The notes under the pieces were generated by a model. That model did not search any database. It was not told where the DNA came from and was given only the letters and a program-made list of their open reading frames with translations. 64,000 nucleotides of DNA from Vairimorpha necatrix. Its lineage: Eukaryota. The position numbers were made by a program, and so were the translations under genes. Each line of letters starts with the position of its first letter. Position 1 is the stretch's first letter. Of this stretch, positions 1 to 64,000 are shown one piece after another. The stretch spans positions 806,001-870,000 of the forward strand of contig CP142733.1 in NCBI GenBank assembly GCA_036630325.1, written 5' to 3'.

Positions 1-1446
1 GATGAGACAGAAATGCCTGTATATTTCATTTCAAGAAAACTAAATCCAGCTGAAATCAATTACACAGTAACCGAAAAAGAATGCCTGGCGATAATATGGA
101 GCATATCTCAATTCCGTATTTATCTTACAAATACTTTTACCATTAAAACTGATCATCAAGCACTCAAATGGCTGCTAAGTTATAAAGAAAGTACAGGAAG
201 ACTAATGAGATGGATTCTCACATTGGAAAATTACTCCTATGACATCGAATACATAAAAGGAAAAGATAACGTTGTAGCTGACGGATTGACAAGATTTGTT
301 CACACAGTAAAATATAAAAATGAACGAGAACTATCGCCCGAGAGTCGTAAAGAACTTATACTGAAATGCCACGAAGAATGTGGACATGGAAGCACTCTCC
401 CAACATACACTCTAACTCTTGACCAAGCCAAATGGAAAGGCATGTATGAGGAAATAAAACAAGTGATTGGAAAGTGTCAGGTATGTTTAAAATTCAATTC
501 AAAAAGAATAACAAGAGAACACCACAGGATTCGCCTAAAAGATCCATTCTCACTGGTAGGAATTGATATGGTAGGACCTCTACCTAAGTCCGAGAATGGT
601 AAAATATATCTAATAGTCGCCACAGATTACTTGACAAGATGGTGCGAAGCGAAAGCCGTAAGAAATAAGACTTCTAAAACAGTGGCTAAATTTATATTCG
701 AGGAGATTATATGTAGACATGGCCCACCCAATGAAATTCTTTCAGATAGGGGACTTGAATTTTTAAACAGTACGGTCAAAGAACTATGTAGAATATTTAA
801 AATAAGAAAATCTTTTACATCAGCCTACCACCCACAATGTAATGGCACGGTAGAAAGAACCAATCAATCACTAGTGGCCAAATTGGCAAAGATCATAAAT
901 GGAAGGTGGAAAGACTGGGACGAATACGTCGAACTGGCTCTATACGCGTACAGAATTTCTCCCAGAAAAATAACAGGACTCTCTCCCTTTGAGCTATTAT
1001 ATGGACGAAAACCTATGACATGGGAACATCCCGAAGAAGAAACCTTAGATTTGGAAGATAATTTTTTAATATTTGAAAGATTAAAGCATACTCGGGATAT
1101 TATGTTACAAGCCGAGAGAGAGGCCAGAGAAGGTGAAATAAAGGATGTTAAAGAACAGACACTTCAGATAGGAGACGTGGTGCTAAGAAGAAAACCACTC
1201 ATCAAGATTAAAAATAAATTGGATAGTAAGTTCGAGGGCCCATACACGATAACTAAGGTGGGTAAGAAAGGGGCATATGAAATAATAAGCCCTAATAATG
1301 AAGTGTTCTCGGTGAATTGGAAAGACCTAAAGAAGATGGACTTTGAACTAGAAACCTGGGAGCCGATAAAGAAAGGGGGAGTGTCAGGGGACAGATCTCC
1401 GGTGATACTAAGATTACCCTGGAGATCTGAGAATACCATGCTGTAA
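1..1446 (+). CDS. Ty3/Gypsy pol C-terminal part (RNase H + integrase), runs in from the window edge
   Basis: RNase H motifs NYTVTEKECLAI, TDHQAL, NVVADGLTR; integrase HEECGH...CQVC zinc finger, GIDMVGP, SDRGLEF, YHPQCNGTVER, KFEGPY. The stop codon lies inside the 3' LTR. Confidence 0.95.
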   Translation, partial: DETEMPVYFISRKLNPAEINYTVTEKECLAIIWSISQFRIYLTNTFTIKTDHQALKWLLSYKESTGRLMRWILTLENYSYDIEYIKGKDNVVADGLTRFVHTVKYKNERELSPESRKELILKCHEECGHGSTLPTYTLTLDQAKWKGMYEEIKQVIGKCQVCLKFNSKRITREHHRIRLKDPFSLVGIDMVGPLPKSENGKIYLIVATDYLTRWCEAKAVRNKTSKTVAKFIFEEIICRHGPPNEILSDRGLEFLNSTVKELCRIFKIRKSFTSAYHPQCNGTVERTNQSLVAKLAKIINGRWKDWDEYVELALYAYRISPRKITGLSPFELLYGRKPMTWEHPEEETLDLEDNFLIFERLKHTRDIMLQAEREAREGEIKDVKEQTLQIGDVVLRRKPLIKIKNKLDSKFEGPYTITKVGKKGAYEIISPNNEVFSVNWKDLKKMDFELETWEPIKKGGVSGDRSPVILRLPWRSENTML

Positions 1447-1605
1447 GTATTCTCCCTCTTTACATGTATAATTTTTGGAGGGAAATTGGTGATATTTTCC
1501 CGCCTAAAATTATAAAAGAAAATCATGCCCAGAAGGGTATGAAGAATAATAAAAATATTAGTCTAAAACATTCTTCTCGGACTGATGGGAAACCATCAGT
1601 CCACA
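1382..1605 (+). mobile_element. 3' LTR (~224 bp) of the Gypsy element
   Basis: Polypurine tract AAAGAAAGGGGGAG immediately before TGTCAG at 1382; ends ...TCCACA; contains AATAAA; colinear with a diverged copy at 40197-40411. Confidence 0.75.
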
Positions 1606-1624
1606 GAGTATGTTAATATAAGTA

Positions 1625-1790
1625 ATAACTATGTCAGCCAGACATGGGCTTGATACAGATCAGGAAGGGGTCTTCGAGAGCCCAATAAGTGAATCTCAGA
1701 AGGAAGTCCTGGAACTGCCAGATGAGACTGTAAGCGTATCTTGTGAAAAGTAATTAATAAGCCGAATATTATACCCAAATAAATTATATT
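1625..1790 (+). mobile_element. 3' fragment of RLE-type non-LTR retrotransposon (subfamily A)
   Basis: Translates ITMSARHGLDTDQEGVFESPI, matching LTMSIRYGFDTDQEEVFENPI at 19.7 kb; shared tail TTATACCCAAATAAATTA. Confidence 0.7.
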
Positions 1791-3032
1791 AATTAATAAA
1801 AGTAAAATCTGTTTGTTGTTTATACACTAAAGTCTTGGTCGTGGTCTTAAATTTTTGTGATATGTTTAACTACTGAATTTTTTTTTCAATATATCATTAT
1901 TTTATAGAATATAACGATAAATCTTGAATTTTTTGAAGGGAATATTTGCATCTATCTCATTATTTATACGAAGTACTACTAAGTTGTATTGGTCGAAGAG
2001 AAAAAAATAGTTGTACTATTTCTCATGATTTTTCTAGTAATATTAACTTAATAGACTAAAAAAATGAATGTGTTATAGCCAAGACGAAGATTATATTTTT
2101 ATTTGATAATGCATTTCATAAATAGCAGTATGATAACATATTTTTACATAAGAAATCACTAAAACTTTGGTTTGTTATAATAACTTGAAGGATTTGACCA
2201 AAATTTTATTATATCTCTTTGTAATATACAAATTGATGAGTTTTTCAAATAAATAACAATTATATTAAGGTATGATATCTTATGGCTTTTTATACTTGGT
2301 TATGAATGCAAAAGCTTCTCGGTTGTTTTGTTAATATTAGTCTTGCCAATCAATGCTATGGAAATATTGCTTCTACTTTTCATAGCAAATACCCTCATTG
2401 CCGACATGAATTCTCTAAATTGTTCGAATTCAGTTCTGCGATTATTTTATATGTTTTTTACTCGTAGATCGAAAAATTTTGTAATTACATGGATATATAA
2501 TCTCAAAAATATAAATCTTCATAAAAATTCGATATATGTTGTGGTTATAATCTTTATATCATATGGTATTAGCACAATTTATATTAATAAGATATTTAAA
2601 AAATTATTTTATATGGAAGTTTTTTTTTGAATTTAAAAATAAACCTGTCAAATATTTTAATTTGTTTGCTCATGTAAAAAATCTCAAAGCAAGAACTTAG
2701 TCATCAAGATATAAAAATTATTTAAGTAAACTTTTTACATAATATTTATTATAAGCATATTTTCTTGTATGTTTTTTTTTACAATGTAATTATGATCATT
2801 TAACTTTGTATTTTGTAATTTTGAATACATTTTACATTTGCACACATTAATTTACTCAATGTTAAGTGCAATATTACATATAATCATGATTACAAATAAA
2901 TCACTTATATTGTTTTGTAATAATTATAAATATTACATTGGTTAAAATTAAACATCAAAAATGAAATATAAAGATATATATGCAAAAAAAAAATTTCATT
3001 TTTGTATATATATAAAAAAATTTAATAGCCCC

Positions 3033-3968
3033 ATGATACATTTAATTTTCCAAATTATTGCAATAAGTTGTACTGACAGCGTATTTGTAATTCCAGATGG
3101 TGAAAATGCAAGTGTTTACATAGCTTTAAATGAAGAAGATTTGCCTGCAAGTTATATAATCACTGAATTGGTTAATGAAAATTTTATCAAAGAATCTATA
3201 AAAACTTATAAACAGAGATCAAAACTAGAAAGTATTGGGCAATATCCTTTCGAAAAAATTACAGTAAAAGACAGAATAGGCTTGAAAAGTATTTTTAATA
3301 GCTTCAAATACGGTATCTCGAAAAATAAAAAAAAGACTGAATCCTTTTTAAACAGTTATTTAGTGGCAGTTGCGAAAATTCCAAACTATAAAAATAAAAA
3401 ATATATAATAGATTTGATGAAACCAAAAGATTTTTGTCTTGCTGACACTTATTCGACAAGTAAAAAACTTTTCTTCAATGAATTTCCAAATTTCTATCTA
3501 CTAGAATTTTGCAGACCATATAATTGCAGCAAGTATCGACCATTACAATTAATTCCCTCGTTGTACCAAAACGCCTTGCTTTTTTCATTAAATCAACGGA
3601 CTATAAACATAAATCAAAATAATTTGGAAATAAATGAAAAATTTGAAAGCGAAAATGAAGTTTTTAATAAACAGGCAAATGATGAATCAGAAGATAAAAT
3701 AATTAATAAGCGAGAAGTACTAGAGATTAGGAATGATTTTACAGGTAAACCAGTTCTAAATAATTTAGAAAATGAAAAATCTGATGAAAATACTATACAG
3801 GAAACTAACGAAGAAATTTTTGAAGATCTAAATACACAGGAAAGTTCGAAAAAAATCTATTTGTTAACGCAAGAAAAAGAAAAAAATGATATTTATCTTG
3901 ATTGCAAAGTTTTCGAAAAGAATAGATCCTATATTTCAGTCTATAATTTTGGTAATCTTTTTGATTGA
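3033..3968 (+). CDS. Putative secreted protein, lineage-specific family; paralog of 4648-5613
   Basis: Likely start CCCC-ATG at 3033 (MIHLIFQIIAISC, signal-like); shares YIAL..SYIITELV and DTYSTS.KL.F blocks with its neighbour. Confidence 0.8.
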   Translation: MIHLIFQIIAISCTDSVFVIPDGENASVYIALNEEDLPASYIITELVNENFIKESIKTYKQRSKLESIGQYPFEKITVKDRIGLKSIFNSFKYGISKNKKKTESFLNSYLVAVAKIPNYKNKKYIIDLMKPKDFCLADTYSTSKKLFFNEFPNFYLLEFCRPYNCSKYRPLQLIPSLYQNALLFSLNQRTININQNNLEINEKFESENEVFNKQANDESEDKIINKREVLEIRNDFTGKPVLNNLENEKSDENTIQETNEEIFEDLNTQESSKKIYLLTQEKEKNDIYLDCKVFEKNRSYISVYNFGNLFD

Positions 3969-4647
3969 TAACGACCGAAAGAGCTTTTATTTACTATTTA
4001 AACATTATAAAACGAAGTAAATGTTAATAGAACAAAAAATCATAATTACTAAATACTTTATTTTTCCAATTTAAATAACATAAAAAGGAAATTCATCAAT
4101 TATGATTTTAGAATGCTCCACCAATTATCGTTCTTATAATGAAAAAGATTTAATAAATAATAGCTAATTTAATTTGTTTTTTTTTTTCTTGAAAATTTGC
4201 AATTTAATTTCCACATATATATATGAAAATCTACAAACTACGATAGATCAAGCATTCTAAAGTCATTGATTACTTAGTTATAACAAAGTATGTTAAAAAA
4301 CAATGCATAAAATCAAGCTTAAAATACTCAGTATCAAGTTTTAATATTAAAACATAGTACCAATTTTTAAGAAAATGACAATGTCAAATATGCTTTGTAT
4401 AAAATATAAAAAAAGACATAAATGAAATAAATTAAAATAGCTTCATAAACTAATTAACAAAAACCGAAAAAAAACCTAAAAATATTAATAATGTCTAATT
4501 ATTACATCAGTGATGTTGTACCAAGAAGTTTAAATCTATAATGAATAATATTTATATTAATAGTTATAAACATAAAATATTTATAGTTACATAAATTGTA
4601 AATTTTCAATATCGAACTAATAATTTTATTTTTTAAAAATTCCACTC

Positions 4648-5613
4648 TTACTTCCTAACTTGATTGTTTGTAGAATTTTTAGGTTGCGGATACATATCTG
4701 GGTTATATCCTTCGTCAAAATTCTGATATTCTCCATTACCCAATACACTCTTCATCAATTTTTTATTCCACCCAATATCTTTAGAAGTACAAGAAGATTC
4801 CGGGACTTTAGTTGTTGACTCAGTCGTTTTATTTTTATCTAAAGAAAACGAATGATTTATCTTTTTATCATCTTTTGGATTAAAATCAAAATTAACAGAA
4901 ATTTCAGTATTGTTTAAAATTTTTCTTGTAAGCGATATACCTCCCACCTGTTTTAATACTTTACAAACAGCTTTTTTGCACATGCCCTGTAAACCACGTC
5001 TAATAGTTTTCACTTCTAAATCATGATCTTCGTTTTCTACATTAAATTTTTCGGGCTTTGACAAATCAACCCCATAAAATTTTTGTATTGTTTCAGGTCC
5101 ATGGATTGTACTGGGATTATATACATTTAACCATCTTAAGTTATAAAATTTAGTAGACACATCAAACATTAATTTCTCACTTGTAGAATATGTGTCTACA
5201 ACTAATCCATCATAAGTTTTCATTACATCAATGTAATAAGTTTTATCTTTATTTAGTGGCAAAGTCGCCATTAATACGATTACACTTTTCGAAAAACAAT
5301 CCATAAGTTTTTTTTCTTCATTGGAATTAGTATCATAAGACCTTATCAGATTCATTAAATTCGGGTTTGATGCTGATGTCACTGGTTGGAAATAGTATGG
5401 CTTACATTCTTTCCCTGAATTACTTCTTTTATTGTAAGTGTTTATTACACCATTAATTAAATCTTTCTTAACCAATTCTGTTATTATGTAACTTGAAATC
5501 GGTTGCGCTTCTGCTAAACCTATGTAGATATCTACATTGATATCATCTCTCGATTCAATGAATATGGTATCTGAACAAACTATTAATAGAAAATTCAATG
5601 CACATAATACCAT
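4648..5613 (-). CDS. Putative secreted protein; paralog of 3033-3968
   Basis: CCCCC directly before ATG; hydrophobic N-terminus MVLCALNFLLIVCS; YIGL..SSYIITELV and DTYSTSEKLMF shared with the paralog. Confidence 0.8.
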   Translation of the reverse strand: MVLCALNFLLIVCSDTIFIESRDDINVDIYIGLAEAQPISSYIITELVKKDLINGVINTYNKRSNSGKECKPYYFQPVTSASNPNLMNLIRSYDTNSNEEKKLMDCFSKSVIVLMATLPLNKDKTYYIDVMKTYDGLVVDTYSTSEKLMFDVSTKFYNLRWLNVYNPSTIHGPETIQKFYGVDLSKPEKFNVENEDHDLEVKTIRRGLQGMCKKAVCKVLKQVGGISLTRKILNNTEISVNFDFNPKDDKKINHSFSLDKNKTTESTTKVPESSCTSKDIGWNKKLMKSVLGNGEYQNFDEGYNPDMYPQPKNSTNNQVRK

Positions 5614-6960
5614 GGGGGTACTTAATAATTTTATTTTTATAGAAATTAATTAATTTATGAAATAAAAGGCGGGATCTTTAGAAGTAAAATTAAAAAAGAT
5701 AAATTACTATTTTGAACTTTAAAATGCACTAGAAAGATTTTTACAACTATTTTGGACTGAAAGAATTTTTATAATTTTATTTTAGTACTTAGTTTTTTAT
5801 AGTATATACGACATTAACCATCTAGTTATGATAATATTGTAATTTACCTAAAATTCGATCTTGTAATATATCATTTTTTTATTGATTTTTGATTTTCTAA
5901 AAGTCTTTTTTCGTTATTAAAAAAAAGTAGTATAATTTTATAGATGGTCAAAAAGAATTCTTACAGCCTATTTATAATCCAAATACAATGTTTTGTAGGC
6001 GTGAGACAATATTAACTGCTTGTATGAAAATCTTACATTTTTTTTCATACCGCTTAGAAAAATTTAACTTCTAAGTTGTTTATAAAATACAACTTTCAGG
6101 TTTATCTTCCTGATAATGTCATGATTCAAATTAATGTAAATTTTAATTAAGAAAAAAATGAATCAAAAATCAATAATTAATTGTACCTGAATTTTATAAA
6201 TTAAACTTAAAAAGCATTGCTGTTAATCTTTTAATATCACAAATCTGCTTCATTGTGCTATTATTTTTGTGTTTTTGTCAATTGATAATATTATATCGCA
6301 TTTGATCAACAAAAAAGTTCTAAAGTCCAGTATTTTGATTTTTTATATTTTTTACTATAGTATTAAGATACTTGATATACACAAAATGCTTTTTTATTTT
6401 CCCTTATAATAATACAGTATTATTTTCTTTAATATATTAGTTTTTTTCATTTAAATAACTTTAATTATATTACAATAATAGATATCAATTAAAAAATATA
6501 AAAATATAAATTAAATGGCATCAAAAAGATAACTTAGGAATTTAATGTTAAACGAATGGAGTTATAGCAGCTTTATTGTGTCTTATGTATTAAATAAGTA
6601 ATTTTGTTCAGTTTATTTAATTAGTATCGCATCTCTTAAATTCATTATTTCTTCGCAGTTTTCTTTCATTATTTTTTTGACAGTAACACAATTTGATATT
6701 TATAAATTTTCATAAGTCTATTCGATATAATATTAGACTAATCAATAAGAACTTTCTTCTGTGTTCTTTTCATTTTATTTTTATTTCATCTCATGCAGAT
6801 AAAAAAACTCGCGTTTTTTATTCTGGTTTGGTGTATTTCTTGAGTCTATATAAATACTTGTAAATATTTATCTTCCGATTTAACTTACACTTGATATTTT
6901 TTTCAATTTGTGTCATATATTTTTTAGATGACTCGTTATTGTGCCTTACTATATTACAAG

Positions 6961-7743
6961 TTTTTTTTTCTTGCAAGTAAGAGGTAGGGAGAAACCTTAC
7001 ATAGGACCAAGGGGATTTGGGTGTGATCCTCATCCAACTGGTACTGTGAGATTCTTACTCACTAAAACTACCTCCATACAACTTGCCGGTGCAGCAAACT
7101 CCGCCGTATCCTTTGGACAACAGTCCAAAGAATAATTTTCATTTATAACATAATTTGCGTATGATAATCTCTCAGCAAATACACATATCAGGCATAGATA
7201 TCTCTCCATGTGAGAGACAATTCGTACTAATTTAATGGTCCCTACAATCACCCGTATTGCACACACGGCTCTTTACACGACCACATCACCAGCACTCCAT
7301 TTTCATTGGACTGCGTTGACCACCAGTTTTCCATTAGTTTTGACCACCGTGTTACAGAATTTTGTAGAATAGGTTCAACGAGACCTTCTATTGTCCTACT
7401 TCTTCTAGTCTCTAAGTTGGCTCTAGGACCCCACTCTAGAGTGCATCAGCCATGGGCTCCAACTAGGCCGTACCCATTAGATACTTTTATGTATCATTAA
7501 GCCACCAAAGGGCGATACTATTTTTTTTTGGCTTTGAGGTGCGTTTCTACACTAGATGCTAATCCCCTCGTGGCTGGACTCACACAAGTTTTATTGATTC
7601 AACTTAATAATTATCGTGGACATTTTCATCATCTGAGGTGTTCCAACTGCATCATAGAAAGTAGAAACAATTAGGGAGCCTTGGGAATCGAACCCAGCCA
7701 TTGCTTAATGGAAGCATTGCCTTTTCACTAGGCTAAGGGCTCC
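6961..7743 (-). mobile_element. tRNA-derived SINE, copy 1 (full length)
   Basis: Cloverleaf head at 7674-7743 (acceptor GGAGCC/GGCTCC, D stem GCCT/AGGC, B box GGTTCGATTCC); A9 tail; 15-bp TSD TTA(C/T)TATATTACAAG at 6946-6960 and 7744-7758; second copy at 45208-45995. Confidence 0.85.
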
Positions 7744-8119
7744 TTATTATATTACAAGATGTTAATTAATTGTTTTTTAAAAACTCTGAATTTCTAGTTA
7801 GAAAATTTTTATAATTAATTCATGTTTTTTTTTTTTAGAAAATTTTATCTCATTTTATTAAAATGACTTAATAAAGTATGTAAATTTTTTCTGAGACTAA
7901 AAAACAATTTGTAGTATCAGCATACAATTTACAGGCAAAGATCGTCTAAAAACATTTCATCATGAAATATTGTAAAAAATATTAGTTTTTAAAATTTTTT
8001 TACTAAATAATTTATGACAAAAATTTAATATCTAAAAGAACAATTCGTAGAAGCTTAATTATTTAAATTAAAAAAAAAAATAAATTTATTTTTTTTACTA
8101 GATTTGTAAGTTTCACTTT

Positions 8120-8510
8120 AGGCCCTTGTTAATTCATTTATATTGGCCCATATAATGTGCGTCTATATCTTACTTATAAAGATGAAATTTGCCTAGTATT
8201 AATCTCAGTTCTTTAGTATTTATAGGAGTTTTTTACATATTTCACCATGTATGAGATATTATCTGTCTTTTACCAAATAAGTATGCCCAATAAATCGCCA
8301 TGCAGCAAATAAAAAGTCTACTTAGATTTGTAATATTTTTCTCATTTACCATATCATGTCAGAATCAAGATTTCTCTATGTTCTTATATGAGCATACTTG
8401 CATTTTTTCTAATGTCCATCTGACTCTCCGAAGTTTATCATTTTACCAGAGGTACAAATATGTTAAACTTCGCGATATATCTTATACATCTAAGAAATAG
8501 GTCACATTTC
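8120..8510 (-). pseudogene. Decayed Gypsy reverse transcriptase fragment
   Basis: Minus-strand pieces TYFLDV, KLRRV..TLEK and KTPINTKELRLILGKF resemble YLDD and P.NVKELRRFLG; many stops and frameshifts. Confidence 0.4.
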
Positions 8511-8539
8511 CAAATTTAAATAAATTTAATATGTTTTAT

Positions 8540-8770
8540 TTCTAATATATATATTTACTCTAATATATTATTATTTACTCTAATATATTATTATTTACTC
8601 TAATATATTATTTACTCTATATTTATATTATATTTTAGATCTATATTAATTTATATTATATTTAAATCTATATTAATTTATATTATATTTTAGATCTATA
8701 TTAATTTATATTATATTTTAGATCTAATATATATTTACTCTATATTATATTTTAGATCTATATTATATTT
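8540..8770. repeat. AT-rich minisatellite
   Basis: Repeated TCTAATATATTATTATTTAC and TCTATATTAATTTATATTATATTTTAGA units. Confidence 0.8.
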
Positions 8771-9750
8771 TATAGTGTTTGTTTATTAAAAATATTTAAA
8801 TATTTCATATCTATGTACCACACTTTCTTCTCATACTCAATCTCCTCATTCTCCCCAAATACCACTATCCTCTTCCCTTCATTCTCCTTAAATATTCTTC
8901 TATAAGCTTCTGTCTTATCTTTTATTGTTATTAAATCTTCATTTAATATATTCTCATATTTAAAAAATGTTATTTCTGCTAACATTTGACTCAGACTACA
9001 TTCACTAGCCAATTTAACTTCTATTCCTTTTCTTTTTACTTGTAAAATATTACTATACACTTTACTAAACTTATTATTTAATAATCTATCTACTTTATTA
9101 AATAATAAAGTAGAATAATGAAATTTCCCTTTAATTCTATTTAAATTATATAATTCTCCTTCTTCTTGTAATGAGAATTTATTAAATTCATGTTTTATTC
9201 TACTAATTAATTCTTTAGAATCTTCTATTTCATAATCATTATATTTACTCAAATCAAATAATGAGTCAACATTTAATATAAAAAGATAATCTCCTGTAAA
9301 ATTAGGATTTATTTTTATATTTGTTATATTTTTAATATTATAATCTTCTTTTATAATTTTTTGTAATTTTCTATCATTTTCTATTCTAAATAATAGAAAA
9401 TGATTTTCTGTATCTTCGAACATTTTAGTATAATTTTTCATTATTTTAAAATTTTCTTGAATTTTTTCTAATTGTTTTTTATCTATGTAAGCTTTTTTAT
9501 ACATCCAGAATATTGAAGAATACATGTATTGAGTAATGTATTTTTTTTCAAATGAAGGAATAACAAGATGAAAATCAAAATCAATTTTCTCTAAAATATT
9601 TAGAACTAAATAATTCTTTTTACCATTTAATTCATATTTTAAATTTTCTAAACTTTTTCTTTGTTTTAGATATTCTCTAATAAATGTCTTATTCTGATTT
9701 AAATAATTTTTATCTCTACATTTTTCCAATATTTCTGTCAATTTATTCAT
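8770..9750 (-). CDS. Hypothetical protein (326 aa)
   Basis: Long ORF within the gene-dense block; CCC ~10 nt upstream of ATG; no motif recognised. Confidence 0.8.
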   Translation of the reverse strand: MNKLTEILEKCRDKNYLNQNKTFIREYLKQRKSLENLKYELNGKKNYLVLNILEKIDFDFHLVIPSFEKKYITQYMYSSIFWMYKKAYIDKKQLEKIQENFKIMKNYTKMFEDTENHFLLFRIENDRKLQKIIKEDYNIKNITNIKINPNFTGDYLFILNVDSLFDLSKYNDYEIEDSKELISRIKHEFNKFSLQEEGELYNLNRIKGKFHYSTLLFNKVDRLLNNKFSKVYSNILQVKRKGIEVKLASECSLSQMLAEITFFKYENILNEDLITIKDKTEAYRRIFKENEGKRIVVFGENEEIEYEKKVWYIDMKYLNIFNKQTL

Positions 9751-9985
9751 TGGTTATTTAGGGTATAAAAAAAAACATAAATTTAATATTATATGTTATA
9801 TTCAGTAATAATATTAAACCCCAATTATGTTAAGCACTAATATTACATATAAAACATTTGTACATATTTAATTAATTATTGTAATATAATTAATACTAAT
9901 ATATATTTAGTATATGTAAGGCATTACCTTCTTGTGTCTATCTCGCATTTTTTTTTTTGTTTTTTTTTGTCACCCTTACTTGTTC

Positions 9986-10600
9986 ATGCAAAATTTAAAT
10001 TTGTCAGAAATAAATACACAAGAACAAACAAACTCAGAAATTAAACAAACAAACTCAGAAATTAAACAAACAAACTCACTTAATCAAAATACTAAAGATA
10101 TAAATTCTACTAAAGATATAAATTCTACTAAAGATATAAATTCTACTAAAGACATTATATCTACTAATGACATTATTAAATATTTCCACTCCAAGTCCAA
10201 ATACATCTCCGACTCAGAATACAATACTCTTCTAAATATCCTTACTAAGATCAAGTACACTGAAGAATGTGAATACAAGAAGCTCAAAGAAGAAGGAGAT
10301 TTAGAATACAGAAAGGGAAATTACAATAAAGCCCTAGTTTTATACACTAAATATATACAAGGGAATCCCAATACAGTGATTTATAATAATAGATCAGCCT
10401 GTTATTTTAAATTGAATATGTTTAAGGAATGTGAAGAAGATTGTAAAAAGGGCCTTGTTTTTGATGAATTTTTTGTTAAGTTTTATGGGCGCCTTGCCTT
10501 GTGCACGGCAGAAGGAGAAGAGTGGATTAAAAAAGGACTGGATTTAGAACCAGACAATAAAATATTGAGACAAATTCAACAACAAATACAATCTAAATAA
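9986..10600 (+). CDS. TPR co-chaperone, Sgt2/Sti1-like
   Basis: Start at MQNLN (CCC 11 nt upstream); TPR clamp residues KEEGD..Y...Y..A...YTK, YNNRSACY.KL, KFYGR; short KDINST repeats at the N-terminus. Confidence 0.8.
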   Translation: MQNLNLSEINTQEQTNSEIKQTNSEIKQTNSLNQNTKDINSTKDINSTKDINSTKDIISTNDIIKYFHSKSKYISDSEYNTLLNILTKIKYTEECEYKKLKEEGDLEYRKGNYNKALVLYTKYIQGNPNTVIYNNRSACYFKLNMFKECEEDCKKGLVFDEFFVKFYGRLALCTAEGEEWIKKGLDLEPDNKILRQIQQQIQSK

Positions 10601-10791
10601 AATTATTCTATTTTATAATTTTTTCTTTTTACTATTGTATTGATATTTTATTCTACTGTGTTTTTTATGTTCTAAAATAATGTGGCCGTATTAGTTCATC
10701 CAATATGAAATTAGTTCATCCAATTAGTTAATCCTAAGGACTTCCTCTTTATTTAACTTTTATATAATGAATTAGACCACACTAAATATTT

Positions 10792-21213: not shown

Positions 21214-23888
21214 AATTTTGATAAGGTAAAACTTTTTTTTACATTTTTTACAAAATACTTTTAGCTATCATAATATACACAGCTAATGCTTAAATGCCGT
21301 TTAATGGTATATTTTTGTTATAAAAATGTGTATGTTATTCTACTTTTCTTTAAAATTTTTACTGAGTTCGATTATATAAGTTCCAATTTGCAGGCAATTT
21401 AGCATAGAAATATATTATGCGTGATAATTTATAACATAAGCACATCGTATGTTTGACTAGAGAGTTTGTTATGTTTTTTAGATCAGTCATATTAATTTTT
21501 GTTGCTTTATATTGTCTTTTAGATACCCGTTAATTGTATAAAACGAATACTTATGTATCTACTATCACGAATTTTGCAATTCTAGGTCTATATCAAAATA
21601 CTTTTTAGGTTTATTATGGCACATGGACCATTTGAATGCCAATATTGATCTCATCGTATGTATTTGCTACTATTTGTTGGGCTAGATTTAGACTCATATG
21701 CTTCTACTAAATTTTCTATATTATTTATTATAAGTAACAAACGTTAAAAGGCATTTAAACTTTTCATGTTAATTATTATGTGCTCATCCATCGGCATCAT
21801 ATGACTTCTTTTTGCTTAAAGTTCAATTTTTTCTTAATAACTGTAGAAACAGGGCTTATAATCTATTGTAAGTACATTATTATAAGAACACACTTGTTTT
21901 TATGTCTTATTTTATTTCGTATAGATTTTTTTTCACTTTAATTACGAAAAAATGTTGATATATAAAATTTCTTGTTTTTTACTTTAAGGTAGCTTATATA
22001 ACATAATCAGTATTTACTTTCGATCTACCCTTCGTTAATATTGTTTTATAGATCTAATATAAACAACATAAGCTTTTCTAATGTCCATATCTTTTTTTCT
22101 TGTGATTGGGCTTTAAAATAAGCTTTTTATATAGAATAAAAATTTTTTCAAATATGTATTATAACTTAGTCTTGAAACTATATAAAAAATTTACTTCTGT
22201 GGAAAAACAAAACTAAGATCTATTTAATGTAAATCTTTACAAATAATTAATTTATAATTTTTTTTAGGACATTTTTTCTATTTAAATCTCATTTTTTTTA
22301 AAAAGCACGTCGATTGAAAAAGTATAATAACGACCAATGTGAAAAGATAGTAAATAAAACTATTTGTTTCTCATTATTGGTCCAACTAAGAATGCTAGTC
22401 AAAAAAATCATTGTATAAAAACGCCTTTTTTTATTACGGCGTGCAATTTTTGATATGAATTTTTATAACACAGCCTAGAATGCCATTAATATAAGATAAA
22501 ATACATCCACAGAAAAAATTATTTAAGCTTAATAAAATATAAATTATTTAATAAATTTGTTTTTTGAAGTTGAGCGGAAAGAAACAAAAAGGATACATAA
22601 CAGTATGCAAAAACACATAAATTCTTGTCTTCATTTTTAACTTACTTTATTAAGAATTAAAATCTAAGTAAATTTGGTATCTGATTAAACAATCTGTATC
22701 ATATGTATAAGTCATGTAACATTAGTTTTATAAATCAGGACAAGAAACAGAGAGACGATTTAATATCACAAAAACTTTACGCATCTAGAAGTAACTTTTC
22801 ATAAGCAAATTTTCAGTCTATTGAGTTAAAGGATATTTTAGTCTTCGTCTCATCAATGTAGACTAGGATTTAATTTGTTAGATTCTAGGGAAAAATCGCA
22901 GAACATAAATTGCGCTAGCTTGCAAGGTAACTGTTCATAGAATGCCTGTCTAAACAGACTTGATATAATTAATAGATTATATAAGTTGAAAATACTACAT
23001 TATCTAATCTCTAGAGAGTACAATCCCACGGGAGGCACCAAAATACGGGTATATTAATACTTGAATCAATACAAATTGTTTCAATGGTATATTATAAAAT
23101 TTATTTTCAACTTTAAATATATTCTTCTAGCTTTATTTAAGTACGACTTCTCAATATTGAATATTTCATTATGCAATAGAGAAGGTAAAGATTCCTCTAA
23201 AGAATATTAATAACTAAAGTACGAAGTTACAAATGAAATTAAGTAAGAAATATTTATTTGTAAATATACAATGGAATTTTGCAAAAAAAAATTATAGTTA
23301 GACGTAACTTAAAGATCTTTAAAAAAAAATCAATGAGTTTTTTTTTATTTCTCTAATCTATAATGATAAATTAATTATATGGAGGAAATTCATCTATGTA
23401 TCATTCAAATGGGATTCAGTAATTTAAAACTTTAGAAAACATAAAAAAAATGTATAACTACATGTTTAACAAAGCAGAGATACTTTTAATCATCAGAAAT
23501 TTTTTTAAAAACACAATATTTTCAGATTATAATGCTGTTAAGCGCACAACTGAAGGAATAAAGAAAATTAAAGCTTACACGTTTTGTTTATTTTATCATG
23601 GGGTCAAATTGAGGTTAAAATGGGCCTATTTGGTTACAAGTTTTAATTATTTTTTCATCTAACGTTTTTTCTCTTTGAATTTTAAGAAATATAAACATTA
23701 CAACTTAAAATTTGATTTATGTTTGTAAAATAAAACCCTTTTATAAGCAAATTAAGTATAATAATCAACATTCTAATTTCGGGCTAAAAAAGTGTAATAT
23801 TTATTTAATATTCAAATTTTTGCGTTTTCGGGAAATAAAAAAATATTTATAAAATCTTCAAAATATAAAATTTAATATTCTCTAACCC

Positions 23889-24437
23889 ATGGAAGGAACT
23901 GTGGAAGATTTAAAAAATTATATAAAACTATTAAAATCATTAGAAACCCTTTATAATTTGTACTATGAAGTAGAAGAAACTAACAAATATAAAAGAAACA
24001 TTTTAAAGAAACTAGTAAAAACAGAATATAAAAAGATAATGAAACTCAAAAAGAATGATAAAAATAAAGACACAAAGTATTTTTTAAACAAAGCAAACTC
24101 AATATACTATTCTATAAATATTAAAGATTTAGAATGTGATTTCAATGATATAAAAAATCTAATAAAATTTGACAAATTATTATTTTTATGTAAGAAAAAG
24201 TATAAAAAAAAATTTAGCAGCAAATTCAATATTGAAAATGTGGATAATGTGTTTTGTGTTGGGTGTAGTAAAGAAGTAAAAAACAAAATGCTAAAATATC
24301 ATGTATTAGGAAAAAAACACCAAAAAAATATTGGAAAAGAAAAATTTTTATGTTTAAAAATTGATAAAAAAGTATTGATAAATGAAAGTAAAAAACTAAT
24401 AAAGAAAATAATAAAAGAGAAGAATAGCACAAAATAA
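23889..24437 (+). CDS. Matrin/U1C-type zinc finger protein, resembles a truncated SF3a60/Prp9
   Basis: CCC-ATG; FCVGCSKEVKNKMLKYHVLGKKH (C2H2); N-terminus MEGTVEDLKNY is Prp9-like; no C-terminal finger. Confidence 0.6.
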   Translation: MEGTVEDLKNYIKLLKSLETLYNLYYEVEETNKYKRNILKKLVKTEYKKIMKLKKNDKNKDTKYFLNKANSIYYSINIKDLECDFNDIKNLIKFDKLLFLCKKKYKKKFSSKFNIENVDNVFCVGCSKEVKNKMLKYHVLGKKHQKNIGKEKFLCLKIDKKVLINESKKLIKKIIKEKNSTK

Positions 24438-27400
24438 AAGAATAATGTAATAAAAAAGTAGTTTTATATGATATAACCTATACAATAATTATACAATTGT
24501 AAATATTAAAACCCACAACATTGGTTAAGATACTCTCTTTGTTGTTTGTTTATAAAAATCATATCAAATGACAAGCAAAATTTGAAAAAATAATAATTAT
24601 ATTGTGTATCAAGGGGCCAACGGTCTGAGCATGGACTTTTCCTATTTTTATATGTACTGAATCCTGGCCAGGCCGTAAAGTGGGAATGTTTTTTACATTT
24701 CATATACCCAGAAGTCATAATTTTACAGATTTGTTTAAACTTCATTCACGTTAACATTTCTAAGTGAAAAAATTTTTAGTTTTAAGATATTTTTACAAAA
24801 CTATTTATCCTCATATTATATTTGGAGGCAATCGAAAGTAAGTCTAAAAATTTCCAAAATCTTCATAGGCAATATGTTAGCAAGTAGATGAAGTTCTTTT
24901 GAGTCAACACAGAGTTTTTAATAGTAGTGGAATAATGGTTCTTCCCCCCCCCCCCCCCCGGAAATTCGTACATTGACTGCCTAGGTATAAGTGTAGGTTA
25001 AAGACGGCATTTGGAACAATAATCGAGATTTAAATAAACTTTTGTTTTCTGCTCTCCCAAATATTCAACATAATTTTTTTATTATGTGTTCATTTATCGT
25101 TTCTAGTCTTTTAAACCAAAATAAACATTTCAGTTTGTCAGCTTCAAGTGTTTTAATTTAAAAAAAATTATAAGAACTGTGCAAAAAAATTGAAAACATC
25201 AAAAAAAAGGTATGGCTAGAAGAAGTTACACAGACGAATGGATGAAATTTAAAGGAAGTTTAATTTTCCCTCCGGAAAGATATGACACAGCTAAAAACTG
25301 TACTCGGTTGAACAAAAATACGTGCAAACATCAGAAATGAGAATTAAAAATATTACAAAGCCGGACTATATTTATGTTGACCCATTTTTTAGAAATATAT
25401 ATAAAAACGAAAGGATAATATAGCAAATGGGCATCAATTTTGTACTTAAGCAATCAAATCTATCAACGGCGAATCTACTGTAATTGAATATCGAGGCTAG
25501 GAAAACAAAGCAGTAAAAACCATAAAATTCATAGAAGGTGTCTTTTCACAAAAATTGTGTTATTATACCCAAAAATGATTTTAAGAAAGTTCTATTCCAA
25601 ATTTTTTTGGAAGGGTTTAAATGTCGAAGAACATATGCAATCTATGAAAATATTTGAATATAAGAAATAAAATATTAAAATTTGTAAGTTTACTTGATAA
25701 AAATGCTTTTATTATTTTTTTATCGTTTTTCCTTGAAGAGATTTTCTATAGAAAAAATCCAAGCTAAGAAGATTGCTGCAATTATACCTAATAGTTAATT
25801 AAAGTTTTTGTTTTATACTAAGAGGTTCTCATTAAATATCAAAATCATTTACGGCCATGCTACAAGAAATTTTAAATATCTAGACCGAATTGATAAGAGG
25901 TCTAAAAAGTATACATTACAATATTTTGGCGTGTCTTTATTACCTCAAAATTTTTTATGAAAAAAAAAATATAATACAAAACTGCGATGAATATGCAAAG
26001 AAGAAAATTATTAAAATTTTTTATGTAAAATTCGATTTGTATTATGGATTTTAAAGTATGCAATTCAAAATGTGCTAATATAATTGTAAAAAAAGTGCTT
26101 TACATATAATTAAACCAGAATAAACGAAGTAAACTTGTTTAAAACCTAGATAGATATAAATAAGGCAACAGTTGCCCCTATTACTTTGTAATTTATAGTT
26201 ATAATTAATCTTTAGTCGTAAAAAGAATTTATTTCTACGATAATAACCTATTCTTTGGACAAGAGAACCATAGTTATAATTTTAGATCTCAAAAAAAACA
26301 GCGTCTTGTGTTATCAAAATTACACAGAATTAAGGTTTTAAATATGAAAGACACAATGAAGTAGTCAGCTTTTTTTACTTTTTATAGGTATTAATTATGG
26401 CTTAAGATATAAATAAATTCATGGATACTCGGTACAAGATATTATTAATAATGAATTTGTATTAATTGAGTAAAAAAAGAATGCCTACATTGTGCAATTA
26501 ATCATAATAAGCACATTCCTTGTTCTTTCAGCTAATATAACGAAACATTTATTGTAAAAATTATTATGTACTTCAATAATGGCTCACATACTAGTATCAA
26601 AAATCAACGCTATAGATCATTGATCCTTTTGAAAGCAACTCGTGATAATCATGAACATAGATTAAAATTGTTCCTTATGTAAAACATGTAAGTGATCAAA
26701 TACAAACAAAGAGATCGAGAGATTTTTAATCTTATTATTCTCTTGAGTCATTATATACAATATTTAGTGAAAATAATCTATAGTTCATAACAAAAGTCGA
26801 AGACAAGAAAATGATCAAAAAATCTAGGAGTTCAGAGCGCCAGGAAATATAATTTACTATCGGGCCACTTTTCTTAGATTAGAGTTGTATTCAATATTAA
26901 AGCCACTAAAAAACCTTAACTATATAATAATTTAGCAATAATAGCTACCCCTCTGAAAGCTTTTGCTTAAAAAAGAACAAAAATATTTGTACAAACTACA
27001 TCTGCAATAATCTTGAATAACTCTTTTAATTTTCATCGTAAAGAAGCTTCATATTATAGATTATAGTACACGATGCAATGATAATATAAGATTACTTACG
27101 CATGTATAAAGAACAATTGAAAATTCTCAACACATTGTAGATCTTAAAATTATAACCTATTTTACAGTTAGTTTTCTTTATGAAAATAAAAAAATTACAT
27201 TGTTAAACTGAAAAAATAAGACGAAGGCTTTTTGTGGCTGGGTGGGTTGAAACATTGATGTTATAACATCATTTTATGAGATTAAAGACTAAAAATTCAC
27301 TTAACGGCATATGTTTTAACGCTGTTAACTTTGTTTCGTCCCAAACTAGTTTCTAGCGATAAATGTATTTAAAACAAAAATATATCTTGGTGATGGGGAT

Positions 27401-27756
27401 GAAAATCAACCTTATATTAAAGCCGACCGATCATTATAGTTTGCTTTTCTATGCTTTTATTTCTACAATAATAAGATTTTTTATTTTATCTTCCTTCGAT
27501 ATTTGATCATGTCTTTTTATTTCTTAGTTCAAAAATTATAGAGCATAAAAATCAAATTTAAGTCACATTCTCCCATCATAATGCACATAGTCGATTGATC
27601 TAAGTTAGGTTAATGCTTTAGTAATTGATCGAATTACATCATTGTTCATGTATATTTTCGAATATCCTGTAAAGAAGACGTAAGAAAGCATCTTATTAAA
27701 GAGTATAATTTATAAATTGTATTTAAAGATGATTTTATATTATGAGAGAAATAGGT

Positions 27757-29219
27757 AATTACCGTTTGGAACCCGCATTTGGAAAATTATGTCGCTTTGA
27801 AAATTTGAAGGCCTCTTTTAAAAAATGACAAAATTGGCAAAAAACAATGTTTGTTGAGGCAGATGAGCTTTTTAGTGATAAATGTATTTTAACATTAAAT
27901 AAAAGGAGGTTAGATTTTGGAAACATTTTATGCTGAATCTGCGTGCGCATTGCTCGTTTTTGTAACTAGTAGAAATACTGCTATTTCATGAGGTAATACA
28001 AGAGAATGTATAACATGTTTCTAAAATAATCACTAATCAATGGTAGCATATGATGCCACATTAAACAAGCAAAGGGATGAAGCACGGGACTGAATCACTC
28101 CATCAATGCTGTAAATTCTAGCGATTCTGAGACACAATTCCATACAATTTGATTGGTTTCGGCTTAATTCAAAAAGAGATATTCGATCTAGACATGAAAT
28201 ATTCAGGACGAACACTATAAGTATCTTTTACAGTTTCTCTGGGCACACCAAATCACGAAAAATCACCGGATAAATTGTCTTATTTCAGGAGGTGAGGTAC
28301 CACAGTACCCCCATTTGAGGGTGTTTACTTTATTTTTTCGAACCCCCAAAACGAAGTGCAAAATAAAGAAGGAGCAGGAAGGGGACAAAAATTACTAAGC
28401 ACTTATGACATTAAAAATAACAAATATATATTTATGTACAGAATCATATTTTAATACAAGTTTTTACACTTATATAAATTAACAAGCATTTTTTACTCTT
28501 CTGATTTATTAGAATTGGGGACCAACACGCCGCCCTCTAAGGGTGTTCACTTTATTTTTTCGAACCCCAAAAACAAAGTGCAAAATAAAGGAGAAGCAAT
28601 CATTAGCACTCAAATTACTTGCATCTTTAAATATAAAAAACACCAAATAAATATACTCTTGTGTACGAAATTCAATTTAAAAAAAGAATATAATCATAAA
28701 AGTATATTTTCTAAGAAACTTCTCAAATTTTAAATTAAATTTTTTGATTTAACAATCTTTATAGATCGTTGAACATTTATTTAAATTTTCTTAAATAAAT
28801 AATATTATAATTTTAATTTTTGGTTTATCATAAAAGTAGATTTTTGAAGAAAATCTCCTTTTATAATAAACCAAAAACTAAAAAAAATTGAAAATATAAG
28901 AAGGACAAAAAAAGACACAATACTTAAAATGATTATTAAAACTTGTATTAAAATATAATTCTGTACATAAACATTTATTTATTTGTTATTTTTAATGTCA
29001 TAAGTGCTTAGTAATTTTTGTCCCCTTCCTGCTCCTTCTTTATTTTGCACTTCGTTTTTGGGGTTCGAAAAAATAAAGTAAACACCCTCAAATGGGGGGG
29101 GGGTACTGTGGTATCTTTCACCCCTTATTTCATTATTTAAAATAAATCGTTAAGTCTCTTTTTATAATTTTTTTAACTTTTCCTTTTTGAAATTTTAAAG
29201 TGAGTTCCAAACAGTCATG
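27757..29219. mobile_element. Non-autonomous TIR element (~600 bp) interrupted by a MITE; same family as 39509-40102
   Basis: 27761-28287 is colinear with 39513-40010 and resumes after 29132; ends ACCGTTTGGAACCCGC and GTGAGTTCCAAACAGTCATG. Confidence 0.75.
28288..29124. mobile_element. MITE with ~180-bp TIRs and 8-bp TSD (probably Merlin-mobilised)
   Basis: TSD TTATTTCA at 28280-28287 and 29125-29132; near-perfect inverted arms starting GG; no coding capacity. Confidence 0.88.
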
Positions 29220-29961
29220 AGCCAAGAAATGTTTTATTTTTTAAAAGCAAAGTAGTATAGTATATGTGGTGATATTTACCACATTATTTATTTCCCTCCG
29301 AATAGATTTTTAGAAAATATTTTGTCCATCAATTTTTTAAAGATGAGAAGAACTGAAAATGACTACAAGAACAACGGGAAGGCCTTTCATGCCTTACTAC
29401 CTCACAGGAGAAACCAGACTAGACCATGGAGCAATTTTAATAAACAACATTTAAGTAAAAATAATTAATTAATATTGCAGGGAGGTGCATTTAAAATGCT
29501 ACTTACAAACAGGCCTCTCCCTGGTGGCAACACCACAGTATATCCTATATGGAAAACTGAATAGTCAGAAATTGAACTCGTGATTTCAAATTTTTTTTTA
29601 ATTATAGCTACTATTCTATAAAATCGAAAAAAAAGTTCAAATTTTTTTTAATGCAACATCAAACTCTGTTTCTTTAGATAAAATCTTTTATTTATTTTTA
29701 GCTTATAAAATATTAAATAACTGCGGATAAAAAACTAAACCAAAAACTAAAAAATTAGAATACGGCCGTCAAATTAACGAACATGTATGATGCTTTCAAA
29801 AATTATCATAAATATGCATTATAATGTTTTTAACAAAATATACATAACCCATTGAGCAAATTTTTTGTTAAAAGGTGTTCATTTAATAAATTAAAAAACA
29901 ATAGCCTTGAAATTTATCACATACATAAGTTTTTTTTTGCACAATCAAATAAGTAAATTGA

Positions 29962-31506
29962 CTAAATTTTATTGCCAGGCTCATTTTTTTCTGGATCCTC
30001 CGTACTAATTTGGCTGTAATGGCCTTTCCTAGCATTGATCATTTTATTTATAAGGTGCAGTATCACTAGAATCAAAAAAATGAAAAACATGGCAACAACA
30101 AATGATGCAATAAAAGTAAGATTAAATACAAAAAACACGCCTTGTGCACCCTGTTCTCTACTATACTCATAAGGAATACAATCTTTTGATTGTTCATGTA
30201 GTCTTATATCTGTAGCATTATTTTTTCCCTGCATTTCTGATGTATTAACAATTAACGTTGGAAAATGACGAGATCCTGTCGCATTAACATTAGACAAATC
30301 TGATGTATTTTCAACCTTCTTAGATTTTTTCTTATGAGAACGTTGTCTAGGTCTTGTTGAATGATTAACTAGCTTAGATTTATTTCCAACTTGAGAAGAT
30401 TCTGATGTATTTTCAATTTTTTCGCCATCCTTTGGAGGTTCATTAATTTTATAATCTGTTATATTTTTATTTTGAAATATATTCGATATATTTTCAAGTA
30501 AATCAGTTCCATTTTCAACTTCAAAAGATTCTGATGTACTTTTAATCGCTTCATAATCTGTCTTGTTTTCATTTTGTAAAGAAGTATTCACGATTGTATC
30601 GGAACCAGATTCTTTTGCATCGACAAATTGACGAAAGTTCATTGTATTCTCAACTAAACCAGATTCTGTTGTATTAACTTGTAGAAAATATTCCGTATTA
30701 TTTTCATCTTTTCCTATTTTTTCTGTAATTTCAGAAAAACCATTATCTATATTATTTTCCTTTTGAAATAATTCTGTTGTACTTTCAATTGTACCAGATT
30801 CGGTCTTATATTCCTTTTCAATTAGTTCTGTAGCATCTTCAACATTAGTAAGATTAATATCTTGAGATTTATGGTTAACATGCCTGCACGTTGAGTTTAA
30901 AGATCGATTCTGATTATCTTCAAACCTCTTTAATATATTTTGCTTAAAATTAGAGCCAAAACGATCATCACATTTTTGCAAAAAATCTTCACATAATTCG
31001 ATGTATATTTTTGGAACTCTGTCTTCACCTTGATATTCAATGCATAAGACATGCTTAATAACAAACGTAAAATCTTCATTAGTAAACGTTGTGCTAATAA
31101 GTTTATCATCATAACAAGGCCTAAGAATATGGTACATGGCGTACGTAACATCCAAGATGTTCTTAATAAATATATTTTCTTCCGTTGAAAACTCTTGAAG
31201 CTCTAGGGAAAAATCGTCATCCAATCTCCTAGAGTTCTTCTTAAGTACTTTTAAATATTCAATCTTCATTTTGGTCATATTAAATGTTAACTTAGAACCA
31301 TCAACATTTTTTTGGATAGTTTCGTCACCAAATATAATTTCCCAAATAAGATTCCCAGTGTCCCTTACATTACCATTTGTTGTTTCAGAAAATTCATCGG
31401 TATTAATTTTATTGTTCTGTGATAATGTAAATGGATGATTCAAATCGGTCTCACTAGCATTTAAAAAATTCATTGTAATCAGAAAAAAATTTTGTAGCAA
31501 ACTCAT
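29962..31506 (-). CDS. Type I membrane protein with sequon-rich stalk (514 aa)
   Basis: CCCTC-ATG; signal-like N-terminus; TM segment FIASFVVAMFFIFLILVILHLI; short tail with YSQI. Confidence 0.85.
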   Translation of the reverse strand: MSLLQNFFLITMNFLNASETDLNHPFTLSQNNKINTDEFSETTNGNVRDTGNLIWEIIFGDETIQKNVDGSKLTFNMTKMKIEYLKVLKKNSRRLDDDFSLELQEFSTEENIFIKNILDVTYAMYHILRPCYDDKLISTTFTNEDFTFVIKHVLCIEYQGEDRVPKIYIELCEDFLQKCDDRFGSNFKQNILKRFEDNQNRSLNSTCRHVNHKSQDINLTNVEDATELIEKEYKTESGTIESTTELFQKENNIDNGFSEITEKIGKDENNTEYFLQVNTTESGLVENTMNFRQFVDAKESGSDTIVNTSLQNENKTDYEAIKSTSESFEVENGTDLLENISNIFQNKNITDYKINEPPKDGEKIENTSESSQVGNKSKLVNHSTRPRQRSHKKKSKKVENTSDLSNVNATGSRHFPTLIVNTSEMQGKNNATDIRLHEQSKDCIPYEYSREQGAQGVFFVFNLTFIASFVVAMFFIFLILVILHLINKMINARKGHYSQISTEDPEKNEPGNKI

Positions 31507-32632
31507 GAGGGTAGAAATAATTTTATTTCATAAAGGGATAATTACTAAAAATCATATTAAAATTATAAATTAAGAACATTGAGCCACAAAAAAGACACGA
31601 AAAATGCAAGATGAGAATATTGTAAATAGAAAGAAAGCACAAAAGAGATCTGAATTGGGATGATCAAAATCACGGGACTTTGTTTAGTACATTATCCCTT
31701 TTGAGTAAATAGATAATTAATTTTGCTTTTAAAAACAATAAAAAATAGTCTACATATAATAAAAAACCATTTATTCAGCAAAATGTTCATAATTTGTTCA
31801 AAAGTTCTATATCTAAAGAGAGAATCCATTAGTACTTTTTTTTCTAATATATAAAAATAATGCTACTTGAAAACTCAACTAGACTTTTAAACAATTTTAT
31901 GGGATTCCCAGATATGAACTGATACACAAGCTACTAGAAAAGATACCGAAAACGCAACCATTGGGACATAAAAAACATATAATAAACACTAAAGCATAAT
32001 GTTTCGCAATAAATTCATTTTGTACAAGTAAAAACACAATGAATACTGATATCATACATTTAGATCATGATAAATGATAAACGTATCATGATACTTCAGA
32101 TGTATATCTACATTCTAGAAATTTTGTACTAAACAGAAATTATAAATATTTTTATGGGCGTGATCAGCTTTGAGTACCGTAGATCTTTTAAGTTCTCAAA
32201 TCCTCTTCCTGGTTTTATTAGAAAAAAAAGTTACAAAAATGGGAAATATAGCAAACACTTAAGAGGTTATCCCTTTGTTTTTGTTTTCTAAAAATGAAGT
32301 GCAATAAGGAGGAGCAAAGAAGAGACAAACATTACTAAGCACTTATGATATTAAAAATAACAAACAAATGTATTTCATACAAATTTTGATTTGAATTATA
32401 CTATTGGAATAACTTTTTATCAGCATGCGTTTTTTACCCAGTTAGTTTTTATTATTTTTAGCAAAAGTTGTTTATTATAAAAGGAAACAAATAAAAAACA
32501 TCTTTTTCTATAATAAACTAACCTTAAAAGGAATGAATGATATACATAAAACAATTAAACACGTATTTCTAAATTGTTTAAATTTTCATTTAAAAATGTT
32601 TGTCAACAAATAAATCATTAATAAAAAATGAG

Positions 32633-33656
32633 GGCTAAAGTAAGCATTAGCTACAAAAAATCGATATAGGGTTTTTTTGTTTTTTTTTGCCCCTTTTTTT
32701 TAAAAATGGAGGAAAGAATTCGGACAAGAGAAGAATTGGAGATCATGTATAATGATCTAATAATAAAGAAACAAAATAAAAAATGTAGCGTCTGTAATCA
32801 AAAAATGAAGCAAAGAGGGGAGCAAAGGAGTCTCATAAGGTGTCCATGGAGTTCATGTAAAAACACAATTTCAATTTGGAATGAGACTTTCTTTCAGGAG
32901 TCTAGGATAAATCACATTACAATATTACAAATACTAAATTTATGGATTTTAGGTTATTCACGTAAGTCCATTTCTCAAGTTTTAGGTTGTACTAAATCTT
33001 CTATATCTTCCATTCTAAAAAAGTTAAAACACATGAGTCTTTATGATAAGTATTTATCTAGTATAGGGACTATTGGAGGCGATAATACTATAGTGGAAAT
33101 TGATGAGACTAAGATTGGGAAGAATAAATACAATAGGGGGAAGTTAGTAAAAGGATTTTGGTGTTTTGGAATGGTTGAACGTACCATCCAACGTAGAATC
33201 ATAGTAGTATATATTAAGAAAAGAAACAAAAGGACACTTACTGAACTTCTTTTAAAATATGTAAGTAGAAGCAGTATTATATATAGCGATATGTGGAGAG
33301 CGTATCATTCTTTAAATACAATATTTAACCAACATCATATGGTTAATCATACATTACATTTTAGAGATCCGAATACAGGAGTACATACCAATACCATAGA
33401 AGGTAATTGGAGATCTTTAAAACAATCTATACCAAATAGAAATAGATCATCAAATAGCGCTAAACTTTATTTATTTAGATATATGATCCAAAGAAACTCT
33501 ACAACTTCAGTGTTTGAAGATTTATTAAAATATTTATTCTAGTTTTTATTTTTGTTCCTTCCTCATCATTTTCTTTCCTCCATTTTTAAAAAAAAGGGGC
33601 AAAAAAAAACAAAAAAACCCTATATCGATTTTTTGTAGCTAAAGCTTACTTCAGCC
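32633..33656 (+). mobile_element. Intact Merlin DNA transposon (1024 bp)
   Basis: 86-bp TIRs (32633-32718 and 33571-33656, two mismatches) starting GGCT; 8-bp TSD AAAATGAG on both sides. Confidence 0.95.
32706..33542 (+). CDS. Merlin (IS1016/IS1595-like) DDE transposase
   Basis: N-terminal CxxC..CxxxxC; VEIDETKIGKNKYNRG, IYSDMWRAY, HHMVNH, VHTNTIEGNW. Confidence 0.95.
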   Translation: MEERIRTREELEIMYNDLIIKKQNKKCSVCNQKMKQRGEQRSLIRCPWSSCKNTISIWNETFFQESRINHITILQILNLWILGYSRKSISQVLGCTKSSISSILKKLKHMSLYDKYLSSIGTIGGDNTIVEIDETKIGKNKYNRGKLVKGFWCFGMVERTIQRRIIVVYIKKRNKRTLTELLLKYVSRSSIIYSDMWRAYHSLNTIFNQHHMVNHTLHFRDPNTGVHTNTIEGNWRSLKQSIPNRNRSSNSAKLYLFRYMIQRNSTTSVFEDLLKYLF

Positions 33657-35739
33657 AAAATGAGTAGTTTTATAGAGAATACATTCTTTAAAATTGAATA
33701 TTTTTTACAAATCTATTTGCTTTGGAATTTTAAATACTACAGGATAGCAGTAATTTGAGAGCTTTGGCTTGAACTTCATTTTGGACCTATAAAAAATAAA
33801 TTGAACACTTCATGGGGTATTTTGATTTCACCAACGGTTGAATGTCTGTGGTAGTGAATAAAATTAGATATTAGTCCAGATAGTTTTGAAAAAATAAATT
33901 AATATAAATGTAGGATTAAAGCTTCATAGATTCGGTATATATTTAGCATCCCAATATTTGGGCAAGATGGAATCATTTTTTACCATGCTTCCGGTATTGA
34001 CAATAAATCTTTGATGTTTTGACAAGACTTATTTATATGAATGATATTGTTTATCAGATTTTTTAGACTGAATGTAAATGACTCTACTAGTAGACTTTCC
34101 GAGGCATCGTCTCAAGGTAGAACTTTTTTAGGTATATTTATTAATAAAAAAGTTGAAAGAACTATTCTTTGATAAATTTGATATAAGAAATACTATAAGT
34201 AATTTTCTTAAAACAGTAGAAGCACCGCATTTTTGATTCATTTTATCAAATATAATAACTTAAGAAGTAATTATCACCTGTATTAACCTAGAGTTTCAAC
34301 TGATTCGGATTTTTACATCTTGACAACTTAAAAACAATTTTGCATTAATCTTCCGACTGTTTCGAAATAAGAACTTTTCTTATTACTTGTATAAAAGATT
34401 TATTTTTAATTTATTACTTGAAAACATCATAAATGAAAGTATACGATTATTTATTTTTAATTAATAAAAAATATTATTAAAATTAATTATACGTTCTACA
34501 ATAGAGCAATTTTATATTATCAATTACTTTTGGTGGGTATTATTAAACTACACCAACACAATAAACGTTTTGTGAAGTTTAATATATCTTAAATTTGCCT
34601 TTTAATGCTCGTAAGGAATCTTTGCTCTTAAGACTTTATGGACTGGCACATAAGAATTTATTGTTGTACGTAGACCGGTCTATATGAAAGTATTAAAAAT
34701 AGATAAATAATTTGCAGCTATATGGGAAGTTTTAAAGGAAGTCAAGATAACTAAAGTTATCATTAAATTTTTTCTTCAGTATACACTTTTAACTTTTCAA
34801 AAACAAACTATATACGTCCTCGGTATAAGCACTATTTCACTATAATCTGTACATTTGTCTTGTTTTACTAGATAACTTGTTGCTTTATGTAATATTAATA
34901 TATTTTGATACATTATCGAGAGTTTTAGATTACCATTAGCTTGAAATTTTTTTTTTAATAGACCAAGACAAAAAAAACTTTTTTGATGGGAAAAAAAATA
35001 ATTTGCTGCGAGGAATACGAAAAGTACTGAAATTTCGACATAAAGTCAAAAATTTCGTTTAAAATATTTCTTTAAATAGCTTAAGTAAGATTTAGAACTT
35101 GTAAAATGAGGTACTGAGTCATGACGCCGTGCCTTTGTGTATCTTGGTAAATACCAAAAAAAATTATACCCAATGAACTGACTGTACACTTCGATTAAAG
35201 CCTATTTATAGATATCTTATATTTCTAATATTAGTTACCACCGATTACATGGTCATAATAAGTTATAAATTTATCATTGTCTTTATATAAATCTTAATTT
35301 TTTACGAAGATGCACTGGTAAATTTCATGGCGGCTATCTTCGATCGGGGTTCAATTCGAATACTTTTTTAATATATTTTATTATTTCTAAAGAAATATAT
35401 CAATCCAGTGAGTTATAGATACTAGTTAATTATAGCCATTTATAATAATAATGTACATAAATAAACTATTTTGAGGATTAACAAATGAAAAATATATGAT
35501 TTTACAATACTTAAAAAATGCTAAGGTGGGATTATAATGAATTTTTTTAATCATAAAAAACAAAAAAAAAATTATTCTTTGTTGTATTTATTTTATATTA
35601 TATTAATGCCCGAATGAGAAAGAGTTAATAGAATATAAATTACTTATCATGATTAAAAAATATATGTTAAAAAAAAATAATTTCCAAAATGTATAGGCAC
35701 AAAAAATAAATAATTATATTTTATATATATCATAATTTA

Positions 35740-36050
35740 AATATATGGTTTTTAAACAGAAGAATTACTCACATAATCTTTTGGGACGGTATAGTGACTA
35801 AGTTTCACAAATCTTATACCATAAGACTTGAAATCCCATATAAGGTAGAAGCGTACATCCAGATGATCACGCTAAAGAAGACGCTAGAGAGCATTTCTCT
35901 GGACTACCGAAAAAGAGGAGACGAAGCCTACGTGGAAAACACTATGGAGACGAGAGGCCACCTACAAGCAGAAGACGCCAACTCGGAACTTTTCCTTGTT
36001 AAACAAAAAATATAAATTACAATAACAAAAGCCCAATTAAATTTATTTAA
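35740..36050 (+). mobile_element. RLE non-LTR 3' fragment (subfamily B)
   Basis: WDGIVTKFHKSY..RLEIP.KVEAYIQMITLKKTLESISLDYR; near-identical to 47170-47437. Confidence 0.8.
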
Positions 36051-36223
36051 TCATAATTCAGAAAATGAAAAATAAAAGCCTAATATGAAAAAGATGTGGG
36101 ATATTGATCTTTAAGCAGACTTGTTGGCAAACTTAAAAATAATGATGTGAAATTTATATTATATTAATGAAATTATACAAAACTAATTATTGATATTATT
36201 GTAAACAATTCTATACATCATAG

Positions 36224-39200
36224 TGTTATTTTTTTTACATGAGAGTTACTAGCCCAACATCTCCTCCACAGAACGGTTAGTCTTACTCCCTACAATTGCT
36301 TTGAGATCATAATGTCTCTTTTCAATAATTTTCTTATCCTCGGTATATACTAGGTAGGAATCAAACCACAAATTTCTTCAATATCGCCTTTTCTTTCGAA
36401 TCTACCACTATCCTGTTTGCTAAAATTACAAAATTTTCTCTCTTAGCAATCCTTAGAGCTAGCCTACTAAAAACTTTTTTTTGCCATTTTAATAAATTTC
36501 TTGGCAAAATCACGAGAGTTTTCCTACTTTACCTCTACATCAATATTTCCTTCGCAACAGCCTCTAAGGGAGTACACTTAAGTCGACTATGATACGTACT
36601 ATTATAAAACACCGTTGTCTTATTCACCGCAGCTTCAACGTAATTAGTACGCTGCTTAAACACGCCTTCCCGTATAGTTCTTATCGCCCCTTAGACCCAG
36701 CCGTTGCTTCTATGCTAACAAGCTTATGCTTGATCTTGTTTATAAAACACCACTTCCTAAAGTCTTCGCCTAAAAACTCTTTGGCGTTATCGCTTACAAT
36801 CACTTCGGGGATACCTCCTTCTTAAGCCAAGTCTCAAAAGCACTAATAATCATATTTGTACTTTTATCTTTTACAACACTGGCATACAAATATCGAGGAA
36901 ACATTCAATTATTATCAACCCCGATTTTCTAGGTTCAACAATCTCCATGATATCGGATAACAATTTTCTCGCCTTTAAACTCGATAAAACAAATTCAACA
37001 CCATCCTTATTCTTTATATTTATTATCTGACATATCATATGGCTCTCATTCCCTATATTTACTAATCTCACATTTCCGGCCAATAATAATGTTTCTTGAG
37101 GTCATAATCTGTTTCTTTACCCCCTCTGTGGTTTAACCATGTATGTCCTTTACTATTTTTGATCTCGCTTTTAATTTCGGGATTTCCATATGTAATCCCT
37201 TATCAAATTCCCAAAACTCTTTATTATCTTTGATCACTGTATGTTTTTCAATTTTTTCTTTCATTTCTGCAGTAACTTTTTCTTTAATCTATTATTCATT
37301 TTTATCTTTCTCATCCTGAAATTGTCTACTTTAAGCATTCGCATCTGCCATATTTTACCTTTTACATATTGTACGGTGAAGTCATACTCCTGTATCCTTT
37401 TAATTGTCGATTTACTCTGTTATTATTAAATAAAATGTTTGTTCCTGATTTCTTTTAAGGCTTAATGGTTCGTCATTAATTCGAATTTGCATTCTCTCAA
37501 TTTGTATGAAAAATTTTCTATGCCCCATACAACCGCTAACATTTCGTTTTCCGTGTAACATATCTTCAATCTGTTGGAGTCAATTTTTTCGAGCCCATTG
37601 TATAACATCCACTTTCCTTTTTTTATTCTTCTGTAAAAGCACTGCTTCCAGGCCAGATCCGACGCATTCGTACGTAACCTAAATTCCTTACGGTAGATCG
37701 GTATCTTAAGAGTCTGTAAATTGCTGAACTTATATTTTACTATACTAAATTCTTCTTCCATTATGATTAACAACTTCTATTTTTTACTCGTTTTATGTGC
37801 CTCAAATAAGTTTAATGTACTCGTATCAAAATTGTTAATAAATTTTCTAATACAGCCTGCTAATCCCAAAAATCCTTGCAACTCTTTTATGCATACGGCC
37901 GCCTATATAGCGCTTCATTTCTTGTTAACTCTGAAGAATTTTATATACTACCAACTATTGACACACCAATAAATAAACTTAACTTATGCTATGTTATTTT
38001 TTTGTAGGATTACCTTTAGACATGCTTTTGAAACTTTTTTATTACACCCAAAAATAACTCATCGTATCGCTCACCATCTTTAGCGTGGATAACTATATTG
38101 TCTAGGTATATTTCAACACCTTTTCCTCTAAATTCTTCTAAAATCCCATTCGTTGTTTTCTGCATTACCTGTGATGCGTTCATAAATCCCATCACCATGC
38201 TGATCCACTCGTACACATTCGCATCAAATAAAAAAATGTTTTATATTTGTGTTTCTATTCAATAGCTATGTATTAAAAAACTTCTTTAAGATCAATCACA
38301 CTAAATATCGATGATCCTTGAGTCGCTTGAAAAATGTCTCTTATAGTAGGTAACTCATAAGGGTCTAATTCAACCAAATCATTCAACCCCATAAGATTGC
38401 TTTTAATTCGTATCCCACCATAATCAGGCGTCTCAATCGTTCGTATCGGATCTATCCGATCTAAATTAGATCTCCTTATCACAACTCTGTTTTCTAAATT
38501 TATAAGTATCTCCTCGGCTCTTCTTTTGCACTTTTAAAAAATATTAAACCTCTTCTCAATACTTTTGCTCCATTAAGTGTCCTTATAAAACATCTTAACT
38601 TTGTCCCAATGTTATCTTCCCTCCGATTGTTTTAAACGTCTGCAGACTAAAAATTTTCTCTAATTGTAAAAACTATTATCTCTTTAAGTATTAAGTAAGA
38701 ACTCATTACACTTTTTAATCACATACTCATTTATCTTGACTACATAATTAAACTTCTTGTTACTATTATCAATTATAATGGCTGCTCATATCCTTCATGT
38801 CTAGCAATCTCCTTGTATTTTATCTTCCATTCAAGTTTGGTATTCGTAATTTATAGGCATTCATTATCCTAAATTACCTTATTTACCACATTATTTTACA
38901 AATACTAAAACAATAAATTTTTATTCTGATTTTCCCCTTCTTACTAATATGAACGATTCATACAGCTACTAGCTATATTTTCTACTATTCTACATACGAA
39001 ACATAGACTTAATTCTCTTCTTTGATATTGATAATGTTTTTCTGTATTGCCACTCTTCTGATCAGTTCCTCTTATATCTCATTTCTGAAGTTTTTTTTGA
39101 ACACACGCTAACTATTATAATTTTTTCTTCTTTATTTTTTTTTTCTCTTTGTCATTTTTAACTAACTTTTCATTTTCAAAATTTATTTCATTCCAATTTT

Positions 39201-39432
39201 TTTAAATTTCCTGAATTTTCTTCAATGATCAGATCCTGTAGTTCGACATTTGTTTGTCATAATGCCTGTTTTAAAAACTTCTGCAATCTTAATTCATTCT
39301 AATCATTGCAGCTATTCTTTTGGTCTCTTTATAAAGCTTTATGGCCTTCTGACCACGGGTCTCGCTTGTTGCCCCATTTACTCTTGTGTTCGCCATGTTA
39401 GTCTTTTATTCATGAGGGATTCCAACTCAACA
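36224..39432 (-). mobile_element. Full-length but decayed compact Gypsy element (3.2 kb) with 36/37-bp LTRs
   Basis: 5' LTR 39396-39432 and 3' LTR 36224-36259 (both TGTT...AACA); PPT GGAGGAGA; flanks ATAG/TTAG; frameshifted RT (SNLMGLNDLVELDPYEL, YLDNIVIHA), RNase H and integrase (IPEVIVSDNAKEF). Confidence 0.85.
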
Positions 39433-39508
39433 TTAGTGAATTTCCGTGTTTATGAAGCAAAAAATCTTACTGATGTAAAAAGAGTAAATTTAATCAAAAA
39501 TATTAGTA

Positions 39509-40102
39509 CATGACCGTTTGGAACCCGCTTTGGAAATTTAAAAGACCCCCTTTCAAAATTGGCAAAAGCAAATTTTGTTGAGGCAGATGAGCTTTGTAGT
39601 GATTAAATGAATTTAAACATTGAAAAAACGAATGTAAATATTTGAAACATTTGATTCTGAGTTGGCGTGCGCCTTGCTCGTTTCTAAACTAGTAAAAATA
39701 CTGTTTTTTTCTTAGGTAATAAAAGATAATGAATAACCTGTATCTATGATCACTAATAATGGGTAGCATATGAGGTCACATTAGACATGCAAATAGATAA
39801 AGCACAAGACTGTGAATCACTCCATCATTGCTGTATACCCTGGCGATTCTGAGACACAATACCAAATAATTTAAATGGATTTTGCTCATTATTAAATTAT
39901 ATATTCGATCTAGACATGGAATAAACCAGGACGAACACTATGAGTACGTTTTAAAGAACCTCGGGGCTTTCCAAATCCTCAAAAATCGACGTATAAATCG
40001 TATTCTTTCATTATTTAAAATAAATCGTTATTTTTCTTTTTTTAAGATTTTTTCCTTTTTTAAAGCGGATTCATTTTCCTAAGCGGGATCACGACGGTCC
40101 TG
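39509..40102. mobile_element. Non-autonomous TIR element, uninterrupted copy
   Basis: TA|CATGACCGTTTGGAACCCGC ... GCGGGATCACGACGGTCCTG|TA; body homologous to 27761-28287. Confidence 0.75.
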
Positions 40103-40196
40103 TACAAGAATATTTTTAAAATTATTATATATAAGTCATAAACAATATCTGAAATGATCAAATAAAACCTATACTTATTGGTTTTGTGAGCATCAT

Positions 40197-40411
40197 TGTC
40201 TAAGGTCAGATTTTTAGTGCTCAAATGGCCCTGTAGATTAAAGAATACTATTCCACAACTATGCTCCTCATTCTTTTTTAATCTTTTTGGAGGGAAATGT
40301 ATAATATTTTTCCTCCGACAAACATAAAAGAAACAAATATCCGAAGAATATAAAGGATAATAAAAATTAAGCCGTAAACATTTTAACTTACTGATAAAAA
40401 CTATCAGTGAA
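40197..40411 (+). mobile_element. Diverged solo LTR related to 1382-1605
   Basis: TGTC start; shared blocks CCCTG.AGAT, TTTTTGGAGGGAAAT, ATATTTT.CC, ATAATAAAAAT and the terminal CTGAT/ATCAG hairpin. Confidence 0.7.
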
Positions 40412-41180
40412 AAATAAAAATTAGTCAAGGTTTTTTTTTGGAGTTATATAAACGTTTTTTGACTCTCAATAATGTATTGCGAGCTACTTTCTGGCCGCTA
40501 TACTTGTTAAAAAGATATTAATCTTTAAATTTTTTTTTAATTTTTTTTTTCATGCCTCCGTTAAGTCTGACAATTCATCCCTTTATGTACATTTTTATAA
40601 GTTCAAACTTACTATTTATTGGAGCGAAAGTTTGTTTTTATGCAGATTTTCATATTATTAATTATATCCTGAATAAACATTTCATTTGTCATCATTTATT
40701 TGTTCAGGATGACATATTTGTTTACGTCCATAGCCTGGATGTAATTGATATATAGCGTTCGGTATTCGGTCCTGTTTAAATGTGAGAGGTACAGGGATGT
40801 CGTCTTGCAAAGTAAAATTACAAAATTATTAATATTCAATTTTTTATCAATTTAATAATATTCATATAATCTTTGTTGGAGTGTGTATTTTTGTAAATTC
40901 TTTTTTGTTTAAAAAAACTTAAGTATAGTGTAAATCATTTTGTTTGTTTTATTGATATTAATTGAAATTTAATTGTTAAATACACACTTTAACGTAAGAA
41001 TTGTTTGATGCACTTATACCCCGTTGTAAGTATAAAAACTTCCTTTTAGTTGTAAATGTATTTGATAATTAGCAAAAAAGAAAACTGATATTAACAACTT
41101 AAAAAATTGAATAATATGCAGCGTTTATACTCTTAGATAAAGCGCAATAAAAATAAAAGTCGTAATGTTGTAAAAATTTA

Positions 41181-42287
41181 TTAAATATTATTCCAATAAT
41201 ATCCCAAAACACACCCTAATCCTAAAATTGCGATATTATACATAATATTGAAAAAATAATTATTCATTTTCTGCTTACATATATTATTTTCGGATTCACT
41301 ATTTGAAGAAGATTCATTTTCACTCAAAAATGTGCTATTGTCTGAGTTTTCATTTATCTCATTATCTTTTTTTTGGGCGCGATCTTCTATTTCGTCTTCA
41401 TTTATTATTTCTGTGTTTTTTAAACCTTTTTCGAGGGTATTCAGGATTTCACTTTTCGTAAATTTACTTATTTTTGTTTCTTCGTCGTCAATTATAAAAT
41501 CTTTTTTATATTTATCACAAGCTTTTACGTAACATTGGTCTATCATCTTGTTTTTTGGCCGAGTGTTAACGTGTTCTTTTGCCATAATATCAAAGATATC
41601 ATTTTCTAGTGATGTATTTGTATTTTCAGTTTTATTTATAATAACATCATCCACAAAACTCCCATTATTTGCTATAATTTGATTAGATATTTCTTCTTTA
41701 TATTCTCCGAGGTCAGTTTGTATATTTTCTGTATTACAAATACTGTTTAACCCTTTAATAGTCATATTATAATCATTTTCATTCATACTAAAACATTCCT
41801 TCTCTTTAAAAGATAACCTATCGCAAATTAAATCATTATCAAACAAATATGATTCACTACATCCTATTGAAAGGATATGTATCTCTTTTTTATAGCAAAC
41901 CATCTCAAAAAAAAAGTTCCAGTTTGCTGCTATATTAAACCTGCATTTATAATACTTTATACAATTAATAAAATCATGACGTAACCTTTTATCTTTAATA
42001 GCAAAGGCTAGTTTCCTGATATCTACGCTTTCTTTCTTCTCTGTCCTTTCTAAATGAATACCTTTAATAAAAGTAGATTCAAAAATGTTTTCAATTTCAG
42101 ATAGTGGAGTATTTTTTGAGGAAGGTGAGCATACATCACTAAATAGAAAAAAATCAAACTTATTAAATTTGACAGCCTCAGCCGAAACACCTATGTAACC
42201 ATCACAAAAATCATCGCCATCGTAATTCACAAATAAAATTAATTCGCAATAACTTATGTGGAAACGCATCAGAAAATTCAAAAACAT
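41181..42287 (-). CDS. Putative membrane-anchored protein
   Basis: Likely start CCC-ATG at 42287 (MFLNFLMRFHISYC); acidic S/N-rich linker; C-terminal hydrophobic IAILGLGCVLGYYW. Confidence 0.8.
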   Translation of the reverse strand: MFLNFLMRFHISYCELILFVNYDGDDFCDGYIGVSAEAVKFNKFDFFLFSDVCSPSSKNTPLSEIENIFESTFIKGIHLERTEKKESVDIRKLAFAIKDKRLRHDFINCIKYYKCRFNIAANWNFFFEMVCYKKEIHILSIGCSESYLFDNDLICDRLSFKEKECFSMNENDYNMTIKGLNSICNTENIQTDLGEYKEEISNQIIANNGSFVDDVIINKTENTNTSLENDIFDIMAKEHVNTRPKNKMIDQCYVKACDKYKKDFIIDDEETKISKFTKSEILNTLEKGLKNTEIINEDEIEDRAQKKDNEINENSDNSTFLSENESSSNSESENNICKQKMNNYFFNIMYNIAILGLGCVLGYYWNNI

Positions 42288-45089
42288 GGGCTCAAAAAGA
42301 TTTCCGATATAAATATAGAAAGCAATATAAGTCATATTTGACATTAATATACATCATGATTTTATACATTCGAAAATTTGACATTAAAGTTACAAGTAAA
42401 AGAATTTGCTCAATGTTCAAATATTGTTTTAATTTATGTGTGAACATTAAAAACAAATACAAGACATAGCCAATTACGCAGGAAAAAAAACATTAGTAAT
42501 TGTTTATTGTTTGTTTCTTAATAAGTAAAGTGTTAAAAATTATAAAGTATCAAAAATTGTTCATTCACTATTTTAATGATGAAATTAATGATATTACAGT
42601 GTACGATTAATTTCAAAGACACCATTAAAATCTCTATAGCTTGATTTAAGCTAGCAATAAGTTTGGAACCAATATTACACCATAAAAACGGCCATAGTCT
42701 AATTTTTTTATAAATGATTATCAGAATTAGCAAATATGTAATCCTTGGTTAAATATATGTAGGTTTAATTTCTGTAGGAATTTTTTAGAACAAGGATCTT
42801 TTCTGATATAATTTAGCTACTATGATTCGATATACTTGCAACTGGGGATACGATTGAATTATATGGTGGTATCTGATGTCCATAAAAGAAAATGTAAAAT
42901 CTTCAAACATGTGTGATTCTTCAAAAAAAGGTTAGAATTTGTTCCCTCAAAAGTCACCAATACTCCTGCAAAATCTTTTACAGCTATATCGATCTAGATT
43001 TGCCATGACATCTTGCAATCCTAAGACAACTAACGTTATAAAGTCAAAAAAACAAAAATACGAGGCTGCATCGGCGAATTTTATGACAATGGTGTTTTAA
43101 CAACAAGAACAATAATTCTTAGAGATTAGTACGACTTACCCCCCCCCTTTACATTTCGAAAGACAGTACCAAATGTTATTATTCGGCTCGAGATATTTTC
43201 AACTAACTAAATATTTATTATTTATATTACTTATGCTCCATTTTAATTATAAATTTCTTATGAGTATATCTTATTAGTGAACATACTTAATGTACTAATA
43301 TTGTTAGTTAAGATTAAAATTTTATTTTAAAAAAATTAACTGTTTTATACAAGACCACTCTATAAAATTTTGAGTGTTTCGGAGAAAGAACGAAAAAAAA
43401 GATATTCAAGAAATATAGATTTTAAAATTTTATATATTTATAATGTTACTATTTAAGTTGTATTAAAGAGAAAACTAGATACGAAAGAGATAACTGATCT
43501 TTTTTATTATTCGAACAAAAATAAAAAATAAAAAATAAAACCTTCTGATAATCTTATTTATTCGTAGTATCATTTTCAACATCATCTTGATGACCTTTTA
43601 ACATATCGATTGAAACAAATTAATGTTCTGAAATAATTTTTTTAGTTTATTACAATGATCGTCAATCATTAAATTTTTTTGATCTACATAAATATTATTA
43701 TATAGCCAAAATACATCGGGGTCAAAATTTTCTTTATACTTTTTTCTTTGACCATAGGGAAATTAGTTATAACATAATTTTATGCTCTTTACGTTCAATT
43801 ATAGTTTTAAGAAACGTTTTACATTATATAAAAGTAATTTTTTTAGAGATTTCTCTTGAGAACGCATTCTCTAATGTGTTAGCAGCTCTGAATCAATAGT
43901 ACAATATGTAAAATCATCCGTTTTATATAAAATGATAATTGTTTATGTTCATTGTATGCCTTACTATCTGTAGAGAAAATGAACACTGTGTAATAATTGG
44001 ATTCAAAAGTATCTAATACACCATTAAATCCAATATAAATAACGAAAAAATCTTTTATTCTATATGGAAATAGCTAACTACCTATATTGGCGTTATATCT
44101 AATATAAACGATATAAATTTCAGCATCGAAAAGCAGAATTTTAAACAAAAAAATATTTTTAAAAATTTTATGATGAAAAATACATATTTGCATATTGTAT
44201 AGGTATGAACAACTTTTTAGTAAATAAAGAAGTCGAATTTGACCTAAAAATTCAAAAAACATTTAAAAAAAAATAATACGCTGCTTTTCTGTATTCACAT
44301 ATTTGTTTAGAAAGGCGCCTATTTAATTGTTTTTATGTGTCGCCGAATACAAAAAGATCACAATACTTTAAATCTAATTACAAAGACGAAGGTTTTTAAA
44401 TGTCTCAACAATACATTTATTACGGAAAATGATAAGAAATTAAAGATAATATTGATTTTGATTTGCAAAAACATTTACATGATAAATATAGATGATAGGG
44501 GAAATGCATGAATACTTCAAATCGTAAAGGATTAGATTATAATTATCAAGAAAGTTTTGTGGAACATTCTTAATATAGAAATAATAATATAAAATAACTC
44601 ATTTGTATCGTATATATGTGCTTAATATCTAGAAAGTAACCGTTTCTGTTGTAATAACACATTGAAATCCTGAACGGCATGCAAGTTAATCGAAAGAGAT
44701 AAAAGTAAAAAAATTAAAATCTTTATAAATCGCGGGTGGAAACTTGACAGTTAGCGCTATTATAATTATGGTTTGAAACAGTAAAATCGCATCTATATAT
44801 ATGATACAAAAAAAAATTCCAAGGGCTAAAAAGATTGCATCCGCGTAAACCGTTATGATACACGATGATAAAAGGTGTGACCATAAATATTTACATTTAA
44901 CAAAATAAAAAGCTTTTTAGATGACAGGCAAGTTTCAAGACGAATCAATATTGATACAACTTAAGTAAAAAAGAATAAACGAATTACACTAAATTTATTA
45001 TATTGTATTCTGATAAATTAAATTCCTTAAACAATAAATTTCGTCGCGGACTAAAAATGTCTTGAGAATAAGTTTAAAAACAAATCAAA

Positions 45090-45207
45090 TGTATTTATTT
45101 TCTATAATAGGGCTCAAAAATATAAGAATATATAACATCCCCCCTCCAAGACGGTTAGTCTCCTACGTCATCATCAACCCTAAGCAGATTTTTTTAGTCA
45201 TAGTGCC
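45090..45207 (-). mobile_element. Gypsy 3' end remnant: integrase tail, PPT and 48-bp LTR
   Basis: RHYD codons, GACTAACCGT motif, PPT GGAGGGGGGA, then TGTTATATATTCTTATATTTTTGAGCCCTATTATAGAAAATAAATACA, matching the LTR at 62218-62266. Confidence 0.8.
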
Positions 45208-45995
45208 TTTTTTTTTCTTGGAAGTAAGAGGTAGGGAGAAACCTTACATAGGGATCAGAGAGATTTGGGTATGAACTTCATCCAACTGGTACTGTATGAT
45301 TCTTAGTCACTAAAACTCCCTCCATACAACTTGCCGGTGCAGCAAGCTCCGCCGTATCCATTGGACTTTGGCTCCAGGAGAACATTTTCCATTTATACCT
45401 CAAATCGCGTCCAGAGTGACCTCACAGCAAATATACATATCAGGCATAGATATCTCTCCCTGTGAGAGACATCATCGTAGTGACTCAAAGGTCCCTACAA
45501 TCATCTGTATTGCACACATGGCTCCTTACACGACCACATCACCAGCCCTCCATTTTTATTGGACTGCGTTGACCACCAGTTTTCCATTAGTTTCGGCCAC
45601 CGTGTTACAGAATTTTGTAGAATAGGTTCCACGAGACCTTCTATTGTCCTACTTCTTCTAGTCTCTAAGTTAGTTCTAGGACCCCACTCTAGAGTGCATC
45701 ATTCATGGGTCGCAACTAGGCCGTACCCGTTAGATACTTTTATGTAACATTAAGTCACAAAAGGGTGGTACTACTTTTTGGCTTTGAGGTGCGTTTCTAC
45801 ATTATACGCTAATCCCCTTGTGGATTGACATACATAAGTTTCATTAAATTAACTTAATGATTATCGTGGACATTTTAATCATCTGAGTTGTTTCAACTGC
45901 ATCTTCCAAAAAGAATCAATTTTGGTGCCCCTGGGAATCGAACCCAGCCATTGCTCAATGGAAGCATTGCATTCTACCACTGTGCTAAGGGCGTC
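45208..45995 (-). mobile_element. tRNA-derived SINE, copy 2
   Basis: Head GCCCTTAGCACAGTGGTAGAATGC...CTGGGTTCGATTCCCAGGGGCACCA (A and B boxes); A9 tail; colinear with 6961-7743. Confidence 0.85.
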
Positions 45996-46284
45996 TCTTG
46001 TTTGTATATGCCTCCATTTTGGTTTTAATTGGAGCTCTTCGATTTGCGCGCGAAAAATTAGTTCTATTTCACACAAGTCATTACGTAAGGAATGTTAATA
46101 GACCAAATAGATAGATGTTTTTTTACTTTTGAGTGTTAGTAATGTGAGTATTCCTTGGTCCTCTCAATATATTTAATAAATATCTACGTCACGGGGTATT
46201 GTGTGGAATATATGTATTTAAGCTTAAATATTTCATATTCGCCGTTATTGCATATCTTATATTGAAAAGTTTCGAAACCATATT

Positions 46285-46730
46285 TGTAGAATATTTGAAC
46301 GTGTATTCCTTAACATAGTGATGGAAAATATTAGTTAATAACAAATGACTGGGTTTAATTTACGACAATCTCAAAAATGTTTTACTTACTAAGATGTTGT
46401 ACTTTCTCATATGATGAATAAACTCGTAAATTTTTCAAGTTGATTTATTAAATTTATGTACACCAGTTTACTGATTTATATTTAGTAATAAATAAAATTT
46501 GTGGTTAGAAATATTGTAGGTTTTATTTTAACCTACTGTATGTTAAGTGCTACAAGATTTGTAAAAGATAATCTCTAGTGCACTTAGGTGTGGGATTCTA
46601 GAGTTAACCAAGAGACTAGTTGAAATAGAAAGATAGCTTAGTCGATACCATTCTACAGGATTTTATAACACGCACGGCCAATACTCATGGGAGACAAGTT
46701 GTAGTAAACGCAGAATAAAAATCACGGTTA
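46285..46730 (+). mobile_element. Old degenerate SINE copy 3 (5' half), inverted relative to copy 2
   Basis: CCTTAACATAGTG...ATGACTGGGTTTAATT resembles the head; AGAGACTAG, ATTCTACA, TAACACG and AACGCAG..AATAAAAAT resemble the body. Confidence 0.6.
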
Positions 46731-47169
46731 TATTATTGCGTATTAAGGTATCAATAGCCTTGGATTACTTATATTTCCTCCATTTCTTCTACTAAAAGTA
46801 AATAATTTTAATCTTAGCAAACTTAGTTGTCCCGAAAGTCCAAAAATAATAAAATATCTGTTTAATCATAATTTGTAAAAAAAACCTACAAATTGATCTA
46901 TCTTTCCAATATCTTATTATAGCAGAAAAGGTAATAATATTTTACAAATTGGTTGGATTAAGATGTTTATATTTATAATTTAGTAAATTGTTAATTTAAA
47001 AATTTTTTGAATTAAATAATTAGAGTAAATTTAAGTTTCTAAGCTCGTGTTCTTAAACATTACTAGGACATACAACATGACGCTCAACCTTTCAAAGTTT
47101 GTGCCAATTACATTTTTTAAATAAATGAATTTGATTAGGGTATGCTTATTGTATTTTATATTTTTAGTT

Positions 47170-47437
47170 TAACAAGGATAGGTTGCGTTAGCGTCTCCTG
47201 CTTGTAGGCGGTTTCTCATCTCCATAGTCCTTTCCACATCGGCATCGCTCCTTTTATTCAGTAGTCCAGAGAAATGCTTTTAGCGTCTTTTTTAGCGTGA
47301 TCATCTGGATGTACGCTTCTACTTTCCTATGGATTTCACGTTTTGTGGTATAAGATTTGTACAACTTAGTCACTATACTGTCCCAAGTTATTACGTAGAG
47401 AATTATTTCTGTTTTAAAACCATATATTAGGCCCAGT
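47170..47437 (-). mobile_element. RLE non-LTR 3' fragment (subfamily B)
   Basis: LGLIYGFKTEIILYVITWDSIVTKLYKSY...KVEAYIQMITLKKTL. Confidence 0.8.
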
Positions 47438-47532
47438 GGCTCTCGAGGACATCATACTTTTTAATTTTCTAGCATTTAAAATTACACCTAACATACATTT
47501 GCATTTTTACTCTTTAATGTGTAAATACAGGG

Positions 47533-47664
47533 GTTTGCATTTATATATTCCCCTGTTTGCGTTTCTATATTCCCCCGTTTGCATTTCTATATTCCCATGT
47601 TTGCATATCTATATTCCCATGTTTGCATATCTATATTCCCATGTTTGCATTACTATATTCCCAT
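47533..47664. repeat. Six tandem 22-bp units GTTTGCATTTCTATATTCCCAT
   Basis: Counted directly; two inverted units at 48713-48756. Confidence 0.9.
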
Positions 47665-47790
47665 AAAAATAAGAAATTTCAATAATTATAAAAAATATTT
47701 ATTAAATAAAATCTTCTCTTGCTCTTGCCTTTTCTATCCAGCCTATCATATTTCTGTAAAACGCAGGACACTCACGGTTATAATCCAAAC

Positions 47791-48686
47791 TCAAAACATT
47801 TCAAAAAATTGTTTCAATTGGAATTTCTGATGAATGAAAAGATCAAATCTTGTCTTGATCATTGAAAAATACTCTTCCATGGGATTTAGTTGTGGTGAAT
47901 AAGGAGGCAGAAATTTGTGACTAATGCCTAGATTATTTAATTTTTGTAAAACTTCCCGCGAATGATGAAAACTAGCATTATACATTATAAGAACTTCACC
48001 AGGATTATTCCTAAAGAACATAGATAATTTATTATTAACAAAGTTTATAAAACTCTCGGAACTATATGCTCCGCGTTTATATGCAAATTGCAATAATCCA
48101 TTTATAGTAATTACACACATACCGCTTATATTTTGGCCACTATTTGCTGGCAAATTCTTATAAGCTGTAGTATTCTTTTCTGAATATCCGTAACTTTGCA
48201 TAGTATGAGCGTTAAACGCAGTTTCATCGAGAAAAACTAGGTTTTCGTCCGAGTAACTACTAATTTCGAAGGCATAAATACTTCTTTGGTTTATTTTGTT
48301 CAACGAGTTACGTTTAACAGGAATCAAACTGAGCCTTTTTCTTGTTATACCGAGTTTTTGAGTTTTCTTGATATTGAAGATTTTGACAAATTTACATTTG
48401 TTCGTAAATTTAACTCATTAGAAATTTCCTGTAAAGTCATATCGTTTGCACAATCAACTATGTTTTTAACAACCCGGTCTGTATTCATAAGCATTTCATT
48501 TTGATTCAACTGCCGAATAGACCTTGTAGGTTTATTGTGCTGGTTTCGAATAATAGATGCAACGGTTTTACGATGTAAATCAACCATAGTCGATATTTCG
48601 GCTATGGATCGCTTTTCATCTTTTGCCAATTCGAAAACGATATTCTTTAATTCGTTAGTTATTGTTTTCCTTATTTTTCTTACCAT
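47791..48686 (-). pseudogene. Frameshifted DDE_3-type transposase
   Basis: HTH part starts MVRKIRKT (CCCC 3 nt upstream); shift near 48345; VFLDETAFN, IMYNASFH (catalytic D replaced by Y), LPPYSPQLNPMEEYFS. Confidence 0.88.
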
Positions 48687-49377
48687 TAAGGGGATTAAAA
48701 AATTCAAATTTTTATGGGAATATAGAAATGCAAACAGGGGAATATAGAAATGCAAAACCCCGTAACAGGGTTTTTTATCGAGAAGGTTCAAATTAAAAAT
48801 TTAGATAACCTACATAGTAGAATTTTATAACATGCCTTGGGATGATTCTTTCTAAATTTATTATTATATTATTCTTACACATGGCTTTTTTTTTATATTT
48901 GTAAAATAAAAAATGCAAAAACAAAATTGTGCTTCAATATAAATTTATATATAAAAATTAATGTAAACTGCTTCAACTCTTTAAAATACATTGTATTTAA
49001 TATTAAATAAATGTATTGTGTCGAAAAATAGAAACATTGGTATTATTAAATAAAATATAAAAATTAGGCACAATCTTAATTTGAGTTTTATTAGTTTTTG
49101 ATGCGTGTTGGTAAAAAGCATTGAAAATGAAATTATGTATGAAGCGTATGTTAATAATATAGTTAAATTCAATTTATCATAATTAAAATTTTTATGTGTT
49201 AAGAAAAATCAAAAAGAGAAGTGATTTGAAACTTAAAATCATAAAAAAAATAAAATAATTAAGTGATGTGAATTTCATAAGCTTTTTTTTGATCACATTA
49301 AATTACTCTTTTTCTTAAAAAAATTTTATAAAAAGATGACATTTATTTTGACTTTTAAACTAATTTTTTTATACCTT

Positions 49378-51571
49378 ATGTTTCTTGGAATAATTTTTTT
49401 AATAGATTTTTTACTAGCAAGTCAAAATGTTTATGAAAAATTTAATGTATTAATACATAACAAAATAGAAAATGAAGATTTTGTTACAATAAATATCAAT
49501 AAGAAATATATGAGAATATCCTTAGACTTTGAAGATGAAAAAAATATATTTATTATAAAAATTTTGACATTTAATTATGATTATGAAATTCTGGTTGAAT
49601 CCAGCAAAATTAAGATTTCATGTTGCGAACAAACTATTGAAAACATAGTACAAGAATGTGAAGATGAATTATTGATCGAATATAAAAGAAAACTACCTGA
49701 TTCTATTGTATTAATCTATGATACAAAAAGTTTTGAGACCATTCCCACGTATAAAAAAATAATCAATTATATCAAAAAGGTTAACGACGAAAGAAAAAAT
49801 ACAGATTTAAGTCTTGAATTGTGGTATGAATACATAATTGATGAACATGTTATGTGGAGCATAATGTTTCCAATAATCATGCATCAAAATTTGGATTTAT
49901 ATGATGATTTAACTGCACCGCATTCAAAAATAAAATTAATCAAAAGAAACGATAAGCATTTAGTTTGCTTTTGTATTAAAGTTGAGGACGTTTTATGTTT
50001 TATTGAAATTGATATCAGGGAAATCGGTATAGAAAATCTAAGTCCAGTGGCAATAGTAGATATAGCGCAAAAAAACGAGACAGATATGCAGATAAGTGAA
50101 TATTTTAATGAATTATATAAGACACTTTATATTGATGTCTTTAAGTTAAATTCTTATTCATGTTTCGGTCGTTGTTCAATTAATAAGATTACATTTCTGT
50201 GTAGTAAGTTTACAATCGAAATTATTGATGACGAAATACATTTTAGAGACAATTATAACTACTATATTTATTCAACAAAAAAGGAAAACATAATTGATGT
50301 AAAATGTCTTTTTGAATTTCTTGAAATTTTTAAGAAGATATCAGTGATTAAATCAAACGAAGAACATATTGCGAGCTGCGTGTTATTTTTTAGATTAATA
50401 GAATATAATAGAAAGGTGGAGTTTTTAGTGAATAGAATCTTAAGTACACCTCGTTCGGCTTTAAATATAATGTTTACACATCTTTTATTAGAACATAAAT
50501 TAATACATGAAGATGAAAGAATTAAACTTATTGATAATGAAGGAATTTGTGATCAAAAATTGAAAAACAAAATATTAAATATGCTTTTATTTCATGGAAG
50601 TTTGTCGAGAAGTTTTCTAATAAAAATTTGTCTATTTTTAGAAGCAGAAAAATACATTAATGAAGTTGATGTGATCGAAGATAACATTTTTAGTACTTTA
50701 AAAAAAATAGGAATTCTTATCTTGAAAAAAGAACACACAAAAACAATTTGTGTTAGTGTAACATCAAAAAATAAGAATATTGATTTATTAAAAATATACC
50801 AGGAACTAATAACATGTCATCTAGAAAATATCAGAGCTTTTATGTTAAATATTTGGGATCATTTTTTTAAAATAGCTTCATTATGTACAGGATTGGAAAG
50901 TAACAGCTACGAAATAGGTTGGAACGAATTTTTTATCAGAAAAGAACAAGTTGTTCATTTTTTAGGATTTGATGACAATGAAGTAAAGATTAAGAATGAA
51001 CTGTTAAAAAAAAAATTATCAGAAAATTTAAATAGTAATTTAAAGAAAGATCATATATATGATATTCTATATAAAAAAATTAAAACAAAATTATTTACAA
51101 AATTAAATAAAATTAACTCAGAAGCTTTAAATTTAAAAGTTTTAATTCCATTTGATGAAGAAGTATATGTTAGATATGAAACAGAATTGAAAGAAAGAGG
51201 AATCAGAGAAATAGAAAATACATTTTTACTTGATGATGCGTTAAAAAAGTTATCAAAAAATGAAAACATTTGTGTAAAAAAATTAATAAATGATTATAAA
51301 ATCGAAGAAAAAGAAATCTTTTACGAGAATTTAAAGGTTAACATTAAAGAAAATATAAAAAGAAACTGTAAAAAAAAATTTAACCCAACTTTTAGCGAAA
51401 ATATTTGAAAAAAATTTTGATTATGCTGCCAATCAACGATCAATGTGTAAAAATAACATTGAATATGTTCTTAGAATATTAAATTATAATGGTTTCCTAG
51501 ATGTCCTTAAGCACGATAGAGGAATGGTTTTACATGATGAACTGATAAAGATCTTAGAAGACCAAAATTAA
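49378..51571 (+). CDS. Large putative secreted family member 1 (frameshift at A9, 51370-51378)
   Basis: MFLGIIFLIDFLLAS start; shares NKIEN.D.VTI, FLVNRIL, NI.FTHLLL, KICLF..AE.YINE with 52703-54979; the homologous tail continues in the +1 frame to TAA at 51571. Confidence 0.8.
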
Positions 51572-52702
51572 AGTAATATTTCTATACATTTTTAAATTTT
51601 TACAATTTTAAATATAATAAGTAAAGTTTATAATTGTTTAATTTTAATTTTTTTTAAAATTATTAAGGGATATTATTTATTTTTATTTATCAAGATTAAA
51701 CATTGTTCATACTTTAATATTTAATTAAAATATTGTATTTTCAAAAAAATTTATGTCATGAACCATTTGTTCTTTGGCCTTTACGCGTAATTTTTAATTT
51801 AACGATTTTTGCACATGAAAGCTGCACAAAAAAAAAGATAAATTGATAAATAGTTACAACAAAATTAACTATTCGAAATTGTGCCTATAAGCTAAAACAC
51901 TATTCATTGGTTTCGCCTTATACTGACACAATATTACTATTTGAATGTATTAAAAACGAATTGTTTTGGTGCAATTCTTAATAAATTGATCTCAAACTAT
52001 TAGAATTTACAAAAAAAGGTACGCAGTTATATAAATAACAAGCAGAAGAAAAAATACTACAAATAAAATGCCGATTTTCGTTAAATATTTATAATATTTT
52101 TACAAGTCCTCTTAATTGTATTAAAATTACGGTATATCATTAATCAATTTTGTCACATTTATACATATTCGAAATAATATCTAATGGATTTTATTTGTAA
52201 TAAATGTCAAGGAAATAAAATTGGATACTAAATGTTGTTTGTTTACACATATACAATTATGAATGTTTTTTGTAGACTTACTCTTTAAATATTAAGCCAT
52301 GTTAGTGACAGATCGATTTTTGTAGTTTTATAATATAGAAATCTTATTATGTTGCAAGCTTTTTAATTGATTTTATTGCAAATATGTGTCATAAAAGTTT
52401 TTAGCAAAATGCATTTCTAGTTTTTTTTTTTTCTAGATAATATATTTAAAACCTAAAATTTTAGTAAATAACAGTATATAATGTATAAATAATCTTTGCT
52501 GTTTGTCTATTGTAATACTCTAAAATATAAGTAAGAAGAAAGTAATTTAATAAATTTTAGGTAAAGCTTTTTATGGATATATTTGACATTTTGAATATAA
52601 TAAACAATTACAACATATTTGAACTTGTACTCGTGTTTAAACTTTATCAATATAAACTTGTTTTTTTTAATTAAAAAATAAATTTTTCGTTTTTTTATCC
52701 TT

Positions 52703-54979
52703 ATGAATATATTTGTAAATTTTATTTTAATTTTATTTATACAAGGTTGTCAGGATATCTACAATAAACTTAACTATGTAATTAACAAAAAAATTGAGAA
52801 TAGAGATTATGTAACGATTGATTTGAATAAAGACTGCTTGAGAATAAACTTAATGTGGAAAAAAGATACAAGCTCACTTATCGCGAGTTTAAACATTGAT
52901 TTTTTTGATAATATAGATAAAATATCTTTAATAGAAATTAATTGTATTGACAAATGTATTGAAATTATTGTCAAAGAACTCGAAGAAAAGTTATCACATG
53001 AAATTAAGAAAACTACAGCAAGCTGTATTATTTTAAATTATTTTCCATTGGTTTATGAATGTATTCCAATTTACAGAAATGTCGTTATACATTTAAAGAA
53101 AACTAATATAATTAGAAAAGATAAAAAATTGAATCATGAAATTTTTTACACATGCATTATTGAAAATAATATTATATGGAACATAGTTTTTAAAATCATA
53201 AAATTCAATAATCTAGAATCCGAGTATAAACACGAAATCGATTTTCCACTCAATTTTATAAGAAAAAACAATAATCTTTTTATATGTTTTTATATTAATT
53301 TGGAAAATTTAGTTTTTTTCTTTGAAATAGACGTTAAAGATCTTGATGTTGAAAAACTTTTCCCATATATTAACATCATTACGTCTCATACAAATGAAAC
53401 AGACAAAATTATAAGCAAAATTATACATGAACTATACAAAAAAGACAAGATTTATAGGATATGTAATTCTTATACGAGGGGCATGACGATCTATAATCGT
53501 AAAAAAGTAGTTTTAATTTATAGAGATTTTGAAATAGAGCTTAATGATGACAGTTTACAAATTAAACAAAAAAGTGCAAAATATAATTATTCTTTTAAAG
53601 ATGATTCAAACTATAATGGAATTAAATCTAACATTGATGATAAATGCTTTTTAGAGTTTCAAGATTTTTTTAGAAAACTCTATATAGTGATAGAAAAAGA
53701 TGAATGCTCTATAGGAGTAGAGATGTTTTACCGATTAATCGAAAGCTATGGTAAAGTACTGTTTTTTGTGAACAGAATTTTGAATAATCGAGGTACAATT
53801 TTAAATATAATATTTACGCACCTTTTATTAGCAAATGAATTAATTGATAACAATGAGTTACATAAAATTATATTAGATGATAAATTAAATGATTTGAGGA
53901 TAATTGAACTTCAAAAAACGATATTAGAAGCCTTTTCAAATCATAGTGTATTGTCATGTACGATGTTGATGAAAATATGTTTGTTTTTTGATGCTGAACG
54001 ATATATAAATGAAAATGATATTAACAATGAATCAATCTTTGGTACTTTGAAAAAAATTGGAAAACTTATAAGTTTAAAAGATAAGAATCAAACTGATAGT
54101 GAATTAAATGCATCTGATGCCAAAGAAAAGATTGATTTGTTAGAAATATACCAAGATGCAGTTTCTAATCATTTGGATGACATTGAAAATTTCAAGAACA
54201 TTGTCAGAGAATATGTTTTTGATATGACATCATTATTTACTGGAAAGATGAAAAATATATCGGAAAATGATATAAACTATATTTTTAATATTCGTACTGA
54301 AGTTACTACAACCTTTAATATGGAAAAAAAAATTATTCAAAGTAATAACGACACAATAAGAAAAAAATTGCAAGAAAATTATCGAAAAGATGAAGAAAAA
54401 GATAAAATAAATCAATTAAACGCAATTAAAAGTTTTAAAACACAATTAATTGATAAAAATTTTATAGAGGAAGACATACAACATTATAAAAATAAAGTTA
54501 AAAGGATTATATATAAAAATGTAATAACAAAATTTAAAAAACAGTTAAATGAAGTTGTAGATTTTACTGACATAGAAATAACTAGCAAATTCTTCATTAA
54601 CTTTAAATACGAAATTTTTAATATAATTGAGAGAATGATGGAATATGATGATATAATTAAAGAAACAGTAAATTTAATTCTGATTGTTGACAAAGATTTT
54701 ATAAATAATTTTAAAATCGATAAAAATTTGAATCAAAAATTAAAATTTTATATTAATGAAAACATAAGAAAACATAGCAAAACGATTTTTCCAGCGGCCT
54801 TAATACAAGTTTTTGAAAGTAATTTTACAAATGATAAAAATTTCAAAATCAAATGTGCAAAAAAATTGGATTATATACAATCAGTTTTAAATTCAGAAGA
54901 TATATTATTTTTATACAACGAATCAGGTAAAAAATTGCTTAAAGATTTGTTGGCAGTATTGGAAACAAAAAAAATTTAA
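52703..54979 (+). CDS. Large putative secreted family member 2 (758 aa)
   Basis: Signal-like MNIFVNFILILFIQG; colinear paralog of the previous gene. Confidence 0.88.
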   Translation: MNIFVNFILILFIQGCQDIYNKLNYVINKKIENRDYVTIDLNKDCLRINLMWKKDTSSLIASLNIDFFDNIDKISLIEINCIDKCIEIIVKELEEKLSHEIKKTTASCIILNYFPLVYECIPIYRNVVIHLKKTNIIRKDKKLNHEIFYTCIIENNIIWNIVFKIIKFNNLESEYKHEIDFPLNFIRKNNNLFICFYINLENLVFFFEIDVKDLDVEKLFPYINIITSHTNETDKIISKIIHELYKKDKIYRICNSYTRGMTIYNRKKVVLIYRDFEIELNDDSLQIKQKSAKYNYSFKDDSNYNGIKSNIDDKCFLEFQDFFRKLYIVIEKDECSIGVEMFYRLIESYGKVLFFVNRILNNRGTILNIIFTHLLLANELIDNNELHKIILDDKLNDLRIIELQKTILEAFSNHSVLSCTMLMKICLFFDAERYINENDINNESIFGTLKKIGKLISLKDKNQTDSELNASDAKEKIDLLEIYQDAVSNHLDDIENFKNIVREYVFDMTSLFTGKMKNISENDINYIFNIRTEVTTTFNMEKKIIQSNNDTIRKKLQENYRKDEEKDKINQLNAIKSFKTQLIDKNFIEEDIQHYKNKVKRIIYKNVITKFKKQLNEVVDFTDIEITSKFFINFKYEIFNIIERMMEYDDIIKETVNLILIVDKDFINNFKIDKNLNQKLKFYINENIRKHSKTIFPAALIQVFESNFTNDKNFKIKCAKKLDYIQSVLNSEDILFLYNESGKKLLKDLLAVLETKKI

Positions 54980-55149
54980 GAATAAATATAATATTATGAG
55001 ACATATCTTAATTAAACATTTAACAAACGAACAAACGTATCAAATATTTATATTTATAAACAATGATGGATAAGCTGTAGTCATACAATCATTCCGTATA
55101 AATTAATGTTAACAACTGGATTTTTTATACACTAATTTTTACCTTGCGC

Positions 55150-55380
55150 GAAAAAAACCTTAGAACCCAGAATGAAGCATATATACCGACAAAGTTCTTT
55201 TAGATGATTTTTAAAAGTCTAATATGTCAATCAGGCATGGATTTGATACTGATCAGGAAGGGGTAACAAAGAGCACAATATGTGATTTTTAAAGCAACAC
55301 ATAATTGTCTGAAGAGATTGTGAGTGCATCTTGTGATAAGTAATTAGCAAATAAGATATTACAATAAATAAATTAGATTA
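55150..55380 (+). mobile_element. RLE non-LTR 3' fragment (subfamily A)
   Basis: TTAGAACCCAGAA, ATGTCAATCAGGCATGGATTTGATACTGATCAGGAAG and TCTTGTGA.AAGTAATTA match 1625-1790 and 19.7 kb. Confidence 0.75.
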
Positions 55381-58140
55381 TTTTTTATTAAGTATTAGAT
55401 TTTTTCCAGTTATACCTTTATAATTATATGATTGCTTGACCAATACATCTATCAGAACATGTATATAATTTAAAAGGGAATTAAGGTGCAAATTAGTTGC
55501 GGGGGTACAATTATGAATGATGTACACGAATACATAAAAATTTTAGGCAATTATAAGGATCTTTAAGTCAATAAAATAGATTATATGAATGTAAAAACTA
55601 GATATAAACATCGTTTTTAATAAAAATAACACAAATAAATGATATTGTAGAAAATCACATTGCCGCAGCCTTATATTGTTTTAACTAATATTATTTCAGT
55701 TTTTTTTATTTTATAACATGACAAATGCAGGTGTATAGAACGTAATTTTTTTGCTAAAGAATACCTGTTTTTAACTCAAAAACATTTTATACTGCAGAAT
55801 GTCATACAAAATACACAAAAATGGTACAAACTAATATAATGAATTTACTTTATATGTAGATTTTGTAATAGAACGATAATTTTTTATCTAGATTATATTA
55901 TCGCTATCTAATGACCATTATTAAATATAAAATTCTAATATGTAAATTTTTAGGAAACTGAAATAACTAAATATACAATAAAAAATGTGGTCATTTCTGC
56001 AAATATAAAAACTTAAAGATCATTGAATAACTAATTGGTGGAATTTTTGTTGAGAAAATGTTTGATTTAAATTTTATTTTATCATATATTTATAATTTTA
56101 TCTCTCTAAAAAACAGGTTTTAAATATAAATGATTGTTTTTCTACTAAGTTTATATATAAGACAATAATAAGTCAAAAAATTCCCGGATCAATGCTTATT
56201 GCTAAAACCATTGGAATATAAGAATTTTAAAATTATATAATGTGAATAGTGAGGCTGATGCTTTAAATAATTTGGTGTTTATGGAGAAATGCAAAAAAAC
56301 TACAAAAAGAGCGGGATACGGCTCCTTTGCTTACATTGTCATAGTACTAATTTTTTTTTTATTTTTGGGAAAAAAAACTATCAAAGTAGAAAATCTAGAT
56401 ATCCAAAAAAGTAATGCTTTTTTGATTAACAAAACTATAGATGATGTACAAACCAAAAACTTACATATTTATAAATTTTTTCCTAATATATAAATAAAAG
56501 TGTTTGATACTTATTAAAAACCACTATTTAAAGAATGTATGTTGTATTTTTTTCAAGAAAATTTAATAAACTTGTATTGCATAATAAAGATGCAAAGTCA
56601 CATATATTTATTAAGTTTTAGGTGTAAACTTAAATGATGTACTTTAAATGCACTGAAAAAATAAATCAAACATTTTTATAAAAAGATGGTAAATTATTGG
56701 TAGCGTCAATTATACGCTTTAATATTGACAGCTTTGTAAAAAAATAAATTTTAAGGCTGTTAATTCTAAAATAGAAAACTACACATATTTTTTTTAAATG
56801 CAAATGCCAACAATTACAATTTCTTTCATTTCGTGAAGTTTATGAGAGAATATGTGATAGTAAAAATAAAAAGATAGACATATTAAAAAAACATAGTTTT
56901 AATATTAAATATAAATAAAGATAATATAATTGTGTAAAGTCGTTCCAATATCTATAAAATTTTTCTAATGCGGGTTGAAAATGAAAATTATTAAATTAAA
57001 AATTGCCTGATATTGATTGCTTATTATTATAGAAATTTATATTTATATATCAATATTCTATGTTCAAAAATCATAATGTATATTTCTATTATTATAGGTT
57101 ACTTTTTAATTCTTTTTCAAATATTCATTTTTTGTATTTTTAATCCATTTAAATCATAAATGTAATGTTTTTTATGGTACTTGATAAATATTTCATATGC
57201 ACATTAACATAATTACTATTAACATTTATTATTTTAGTTATTATAATGTGACTTAACAATTACAAGAATAAATAATTTTGGGAGTTCTTCATGCTTAAAT
57301 ATTCAGTCTATTGTTTTGCTGAAACTGTTATACTAATTTCTTCACCACACACTAAAGACAATTTATCTAATTTGCAGCTGCATATATTATAGTTTTAAAA
57401 TATACATCGAACACTTCTATACACAAAATATATAATATTAAAAATTTTACTTCAAATTAGTGATGTTAAAAAACTTCACAAGTTATTTTAGTTTTTTGCT
57501 TCTTGTAAATACAAAAACAATGAAACTTAAGGAACAAAAGATTTATTAAGACTTATATGTAGTAAATAGTACTAACAAAAAACTAATTTGATTGCAGAAA
57601 ATATGATATCCAAAATAAATATTTTAAAAAGCTCTACTATATATTTTTTTTACAGATTTTCTAAAAATAACACATTGACATTTTTAAGATAATTATTTTA
57701 GAATGTTATATACCTGTTTAATAGTAGTCACTAAAAGTTATTTTATAAGTTCCAATTCGTATTAAAAATTTTACGTTTTATCAATTTAATCATTTAATAT
57801 GGATATCAATTGTAATGATAAATTGTTATGAAATTTTCAATAAAATATTTTGACATAAATTAAAAAAATATACTAAATAAGAAAAATGACATATATTGCA
57901 ACTATATCAAAATTAATGAGTGCAACACAAAATTTTTTTTCAATTTAATTAATGTCAAACCCATCATTTGGATACATATAAGTGACGTTTGATATTAGTG
58001 ACGCCGCCAAGTTTAAAGGCATAACATCTAATTTGAAGCTGGATTTGCAAGTTATAAATGAGTTTCGAGTTTATAAATTTATCATACATACTAAATTAAT
58101 TTTTTTTTCTCCTATATATAATTTTGAAAATTTATTACCC

Positions 58141-59601
58141 ATGATAGCTTTAAAAATTTTCTATTATTTTTATCTAGTACAATCTACAAAATACTTTGTT
58201 AAACTTAACATTGTCTTAAACGAACAGATTAAAAAAAAGCAATACTATACTTTCGACACCACTAAAGGAATTTACAATGATATTTTAATGTATGAAGATG
58301 TTATGTCCTACATATCTTCTACAAACAAAACAAAAGATGAGAATATTATGAGAGCTATAGAAAAAATCAAATCAGAATTGTTTGACAAAGATAATATAGA
58401 TGATCTAAATAATGTTCTGATTTATGAAAAACATGATAACGATGACTACAATAAAATTATAGATGGATTAATAGAATATAATTACAAAGTTAAAAACAAA
58501 GAAAATGTTTTTTCTTATGATATTATTGTTGAAAAGGATAGTCCTACTTATAAATTTATTTTTGATAACAATATTACTGCTGAAAACGTTAAATTCCCAA
58601 AACTAAGTCGTCCATTTTTATACAATTTTGTCTTTAAGCTAGACACAATTTTCTATTTCACAGGAATCAATTTAAAAGATCTCGGGATTGAAGAAATTTT
58701 TAATGTGCATTTGGAAAAGCAATTTGCGTATAAAAACTACAATGATAGATTTCTTAATCTTACTCTTCAAAATTTTAATTTTTTTGAGCTCAATGAAGTA
58801 TATGGATTTAAACAATATGAAAATACTGGTATACATGAAAAGCGCGACTTGAATGATTTAGACCTTAAATATCATGACTTCGTAATTTTACCTAGTGAAA
58901 ATATTATAAAATATAAAAATACTACAAAGACAATAGTATTTTCATATAATAAAGAATTTCTAAATATCTATGACGATACGAAAAAAAATATAGTCATTGA
59001 TGAAGTAATATATGGAGATTTGTTGAGATTAGTAAAATTCTATCAAAAAAATCAAAGCAACAAAAACGAAATTAATCTATTGATAAGATATATTTCAAAG
59101 AATTACCCACTTAAATCTCTTATAGAAAGTATCTATGCGAACAAATACACTGCAACTTATATATTTTTTGAAGAAATTCGTACCATTTCTAAAGTATTAA
59201 GTAGAACTGATTTGAACTATATCATAAACAATATTGATATTTTAAAAAAAGCATCTTCGTGCATTTCAGGATTACATACAAAATCAAATCAAATAGCAGA
59301 TAACTTTATAGATTTTATTCTTTATGAAGATAATAATATTAATTACATGATAAAAATATGTTTAATTATAGAATTTGAAAAACATATCAACAATAAGAAC
59401 CTTGATTTAAGAATATTTAAAACAATAAAAAATATTTCGAAATTGTTTGAAAGTACTAATAAAGATGAAGTTGATATAGTATTATTATTTGAAGAGTTAT
59501 TAAATAAAAAAGACGTAATTTGTGAGGCTATTAAAAGCACGTGGAATGATATTTTTAAAGCTTTTTTATATTTAAAAAACAAGAAGGAAGAAATTAATTA
59601 A
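58141..59601 (+). CDS. Large putative secreted family member 3 (more diverged)
   Basis: CCC-ATG at 58141; KLNIVLN..I.K..Y.T, I.LKDLGIE, MIKICL..E.EK.IN, IFKTIK.I.KL match members 1 and 2. Confidence 0.8.
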   Translation: MIALKIFYYFYLVQSTKYFVKLNIVLNEQIKKKQYYTFDTTKGIYNDILMYEDVMSYISSTNKTKDENIMRAIEKIKSELFDKDNIDDLNNVLIYEKHDNDDYNKIIDGLIEYNYKVKNKENVFSYDIIVEKDSPTYKFIFDNNITAENVKFPKLSRPFLYNFVFKLDTIFYFTGINLKDLGIEEIFNVHLEKQFAYKNYNDRFLNLTLQNFNFFELNEVYGFKQYENTGIHEKRDLNDLDLKYHDFVILPSENIIKYKNTTKTIVFSYNKEFLNIYDDTKKNIVIDEVIYGDLLRLVKFYQKNQSNKNEINLLIRYISKNYPLKSLIESIYANKYTATYIFFEEIRTISKVLSRTDLNYIINNIDILKKASSCISGLHTKSNQIADNFIDFILYEDNNINYMIKICLIIEFEKHINNKNLDLRIFKTIKNISKLFESTNKDEVDIVLLFEELLNKKDVICEAIKSTWNDIFKAFLYLKNKKEEIN

Positions 59602-59849
59602 ATTAAATTTTTAATCGACATATTTTATACAAGAAATTACATTATTTTTTTGTTTTTCCAATTAAAATATGTTAAAAATATCATAAATAAATCAGTGGAT
59701 TTTTTATGAGAAAATGCCGGAAACGTTTTTTAATATCATTTTAGTTAGTTTTTACAAGTACAATCAATATAGAATATAACTATCATGGGTTAAAAACAAA
59801 TTTTTTTCATTTATTTTTTTTTATATTTTAAACTTCTGTAGTTTTTTTT

Positions 59850-62050
59850 CTCCGGATGAGATTCCACCGAGCTATACAAGGTACTACTTAAACCTAGTTT
59901 AGTAGATAAAAAGCTACCTCTGTTCTTAGTGAACGAGTTCAACAGAATACTAACAGGAGACCGCCCTCCTGTTAGCTGGAGTGCTGCTGACATGATTTGC
60001 CTCCATAAAAAAGAGGATGTGTCAGATCTCAACAACTATAGAGGAATTGCGCTAATTAACACAATAAGCAAAATTTACTTAAAAATAGTAAACGACAGAC
60101 TTACACAGTTTGTTGAAGAAAAGAACATTTTTTCATCTTTCCAAGCCGGATTTAGAGCAGGAGAAGAATGTATGAATAAGATCGCAACCTTGCTGGAGGT
60201 GGTTAAAAGAAGAGAATTTCGAAGTCAACAAACATTTCTATGTTTTTTTTACTTTGAAAAAACTTACGACAATGTTAGCCATGATCTACTATTTAATAAG
60301 CTAGAAAGGTATAGTATTCCAAGATATCTTATAAACACTTTGAAAGATATCTATGGAAATACTAAGATGAGAATCCATATAAACGGAGACACAAGTAGTG
60401 GATATCTCTACAAAAAAGGTGTGAGACAAGGGTGCCCCTGTTCTCCTACGCTGTTCAATCTATTCATAAATGATATTTTGGACGGCATAACAGGAGTGAG
60501 CGTTCCTCACTTAAATATAAGCCTGCCTGGACTGATGTTTGCAGATGACATCGTAGTTCTAGGCAATACTCTTGCTGATCTGTAACACAAAGTGTGTCGA
60601 ATCAGTAGATGGGCAGTTGAAAATCGTATGAAGATCAACTGTGACAAAAGTGGTATCTTAGTATGGGATGCCAGTAATATATCCGAGTCTGTAGATGTCG
60701 CTATCAGGACTGACTTTGGAAAAATCGGTGAAGTCGCCGAATACAGGTATTTGGGTGTTCTTATAAAAAGATCTACTTTAGAAGAACACTTAGTAAGAGA
60801 TGGAGCCTTCAGAGGCAAAAAAGCTTTATAAGTCTTGAAACCAAAGCTTCTAAATAAAATAATTAATATAGCTTTTAAAGGTATATTAATAAAAAATGTG
60901 CTATTTCCATCACTAATGTGCGGAAGTGAATTATGGGGGATGTCTAGTATAAGGTCTGGTGGGATCAATAGAATCCTAATAAAAGCGATCCGAATGATAT
61001 TTCGAACAAAAATAGTGCCATTAGATAGGATAATGGACGAACTCTGTATGAATAGAGTTCACATACAGGCGGCCCTAAGTAGATTTAGGGCATTAAGGAA
61101 GTGGAAACACAATAAAACCATTATCTCGGAATTTATTAATTAACCTTCGAGGGAAAAGAAAACAACGTGGAGTTTAAGGACTAGACGTTGGTGTAAGAGA
61201 TATATCGGGAACGATTATGAAAGCATTGCCTACATTATAGGCAAGAACAAGATTTTAGAGGTACTTAAGGCAAGGGGTTCCTACAACACCACCTTAGGTG
61301 CTCTAGTAGCAGATAAGTATGGAATCTGTGACTCGCAGATTAAGCACATACAATCAAAAGTAAACAACAGGCAGATCAGGAATTACACCAGGCTTCGGTG
61401 TAATTTAGTCAGATGGTCTTCTGCTTTGGCTAATGCCAACAAAATCCCTCCTTTTTATAGAACTCATTGTTTCCTATGTGAGGGAGAACGAGAAGACCTT
61501 GAACACTTCTTTTAGACTGTCCGACGCTCTCTAACACAAGATCTCTATATGAGAATTAAATATCTGAGTTGAGATCTTCAATTCAAACAAAAGAGAAGCT
61601 AGTTAAGATGATTATTAGTAACATCAATGGCATCAAAGCTTGTTTTGATAAAAGGAAGTCTCTACTTGTAAGAGTTAAATTCATAGACAAGATGGTTGTA
61701 CAACGATACATTGTTATACGAGAAAGGAAAGGCTTGTAAGCCAGAACAGATCTAGAGAAATCTAGAAGAAAAAAAAACACACTCTTACCTGGGGGAGGTA
61801 TGGCAAGCTGCTGGTGCCGTAGCATTTACGTTAAACTAGTTAGGTTTTTAACTGACGAGTGGGTCAGACGTGTTATTCTCTGAATACCCTGCTGAACGCA
61901 GGTAGGTCACAGACAGGAATGATTGTGGTTCTAATCCTAGTGGGATACTTTTTCTCCTTCGAGCAAGGCCTTTATAGTATGCTGGTTTAATCGCAAGTTA
62001 TTGGCTATTGAAGTTTTTATTTGCTGGGTGGCTTTTCTTTAATAACAATA
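59850..62050 (+). mobile_element. 5'-truncated LINE-type non-LTR retrotransposon (pseudogenised RT)
   Basis: YRGIAL, QAGFR, GVRQGCPCSPTLFN, MFADDI, YRYLG, C-terminal CFLC..EDLEHFF*DC; in-frame stops; TAATAACAATA tail; possible degenerate ~20-bp TSD AAA.TT.T.TAGTTTTTTTT. Confidence 0.88.
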
Positions 62051-62126
62051 AAAGTTTTTTAGTTTTTTTTTTGTTATTACCAATCTTGATATTTTTTTTT
62101 ACATGGTTTCATTTTATATTAATAAT

Positions 62127-62146
62127 GCGGGTTCCAAACGGGCATG
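62127..62146. repeat. Isolated end of the CATG-CCGTTTGGAACCCGC TIR family
   Basis: GCGGGTTCCAAACGGGCATG is the reverse complement of the TIR at 39509 (one mismatch). Confidence 0.65.
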
Positions 62147-62217
62147 CGTCTGCGTTTTTGTTTATATTAATTTTTTTGCAATTAAATGAATACAATTATG
62201 AAGATATTATTAATTTA

Positions 62218-62266
62218 TGTTATATATTCTTATATTTTTGATCCCCAATTATGATAAATAAATACA
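62218..62266 (+). mobile_element. 49-bp 5' LTR of a compact Gypsy element
   Basis: TGT...ACA ends; first 24 and last 11 nt identical to the PPT-adjacent LTR at 45090-45137, with no similarity outside; contains CCCC and AATAAA. Confidence 0.8.
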
Positions 62267-64000
62267 TGGGGGCGATACCGAATCGTGAGTTAACAAGTGT
62301 TGGCTGTAGTCAAGAGGCCAGAAGGTTATTAGAAGAGTTTAAGAGGATTGTTTATGGATTAGTATTGTCTGATTATGATTTTGAGAAAAATGTAAAGAAG
62401 GAGATTTTTGATCTTGGAACTGATGAGTTGAAAGAATTTATGGTTAAGAATATTAAGATTGGAGATCATTGGAAAGTTATGGAAATCAAATTAGAGGAAT
62501 TGGTTAAAGTACAGGAGGAAAAGGATATGAGATTACGGATGATTGAGGAGGTCACAAAGATGGTGGCAGAGGAGATTAGAAATATTAGTAGAGAGGAAAG
62601 AATATTTAAGAAGAGAAGAACAATGAGATGTTATAATTGTTCAAGAATGGGACATAGGAGTCAGATGTGTTATTATAGATATAGAAATGTTAAAAATAAA
62701 GACGAATGTGAGAGTATTAAAGAAGAAGGTAGCAGTAGCTGTGGTGAAAGGACTTATAGGAACACATGGGATGCTAAAAGACAAAAGAAACAAGAATGGA
62801 AGACAAGAAATAAAAGATGTTATGATGAGGTAGAAAAAAACGGTCTAACATTAGAAGACATGAGAAAGAGGTTTAGGAACGTTATAGACAACGAAGAAGA
62901 GAAAATAAGATATTGTAAAATTAAAAAATGCAGAATCAGAACTGAAGAAGGTAAGAAAGTTGTAAGGAAAGGTCAGCAGGTGCCACAAGCGCATAAAGAA
63001 GAGCTGAGAAAATATATTCAGAAGTTAGAGACAAGGAATGTCATAAGAAGATCGACGTCGGAATGGAGAAATCCGATTAAAGCTTTAATTAAGCCAGATG
63101 GAAGTATAAGACTGGTTAGCAATCTCATGGCATTAAATGATTTAGTGGAGAAAGACCCTTATGAATTAGTGAACATTAGAAATATCATAAGGAACACGCA
63201 AGGATCGAAGTTTTTCAGTGTTATAGACCTTAAAGAGGCTTTTTATGGAATCGAAATAGAAGAGCAAGACAAGCATAAGACTGCATTTGAGTATGATAAG
63301 ATAGTATATGAATGGAATAGTATGGTCATGGGGTTTAAAAACTCGCCTCAGATCATGCAGAGAATTATGAATAAGATTTTTGAAAAACATTTGGGTGGTA
63401 AAATAGAAGTATACATGGATGATATAGTGATTCATGCAAAGACTAGAAAAGAACATGATAAATTATTTGTAGAAGCGATGAAATTGTTAGAACGGAATAA
63501 TATGCGGATAAATTCAAAGAAAATTCAGTATTGCCAAAAGGAAGTCAAGTTATTGGGAGTTACATTAAACGGAGATGATATGATGCCGTCTGAAATCAAG
63601 AAAAACGAAGCACTAGAGTTTCCAACGCCGCAGAATGTGTCTGACATAAGAAGATTTTTAGGACTAAGTGGATGGTTTCGAGGATTTATTAAGAATTATG
63701 CGGAGAAGACATTATATATGACTGAAAGTTTGAAAGGTAAAAGTAAAGTATTGAATTGGACTGATGACTTAAATAAAGAATTCGAAAATATGAAGGAAAC
63801 GTTAAGAAGTATGAGTAAGTTGAATATTGTAAACTATGACAAGGAATTTTTATTAAGAACTGACGCGAGCAATATAGGAATGGGCGCAGTACTCATGCAG
63901 AAGAATGATAAAGAAGAGTGGGTGCCAGTACAATGGGCATCGAAGAAATTCACCCCGACGGAAACTAGATATGGTATAAGTGAAAAGGAAATGTATGCCA
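62266..64000 (+). CDS. Single open Gag-RT-RNase H ORF of a compact Gypsy (runs off the window; absent from the ORF track)
   Basis: Hand translation shows no stop: CYNCSRMGHRSQMC knuckle (62629-62670), SEWRNPI, IDLKEAFY, YMDD (63412-63423), RRFLGL, TDASN.GMGAVL, SEKEM. Confidence 0.92.
   Translation, partial: MGAIPNRELTSVGCSQEARRLLEEFKRIVYGLVLSDYDFEKNVKKEIFDLGTDELKEFMVKNIKIGDHWKVMEIKLEELVKVQEEKDMRLRMIEEVTKMVAEEIRNISREERIFKKRRTMRCYNCSRMGHRSQMCYYRYRNVKNKDECESIKEEGSSSCGERTYRNTWDAKRQKKQEWKTRNKRCYDEVEKNGLTLEDMRKRFRNVIDNEEEKIRYCKIKKCRIRTEEGKKVVRKGQQVPQAHKEELRKYIQKLETRNVIRRSTSEWRNPIKALIKPDGSIRLVSNLMALNDLVEKDPYELVNIRNIIRNTQGSKFFSVIDLKEAFYGIEIEEQDKHKTAFEYDKIVYEWNSMVMGFKNSPQIMQRIMNKIFEKHLGGKIEVYMDDIVIHAKTRKEHDKLFVEAMKLLERNNMRINSKKIQYCQKEVKLLGVTLNGDDMMPSEIKKNEALEFPTPQNVSDIRRFLGLSGWFRGFIKNYAEKTLYMTESLKGKSKVLNWTDDLNKEFENMKETLRSMSKLNIVNYDKEFLLRTDASNIGMGAVLMQKNDKEEWVPVQWASKKFTPTETRYGISEKEMYA

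Follow-up and report, generated by a model that had tools for sequence, protein, structure and literature searches.

Probable Ty3/gypsy-type retrotransposons with LTRs of 36–49 nt in the microsporidian Vairimorpha necatrix

LTRs are generally thought to need at least about 80–100 bp. A 64,000-nt stretch of the Vairimorpha necatrix genome (contig CP142733.1, positions 806,001–870,000; hereafter the window), with a G+C content of about 26%, was predicted from its sequence to contain gypsy-lineage elements bounded by repeats of only 36–49 bp, and the question is whether such repeats can be complete LTRs. Direct reading confirmed all four repeats at the predicted positions (Table 1). The first pair bounds element A. 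By tblastn, the relative P0002 (1,017 aa; residues 255–1,013) matched this element in reverse transcriptase (RT), RNaseH, and integrase pieces that lie in shifting frames at 32%–55% identity, and element A is a decayed copy; its 5′ and 3′ repeats agree in 27 of 37 aligned columns. The second pair is formed by the 5′ LTR of element B, whose 3′ end lies beyond the window end at 64,000, and the 3′ LTR of B′, a fragment of another copy that ends at the start of a repeat shared with positions 6961–7740. Here 45 of 50 aligned columns are identical, and the first 24 nt of the B LTR recur exactly at 45114–45137, bearing out the predicted match. The block GACTAACCGT, said to be common to both 3′ ends, was indeed found 5′ of both purine tracts, on the minus strand at 36273–36282 and 45151–45160. 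Further solo copies of the A and B repeats were not found within the 64-kb window.

Table 1. Gypsy-type features of the window (positions 1–64,000)
Feature	Coordinates	Strand	Remarks
Family C: RNaseH-integrase ORF (1–1446), purine tract GGAGGGAAA (1477–1485), 3′ terminal region	1..1606	+	different gypsy clade
Family C 3′ end, second copy, decayed	40229..40408	+	72% identical to 1417–1600
Element A, decayed full-length gypsy copy, 3,209 nt LTR to LTR	36224..39432	-	tblastn pieces; both ends read
A 5′ LTR, 37 nt, TG..CA	39396..39432	-	with CCC and AATAAA, then TGG
A primer-binding-site candidate	39383..39395	-	starts TGG
A conserved block GACTAACCGT, 5-nt spacer, polypurine tract GGAGGAGA	36260..36282	-	adjoins 3′ LTR
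A 3′ LTR, 36 nt, decayed, directly after GGAGGAGA	36224..36259	-	CCC and AATAAA lost
B 5′ LTR, 49 nt	62218..62266	+	read directly; then TGG
B 5′ LTR landmarks: TG 62218; CCCC 62243–62246; ATG 62251; AATAAA 62257–62262; CA 62265–62266		+	
B primer-binding-site candidate	62267..62285	+	starts TGG; within coding frame
B open gag (CCHC knuckle)-RT-RNaseH frame, 583 codons	62251..64000	+	runs to window end
B′ 3′ LTR, 48 nt, directly after GGAGGGGGGA	45090..45137	-	second family B copy, 5′-truncated
B′ integrase C-terminal tail remnant (HYD.. codons), GACTAACCGT, polypurine tract GGAGGGGGGA (45138–45147)	45138..45207	-	

Among the elements with LTRs of 36–49 nt, no intact copy carrying both LTRs was seen: B extends past the window end, B′ is only part of another copy, and A is decayed. 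Six LTR pairs were compared: the window pairs A and B/B′, and L002/L003, L008/L025, L012, and L022 from unrelated metagenome or MAG contigs, whose presumed microsporidian origin is based on protein kinship only. The four external pairs share the window layout, with LTRs of 46/47, 49/49, 58/58, and 75/75 nt.

The interior of the elements has the organization of a gypsy polyprotein. Pfam domains RVT_1, RT_RNaseH, Integrase_H2C2, and rve were detected in gypsy order in P0002, P0017, and L012, and the part of element B that lies in the window contains RVT_1 and RNaseH. The B frame is 66% identical to a V. necatrix protein. A clade of 14 rows with SH-aLRT support of 100 unites window B, L006, and named proteins from Vairimorpha, Nosema, and Enteropsectra (the nearest being from V. 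necatrix, N. granulosis, and E. breve), with L012 as its sister; no relatives were found among viral contigs, and Rfam at its gathering threshold gave no match in the window. Full-length proteins of the clade, collected from many sources, are single frames of 985–1,021 aa (n = 18). Logan contigs of 3.03–3.16 kb also carry frames of about 1,000 aa, but their lengths were rejected as evidence for very small LTRs: unitigs are interrupted at every repeat, so all that these lengths indicate is an interior made up almost entirely of coding sequence.

We examined ten clade proteins for the knuckle and for a protease motif. All ten carry a CCHC knuckle (CX2CX4HX4C), which scores below the cutoff of Pfam zf-CCHC, and none has the protease motif D[ST]G in the stretch from the knuckle to YxDD. 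Pfam protease families likewise gave nothing at E values up to 0.1 in P0002 or P0017. The sister element L012 has the sequence LLDTGA and weak protease hits. Judged by these motifs and profiles, the clade has no recognisable protease.

One possible reading is that the micro-LTRs are genuine but belong to relics, either dead or non-autonomous, in which both the shortness of the LTRs and the loss of protease are products of decay and movement occurs only with the help of protease-bearing families, or not at all. Besides the negative protease searches, the decayed state of element A agrees with such a reading, as does the failure to see a target duplication: between the two flanks, 3 of 6 positions are the same in A (a decayed element), none in L012, and 5 of 6 in L022, and the contigs may be assembly chimeras of several copies. 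Four sequencing runs were listed as matching the window, all as contigs, and no RNA run was among them. However, the 18 full-length open frames differ by 40%–60% in sequence yet keep one layout, as would result from long-standing selection for function; in addition, the window B frame is open across all 583 codons present, and the catalytic domains all score well. We consider relics an unlikely explanation.

The layout at the ends of the frame is shared between families. At nine of nine 5′ ends (window A and B, L002, L008, L012, L017, L020, L022, and L024), the LTR ends in CA, TGG follows, and an ATG bridges the junction; hence the primer-binding site is coding. In element A this ATG consists of the final A of the LTR plus TG, and the frame reads MANTR, likewise in the relatives P0002, P0012, and P0018; in element B, the junction is spanned by another in-frame ATG, the second, at 62266. 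The corresponding pattern is present in the proteins: 17 of the 18 full-length clade proteins contain, within 12 residues, an M with G, A, V, D, or E after it, and ten of those 17 show this internal Met 3–6 residues past an upstream start, as required by an in-frame TGG site. At the other end, five of the 18 tails end in ..GGDV.. or ..GEGDV.., the residues expected where a purine tract runs into TGT. Several families have an ORF that ends inside the 3′ LTR, a few codons in. The L012 ORF (ATG at 286) stops at 3550–3552, 18 nt inside its 3′ LTR, and in the decayed A 3′ LTR the remnant frame meets a stop at LTR nt 9–11. An ORF overlapping both LTRs, a coding primer-binding site, and the lack of a recognisable protease had not been part of the original prediction.

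Intact LTRs had been expected to carry the host initiation motif CCC together with AATAAA. This was true of the B, B′, and A 5′ LTRs, where CCC lies a few bases 5′ of the ATG; the decayed A 3′ LTR has lost both signals. The motif is of host type: among the 13 non-gypsy ORFs of the window, 7 have CCC in the 16 nt ahead of the start, as against 4.1%–4.5% of all 16-nt windows. Microsporidian genes have 5′ UTRs of less than 7 nt.

The TGG-starting sites differ in sequence between families, and comparison by eye with the two tRNA-Met-like genes of the window gave no match. An element of this type might dispense with tRNA altogether and prime from the 5′ terminus of its own transcript, as Tf1 does. 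Some relatives carry the database name "Tf2 polyprotein," the single gag-pol frame is as in Tf1, and CCCCA in the B LTR is, by eye, a possible pairing partner for the initial 5 nt of the primer-binding site. Yet this 5-nt complement is the longest in B, no LTR complement of 8 nt or more to the element's own primer-binding site was seen by eye in A, L012, or L022, and the invariant TGG fits the CCA end of a tRNA. On this comparison by eye, self-priming is very unlikely.

Whether 36–49 nt is the whole LTR depends on where similarity between paired copies stops. In all six pairs (36–75 nt) the repeats have TG..CA ends, and similarity stops exactly there, as the structural reading in the original prediction requires. 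Identity inside the repeats is 73%–100% (27/37 to 75/75). The 25 nt outside them are at background (9–13 identical positions of 26–29 aligned columns), and those outside the A and B/B′ repeats are unrelated (9–10 of 26–28). In L012, identical 58-nt LTRs at 229–286 and 3535–3592 flank an intact ORF of 1,088 aa, and L022 has two identical 75-nt LTRs. In addition, the last 15 nt of the A 5′ LTR agree at 14 positions with the terminal bases of the L006 3′ LTR. At seven of seven 3′ ends from the close clade (A, B′, L003, L006, L025, L034, and L038), a purine run adjoins the LTR start, which is TGTT in six and TATT in one; the tract adjoining the L012 LTR is G/C-rich rather than purine-only. Some contigs were set aside for LTR comparison: in the L001/L002 plus-strand element an RNaseH fragment adjoins gag residue 20 with no LTR between, and this element was treated as a rearranged or chimeric contig; the terminal identities of L016 and L018 (72 nt and the full 139 nt) resemble assembly overlaps, so that no length was taken from them.

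Could the true LTRs be of ordinary length (at least 100 nt), with the 36–49 nt matches being their best-conserved core? Longer LTRs do occur in related clades, since the L020 LTR measures at least 170 nt, and in the other gypsy family of the window, family C, similarity between the two copies extends about 120 nt beyond the purine tract. The family C LTR may, on this alignment, be longer than that of the A/B clade; alignment with the relative L024 did not fix its boundary. For A and B, however, there is no room left: TGG and coding sequence follow at once 3′ of the 5′ copies, and the purine tract and integrase tail lie at once 5′ of the 3′ copies. Together with the abrupt ends in six of six pairs, and with L012 and L022, where repeats that are 100% identical have unrelated neighbouring bases, this makes ordinary-length LTRs highly improbable. 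That the repeats are chance matches beside retroelement debris can be dismissed: although short AT-rich words recur often at the base composition of the window, the first 24 nt of the B LTR had no further match in the window at up to three mismatches and none in any of 100 dinucleotide shuffles, the repeats are flush against the purine tracts and primer-binding sites, and the same layout is found in four external pairs. The interpretation of the repeats as true LTRs of 36–49 nt, with the polypurine tract to the left of the 3′ copies and TGG to the right of the 5′ copies, holds on this sequence evidence.

We conclude that A and B are probably Ty3/gypsy-type elements of a microsporidian-specific clade, about 3.1–3.2 kb in length, with LTRs of 36–49 nt that carry all that an LTR needs. 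The sequences show TG..CA ends for the DDE integrase and a single gag-RT-RNaseH-integrase ORF that takes up the whole interior, starting inside the 5′ LTR or at the ATG made of the last LTR base and the TG of the primer-binding site. The first 25–30 nt or so of the LTR, with an AT-rich stretch and CCC, would form U3 and act as a minimal host-type promoter; transcription would start only a few bases away from the ATG at 62251, in the manner of microsporidian genes. AATAAA close to the LTR end would direct cleavage at or just past the LTR, leaving only some 16–22 nt of repeat (R plus any U5) for the first strand transfer. The strand-transfer region of 10–20 nt in the original note is reasonable as a prediction. 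Priming would fall to a host tRNA at the TGG site and, for the plus strand, to the purine tract. The polyprotein may be used unprocessed or cut in trans, because the clade has no recognisable protease.

A further-reaching proposal is that these are the smallest autonomous LTR retrotransposons, with the shortest functional LTRs known: protease-free, 3.1–3.2 kb long, with 36–49 nt holding U3, R, and U5 together, and with a strand-transfer repeat of at most 20 nt. The primer-binding site of Ty3 is bipartite, and on this proposal the conserved block GACTA[AC]C(C)GTCT immediately 5′ of the purine tract would play the part of its 3′ half, aiding the first strand transfer by holding the primer tRNA, and with it the 5′ end, at the 3′ end of the RNA. 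We put this forward tentatively and regard it as doubtful.

If the interpretation as true micro-LTRs is correct, 36–49 nt between polypurine tract and primer-binding site would set a new lower bound for the space into which promoter, poly(A) signal, strand-transfer repeat, and both integrase ends can be fitted. The overlapping signals, the near-absent UTR, and the coding through cis-acting sites would make the compaction of this selfish element a parallel to that of its microsporidian host, and, with the protease lost, the maturation of the polyprotein calls for an explanation. There is also a practical consequence. The default minimum LTR of LTR_Finder is 100 bp (PMC10741241), and structure-based finders at default settings will miss elements with LTRs of 36–49 nt; microsporidian repeat content and insertion ages calculated from LTR pairs would be misjudged as a result.

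Ty3 of Saccharomyces cerevisiae, the type member of the Metaviridae, carries LTRs of about 340 bp and a protease, has two frames that are linked by frameshifting, and inserts at Pol III start sites. The elements described here have in common with it the domain order, the TG..CA ends, and a purine tract next to the 3′ LTR, and their short candidate primer-binding site of tRNA type likewise starts with TGG. They differ in the 36–49 nt LTRs, the single frame, and the lack of a recognisable protease, and targeting of tRNA genes was not seen. Tf1 of Schizosaccharomyces pombe is a self-priming element with LTRs of about 350 bp and a protease of its own; Tf1/Tf2 resemble our elements in the single gag-pol open frame and differ in that no self-priming complement was seen here by eye. 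Among microsporidia, the specific Ty3/gypsy groups of Parisot et al. (2014; PMC4202319) likewise have the order RT-RNaseH-integrase, with a single polyprotein as opposed to separate gag and pol. The part of that text available to us does not mention LTR lengths, overlap between ORF and LTR, or a primer-binding site in the coding frame, and one of its two supplementary files contains neither "LTR" nor "length"; LTR lengths may be given in the other file or in figure 1A. Nosema bombycis has the elements Nbr1–8 (Xu et al., 2006, via PMC2474625), and nearly all N. bombycis elements encode a protease according to PMC2474625, whereas none was recognised in this clade. Our literature search found no microsporidian gypsy LTR lengths; it did not extend to Xu et al. 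(2006) itself or to Repbase entries, so an earlier description is possible. The shortest published LTRs that it found, in the accessible part of PMC3281118, are those of the grass elements FRetro129 (SMART; 85 bp) and FRetro64 (76 and 90 bp), which also have TG..CA ends. FRetro129 is a non-coding, non-autonomous element of 292 bp and FRetro64 is a copia element of 5.2 kb. By contrast, our elements are coding members of the gypsy type, 3.2 kb in size, with LTRs roughly half the length of those in the grass elements.

Gypsy elements with LTRs of 36–49 nt, as the original prediction had proposed, are present in this AT-rich window (G+C ~20–37% per 2-kb bin). In element A, a minus-strand copy, the two terminal repeats are identical at 27 of 37 aligned columns. 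A tblastn search with a 1,017-aa relative (P0002) placed RT, RNaseH and integrase pieces of the interior in shifting frames, and A is therefore a decayed copy. The frame of element B, which opens at the 62218 repeat, stays open over all 583 codons up to the window end and encodes a CCHC knuckle, RVT_1 and RNaseH domains. A copy of the B repeat, here called B′, lies downstream of ~60 nt of integrase tail and GGAGGGGGGA; B′ forms the 3′ terminus of a different, truncated element. The B and B′ repeats share their first 24 nt exactly, and no match with up to three mismatches appeared in any of 100 window shuffles.

An LTR is the stretch between the polypurine tract (PPT) at the 3′ end and the primer-binding site (PBS) at the 5′ end. 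The B′ repeat starts directly after its tract, and the DNA just before the same first base in B is AT-rich and unrelated. Conversely, the B repeat stops directly before TGG and coding sequence, while in B′ the same last base precedes unrelated DNA. Outside these boundaries (25 nt on each side), B and B′ are identical at only 9–10 of 26–28 aligned columns, compared with 45 of 50 inside. The repeats of A show the same boundary behavior. In all six LTR pairs (A, B/B′ and four pairs from external loci), similarity ends at TG and CA. We conclude that the micro-LTR gypsy clade is real.

Positions of gypsy features in the window and at relative loci (L-numbers) on metagenome or MAG contigs
Feature	Position (nt)	Strand	Description
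Element A	36224–39432	−	repeat at each end
A 5′ repeat	39432..39396	−	37 nt; TG start, CA end; TGG directly after
A 3′ repeat	36259..36224	−	36 nt; directly 3′ of GGAGGAGA
B 5′ repeat	from 62218	+	49 nt, then TGG, then open frame
B′ repeat	45137..45090	−	48-nt copy of B repeat, directly 3′ of GGAGGGGGGA
GACTA[AC]C(C)GTCT block, window	36273–36282; 45151–45160	−	
GACTA[AC]C(C)GTCT block, loci	L003 3199–3210; L006 2701–2712; L025 about 1531–1541		
Family C (another gypsy clade)	1–1606		second fragment at 40229–40408
L002/L003 LTRs			49 and 49 nt; 44/49 identical
L008/L025 LTRs			47 and 46 nt; 45/47 identical
L012 LTRs			58 and 58 nt, identical; intact 1088-aa frame between
L022 LTRs			75 and 75 nt, identical

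Searching at the protein level returned 93 matches; of those with names, the best belong to Vairimorpha necatrix (66% identity), Nosema granulosis and Enteropsectra breve. Contigs from metagenomes and genomes contributed nine loci, and many more came from the two metagenome-assembled genomes (MAGs) holding such loci. These MAGs, labeled as the bacteria Clostridium sp. (G001) and Turicibacter sp. (G002), clearly include eukaryotic DNA: dozens of their contigs (L006–L040) encode eukaryotic gypsy polyproteins, with 50 and 16 matches, respectively; the contigs are probably mis-binned low-GC eukaryotic DNA. L006 has a 38-nt 3′ LTR whose end is similar to the 5′ LTR of A. Since the LTR of L020 measures at least 170 nt, extreme shortness is absent from some related clades.

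A 28-row tree combined nine locus frames and the two window frames with 17 of the 93 protein matches, which had been picked for being full-length or named and included five distant outgroups. A single 14-row clade (SH-aLRT 100) unites window B with L006 and the named proteins from microsporidia, and L012 is its sister; separate clades join window C to L024 and L022 to L020. The ~1000-aa clade with the shortest LTRs has also lost its protease, or let it diverge beyond recognition: D[ST]G is missing from the interval between CCHC knuckle and RT YxDD in all 10 clade proteins examined, and no Pfam protease family matches P0002 or a second relative, P0017, at E up to 0.1. L012, with its 58-nt LTR, keeps LLDTGA and shows weak protease matches.

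At all nine 5′ ends read, TGG directly follows CA, and the polyprotein ATG consists of the last A of the LTR and the TG of TGG. The start codon thus spans the LTR/PBS junction, and the PBS is therefore translated. B has a further in-frame ATG (62251) five codons upstream, within the LTR. At the protein level, the N-termini of the clade fit this layout: Met followed by G/A/V/D/E occurs within 12 residues in 17 of 18 full-length proteins (985–1,021 aa), 10 of which carry a leader of 3–6 residues ahead of that Met. At the other end, frames stop 18 nt (L012) and 14 nt (L006) into the 3′ LTR, and at LTR nt 9–11 in the remnant frame of A. Five of the 18 proteins have tails of the ..GGDV.. or ..GEGDV.. 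type, the residues specified where a purine tract leads into TGT.

A host-type CCC motif and AATAAA had been predicted inside the 49-nt LTR of B, and both were found there: CCCC lies 4 nt before ATG 62251, and AATAAA (62257–62262) is read as codons of the frame. Among the window's non-gypsy ORFs of at least 150 aa, 7 of 13 have CCC in the 16 nt that precede the listed start, against a background of only 4.1–4.5% of all 16-nt windows. If the microsporidian rule (CCC shortly before ATG, 5′ UTRs below 7 nt) applies, transcription of B would start at ~62245–62250, leaving ~16–22 nt of LTR at the RNA 5′ end. With just 4 nt separating AATAAA from the end of the LTR, the cleavage site in the 3′ LTR would be at CA or past it, and the entire ~16–22 nt stretch would act as the strand-transfer repeat.

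GACTAACCGT precedes the purine tracts of both A and B′, in agreement with the original prediction. A, B′, L003, L006 and L025 retain the block GACTA[AC]C(C)GTCT, 0–5 nt 5′ of the PPT, and L034 has an altered form. The block is conserved as nucleotides, since in L003 it sits after the stop codon. One possibility is that it represents an extended PPT or a second tRNA contact, the latter being a feature of Ty3. The candidate PBS varies in sequence among families. A check for target-site duplications showed flank agreement of 3/6 for A, which is decayed, none for L012 and 5/6 for L022. In family C, ~120 nt 3′ of the purine tract are common to both copies, and its LTR boundary was not fixed by alignment; in its relative L024, only ~54–64 nt separate tract and TGG. 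The L024 contig (reverse complement, 1–420) reads integrase tail, stop, purine tract, ~54–64 nt, TGG and gag, reflecting either two tandem copies with one common LTR or an assembly that passed through a repeat of less than k-mer length.

The window holds other repeats. Two ~785-nt copies (6961–7743 and 45208–45995; 86% identical), the second adjoining B′, each open with a tRNA-Met gene according to ARAGORN (7674–7743 and 45923–45995, minus strand); no tRNA or other Rfam family was found at either at the gathering threshold. A repeat of tRNA origin or a segmental duplication may account for the unit. At 32633–33656, a 278-aa ISXO2/IS1595-like DDE transposase (32706–33542), with CCCC 12 nt upstream of its ATG, lies between 86-nt inverted repeats (98% complementary), an arrangement resembling an intact Merlin-type DNA transposon. 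The region 47511–48764 holds a DDE_3 (Tc1/mariner-type) transposase remnant (47791–48327, minus strand) with arrays of a 22-nt tandem repeat, inverted relative to each other, on its two sides (47511–47686 and 48694–48764). Just upstream of B, 59929–61700 contains a non-LTR (LINE-like) reverse transcriptase remnant with stops (RVT_1 match 59929–60585). A 123-nt inverted repeat at 28295–29116 (98% complementary, arms 545 nt apart, related pieces at 32291–32369) may be a MITE-like element. A dispersed repeat of ~160–200 nt (73–78% identical) occurs at 1626–1794, 19594–19817 and 55160–55383, one copy directly beyond the family C 3′ end.

Single-polyprotein gypsy elements in microsporidia are described in Parisot 2014 (PMC4202319), whose consulted passages state no LTR lengths. 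In the literature searched, which took in neither Xu et al. 2006 nor Repbase, we found no published statement of LTR lengths for microsporidian gypsy elements. The shortest printed LTRs found, in grass elements (PMC3281118), are 85 bp, plus 76 and 90 bp, and the default minimum of LTR_Finder is 100 bp (PMC10741241).

Follow-up and report, generated by a model that had tools for sequence, protein, structure and literature searches.

Element A, an LTR retrotransposon at the end of the window (the whole stretch of 64,000 nucleotides of Vairimorpha necatrix DNA analysed here), is best explained as a very compact microsporidian Ty3/gypsy element with a single ORF and no protease, which has no leader, translates the position of its primer-binding site (PBS) and belongs to a family with two primers behind its two types of N-terminus; we give this reading a probability of roughly 0.7. 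Across the end of its LTR the forward strand reads ...AAATACA/TGGGGGCGATACCG (the slash marks the LTR end; positions 62260-62279 are ...AAATACA/TGGGGGCGATACC), and the last A of the LTR forms an ATG with the two bases that follow it. The peptide from this junction ATG begins MGAIPNRELTSVGCSQEARRLLEEFKRI, and its frame has no stop through 64000, where the window ends. The features of A are listed below.

62218-62266, + strand: 5' LTR of A, 49 bp, TG...CA, delimited by contig breaks and by likeness to copy C
62239-62241, + strand: in-frame TGA in the LTR, read from the sequence, closing the gag frame upstream
62243-62246, + strand: CCCC, a host-type promoter motif (CCC before the ATG in other ORFs of the window; a microsporidian motif, PMC2803860, PMC10759460)
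62251-62253, + strand: in-frame ATG inside the LTR, extending the peptide by MINKY if used; perhaps the first AUG of copy A, where the ORF listing begins
62257-62262, + strand: AATAAA hexamer, ending 4 nt short of the LTR end, with a putative poly(A) role
62266-62268, + strand: junction ATG, the last base of the LTR plus the TG of the internal region; a Met column in 10 of 11 N-termini
62266-64000, + strand: gag-pol polyprotein frame, 578 aa, open at the window end, with Pfam matches
62267-62284, + strand: candidate PBS, starting with TGG directly after the LTR; translated as (M)GAIPN
62629-62670, + strand: CCHC zinc knuckle of Gag, aa 122-135
63091-63567, + strand: reverse transcriptase, RVT_1, aa 276-434, Pfam E = 6.6e-32
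63757-63999, + strand: RNase H, RT_RNaseH_2, aa 498-578, E = 1.1e-22, cut by the window end

The order of the pol domains in A is RVT_1 and then RT_RNaseH_2, and an integrase would fall past the end of the window. A Pfam search of the 578 aa found no aspartic protease family between Gag and reverse transcriptase at E <= 0.001, and no D[ST]G motif occurs in residues 1-300; being without a protease, A represents a reduced form of Ty3/gypsy (Metaviridae). The order of reverse transcriptase and RNase H, together with the reverse transcriptase family, places it with gypsy and not with copia. In another element of the window, at 1-1446, an integrase comes after the RNase H; the window as a whole is AT-rich, with 27% G+C, and contains mobile elements of Merlin, LINE and gypsy type.

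Two further elements of the window, both on the minus strand, were used for comparison: copy C, which is A-like, and element B, of about 3.2 kb, which retains remnants of a reverse transcriptase and is thus a dead relative of A.

45090-45147, - strand: purine tract GGAGGGGGGA (45147-45138) and 3' LTR (45137-45090, 48 bp) of copy C
39396-39432, - strand: 5' LTR of B, 37 bp, which pairs with the 3' LTR
39382-39396, - strand: junction ATG (39396-39394) and candidate PBS of B, translated as MANTR
37534-38595, - strand: reverse transcriptase remnants of B, found by tblastn with the A polyprotein in four pieces of 30-60% identity
36224-36267, - strand: purine tract GGAGGAGA (36267-36260) and 3' LTR (36259-36224) of B

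The 3' LTR of A itself lies beyond the window, and its 5' boundary was set by contig breaks. When contigs from public runs were mapped to 61000-64000, three contigs of run X1 and two of run X2 matched from 62217 onward only; the sequence that precedes 62217 in them is unrelated to A and differs between contigs, being purine-rich in one X2 contig, and contig depth on A peaks in the bin 62212-62312. Copy C, the only other copy in the window of the upstream sequence of A, is identical to LTR A in 45 of 50 aligned columns, with a likeness that is confined to 62217-62267 and ends at ACA. Likewise, the 3' LTR of B terminates in ...TAACA, and the two LTRs of B, which are direct repeats with TG...CA ends, are identical in 27 of 37 aligned columns. 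Contig breaks, the likeness to copy C and the purine tracts together set the LTRs at 49 bp for A (62218-62266) and 37 bp for B (39432-39396). A long LTR, from about 61791, was considered and discarded, because the likeness to copy C is confined to 62217-62267 and the contigs of both runs diverge ahead of 62217; the LTR end that had been proposed was correct.

The same motif, GACTAACCGT, stands before the purine tract at the 3' LTRs of both copy C and B. Since purine tracts adjoin both of these LTRs and a loose end rich in purines precedes 62217 in the X2 contig, plus-strand priming looks canonical in these elements.

The start codon at the LTR end, which had been proposed at 62266 for A and at 39396 on the minus strand for B, was borne out, with the LTR end backed by copy C and by the 3' LTR of B. 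In B the junction reads ...GACTAACA/TGGCGAACACAAG on the minus strand and opens the peptide MANTRVNGATSETRGQKAIKLYKETKRI, with a stop after 35 codons. The N-terminal peptides of A and B align without gaps, in agreement with the proposal that both translations are in one register. An LTR ending in CA next to a PBS starting with TGG always yields an ATG and, hence, the triplet by itself means little; it is the presence of Met in this column across the family that shows its opening of the frame to be no matter of chance.

We compared Gag residues 1-150 of A with 1.84 billion representative proteins, which gave 14 matches, seven of them reaching the N-terminus. A profile search with seven matches added P0016 and P0017, and its match P0015, which begins internally and is without an N-terminus, was set aside; a protein search limited to 317-1012 aa gave no matches, and a further one gave a single match. 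The resulting alignment comprised 11 N-termini, those of A, B and nine relatives (P0001, P0002, P0003, P0005, P0007, P0008, P0012, P0016 and P0017), and 10 of the 11 show Met in the junction column. The exception is P0016, with Ser in this column, a start five codons upstream and, apparently, a frame shift later on. Four relatives, P0002, P0005, P0007 and P0008, start precisely at the junction Met (MGA), with no upstream in-frame ATG called. Judging from these N-termini, the junction ATG is the gag start across the family. The closest named protein is a 'pol polyprotein [Vairimorpha necatrix]', with 89% identity over 93 residues; other relatives come from Nosema granulosis, and gene callers label the pieces as 'hypothetical protein'.

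In both A and B, TGG follows the LTR directly, as needed for the CCA end of a tRNA, and the bases are translated. Two classes of N-terminus, equal in length, can be told apart, MGA[I/T] (eight sequences) and MANTR (two sequences, B and P0017), which align without gaps to column 39. Within the MGA class, M1, G2 and A3 are invariant in 8/8, and in the first of eight 10-residue windows (residues 1-10) mean pairwise identity reaches 0.60, compared with 0.19-0.54 in the seven later ones, when the near copy P0001 is not counted. For their part, B and P0017 share MANTR (5/5) and nine of the next 23 residues. An AlphaFold2 model of residues 1-150 of A has a mean pLDDT of 80, with a value of 46 for residues 1-10 and a first helix from residue 15, so that residues 1-10 are the best-conserved part of a tail that is predicted to be disordered. 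Such a conserved disordered tail, existing in two discrete versions, would be the expected appearance of a translated PBS used with two primer tRNAs. This conservation was measured on proteins only; because it is seen at the protein level, a cause acting at that level, such as a short N-terminal motif, is also conceivable. In sum, the earlier statement that the PBS is either coding or absent held in its first part, since the position of the PBS is coding, whereas nothing favours its second, the absence of a PBS or a replacement of tRNA priming: TGG is retained behind the 5' LTR in both elements, as is the purine tract ahead of the 3' LTR.

As to where translation begins, a first alternative would make the frame at the junction accidental, with the true start downstream and the first ca. 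170 nt serving as a non-coding leader. The automatic formation of ATG at CA/TGG is the sole point that favours it, and we give it hardly any credence. Residues 2-58 are conserved as protein, with eight sequences aligning at 30-44% identity, and P0001 at 79%, without any break of the frame; Q16, Y30, K44 and L55 are invariant, and the AlphaFold2 model shows confident helices from residue 15. Moreover, the next in-frame ATG of A after 62266 is codon 59 and, together with the conservation of residues 2-58, this excludes a downstream start. Neither a general loss of the junction ATG in relatives nor a later start, either of which would have counted against the original prediction, was thus found. 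The in-frame TGA closes the frame on the other side, leaving 62251 and 62266 as the sole possible ATG starts; whether the frame opens at the junction or 15 nt before it, within the LTR, the proposed lack of an untranslated leader stands.

The choice between these two ATGs is closer. It is a substantial possibility, at somewhat under even odds, that copy A starts at the ATG inside the LTR (MINKY-MGA...), in which case the junction ATG would be an internal Met and the PBS would still be translated. The ATG at 62251 had been put forward as an alternative start and is indeed in frame; only 4 nt separate it from CCCC, compared with 19 nt for the junction ATG, and it may be the AUG that comes first. 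Among the other long ORFs of the window, 10 of 15 have CCC 0-16 nt before the ATG, so that 62251 is at a spacing typical of the host and 62266 is beyond it, and the junction ATG may be Met6 in copy A. A CCC motif upstream of genes is described for microsporidia (PMC2803860, PMC10759460) and, for V. necatrix, the share of genes preceded by a CCC or GGG motif is given as 77%, and that of predicted transposons as 54% (PMC10759460). Furthermore, an in-frame Met recurs at -5 codons in A, P0001, P0003, P0012 and P0016 (and at -3 codons in P0017), and the peptide that it opens at -5 has three forms, MINKY (A, P0001 and P0012), MTSTE (P0003) and MSSGY (P0016); P0016 is without the junction Met. Against a start inside the LTR, four of the nine relatives begin at MGA, as described above, the LTR of copy C reads ATA where A has the ATG at 62251, and the ATG inside the LTR of B is out of frame and is directly followed by TAA in the 3' LTR of B. 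In the predicted fold of the 5' end of A, on which we base no conclusion, CCCC is paired with GGGGG.

The identity of the primer was approached through tRNA searches and through pairing with the LTR of each element. Rfam retrieved no family at gathering score from the window, nor any match at E <= 1 from 39380-40100, and ARAGORN made two tRNA-Met calls in the window, both with mismatched, poor stems. In anchored pairing with these poor-stem calls, after addition of CCA, the post-LTR bases of A pair over 6 nt with the better one, including the 3 nt of the obligatory TGG, and over 3 nt with the other. LTR A is followed by seven bases that would correspond to those of PBSs that use tRNA-Pro, which makes this tRNA a candidate. 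A precedent for priming without a tRNA is Tf1 of Schizosaccharomyces pombe, a Ty3/gypsy element in which about 11 bases of the RNA 5' end pair with the PBS. Tf1 resembles A in its single polyprotein frame and in that no tRNA is shown as the primer of A. Nevertheless, when the 20 post-LTR bases were compared with the LTR of the same element, the best Watson-Crick run was 5 nt in A and 4 nt in B, well short of 11 nt, and this pairing was reached by 236 of 1000 shuffled sequences for A and by 757 of 1000 for B, which is the level of chance. The self-priming of Tf1 type that the original prediction had suggested looking for was therefore not supported.

These results also bear on an alternative that does without a tRNA PBS altogether, in which MGA and MANTR would be features of the protein, for instance a Met-Gly signal for lipidation like that of retroviral Gag, with some other manner of priming for minus-strand DNA. 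The measurement of MGA/MANTR conservation on proteins alone and the fact that the post-LTR bases have so far shown no tRNA match are in line with it, and the GAIPNR of A presumably fits the N-myristoylation pattern. Nonetheless, the Gly would be buried in copies with a start at -5 codons, the MANTR class has no Gly2, and three members of the MGA class carry Lys where the pattern would require a small residue. As for another manner of priming, complementarity to the LTR of the same element is at chance level, as shown above, and both the purine tracts and the TGG that follows the LTR are consistent with ordinary priming. We consequently regard this alternative as improbable, and favour a translated PBS that is used with two primers.

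In retroviral replication, the primer tRNA serves as the template for the PBS of the plus strand, which is thereby renewed in each cycle. If the same applied to A, codons re-copied from the primer would be held fixed, which would explain both the existence of two N-terminal peptides and the high conservation of an unstructured tail. Within its 49 bp the LTR accommodates an AT-rich stretch, the CCC motif, AATAAA and, optionally, an in-frame ATG, and the gag-pol frame starts at the ATG made of the last A of the LTR and the first two internal bases or, in copy A, maybe five codons earlier. By the rules of the host, transcription would begin immediately behind CCCC, so that R plus U5 would measure at most about 20 nt, and the RNA, with hardly any UTR, would be translated from whichever AUG comes first (62251 or 62266). 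Annealing of a host tRNA to codons 1-5 or 1-6 would then prime a strong-stop DNA that is no longer than about 20 nt. With no more than 4 nt separating AATAAA from the LTR end, the cleavage site of the 3' LTR is probably at that end or beyond it, with essentially no U5, and the packaging and dimerisation signals would lie inside the coding sequence, as in Ty1. The MGAIPN and MANTR types would reflect two different primers.

Taken to its full extent, this mechanism implies that LTR terminus, tRNA PBS and Gag start are fused, that the first 5-6 residues of Gag are the translated reverse complement of the 3' end of a host tRNA, rewritten in each cycle, and that a switch of primer is a switch of peptide, from MGAIPN to MANTR, with R plus U5 of no more than about 20 nt and essentially no U5. 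We advance this specific version tentatively, as close to an even bet. If true, no autonomous LTR retrotransposon would be known with a more compressed 5' end.

Retroviruses, with an 18-nt tRNA PBS after U5, resemble A in the TGG that comes right after an LTR ending in CA, and differ from it in the long untranslated leader from PBS to gag; in A, the position of the PBS is codons 1-6. A parallel for a PBS that is translated is Ty1 from Saccharomyces cerevisiae (Ty1/copia, Pseudoviridae). The LTRs of Ty1 are several hundred bases long, compared with 49 bp in A, and Ty1 uses tRNA-iMet as a primer, has separate GAG and POL frames and follows the copia domain order. In A, by contrast, the start codon straddles the LTR end, and a single frame encodes reverse transcriptase and then RNase H. 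The PBS of Ty1 is described as lying inside the GAG ORF (PMC4974528), and the corresponding position in A, 62267-62284, is likewise within the gag frame, whether this starts at 62266 or at 62251. However, the same source gives Ty1 a 5' UTR of R and U5 (PMC4974528), whereas A is without a leader; the 5' end of Ty1 RNA is also reported to unite the cis signals for the start of translation, packaging and the start of reverse transcription (PMC5454406).

Among elements of microsporidia, A belongs with the microsporidia-specific Ty3/gypsy groups described by Parisot et al. 2014 (PMC4202319), which have one polyprotein and no separate gag and pol. The words 'PBS' and 'primer' have no occurrences in the main text of that article, in whose account of these groups we found nothing on LTR length, the gag start or priming, and our search of the literature outside subscription papers found no paper on the PBS or the gag start of microsporidian LTR elements.

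The arrangement proposed for A would be a limit case of 5'-end compression, in which 49 bases suffice for a promoter, a start codon, a poly(A) hexamer and the end of the LTR, and the primer site doubles as codons. It predicts that the host has two tRNAs whose 3' ends are complementary to the two N-terminal coding motifs. In addition, LTR finders that require long LTRs and an untranslated PBS will overlook families of this kind, which would also provide a natural case, outside yeast Ty1, for the coexistence of packaging and dimerisation signals with coding sequence.

Related DNA was also sought beyond the protein databases. A pattern scan of viral contigs gave 31 pattern matches, none of which was confirmed, and three metagenome loci (L001-L003), with 47-55% identity, have 5' ends that are chimeric or frame-shifted, with no clean junction. 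On the minus strand of L002, a Gag-like remnant again starts with ...CACA/TGG, and its frame shifts after about 20 codons.

The ATG that, in element A (a compact single-ORF Ty3/gypsy retrotransposon), is built from the last A of the LTR and the TG of the internal region (CA/TGG, the slash marking the LTR end) also occurs in a more distant family. A metagenome contig of a different organism (37% G+C) carries a Gag-like remnant (L002:600-1120, minus strand) whose start reads ...TTTCACA/TGGCACCC, and here too the ATG spans the CA/TGG junction; the frame of this remnant shifts about 20 codons past the start.

At the other end of the coding region, pol may terminate inside the 3' LTR, as suggested by copy C, the 3' LTR of an A-like element. 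Here (45090-45170, minus strand), one frame of the sequence preceding the LTR continues across the purine tract, enters the 3' LTR and ends at its TGA, the triplet by which the gag frame is closed at 62239 in the 5' LTR; this frame was read from copy C, whose upstream part is degraded, the 3' end of A lying outside the window. Within A, no aspartic protease was found between the CCHC knuckle and the RT (62671-63090, plus strand), with neither a Pfam match nor a D[ST]G motif.

Upstream of the LTRs of A and of its dead relative, element B, we found the 15-mer GCGGGTTCCAAACGG, which occurs three times without mismatch, at 62127-62141 (plus), 39528-39514 (minus) and 27776-27762 (minus). The distance from the 15-mer down to the LTR start is 76 nt for A and 81 nt for B, in equal orientation, which may reflect either a target-site preference or, with only two cases, chance. 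The same 15-mer ends a repeat some 560 nt long (40010-39473 versus 28287-27721, 77% identity), and Rfam gave no match over 39380-40100 at E ≤ 1.

Other repeats and mobile elements in the window were as follows:

7674-7743 and 45923-45995, minus strand: tRNA-Met-like sequences called by ARAGORN
1-1446, plus strand: 3' part of another gypsy pol, with RNase H, integrase zinc domain and integrase core
58141-60585 and about 61430-61780, plus strand: LINE-like element directly upstream of A
32633-33656: Merlin-type transposon, with a DDE_Tnp_IS1595 ORF at 32706-33542

Both tRNA-Met-like sequences have mismatched stems and a C at position 33, and neither of the two reached the gathering score of Rfam for tRNA. 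They stand at the heads of two repeats that are about 740 nt long and share 86% identity (45950-45208 versus 7700-6961), and together they may constitute a tRNA-derived repeat family. Separately, a 22-nt unit forms a tandem array of six registered copies, and an incomplete copy in inverted orientation lies about 1.1 kb from it (47511-47686, 48699-48764).

About 30 nt past the end of the gypsy pol at 1446 there is a purine run, GGAGGGAAA (1477-1485), and then TGGTGATATTTTCCCGCC..., possibly another micro-LTR with a CCC motif. The LINE-like element contains an RVT_1 ORF (59992-60585); its end is rich in Cys and His near 61470-61510, and there is an A-run near 61770. The Merlin-type transposon is flanked on both sides by inverted repeats of 86 nt that are 98% complementary.

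Follow-up and report, generated by a model that had tools for sequence, protein, structure and literature searches.

An intact gag-RT-RH-IN reading frame begins near the right end of the window, the whole 64-kb stretch of DNA analysed here, and runs off its end. A short LTR lies at its 5′ end, and two further copies of the same family, one decayed and one reduced to an LTR remnant, are found elsewhere in the window. A more conventional Ty3/gypsy element of another lineage is present at 1–1446. The features of the family are as follows.

62218–62266, plus strand: 5′ LTR of the intact copy, 49 bp, TG...CA, delimited by similarity to a second copy and by contigs of public runs
62251–63999, plus strand: intact gag-RT-RH-IN frame, first 583 aa, running off the window end
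62251–62625, plus strand: mini-Gag, aa 1–125, all-helical in the AlphaFold2 model
62629–62670, plus strand: single CCHC zinc knuckle, nucleocapsid-like, aa 127–140, CYNCSRMGHRSQMC, Pfam zf-CCHC
62671–62871, plus strand: linker, aa 141–207, 67 residues, where relatives have the protease
62872–63999, plus strand: RT and the first part of RNase H, with the pre-RT segment from FRNVID, by Pfam
36224–39432, minus strand: decayed complete copy of the same family, 3209 bp, from frame fragments matching the family profile
39396–39432 (37 bp) and 36224–36259 (36 bp), minus strand: LTRs of the decayed copy, found by eye
45089–45138, minus strand: 3′ LTR left over from a further copy, with 88% identity to the LTR at 62218–62266

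The boundaries of the 5′ LTR are defined in two ways. Its similarity to the copy at 45089–45138 on the minus strand begins and ends exactly there. Contigs from two public runs match from 62218 on with unrelated sequence upstream, and loose contig ends fall at 62217 (three contigs in X1 and two in X2). The intact copy has two candidate start codons, at 62251 and 62266–62268; the former lies inside the LTR, and the latter spans the junction between the LTR and the TGG that follows it. Neither of the two tRNA-Met genes of the window has a 3′ end that matches the sequence from this TGG on. The zinc knuckle, at aa 127–140 when counted from the first ATG (62251), is at aa 122–135 when counted from the second (62266). 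At about 33% G+C, 583 open codons are not expected by chance, since base composition gives an estimated 7% or so of stops per codon. Across its entire length the frame is 54% identical to a relative of 1024 aa (P0001).

The mini-Gag is predicted to consist of helices at residues 12–41, 47–55 and 58–67 followed by a long helix at 74–124, with pLDDT above 90 over most of aa 21–140 (AlphaFold2, alignment A2). The long helix shows a heptad pattern, in which 67% of the a/d positions are hydrophobic against 39% overall. VIA-align matches the mini-Gag model to generic coiled coils alone (Z ≤ 5.2). No capsid family is found in the intact frame by Pfam, and no capsid fold occurs among the Foldseek or VIA-align rows for the model of aa 1–235. 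Language-model look-alikes are gag-plus-knuckle clusters at 0.81–0.86, which is under the counting level. The knuckle gives a weak zf-CCHC match at aa 126–140 (E 0.005), its residues C127, C130, G134, H135 and C140 are invariant across 22 rows, and a sequence search of the PDB returns nucleocapsid knuckles only, the best being HIV-1 nucleocapsid (E 0.026–0.07). The linker between the knuckle and FRNVID, which starts at aa 208, is composed to 48% of K, R, E and D. It is modelled as short helices and a disordered low-confidence stretch at 152–168, with no strand. It is also the least conserved region, with 4–16% identity to nine relatives; thus no shared cleavage motif is visible.

Downstream of the linker the enzyme looks intact as judged from its sequence. 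Pfam identifies RVT_1 at aa 281–439 (6.6e-32), RT_RNaseH_2 at aa 503–583 (1.1e-22) and RT_RNaseH (1.3e-15), and YMDD and the remaining conserved RT columns are retained (alignment A1). The motifs RLVSNLMALN and SMVMGF, described as unusual in the preliminary description of this locus, are typical of the clade and part of the A1 consensus. As that description had also stated, they are common to the decayed copy, where they read IRIKSNLMGLN and ISMVMGF.

A retropepsin between nucleocapsid and RT is confirmed to be missing from the intact frame. The arrangement described before, a mini-Gag, a knuckle, 67 residues rich in charge and then FRNVID, with no D(T/S)G, is found again in the 583-aa frame, which contains no D[TS]G motif anywhere. 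Pfam reports no protease family in it at E ≤ 1. A retropepsin profile built from 12 protease-bearing relatives does not match it (E 2.1), while the same profile recovers protease-bearing relatives outside its seed at 1e-5 to 1e-17. A six-frame search of the 64-kb window with this profile also yields no match (best E 0.73). The structural model of aa 1–235 is helical without any strand (mean pLDDT 78, alignment A2), and Foldseek finds 0 PDB matches at E ≤ 0.001, the sub-threshold rows being retroviral nucleocapsid knuckles. As a positive control, the protease-bearing relative P0008 was modelled in the same way. It gives a beta domain at aa 204–290 and 267 PDB matches at E ≤ 0.001, and all 50 of the matches listed are retropepsins (yeast and Leishmania Ddi1, HIV-1 and FIV protease). 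The search for capsid and retropepsin folds proposed earlier therefore agrees by family, profile and model that a retropepsin is absent.

In the decayed copy, coding sequence extends from one LTR to the other, and no protease is present. Its frame is broken in many places, and the fragments in order cover positions 5–1037 of the 1040-position family profile, including an N-terminal match at 39292–39405 (E 5.5e-4). About 267 codons span profile positions 5–256, which leaves no room for some 100 extra residues. Its LTR pair is about 72% alike by our own count on the strings; a repeat search with a 40-bp minimum reports no LTR pair for it. At the third copy the LTR remnant is preceded by a polypurine run, GGAGGGGGG (at 45139), and by the last polyprotein codons, whose reading ETNRLGGGML is similar to the C-terminal ends of P0005 and P0002 (A1). 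No element body is found beside this remnant. Judging by the relatives and the decayed copy, an integrase would come next in the intact copy, and the frame would then continue into the 3′ LTR, which falls beyond the window end. Element size in the family is about 3.1–3.3 kb and LTR length about 40–50 bp.

We asked of 36 relatives whether an aspartic-protease family lies N-terminal of RT at E ≤ 0.1. It is present in 16 and absent in 20, namely P0001–P0007, which are 42–58% identical to the intact frame, and 13 more. These protease-less relatives do not match the 12-relative protease profile either (E 0.099–13). Full-length relatives are about 990–1190 aa long, read gag-knuckle-RT-RH-IN without a protease and end after the integrase, with rve and Integrase_H2C2 following RNase H in P0001–P0009. 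No unassigned stretch of about 100 aa is left in them. Four protease-less proteins of 987–1090 aa (P0001, P0099, P0108 and P0151) come from contigs of only 3047–3797 bp. P0009 is a 'putative LTR retrotransposon' of Pseudoloma neurophilia. Many open, divergent members of the family exist. Two candidates for a protease were rejected. 'SVVDTGNGM' in P0003 lies 35 aa before RT and not about 91–106, and scores −1.0 bits with the profile; Peptidase_A17 in P0003 and P0151 falls in the RT-RH connection (about aa 496–615) and is hence not counted as a protease.

A careful IQ-TREE analysis of 47 RT-RH rows, 7 of which are too short to judge for protease, places all 16 of 16 protease-less rows together with these 7 in one clade (support 93/67). 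A core of 20 rows has support 98/93. The sister clade consists of six protease-bearing rows (P0008, P0137, P0172, P0132, P0186 and P0191; 100/98), and the two clades together are supported at 100/99. Since the protease-less rows are monophyletic and their sister keeps the protease, one loss is enough, and a single state change suffices in 94% of 200 bootstrap trees. Two losses are possible as well, because the union of a Pseudoloma-type subclade of three rows with the core has only 93/67. RT-RH identity within the protease-less clade goes down to about 36–46%. The preliminary description had considered a protease in close relatives or downstream of the window. Neither is found: P0001–P0007 and the 13 others lack it and the protease-less rows of the RT-RH tree form one clade, so that the loss is family-wide, and downstream the relatives end after the integrase and the decayed copy has coding sequence all the way between its LTRs. 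We hold this anatomy and the clade-wide loss of the protease with high confidence.

What the missing protease means for the element is a matter of interpretation. We take the locus to be the front part of a very compact LTR retrotransposon of the Ty3/gypsy type and of a microsporidian kind, whose polyprotein carries no retropepsin, and lean slightly towards the view that this polyprotein works uncut. In our reading a single loss of the protease took place in the common ancestor of what is today a diverse clade, and the polyprotein would since stay uncut. The coiled coil of the mini-Gag would join copies together, the knuckle and the basic linker would bind and chaperone the element RNA, and RT-RH-IN would be active while fused to the mini-Gag, with one enzyme per Gag. 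An RNA–protein complex would thus stand in place of a matured capsid. That the polyprotein functions unprocessed has, in our estimate, an even chance of being right. Protease inactivation in Ty1, Ty3 and retroviruses blocks maturation and transposition, so an active unprocessed Gag-Pol would be unusual. The broadest form of this reading is tentative, and we put it somewhat below an even chance: an old and diverse clade would replicate without retropepsin or conventional capsid, its uncut fusion assembling via the coiled coil on its own RNA. Maturation would then be dispensable, and an element of about 3.1 kb with 40–50-bp LTRs would come near the minimal autonomous LTR retroelement.

The polyprotein might instead be cut in trans by a retropepsin from protease-bearing gypsy elements of the same genome, which would make the family non-autonomous for this one function. 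A protease-bearing sister clade exists, and another Ty3/gypsy lineage is present in the window at 1–1446. However, this explanation presupposes a protease-bearing member in the same genome, the linker where the Gag/RT cut would fall is hardly conserved and has no shared motif, and in a clade as old and diverse as this one the dependence must hold across many hosts; we regard it as unlikely. A cellular host protease, with the host's own retropepsin-like Ddi1 as one candidate, could conceivably cut the disordered linkers in place of the lost retropepsin. The probably disordered aa 152–168 after the knuckle would be accessible to it, but no conserved site is seen in the linker, and we give this speculation rather little credence.

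Two further explanations would make the absence of the protease only apparent or accidental. Internal deletions are common in LTR elements, and one X1 contig indeed joins 62323 to 63304 with 980 bases skipped, which would fit one dead copy derived by deletion from a normal element with a protease. Yet the same architecture is common to all close relatives with an adequate N-terminus, which fall in one clade, the 583 codons are open, and the independent decayed copy has equal spacing. A deletion derivative is therefore very improbable. A protease placed elsewhere, whether beyond the window end, ahead of gag or in a different reading frame, could be invoked because the window ends within RNase H of the intact copy. 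It is hardly credible given that full-length relatives stop after RT-RH-IN, that coding sequence fills the decayed copy between its LTRs, that the 5′ LTR directly abuts the start codon and that the six-frame search of the window finds nothing.

The uncut, protease-less element that we favour belongs to the Ty3/gypsy lineage by descent. Its RT and RNase H are of the Ty3/gypsy type, with YMDD in the RT, and the frame nests among Ty3/gypsy polyproteins. The RT-RH-IN order with an H2C2 and DDE integrase is found in P0001–P0009 and in the decayed copy, the intact copy ending in RNase H. It is not canonical in gene content because the retropepsin is missing. In Ty3 of budding yeast and Tf1 of fission yeast the capsid has two domains, the retropepsin sits between NC and RT, the LTRs measure hundreds of bases and the whole element reaches about 5 kb; Tf1, like the present family, is encoded in a single gag-pol frame. 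The present family shares with them the RVT_1/RT_RNaseH_2 family, the CCHC knuckle, the DDE integrase (in relatives) and TG...CA LTRs, but it lacks a protease, shows no detectable capsid fold and measures about 3.2 kb, with LTRs of about 36–49 bp. DIRS/Ngaro and Penelope-like retroelements need no aspartic protease for their replication and have a tyrosine recombinase or a GIY-YIG nuclease, together with different terminal repeats. Unlike these, the relatives carry the Ty3-type H2C2 and rve integrase rather than a tyrosine recombinase, and the family nests in the Ty3/gypsy tree. Nor does it fit LARD, TRIM or TR-GAG elements, since it encodes RT and RH itself, and the relatives and the decayed copy have IN as well.

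Hepadnavirus P protein and foamy-virus PR-RT, in which RT is functional while fused to other domains and the capsid protein is made separately, are a precedent for a fused RT, with unrelated gene order and lineage. LINE-1 ORF1p has a coiled coil followed by a nucleic-acid-binding module and coats its own RNA; it is a protein in its own right, encoded by a non-LTR element and without demonstrated homology, and may serve as a functional analogy for the mini-Gag. Among microsporidia, the Ty3/gypsy groups described by Parisot et al. (2014, PMC4202319) have one gag-pol polyprotein with RT-RH-IN order, and the present family shares with them both this order and the single polyprotein in place of two ORFs. 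The main text of that paper does not contain the words 'protease', 'peptidase' or 'aspartic', and the absence may be drawn in its Figure 1A or supplements. In the summary of Xu et al. given by Gill et al. (2008, PMC2474625), a protease is part of nearly every N. bombycis element, alongside Gag, RT, RNase H and integrase. In contrast to these Nbr elements of Nosema bombycis (Xu et al. 2006, via PMC2474625), no protease is found here. Our literature search, which covered text outside subscription journals, figures and supplements, retrieved no paper stating that microsporidian gypsy elements or any autonomous gypsy clade lack the protease.

Copies of the element appear to be recent. The preliminary description had suggested recent activity from the intact frame, and this stands as an indirect indication: contigs of two public DNA runs are about 99% identical to the window copy (9 of 841 and 7 of 895 letters differ); the four runs compared all consist of DNA contigs. 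Of the 39 listed differences, 24 affect the protein sequence, where 75% would be expected to do so (one-sided p 0.044), a weak signal, as the count takes the 39 best-supported of 182 differences and pools live and dead copies. By region, gag has six changing and two silent differences and the linker three and two, with no sign of constraint. The related loci give no usable dN/dS pair, L001 being identical to L002 over a 3101-bp overlap and L003 only 66% identical.

In textbooks the protease counts as essential for autonomous LTR retrotransposons and retroviruses without exception, and an element that lacks it is commonly put down as defective. The entire clade described here has been without protease since before it diverged to its present RT-RH identities, yet it has open frames and near-identical copies. 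If the family is autonomous, reverse transcription and integration would be possible from an uncut Gag-Pol; it would define a minimal LTR retroelement and provide a natural system for asking what maturation is needed for. Classifiers based on domains and LTR finders, which look for a protease and for LTRs of at least 100 bases, would overlook this family in microsporidian genomes or assign it wrongly. The shortening of Gag predates the loss of the protease, as the knuckle of the protease-bearing P0188 already lies at aa 99–112 of a 978-aa protein.

The open reading frame at 62251..63999 (+) has 583 open codons and continues past the window end. Its recognizable parts and the related copy considered below are:

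aa 126-140 of the ORF (+), zinc knuckle (Pfam, weak, E 0.005)
aa 281-439 of the ORF (+), reverse transcriptase RVT_1 (Pfam, 6.6e-32)
from aa 503 of the ORF (+), Ty3-type RNase H families (Pfam)
36224-39432 (-), decayed but complete copy of 3209 bp, frame fragments between terminal repeats

The knuckle CYNCSRMGHRSQMC (aa 127-140) is invariant across the 22 rows of alignment A2, and the RT carries YMDD. Between the knuckle and FRNVID, which begins at aa 208, lies a linker of 67 residues, 48% of them K/R/E/D. It is basic and poorly conserved, with 4-16% identity to relatives. No protease family is found in the ORF by Pfam even at E<=1, and D[TS]G is absent throughout it. The preliminary description had named the knuckle, the 67-residue charged spacer, FRNVID and the missing D(T/S)G; all of these agree exactly when residues are counted, as it did, from the second ATG (62266). 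Its central claim, a mini-Gag joined to RT without an aspartic protease, is confirmed by Pfam, the relatives' protease profile, an AlphaFold2 model and Foldseek.

Three independent tests show that no protease is hidden in the ORF. A profile built from the aligned pre-RT region of 12 protease-bearing relatives recovers non-seed protease-bearing relatives at E 1e-5 to 1e-17; it gives E 2.1 (1.5 bits) for the window ORF and E 0.099-13 for its close relatives. The AlphaFold2 model of aa 1-235 (alignment A2, mean pLDDT 78) is all helical except for the knuckle, with helices at 12-41, 47-55, 58-67, 74-124 (long), 143-151, 170-197 and 201-212 and a low-confidence stretch at aa 152-168. Retropepsin is an all-beta fold, and the model contains no strands. 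Foldseek finds 0 PDB matches to it at E<=0.001, and VIA-align against 48,161 chains returns solely generic coiled coils over residues 73-125 (Z<=5.2). As a positive control, the first 338 residues of the relative P0008, in which AIKDTGSEL sits at the position of the window ORF's linker, were put through the same modelling and Foldseek procedure. A beta domain is found at aa 204-290. Foldseek gives 267 matches to PDB at E<=0.001 for this model, the best 50 of which are all retropepsins (Ddi1 of yeast and Leishmania, HIV-1 and FIV protease). The procedure thus detects a protease where one is present.

Close relatives share the arrangement. In a search limited to longer proteins (88 matches), the nine best, P0001-P0009, are 1024-1188 aa long with 40-58% identity; the precomputed Pfam families in them are rve, RVT_1, RT_RNaseH(_2) and Integrase_H2C2, none of which is a protease family. 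P0009 is annotated 'putative LTR retrotransposon [Pseudoloma neurophilia]', from a microsporidian. Protease families are present in the remoter matches P0010, P0011, P0013 and P0016 (~31% identity). A library-wide HMMER search gave 86,661 matches, the best 150 of which were retained. By Pfam at E<=0.1, an aspartic-protease family N-terminal of RT is absent in 20 of 36 relatives and present in 16; in protease-bearing relatives D[TS]G lies 91-106 residues upstream of the RT start.

There are 169 proteins that span 300 or more of the 361 RT-RH residues. The 38 with identity >=33% were placed in a careful IQ-TREE tree of 47 rows, together with 8 remoter protease-bearing outgroup rows and the window. 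All 16 protease-less rows, with 7 whose N-terminus is too short to judge, form one 23-row clade (ultrafast bootstrap 93, SH-aLRT 67) around a 20-row core (98/93). Its sister is a group of 6 protease-bearing rows (100/98), the two joining at 100/99, and a single change of the protease label suffices in 94% of 200 bootstrap trees. The tree was rooted on a chosen outgroup whose rows did not all fall to the same side of one branch; a protease is found in all deeper rows, which argues for loss rather than gain. The protease has thus very probably been lost across the family. One loss would be enough, and two are possible because support for uniting a 3-row Pseudoloma-type subclade with the core is only moderate. 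P0188 (978 aa) has both a protease and an early knuckle (aa 99-112), from which the short Gag is judged to predate the loss.

Nor is the protease located elsewhere in the element, for four reasons. Full-length relatives have no unassigned stretch of ~100 residues. The protease-less P0001, P0099, P0108 and P0151 (987-1090 aa) lie on contigs of only 3047-3797 bp. In the decayed copy, flanked by terminal repeats of 37 bp and 36 bp, fragments follow in order along the 1040-position family profile from position 5 to 1037, and positions 5-256 are spanned by ~267 codons, too few to accommodate a protease as well. Searched in all six frames with the protease profile, the whole 64-kb window gives a best E of 0.73. 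A one-off deletion derivative is contradicted, as is a displaced protease, the latter by the relatives, the decayed copy and the six-frame search. The preliminary interpretation is therefore supported: close relatives lack the protease and form one clade on the RT-RH tree, and the protease has not moved.

How such an element would work can be proposed from its parts. The long helix of the mini-Gag has a heptad pattern, with 67% hydrophobic residues at a/d positions vs 39% overall. The polyprotein would remain uncut; the coiled coil would gather copies, the knuckle and linker would hold and chaperone RNA, and RT-RH-IN would act while still fused, with one copy per Gag. That the linker shows no conserved motif makes a specific cleavage site of the viral type somewhat less likely. 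An argument against an uncut polyprotein is that Ty1, Ty3 and retroviruses with a mutated protease are not known to transpose. Other gypsy elements might instead provide a protease in trans, in keeping with the protease-bearing sister clade and with a further gypsy lineage at 1-1446 of the window, or a host protease might cut the polyprotein.

The element is of the Ty3/gypsy lineage by descent and of a microsporidia-specific kind. Parisot et al. (PMC4202319) describe microsporidia-specific Ty3/gypsy elements with one polyprotein, as in the window element; the main text of that paper makes no mention of a protease. Gill et al. (PMC2474625), summarising Xu et al. 2006, give Gag-protease-RT-RNase H-integrase for nearly all Nosema bombycis elements. 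As reported by Panek et al. (PMC4072689), a TE 'POL polyprotein' was found by proteomics in Anncaliia algerae, which shows that such proteins are made and is silent on processing. Our full-text literature search found no statement that microsporidian, or any autonomous, gypsy elements lack a protease.

The following features bear on the ends of the element and on the tRNA genes compared with them:

62218-62266 (+), 5' LTR, a 49-bp unit (TG...CA) that recurs at 45089-45138 (-)
45923-45995 (-), tRNA-Met gene
7674-7743, second tRNA-Met gene

The second LTR unit is 88% identical to the first, and the likeness ends sharply on both sides. It is preceded by GGAGGGGGG, with codons reading ETNRLGGGML that resemble the C-termini of the relatives P0005 and P0002; the polyprotein frame thus extends through the polypurine tract and on into the 3' LTR. 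In DNA contigs of two public runs, X1 and X2, the match to the window starts at 62218 with unrelated sequence upstream (loose ends at 62217 in 3 X1 and 2 X2 contigs), which fixes the left boundary. Two in-frame ATGs are kept as methionines in relatives: 62251, inside the LTR and 5-9 bases after a CCCC run, and 62266, straddling the LTR end and the following TGG. The choice between them depends on the transcription start within this very short LTR. Neither of the window's two tRNA-Met genes has a 3' end that matches this TGG... sequence. Ty3 targets tRNA genes; the LTR remnant at 45089-45138 (-) with its polypurine run lies ~790 bases from the nearer tRNA-Met gene. Within 62212-62335, the LTR and the initial ~25 gag codons have a summed X1/X2 depth ~6-30x that of the rest of the ORF. 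In other contigs the same downstream part is preceded by a different LTR-like sequence, with the junction at 62269. Far more copies or families thus seem to share the 5' end than share the body.

The nearest contigs differ from the window copy at 9/841 and 7/895 letters. Among the best-supported 39 of 182 differences, a count that mixes live and dead copies, 24 are protein-changing (1 a stop) and 15 silent; random placement of the same mutation types predicts 75% changing (one-sided p 0.044). Within these 39, no constraint is seen in gag (6 changing, 2 silent) or the linker (3 changing, 2 silent). The substitution pattern thus provides weak evidence of activity. One X1 contig (depth 20) joins 62323 to 63304, skipping 980 bases with most of gag, the linker and the RT start; it could represent a copy with an internal deletion or an artefact of assembly.

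Further features are found in the window, which is AT-rich throughout its 20-37% G+C range:

59929-61143 (+), non-LTR (LINE-like) reverse transcriptase, broken up over 3 adjacent frames of 218, 79 and 102 aa (RVT_1 1.9e-29)
1-1446 (+), RNase H-integrase portion of another, more conventional Ty3/gypsy element, truncated at the start of the window
32706-33542 (+), 278-aa ORF, DDE transposase domain of the ISXO2-like (Merlin-type) kind (3.4e-17)
14383-17373 (-), 49336-51408 (+) and 52703-54979 (+), large ORFs

The LINE-like RT precedes the gypsy element, with ~1.1 kb between the end of its last frame and the 5' LTR. Nearest to the element at 1-1446 are animal-type polyproteins (32-33% identity). 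No Pfam family is found at E<=0.001 in 9 of 16 ORFs of 180-996 aa, for which the large ORFs above stand as examples; this fits a fast-evolving parasite genome. Short AT-rich units spaced 27-28 bases apart (8644, 8671, 8699), seen as chance-level matches to the LTR query, may form a small tandem array at 8628-8760. The Merlin-type superfamily is described as abundant in microsporidia (PMC4202319).
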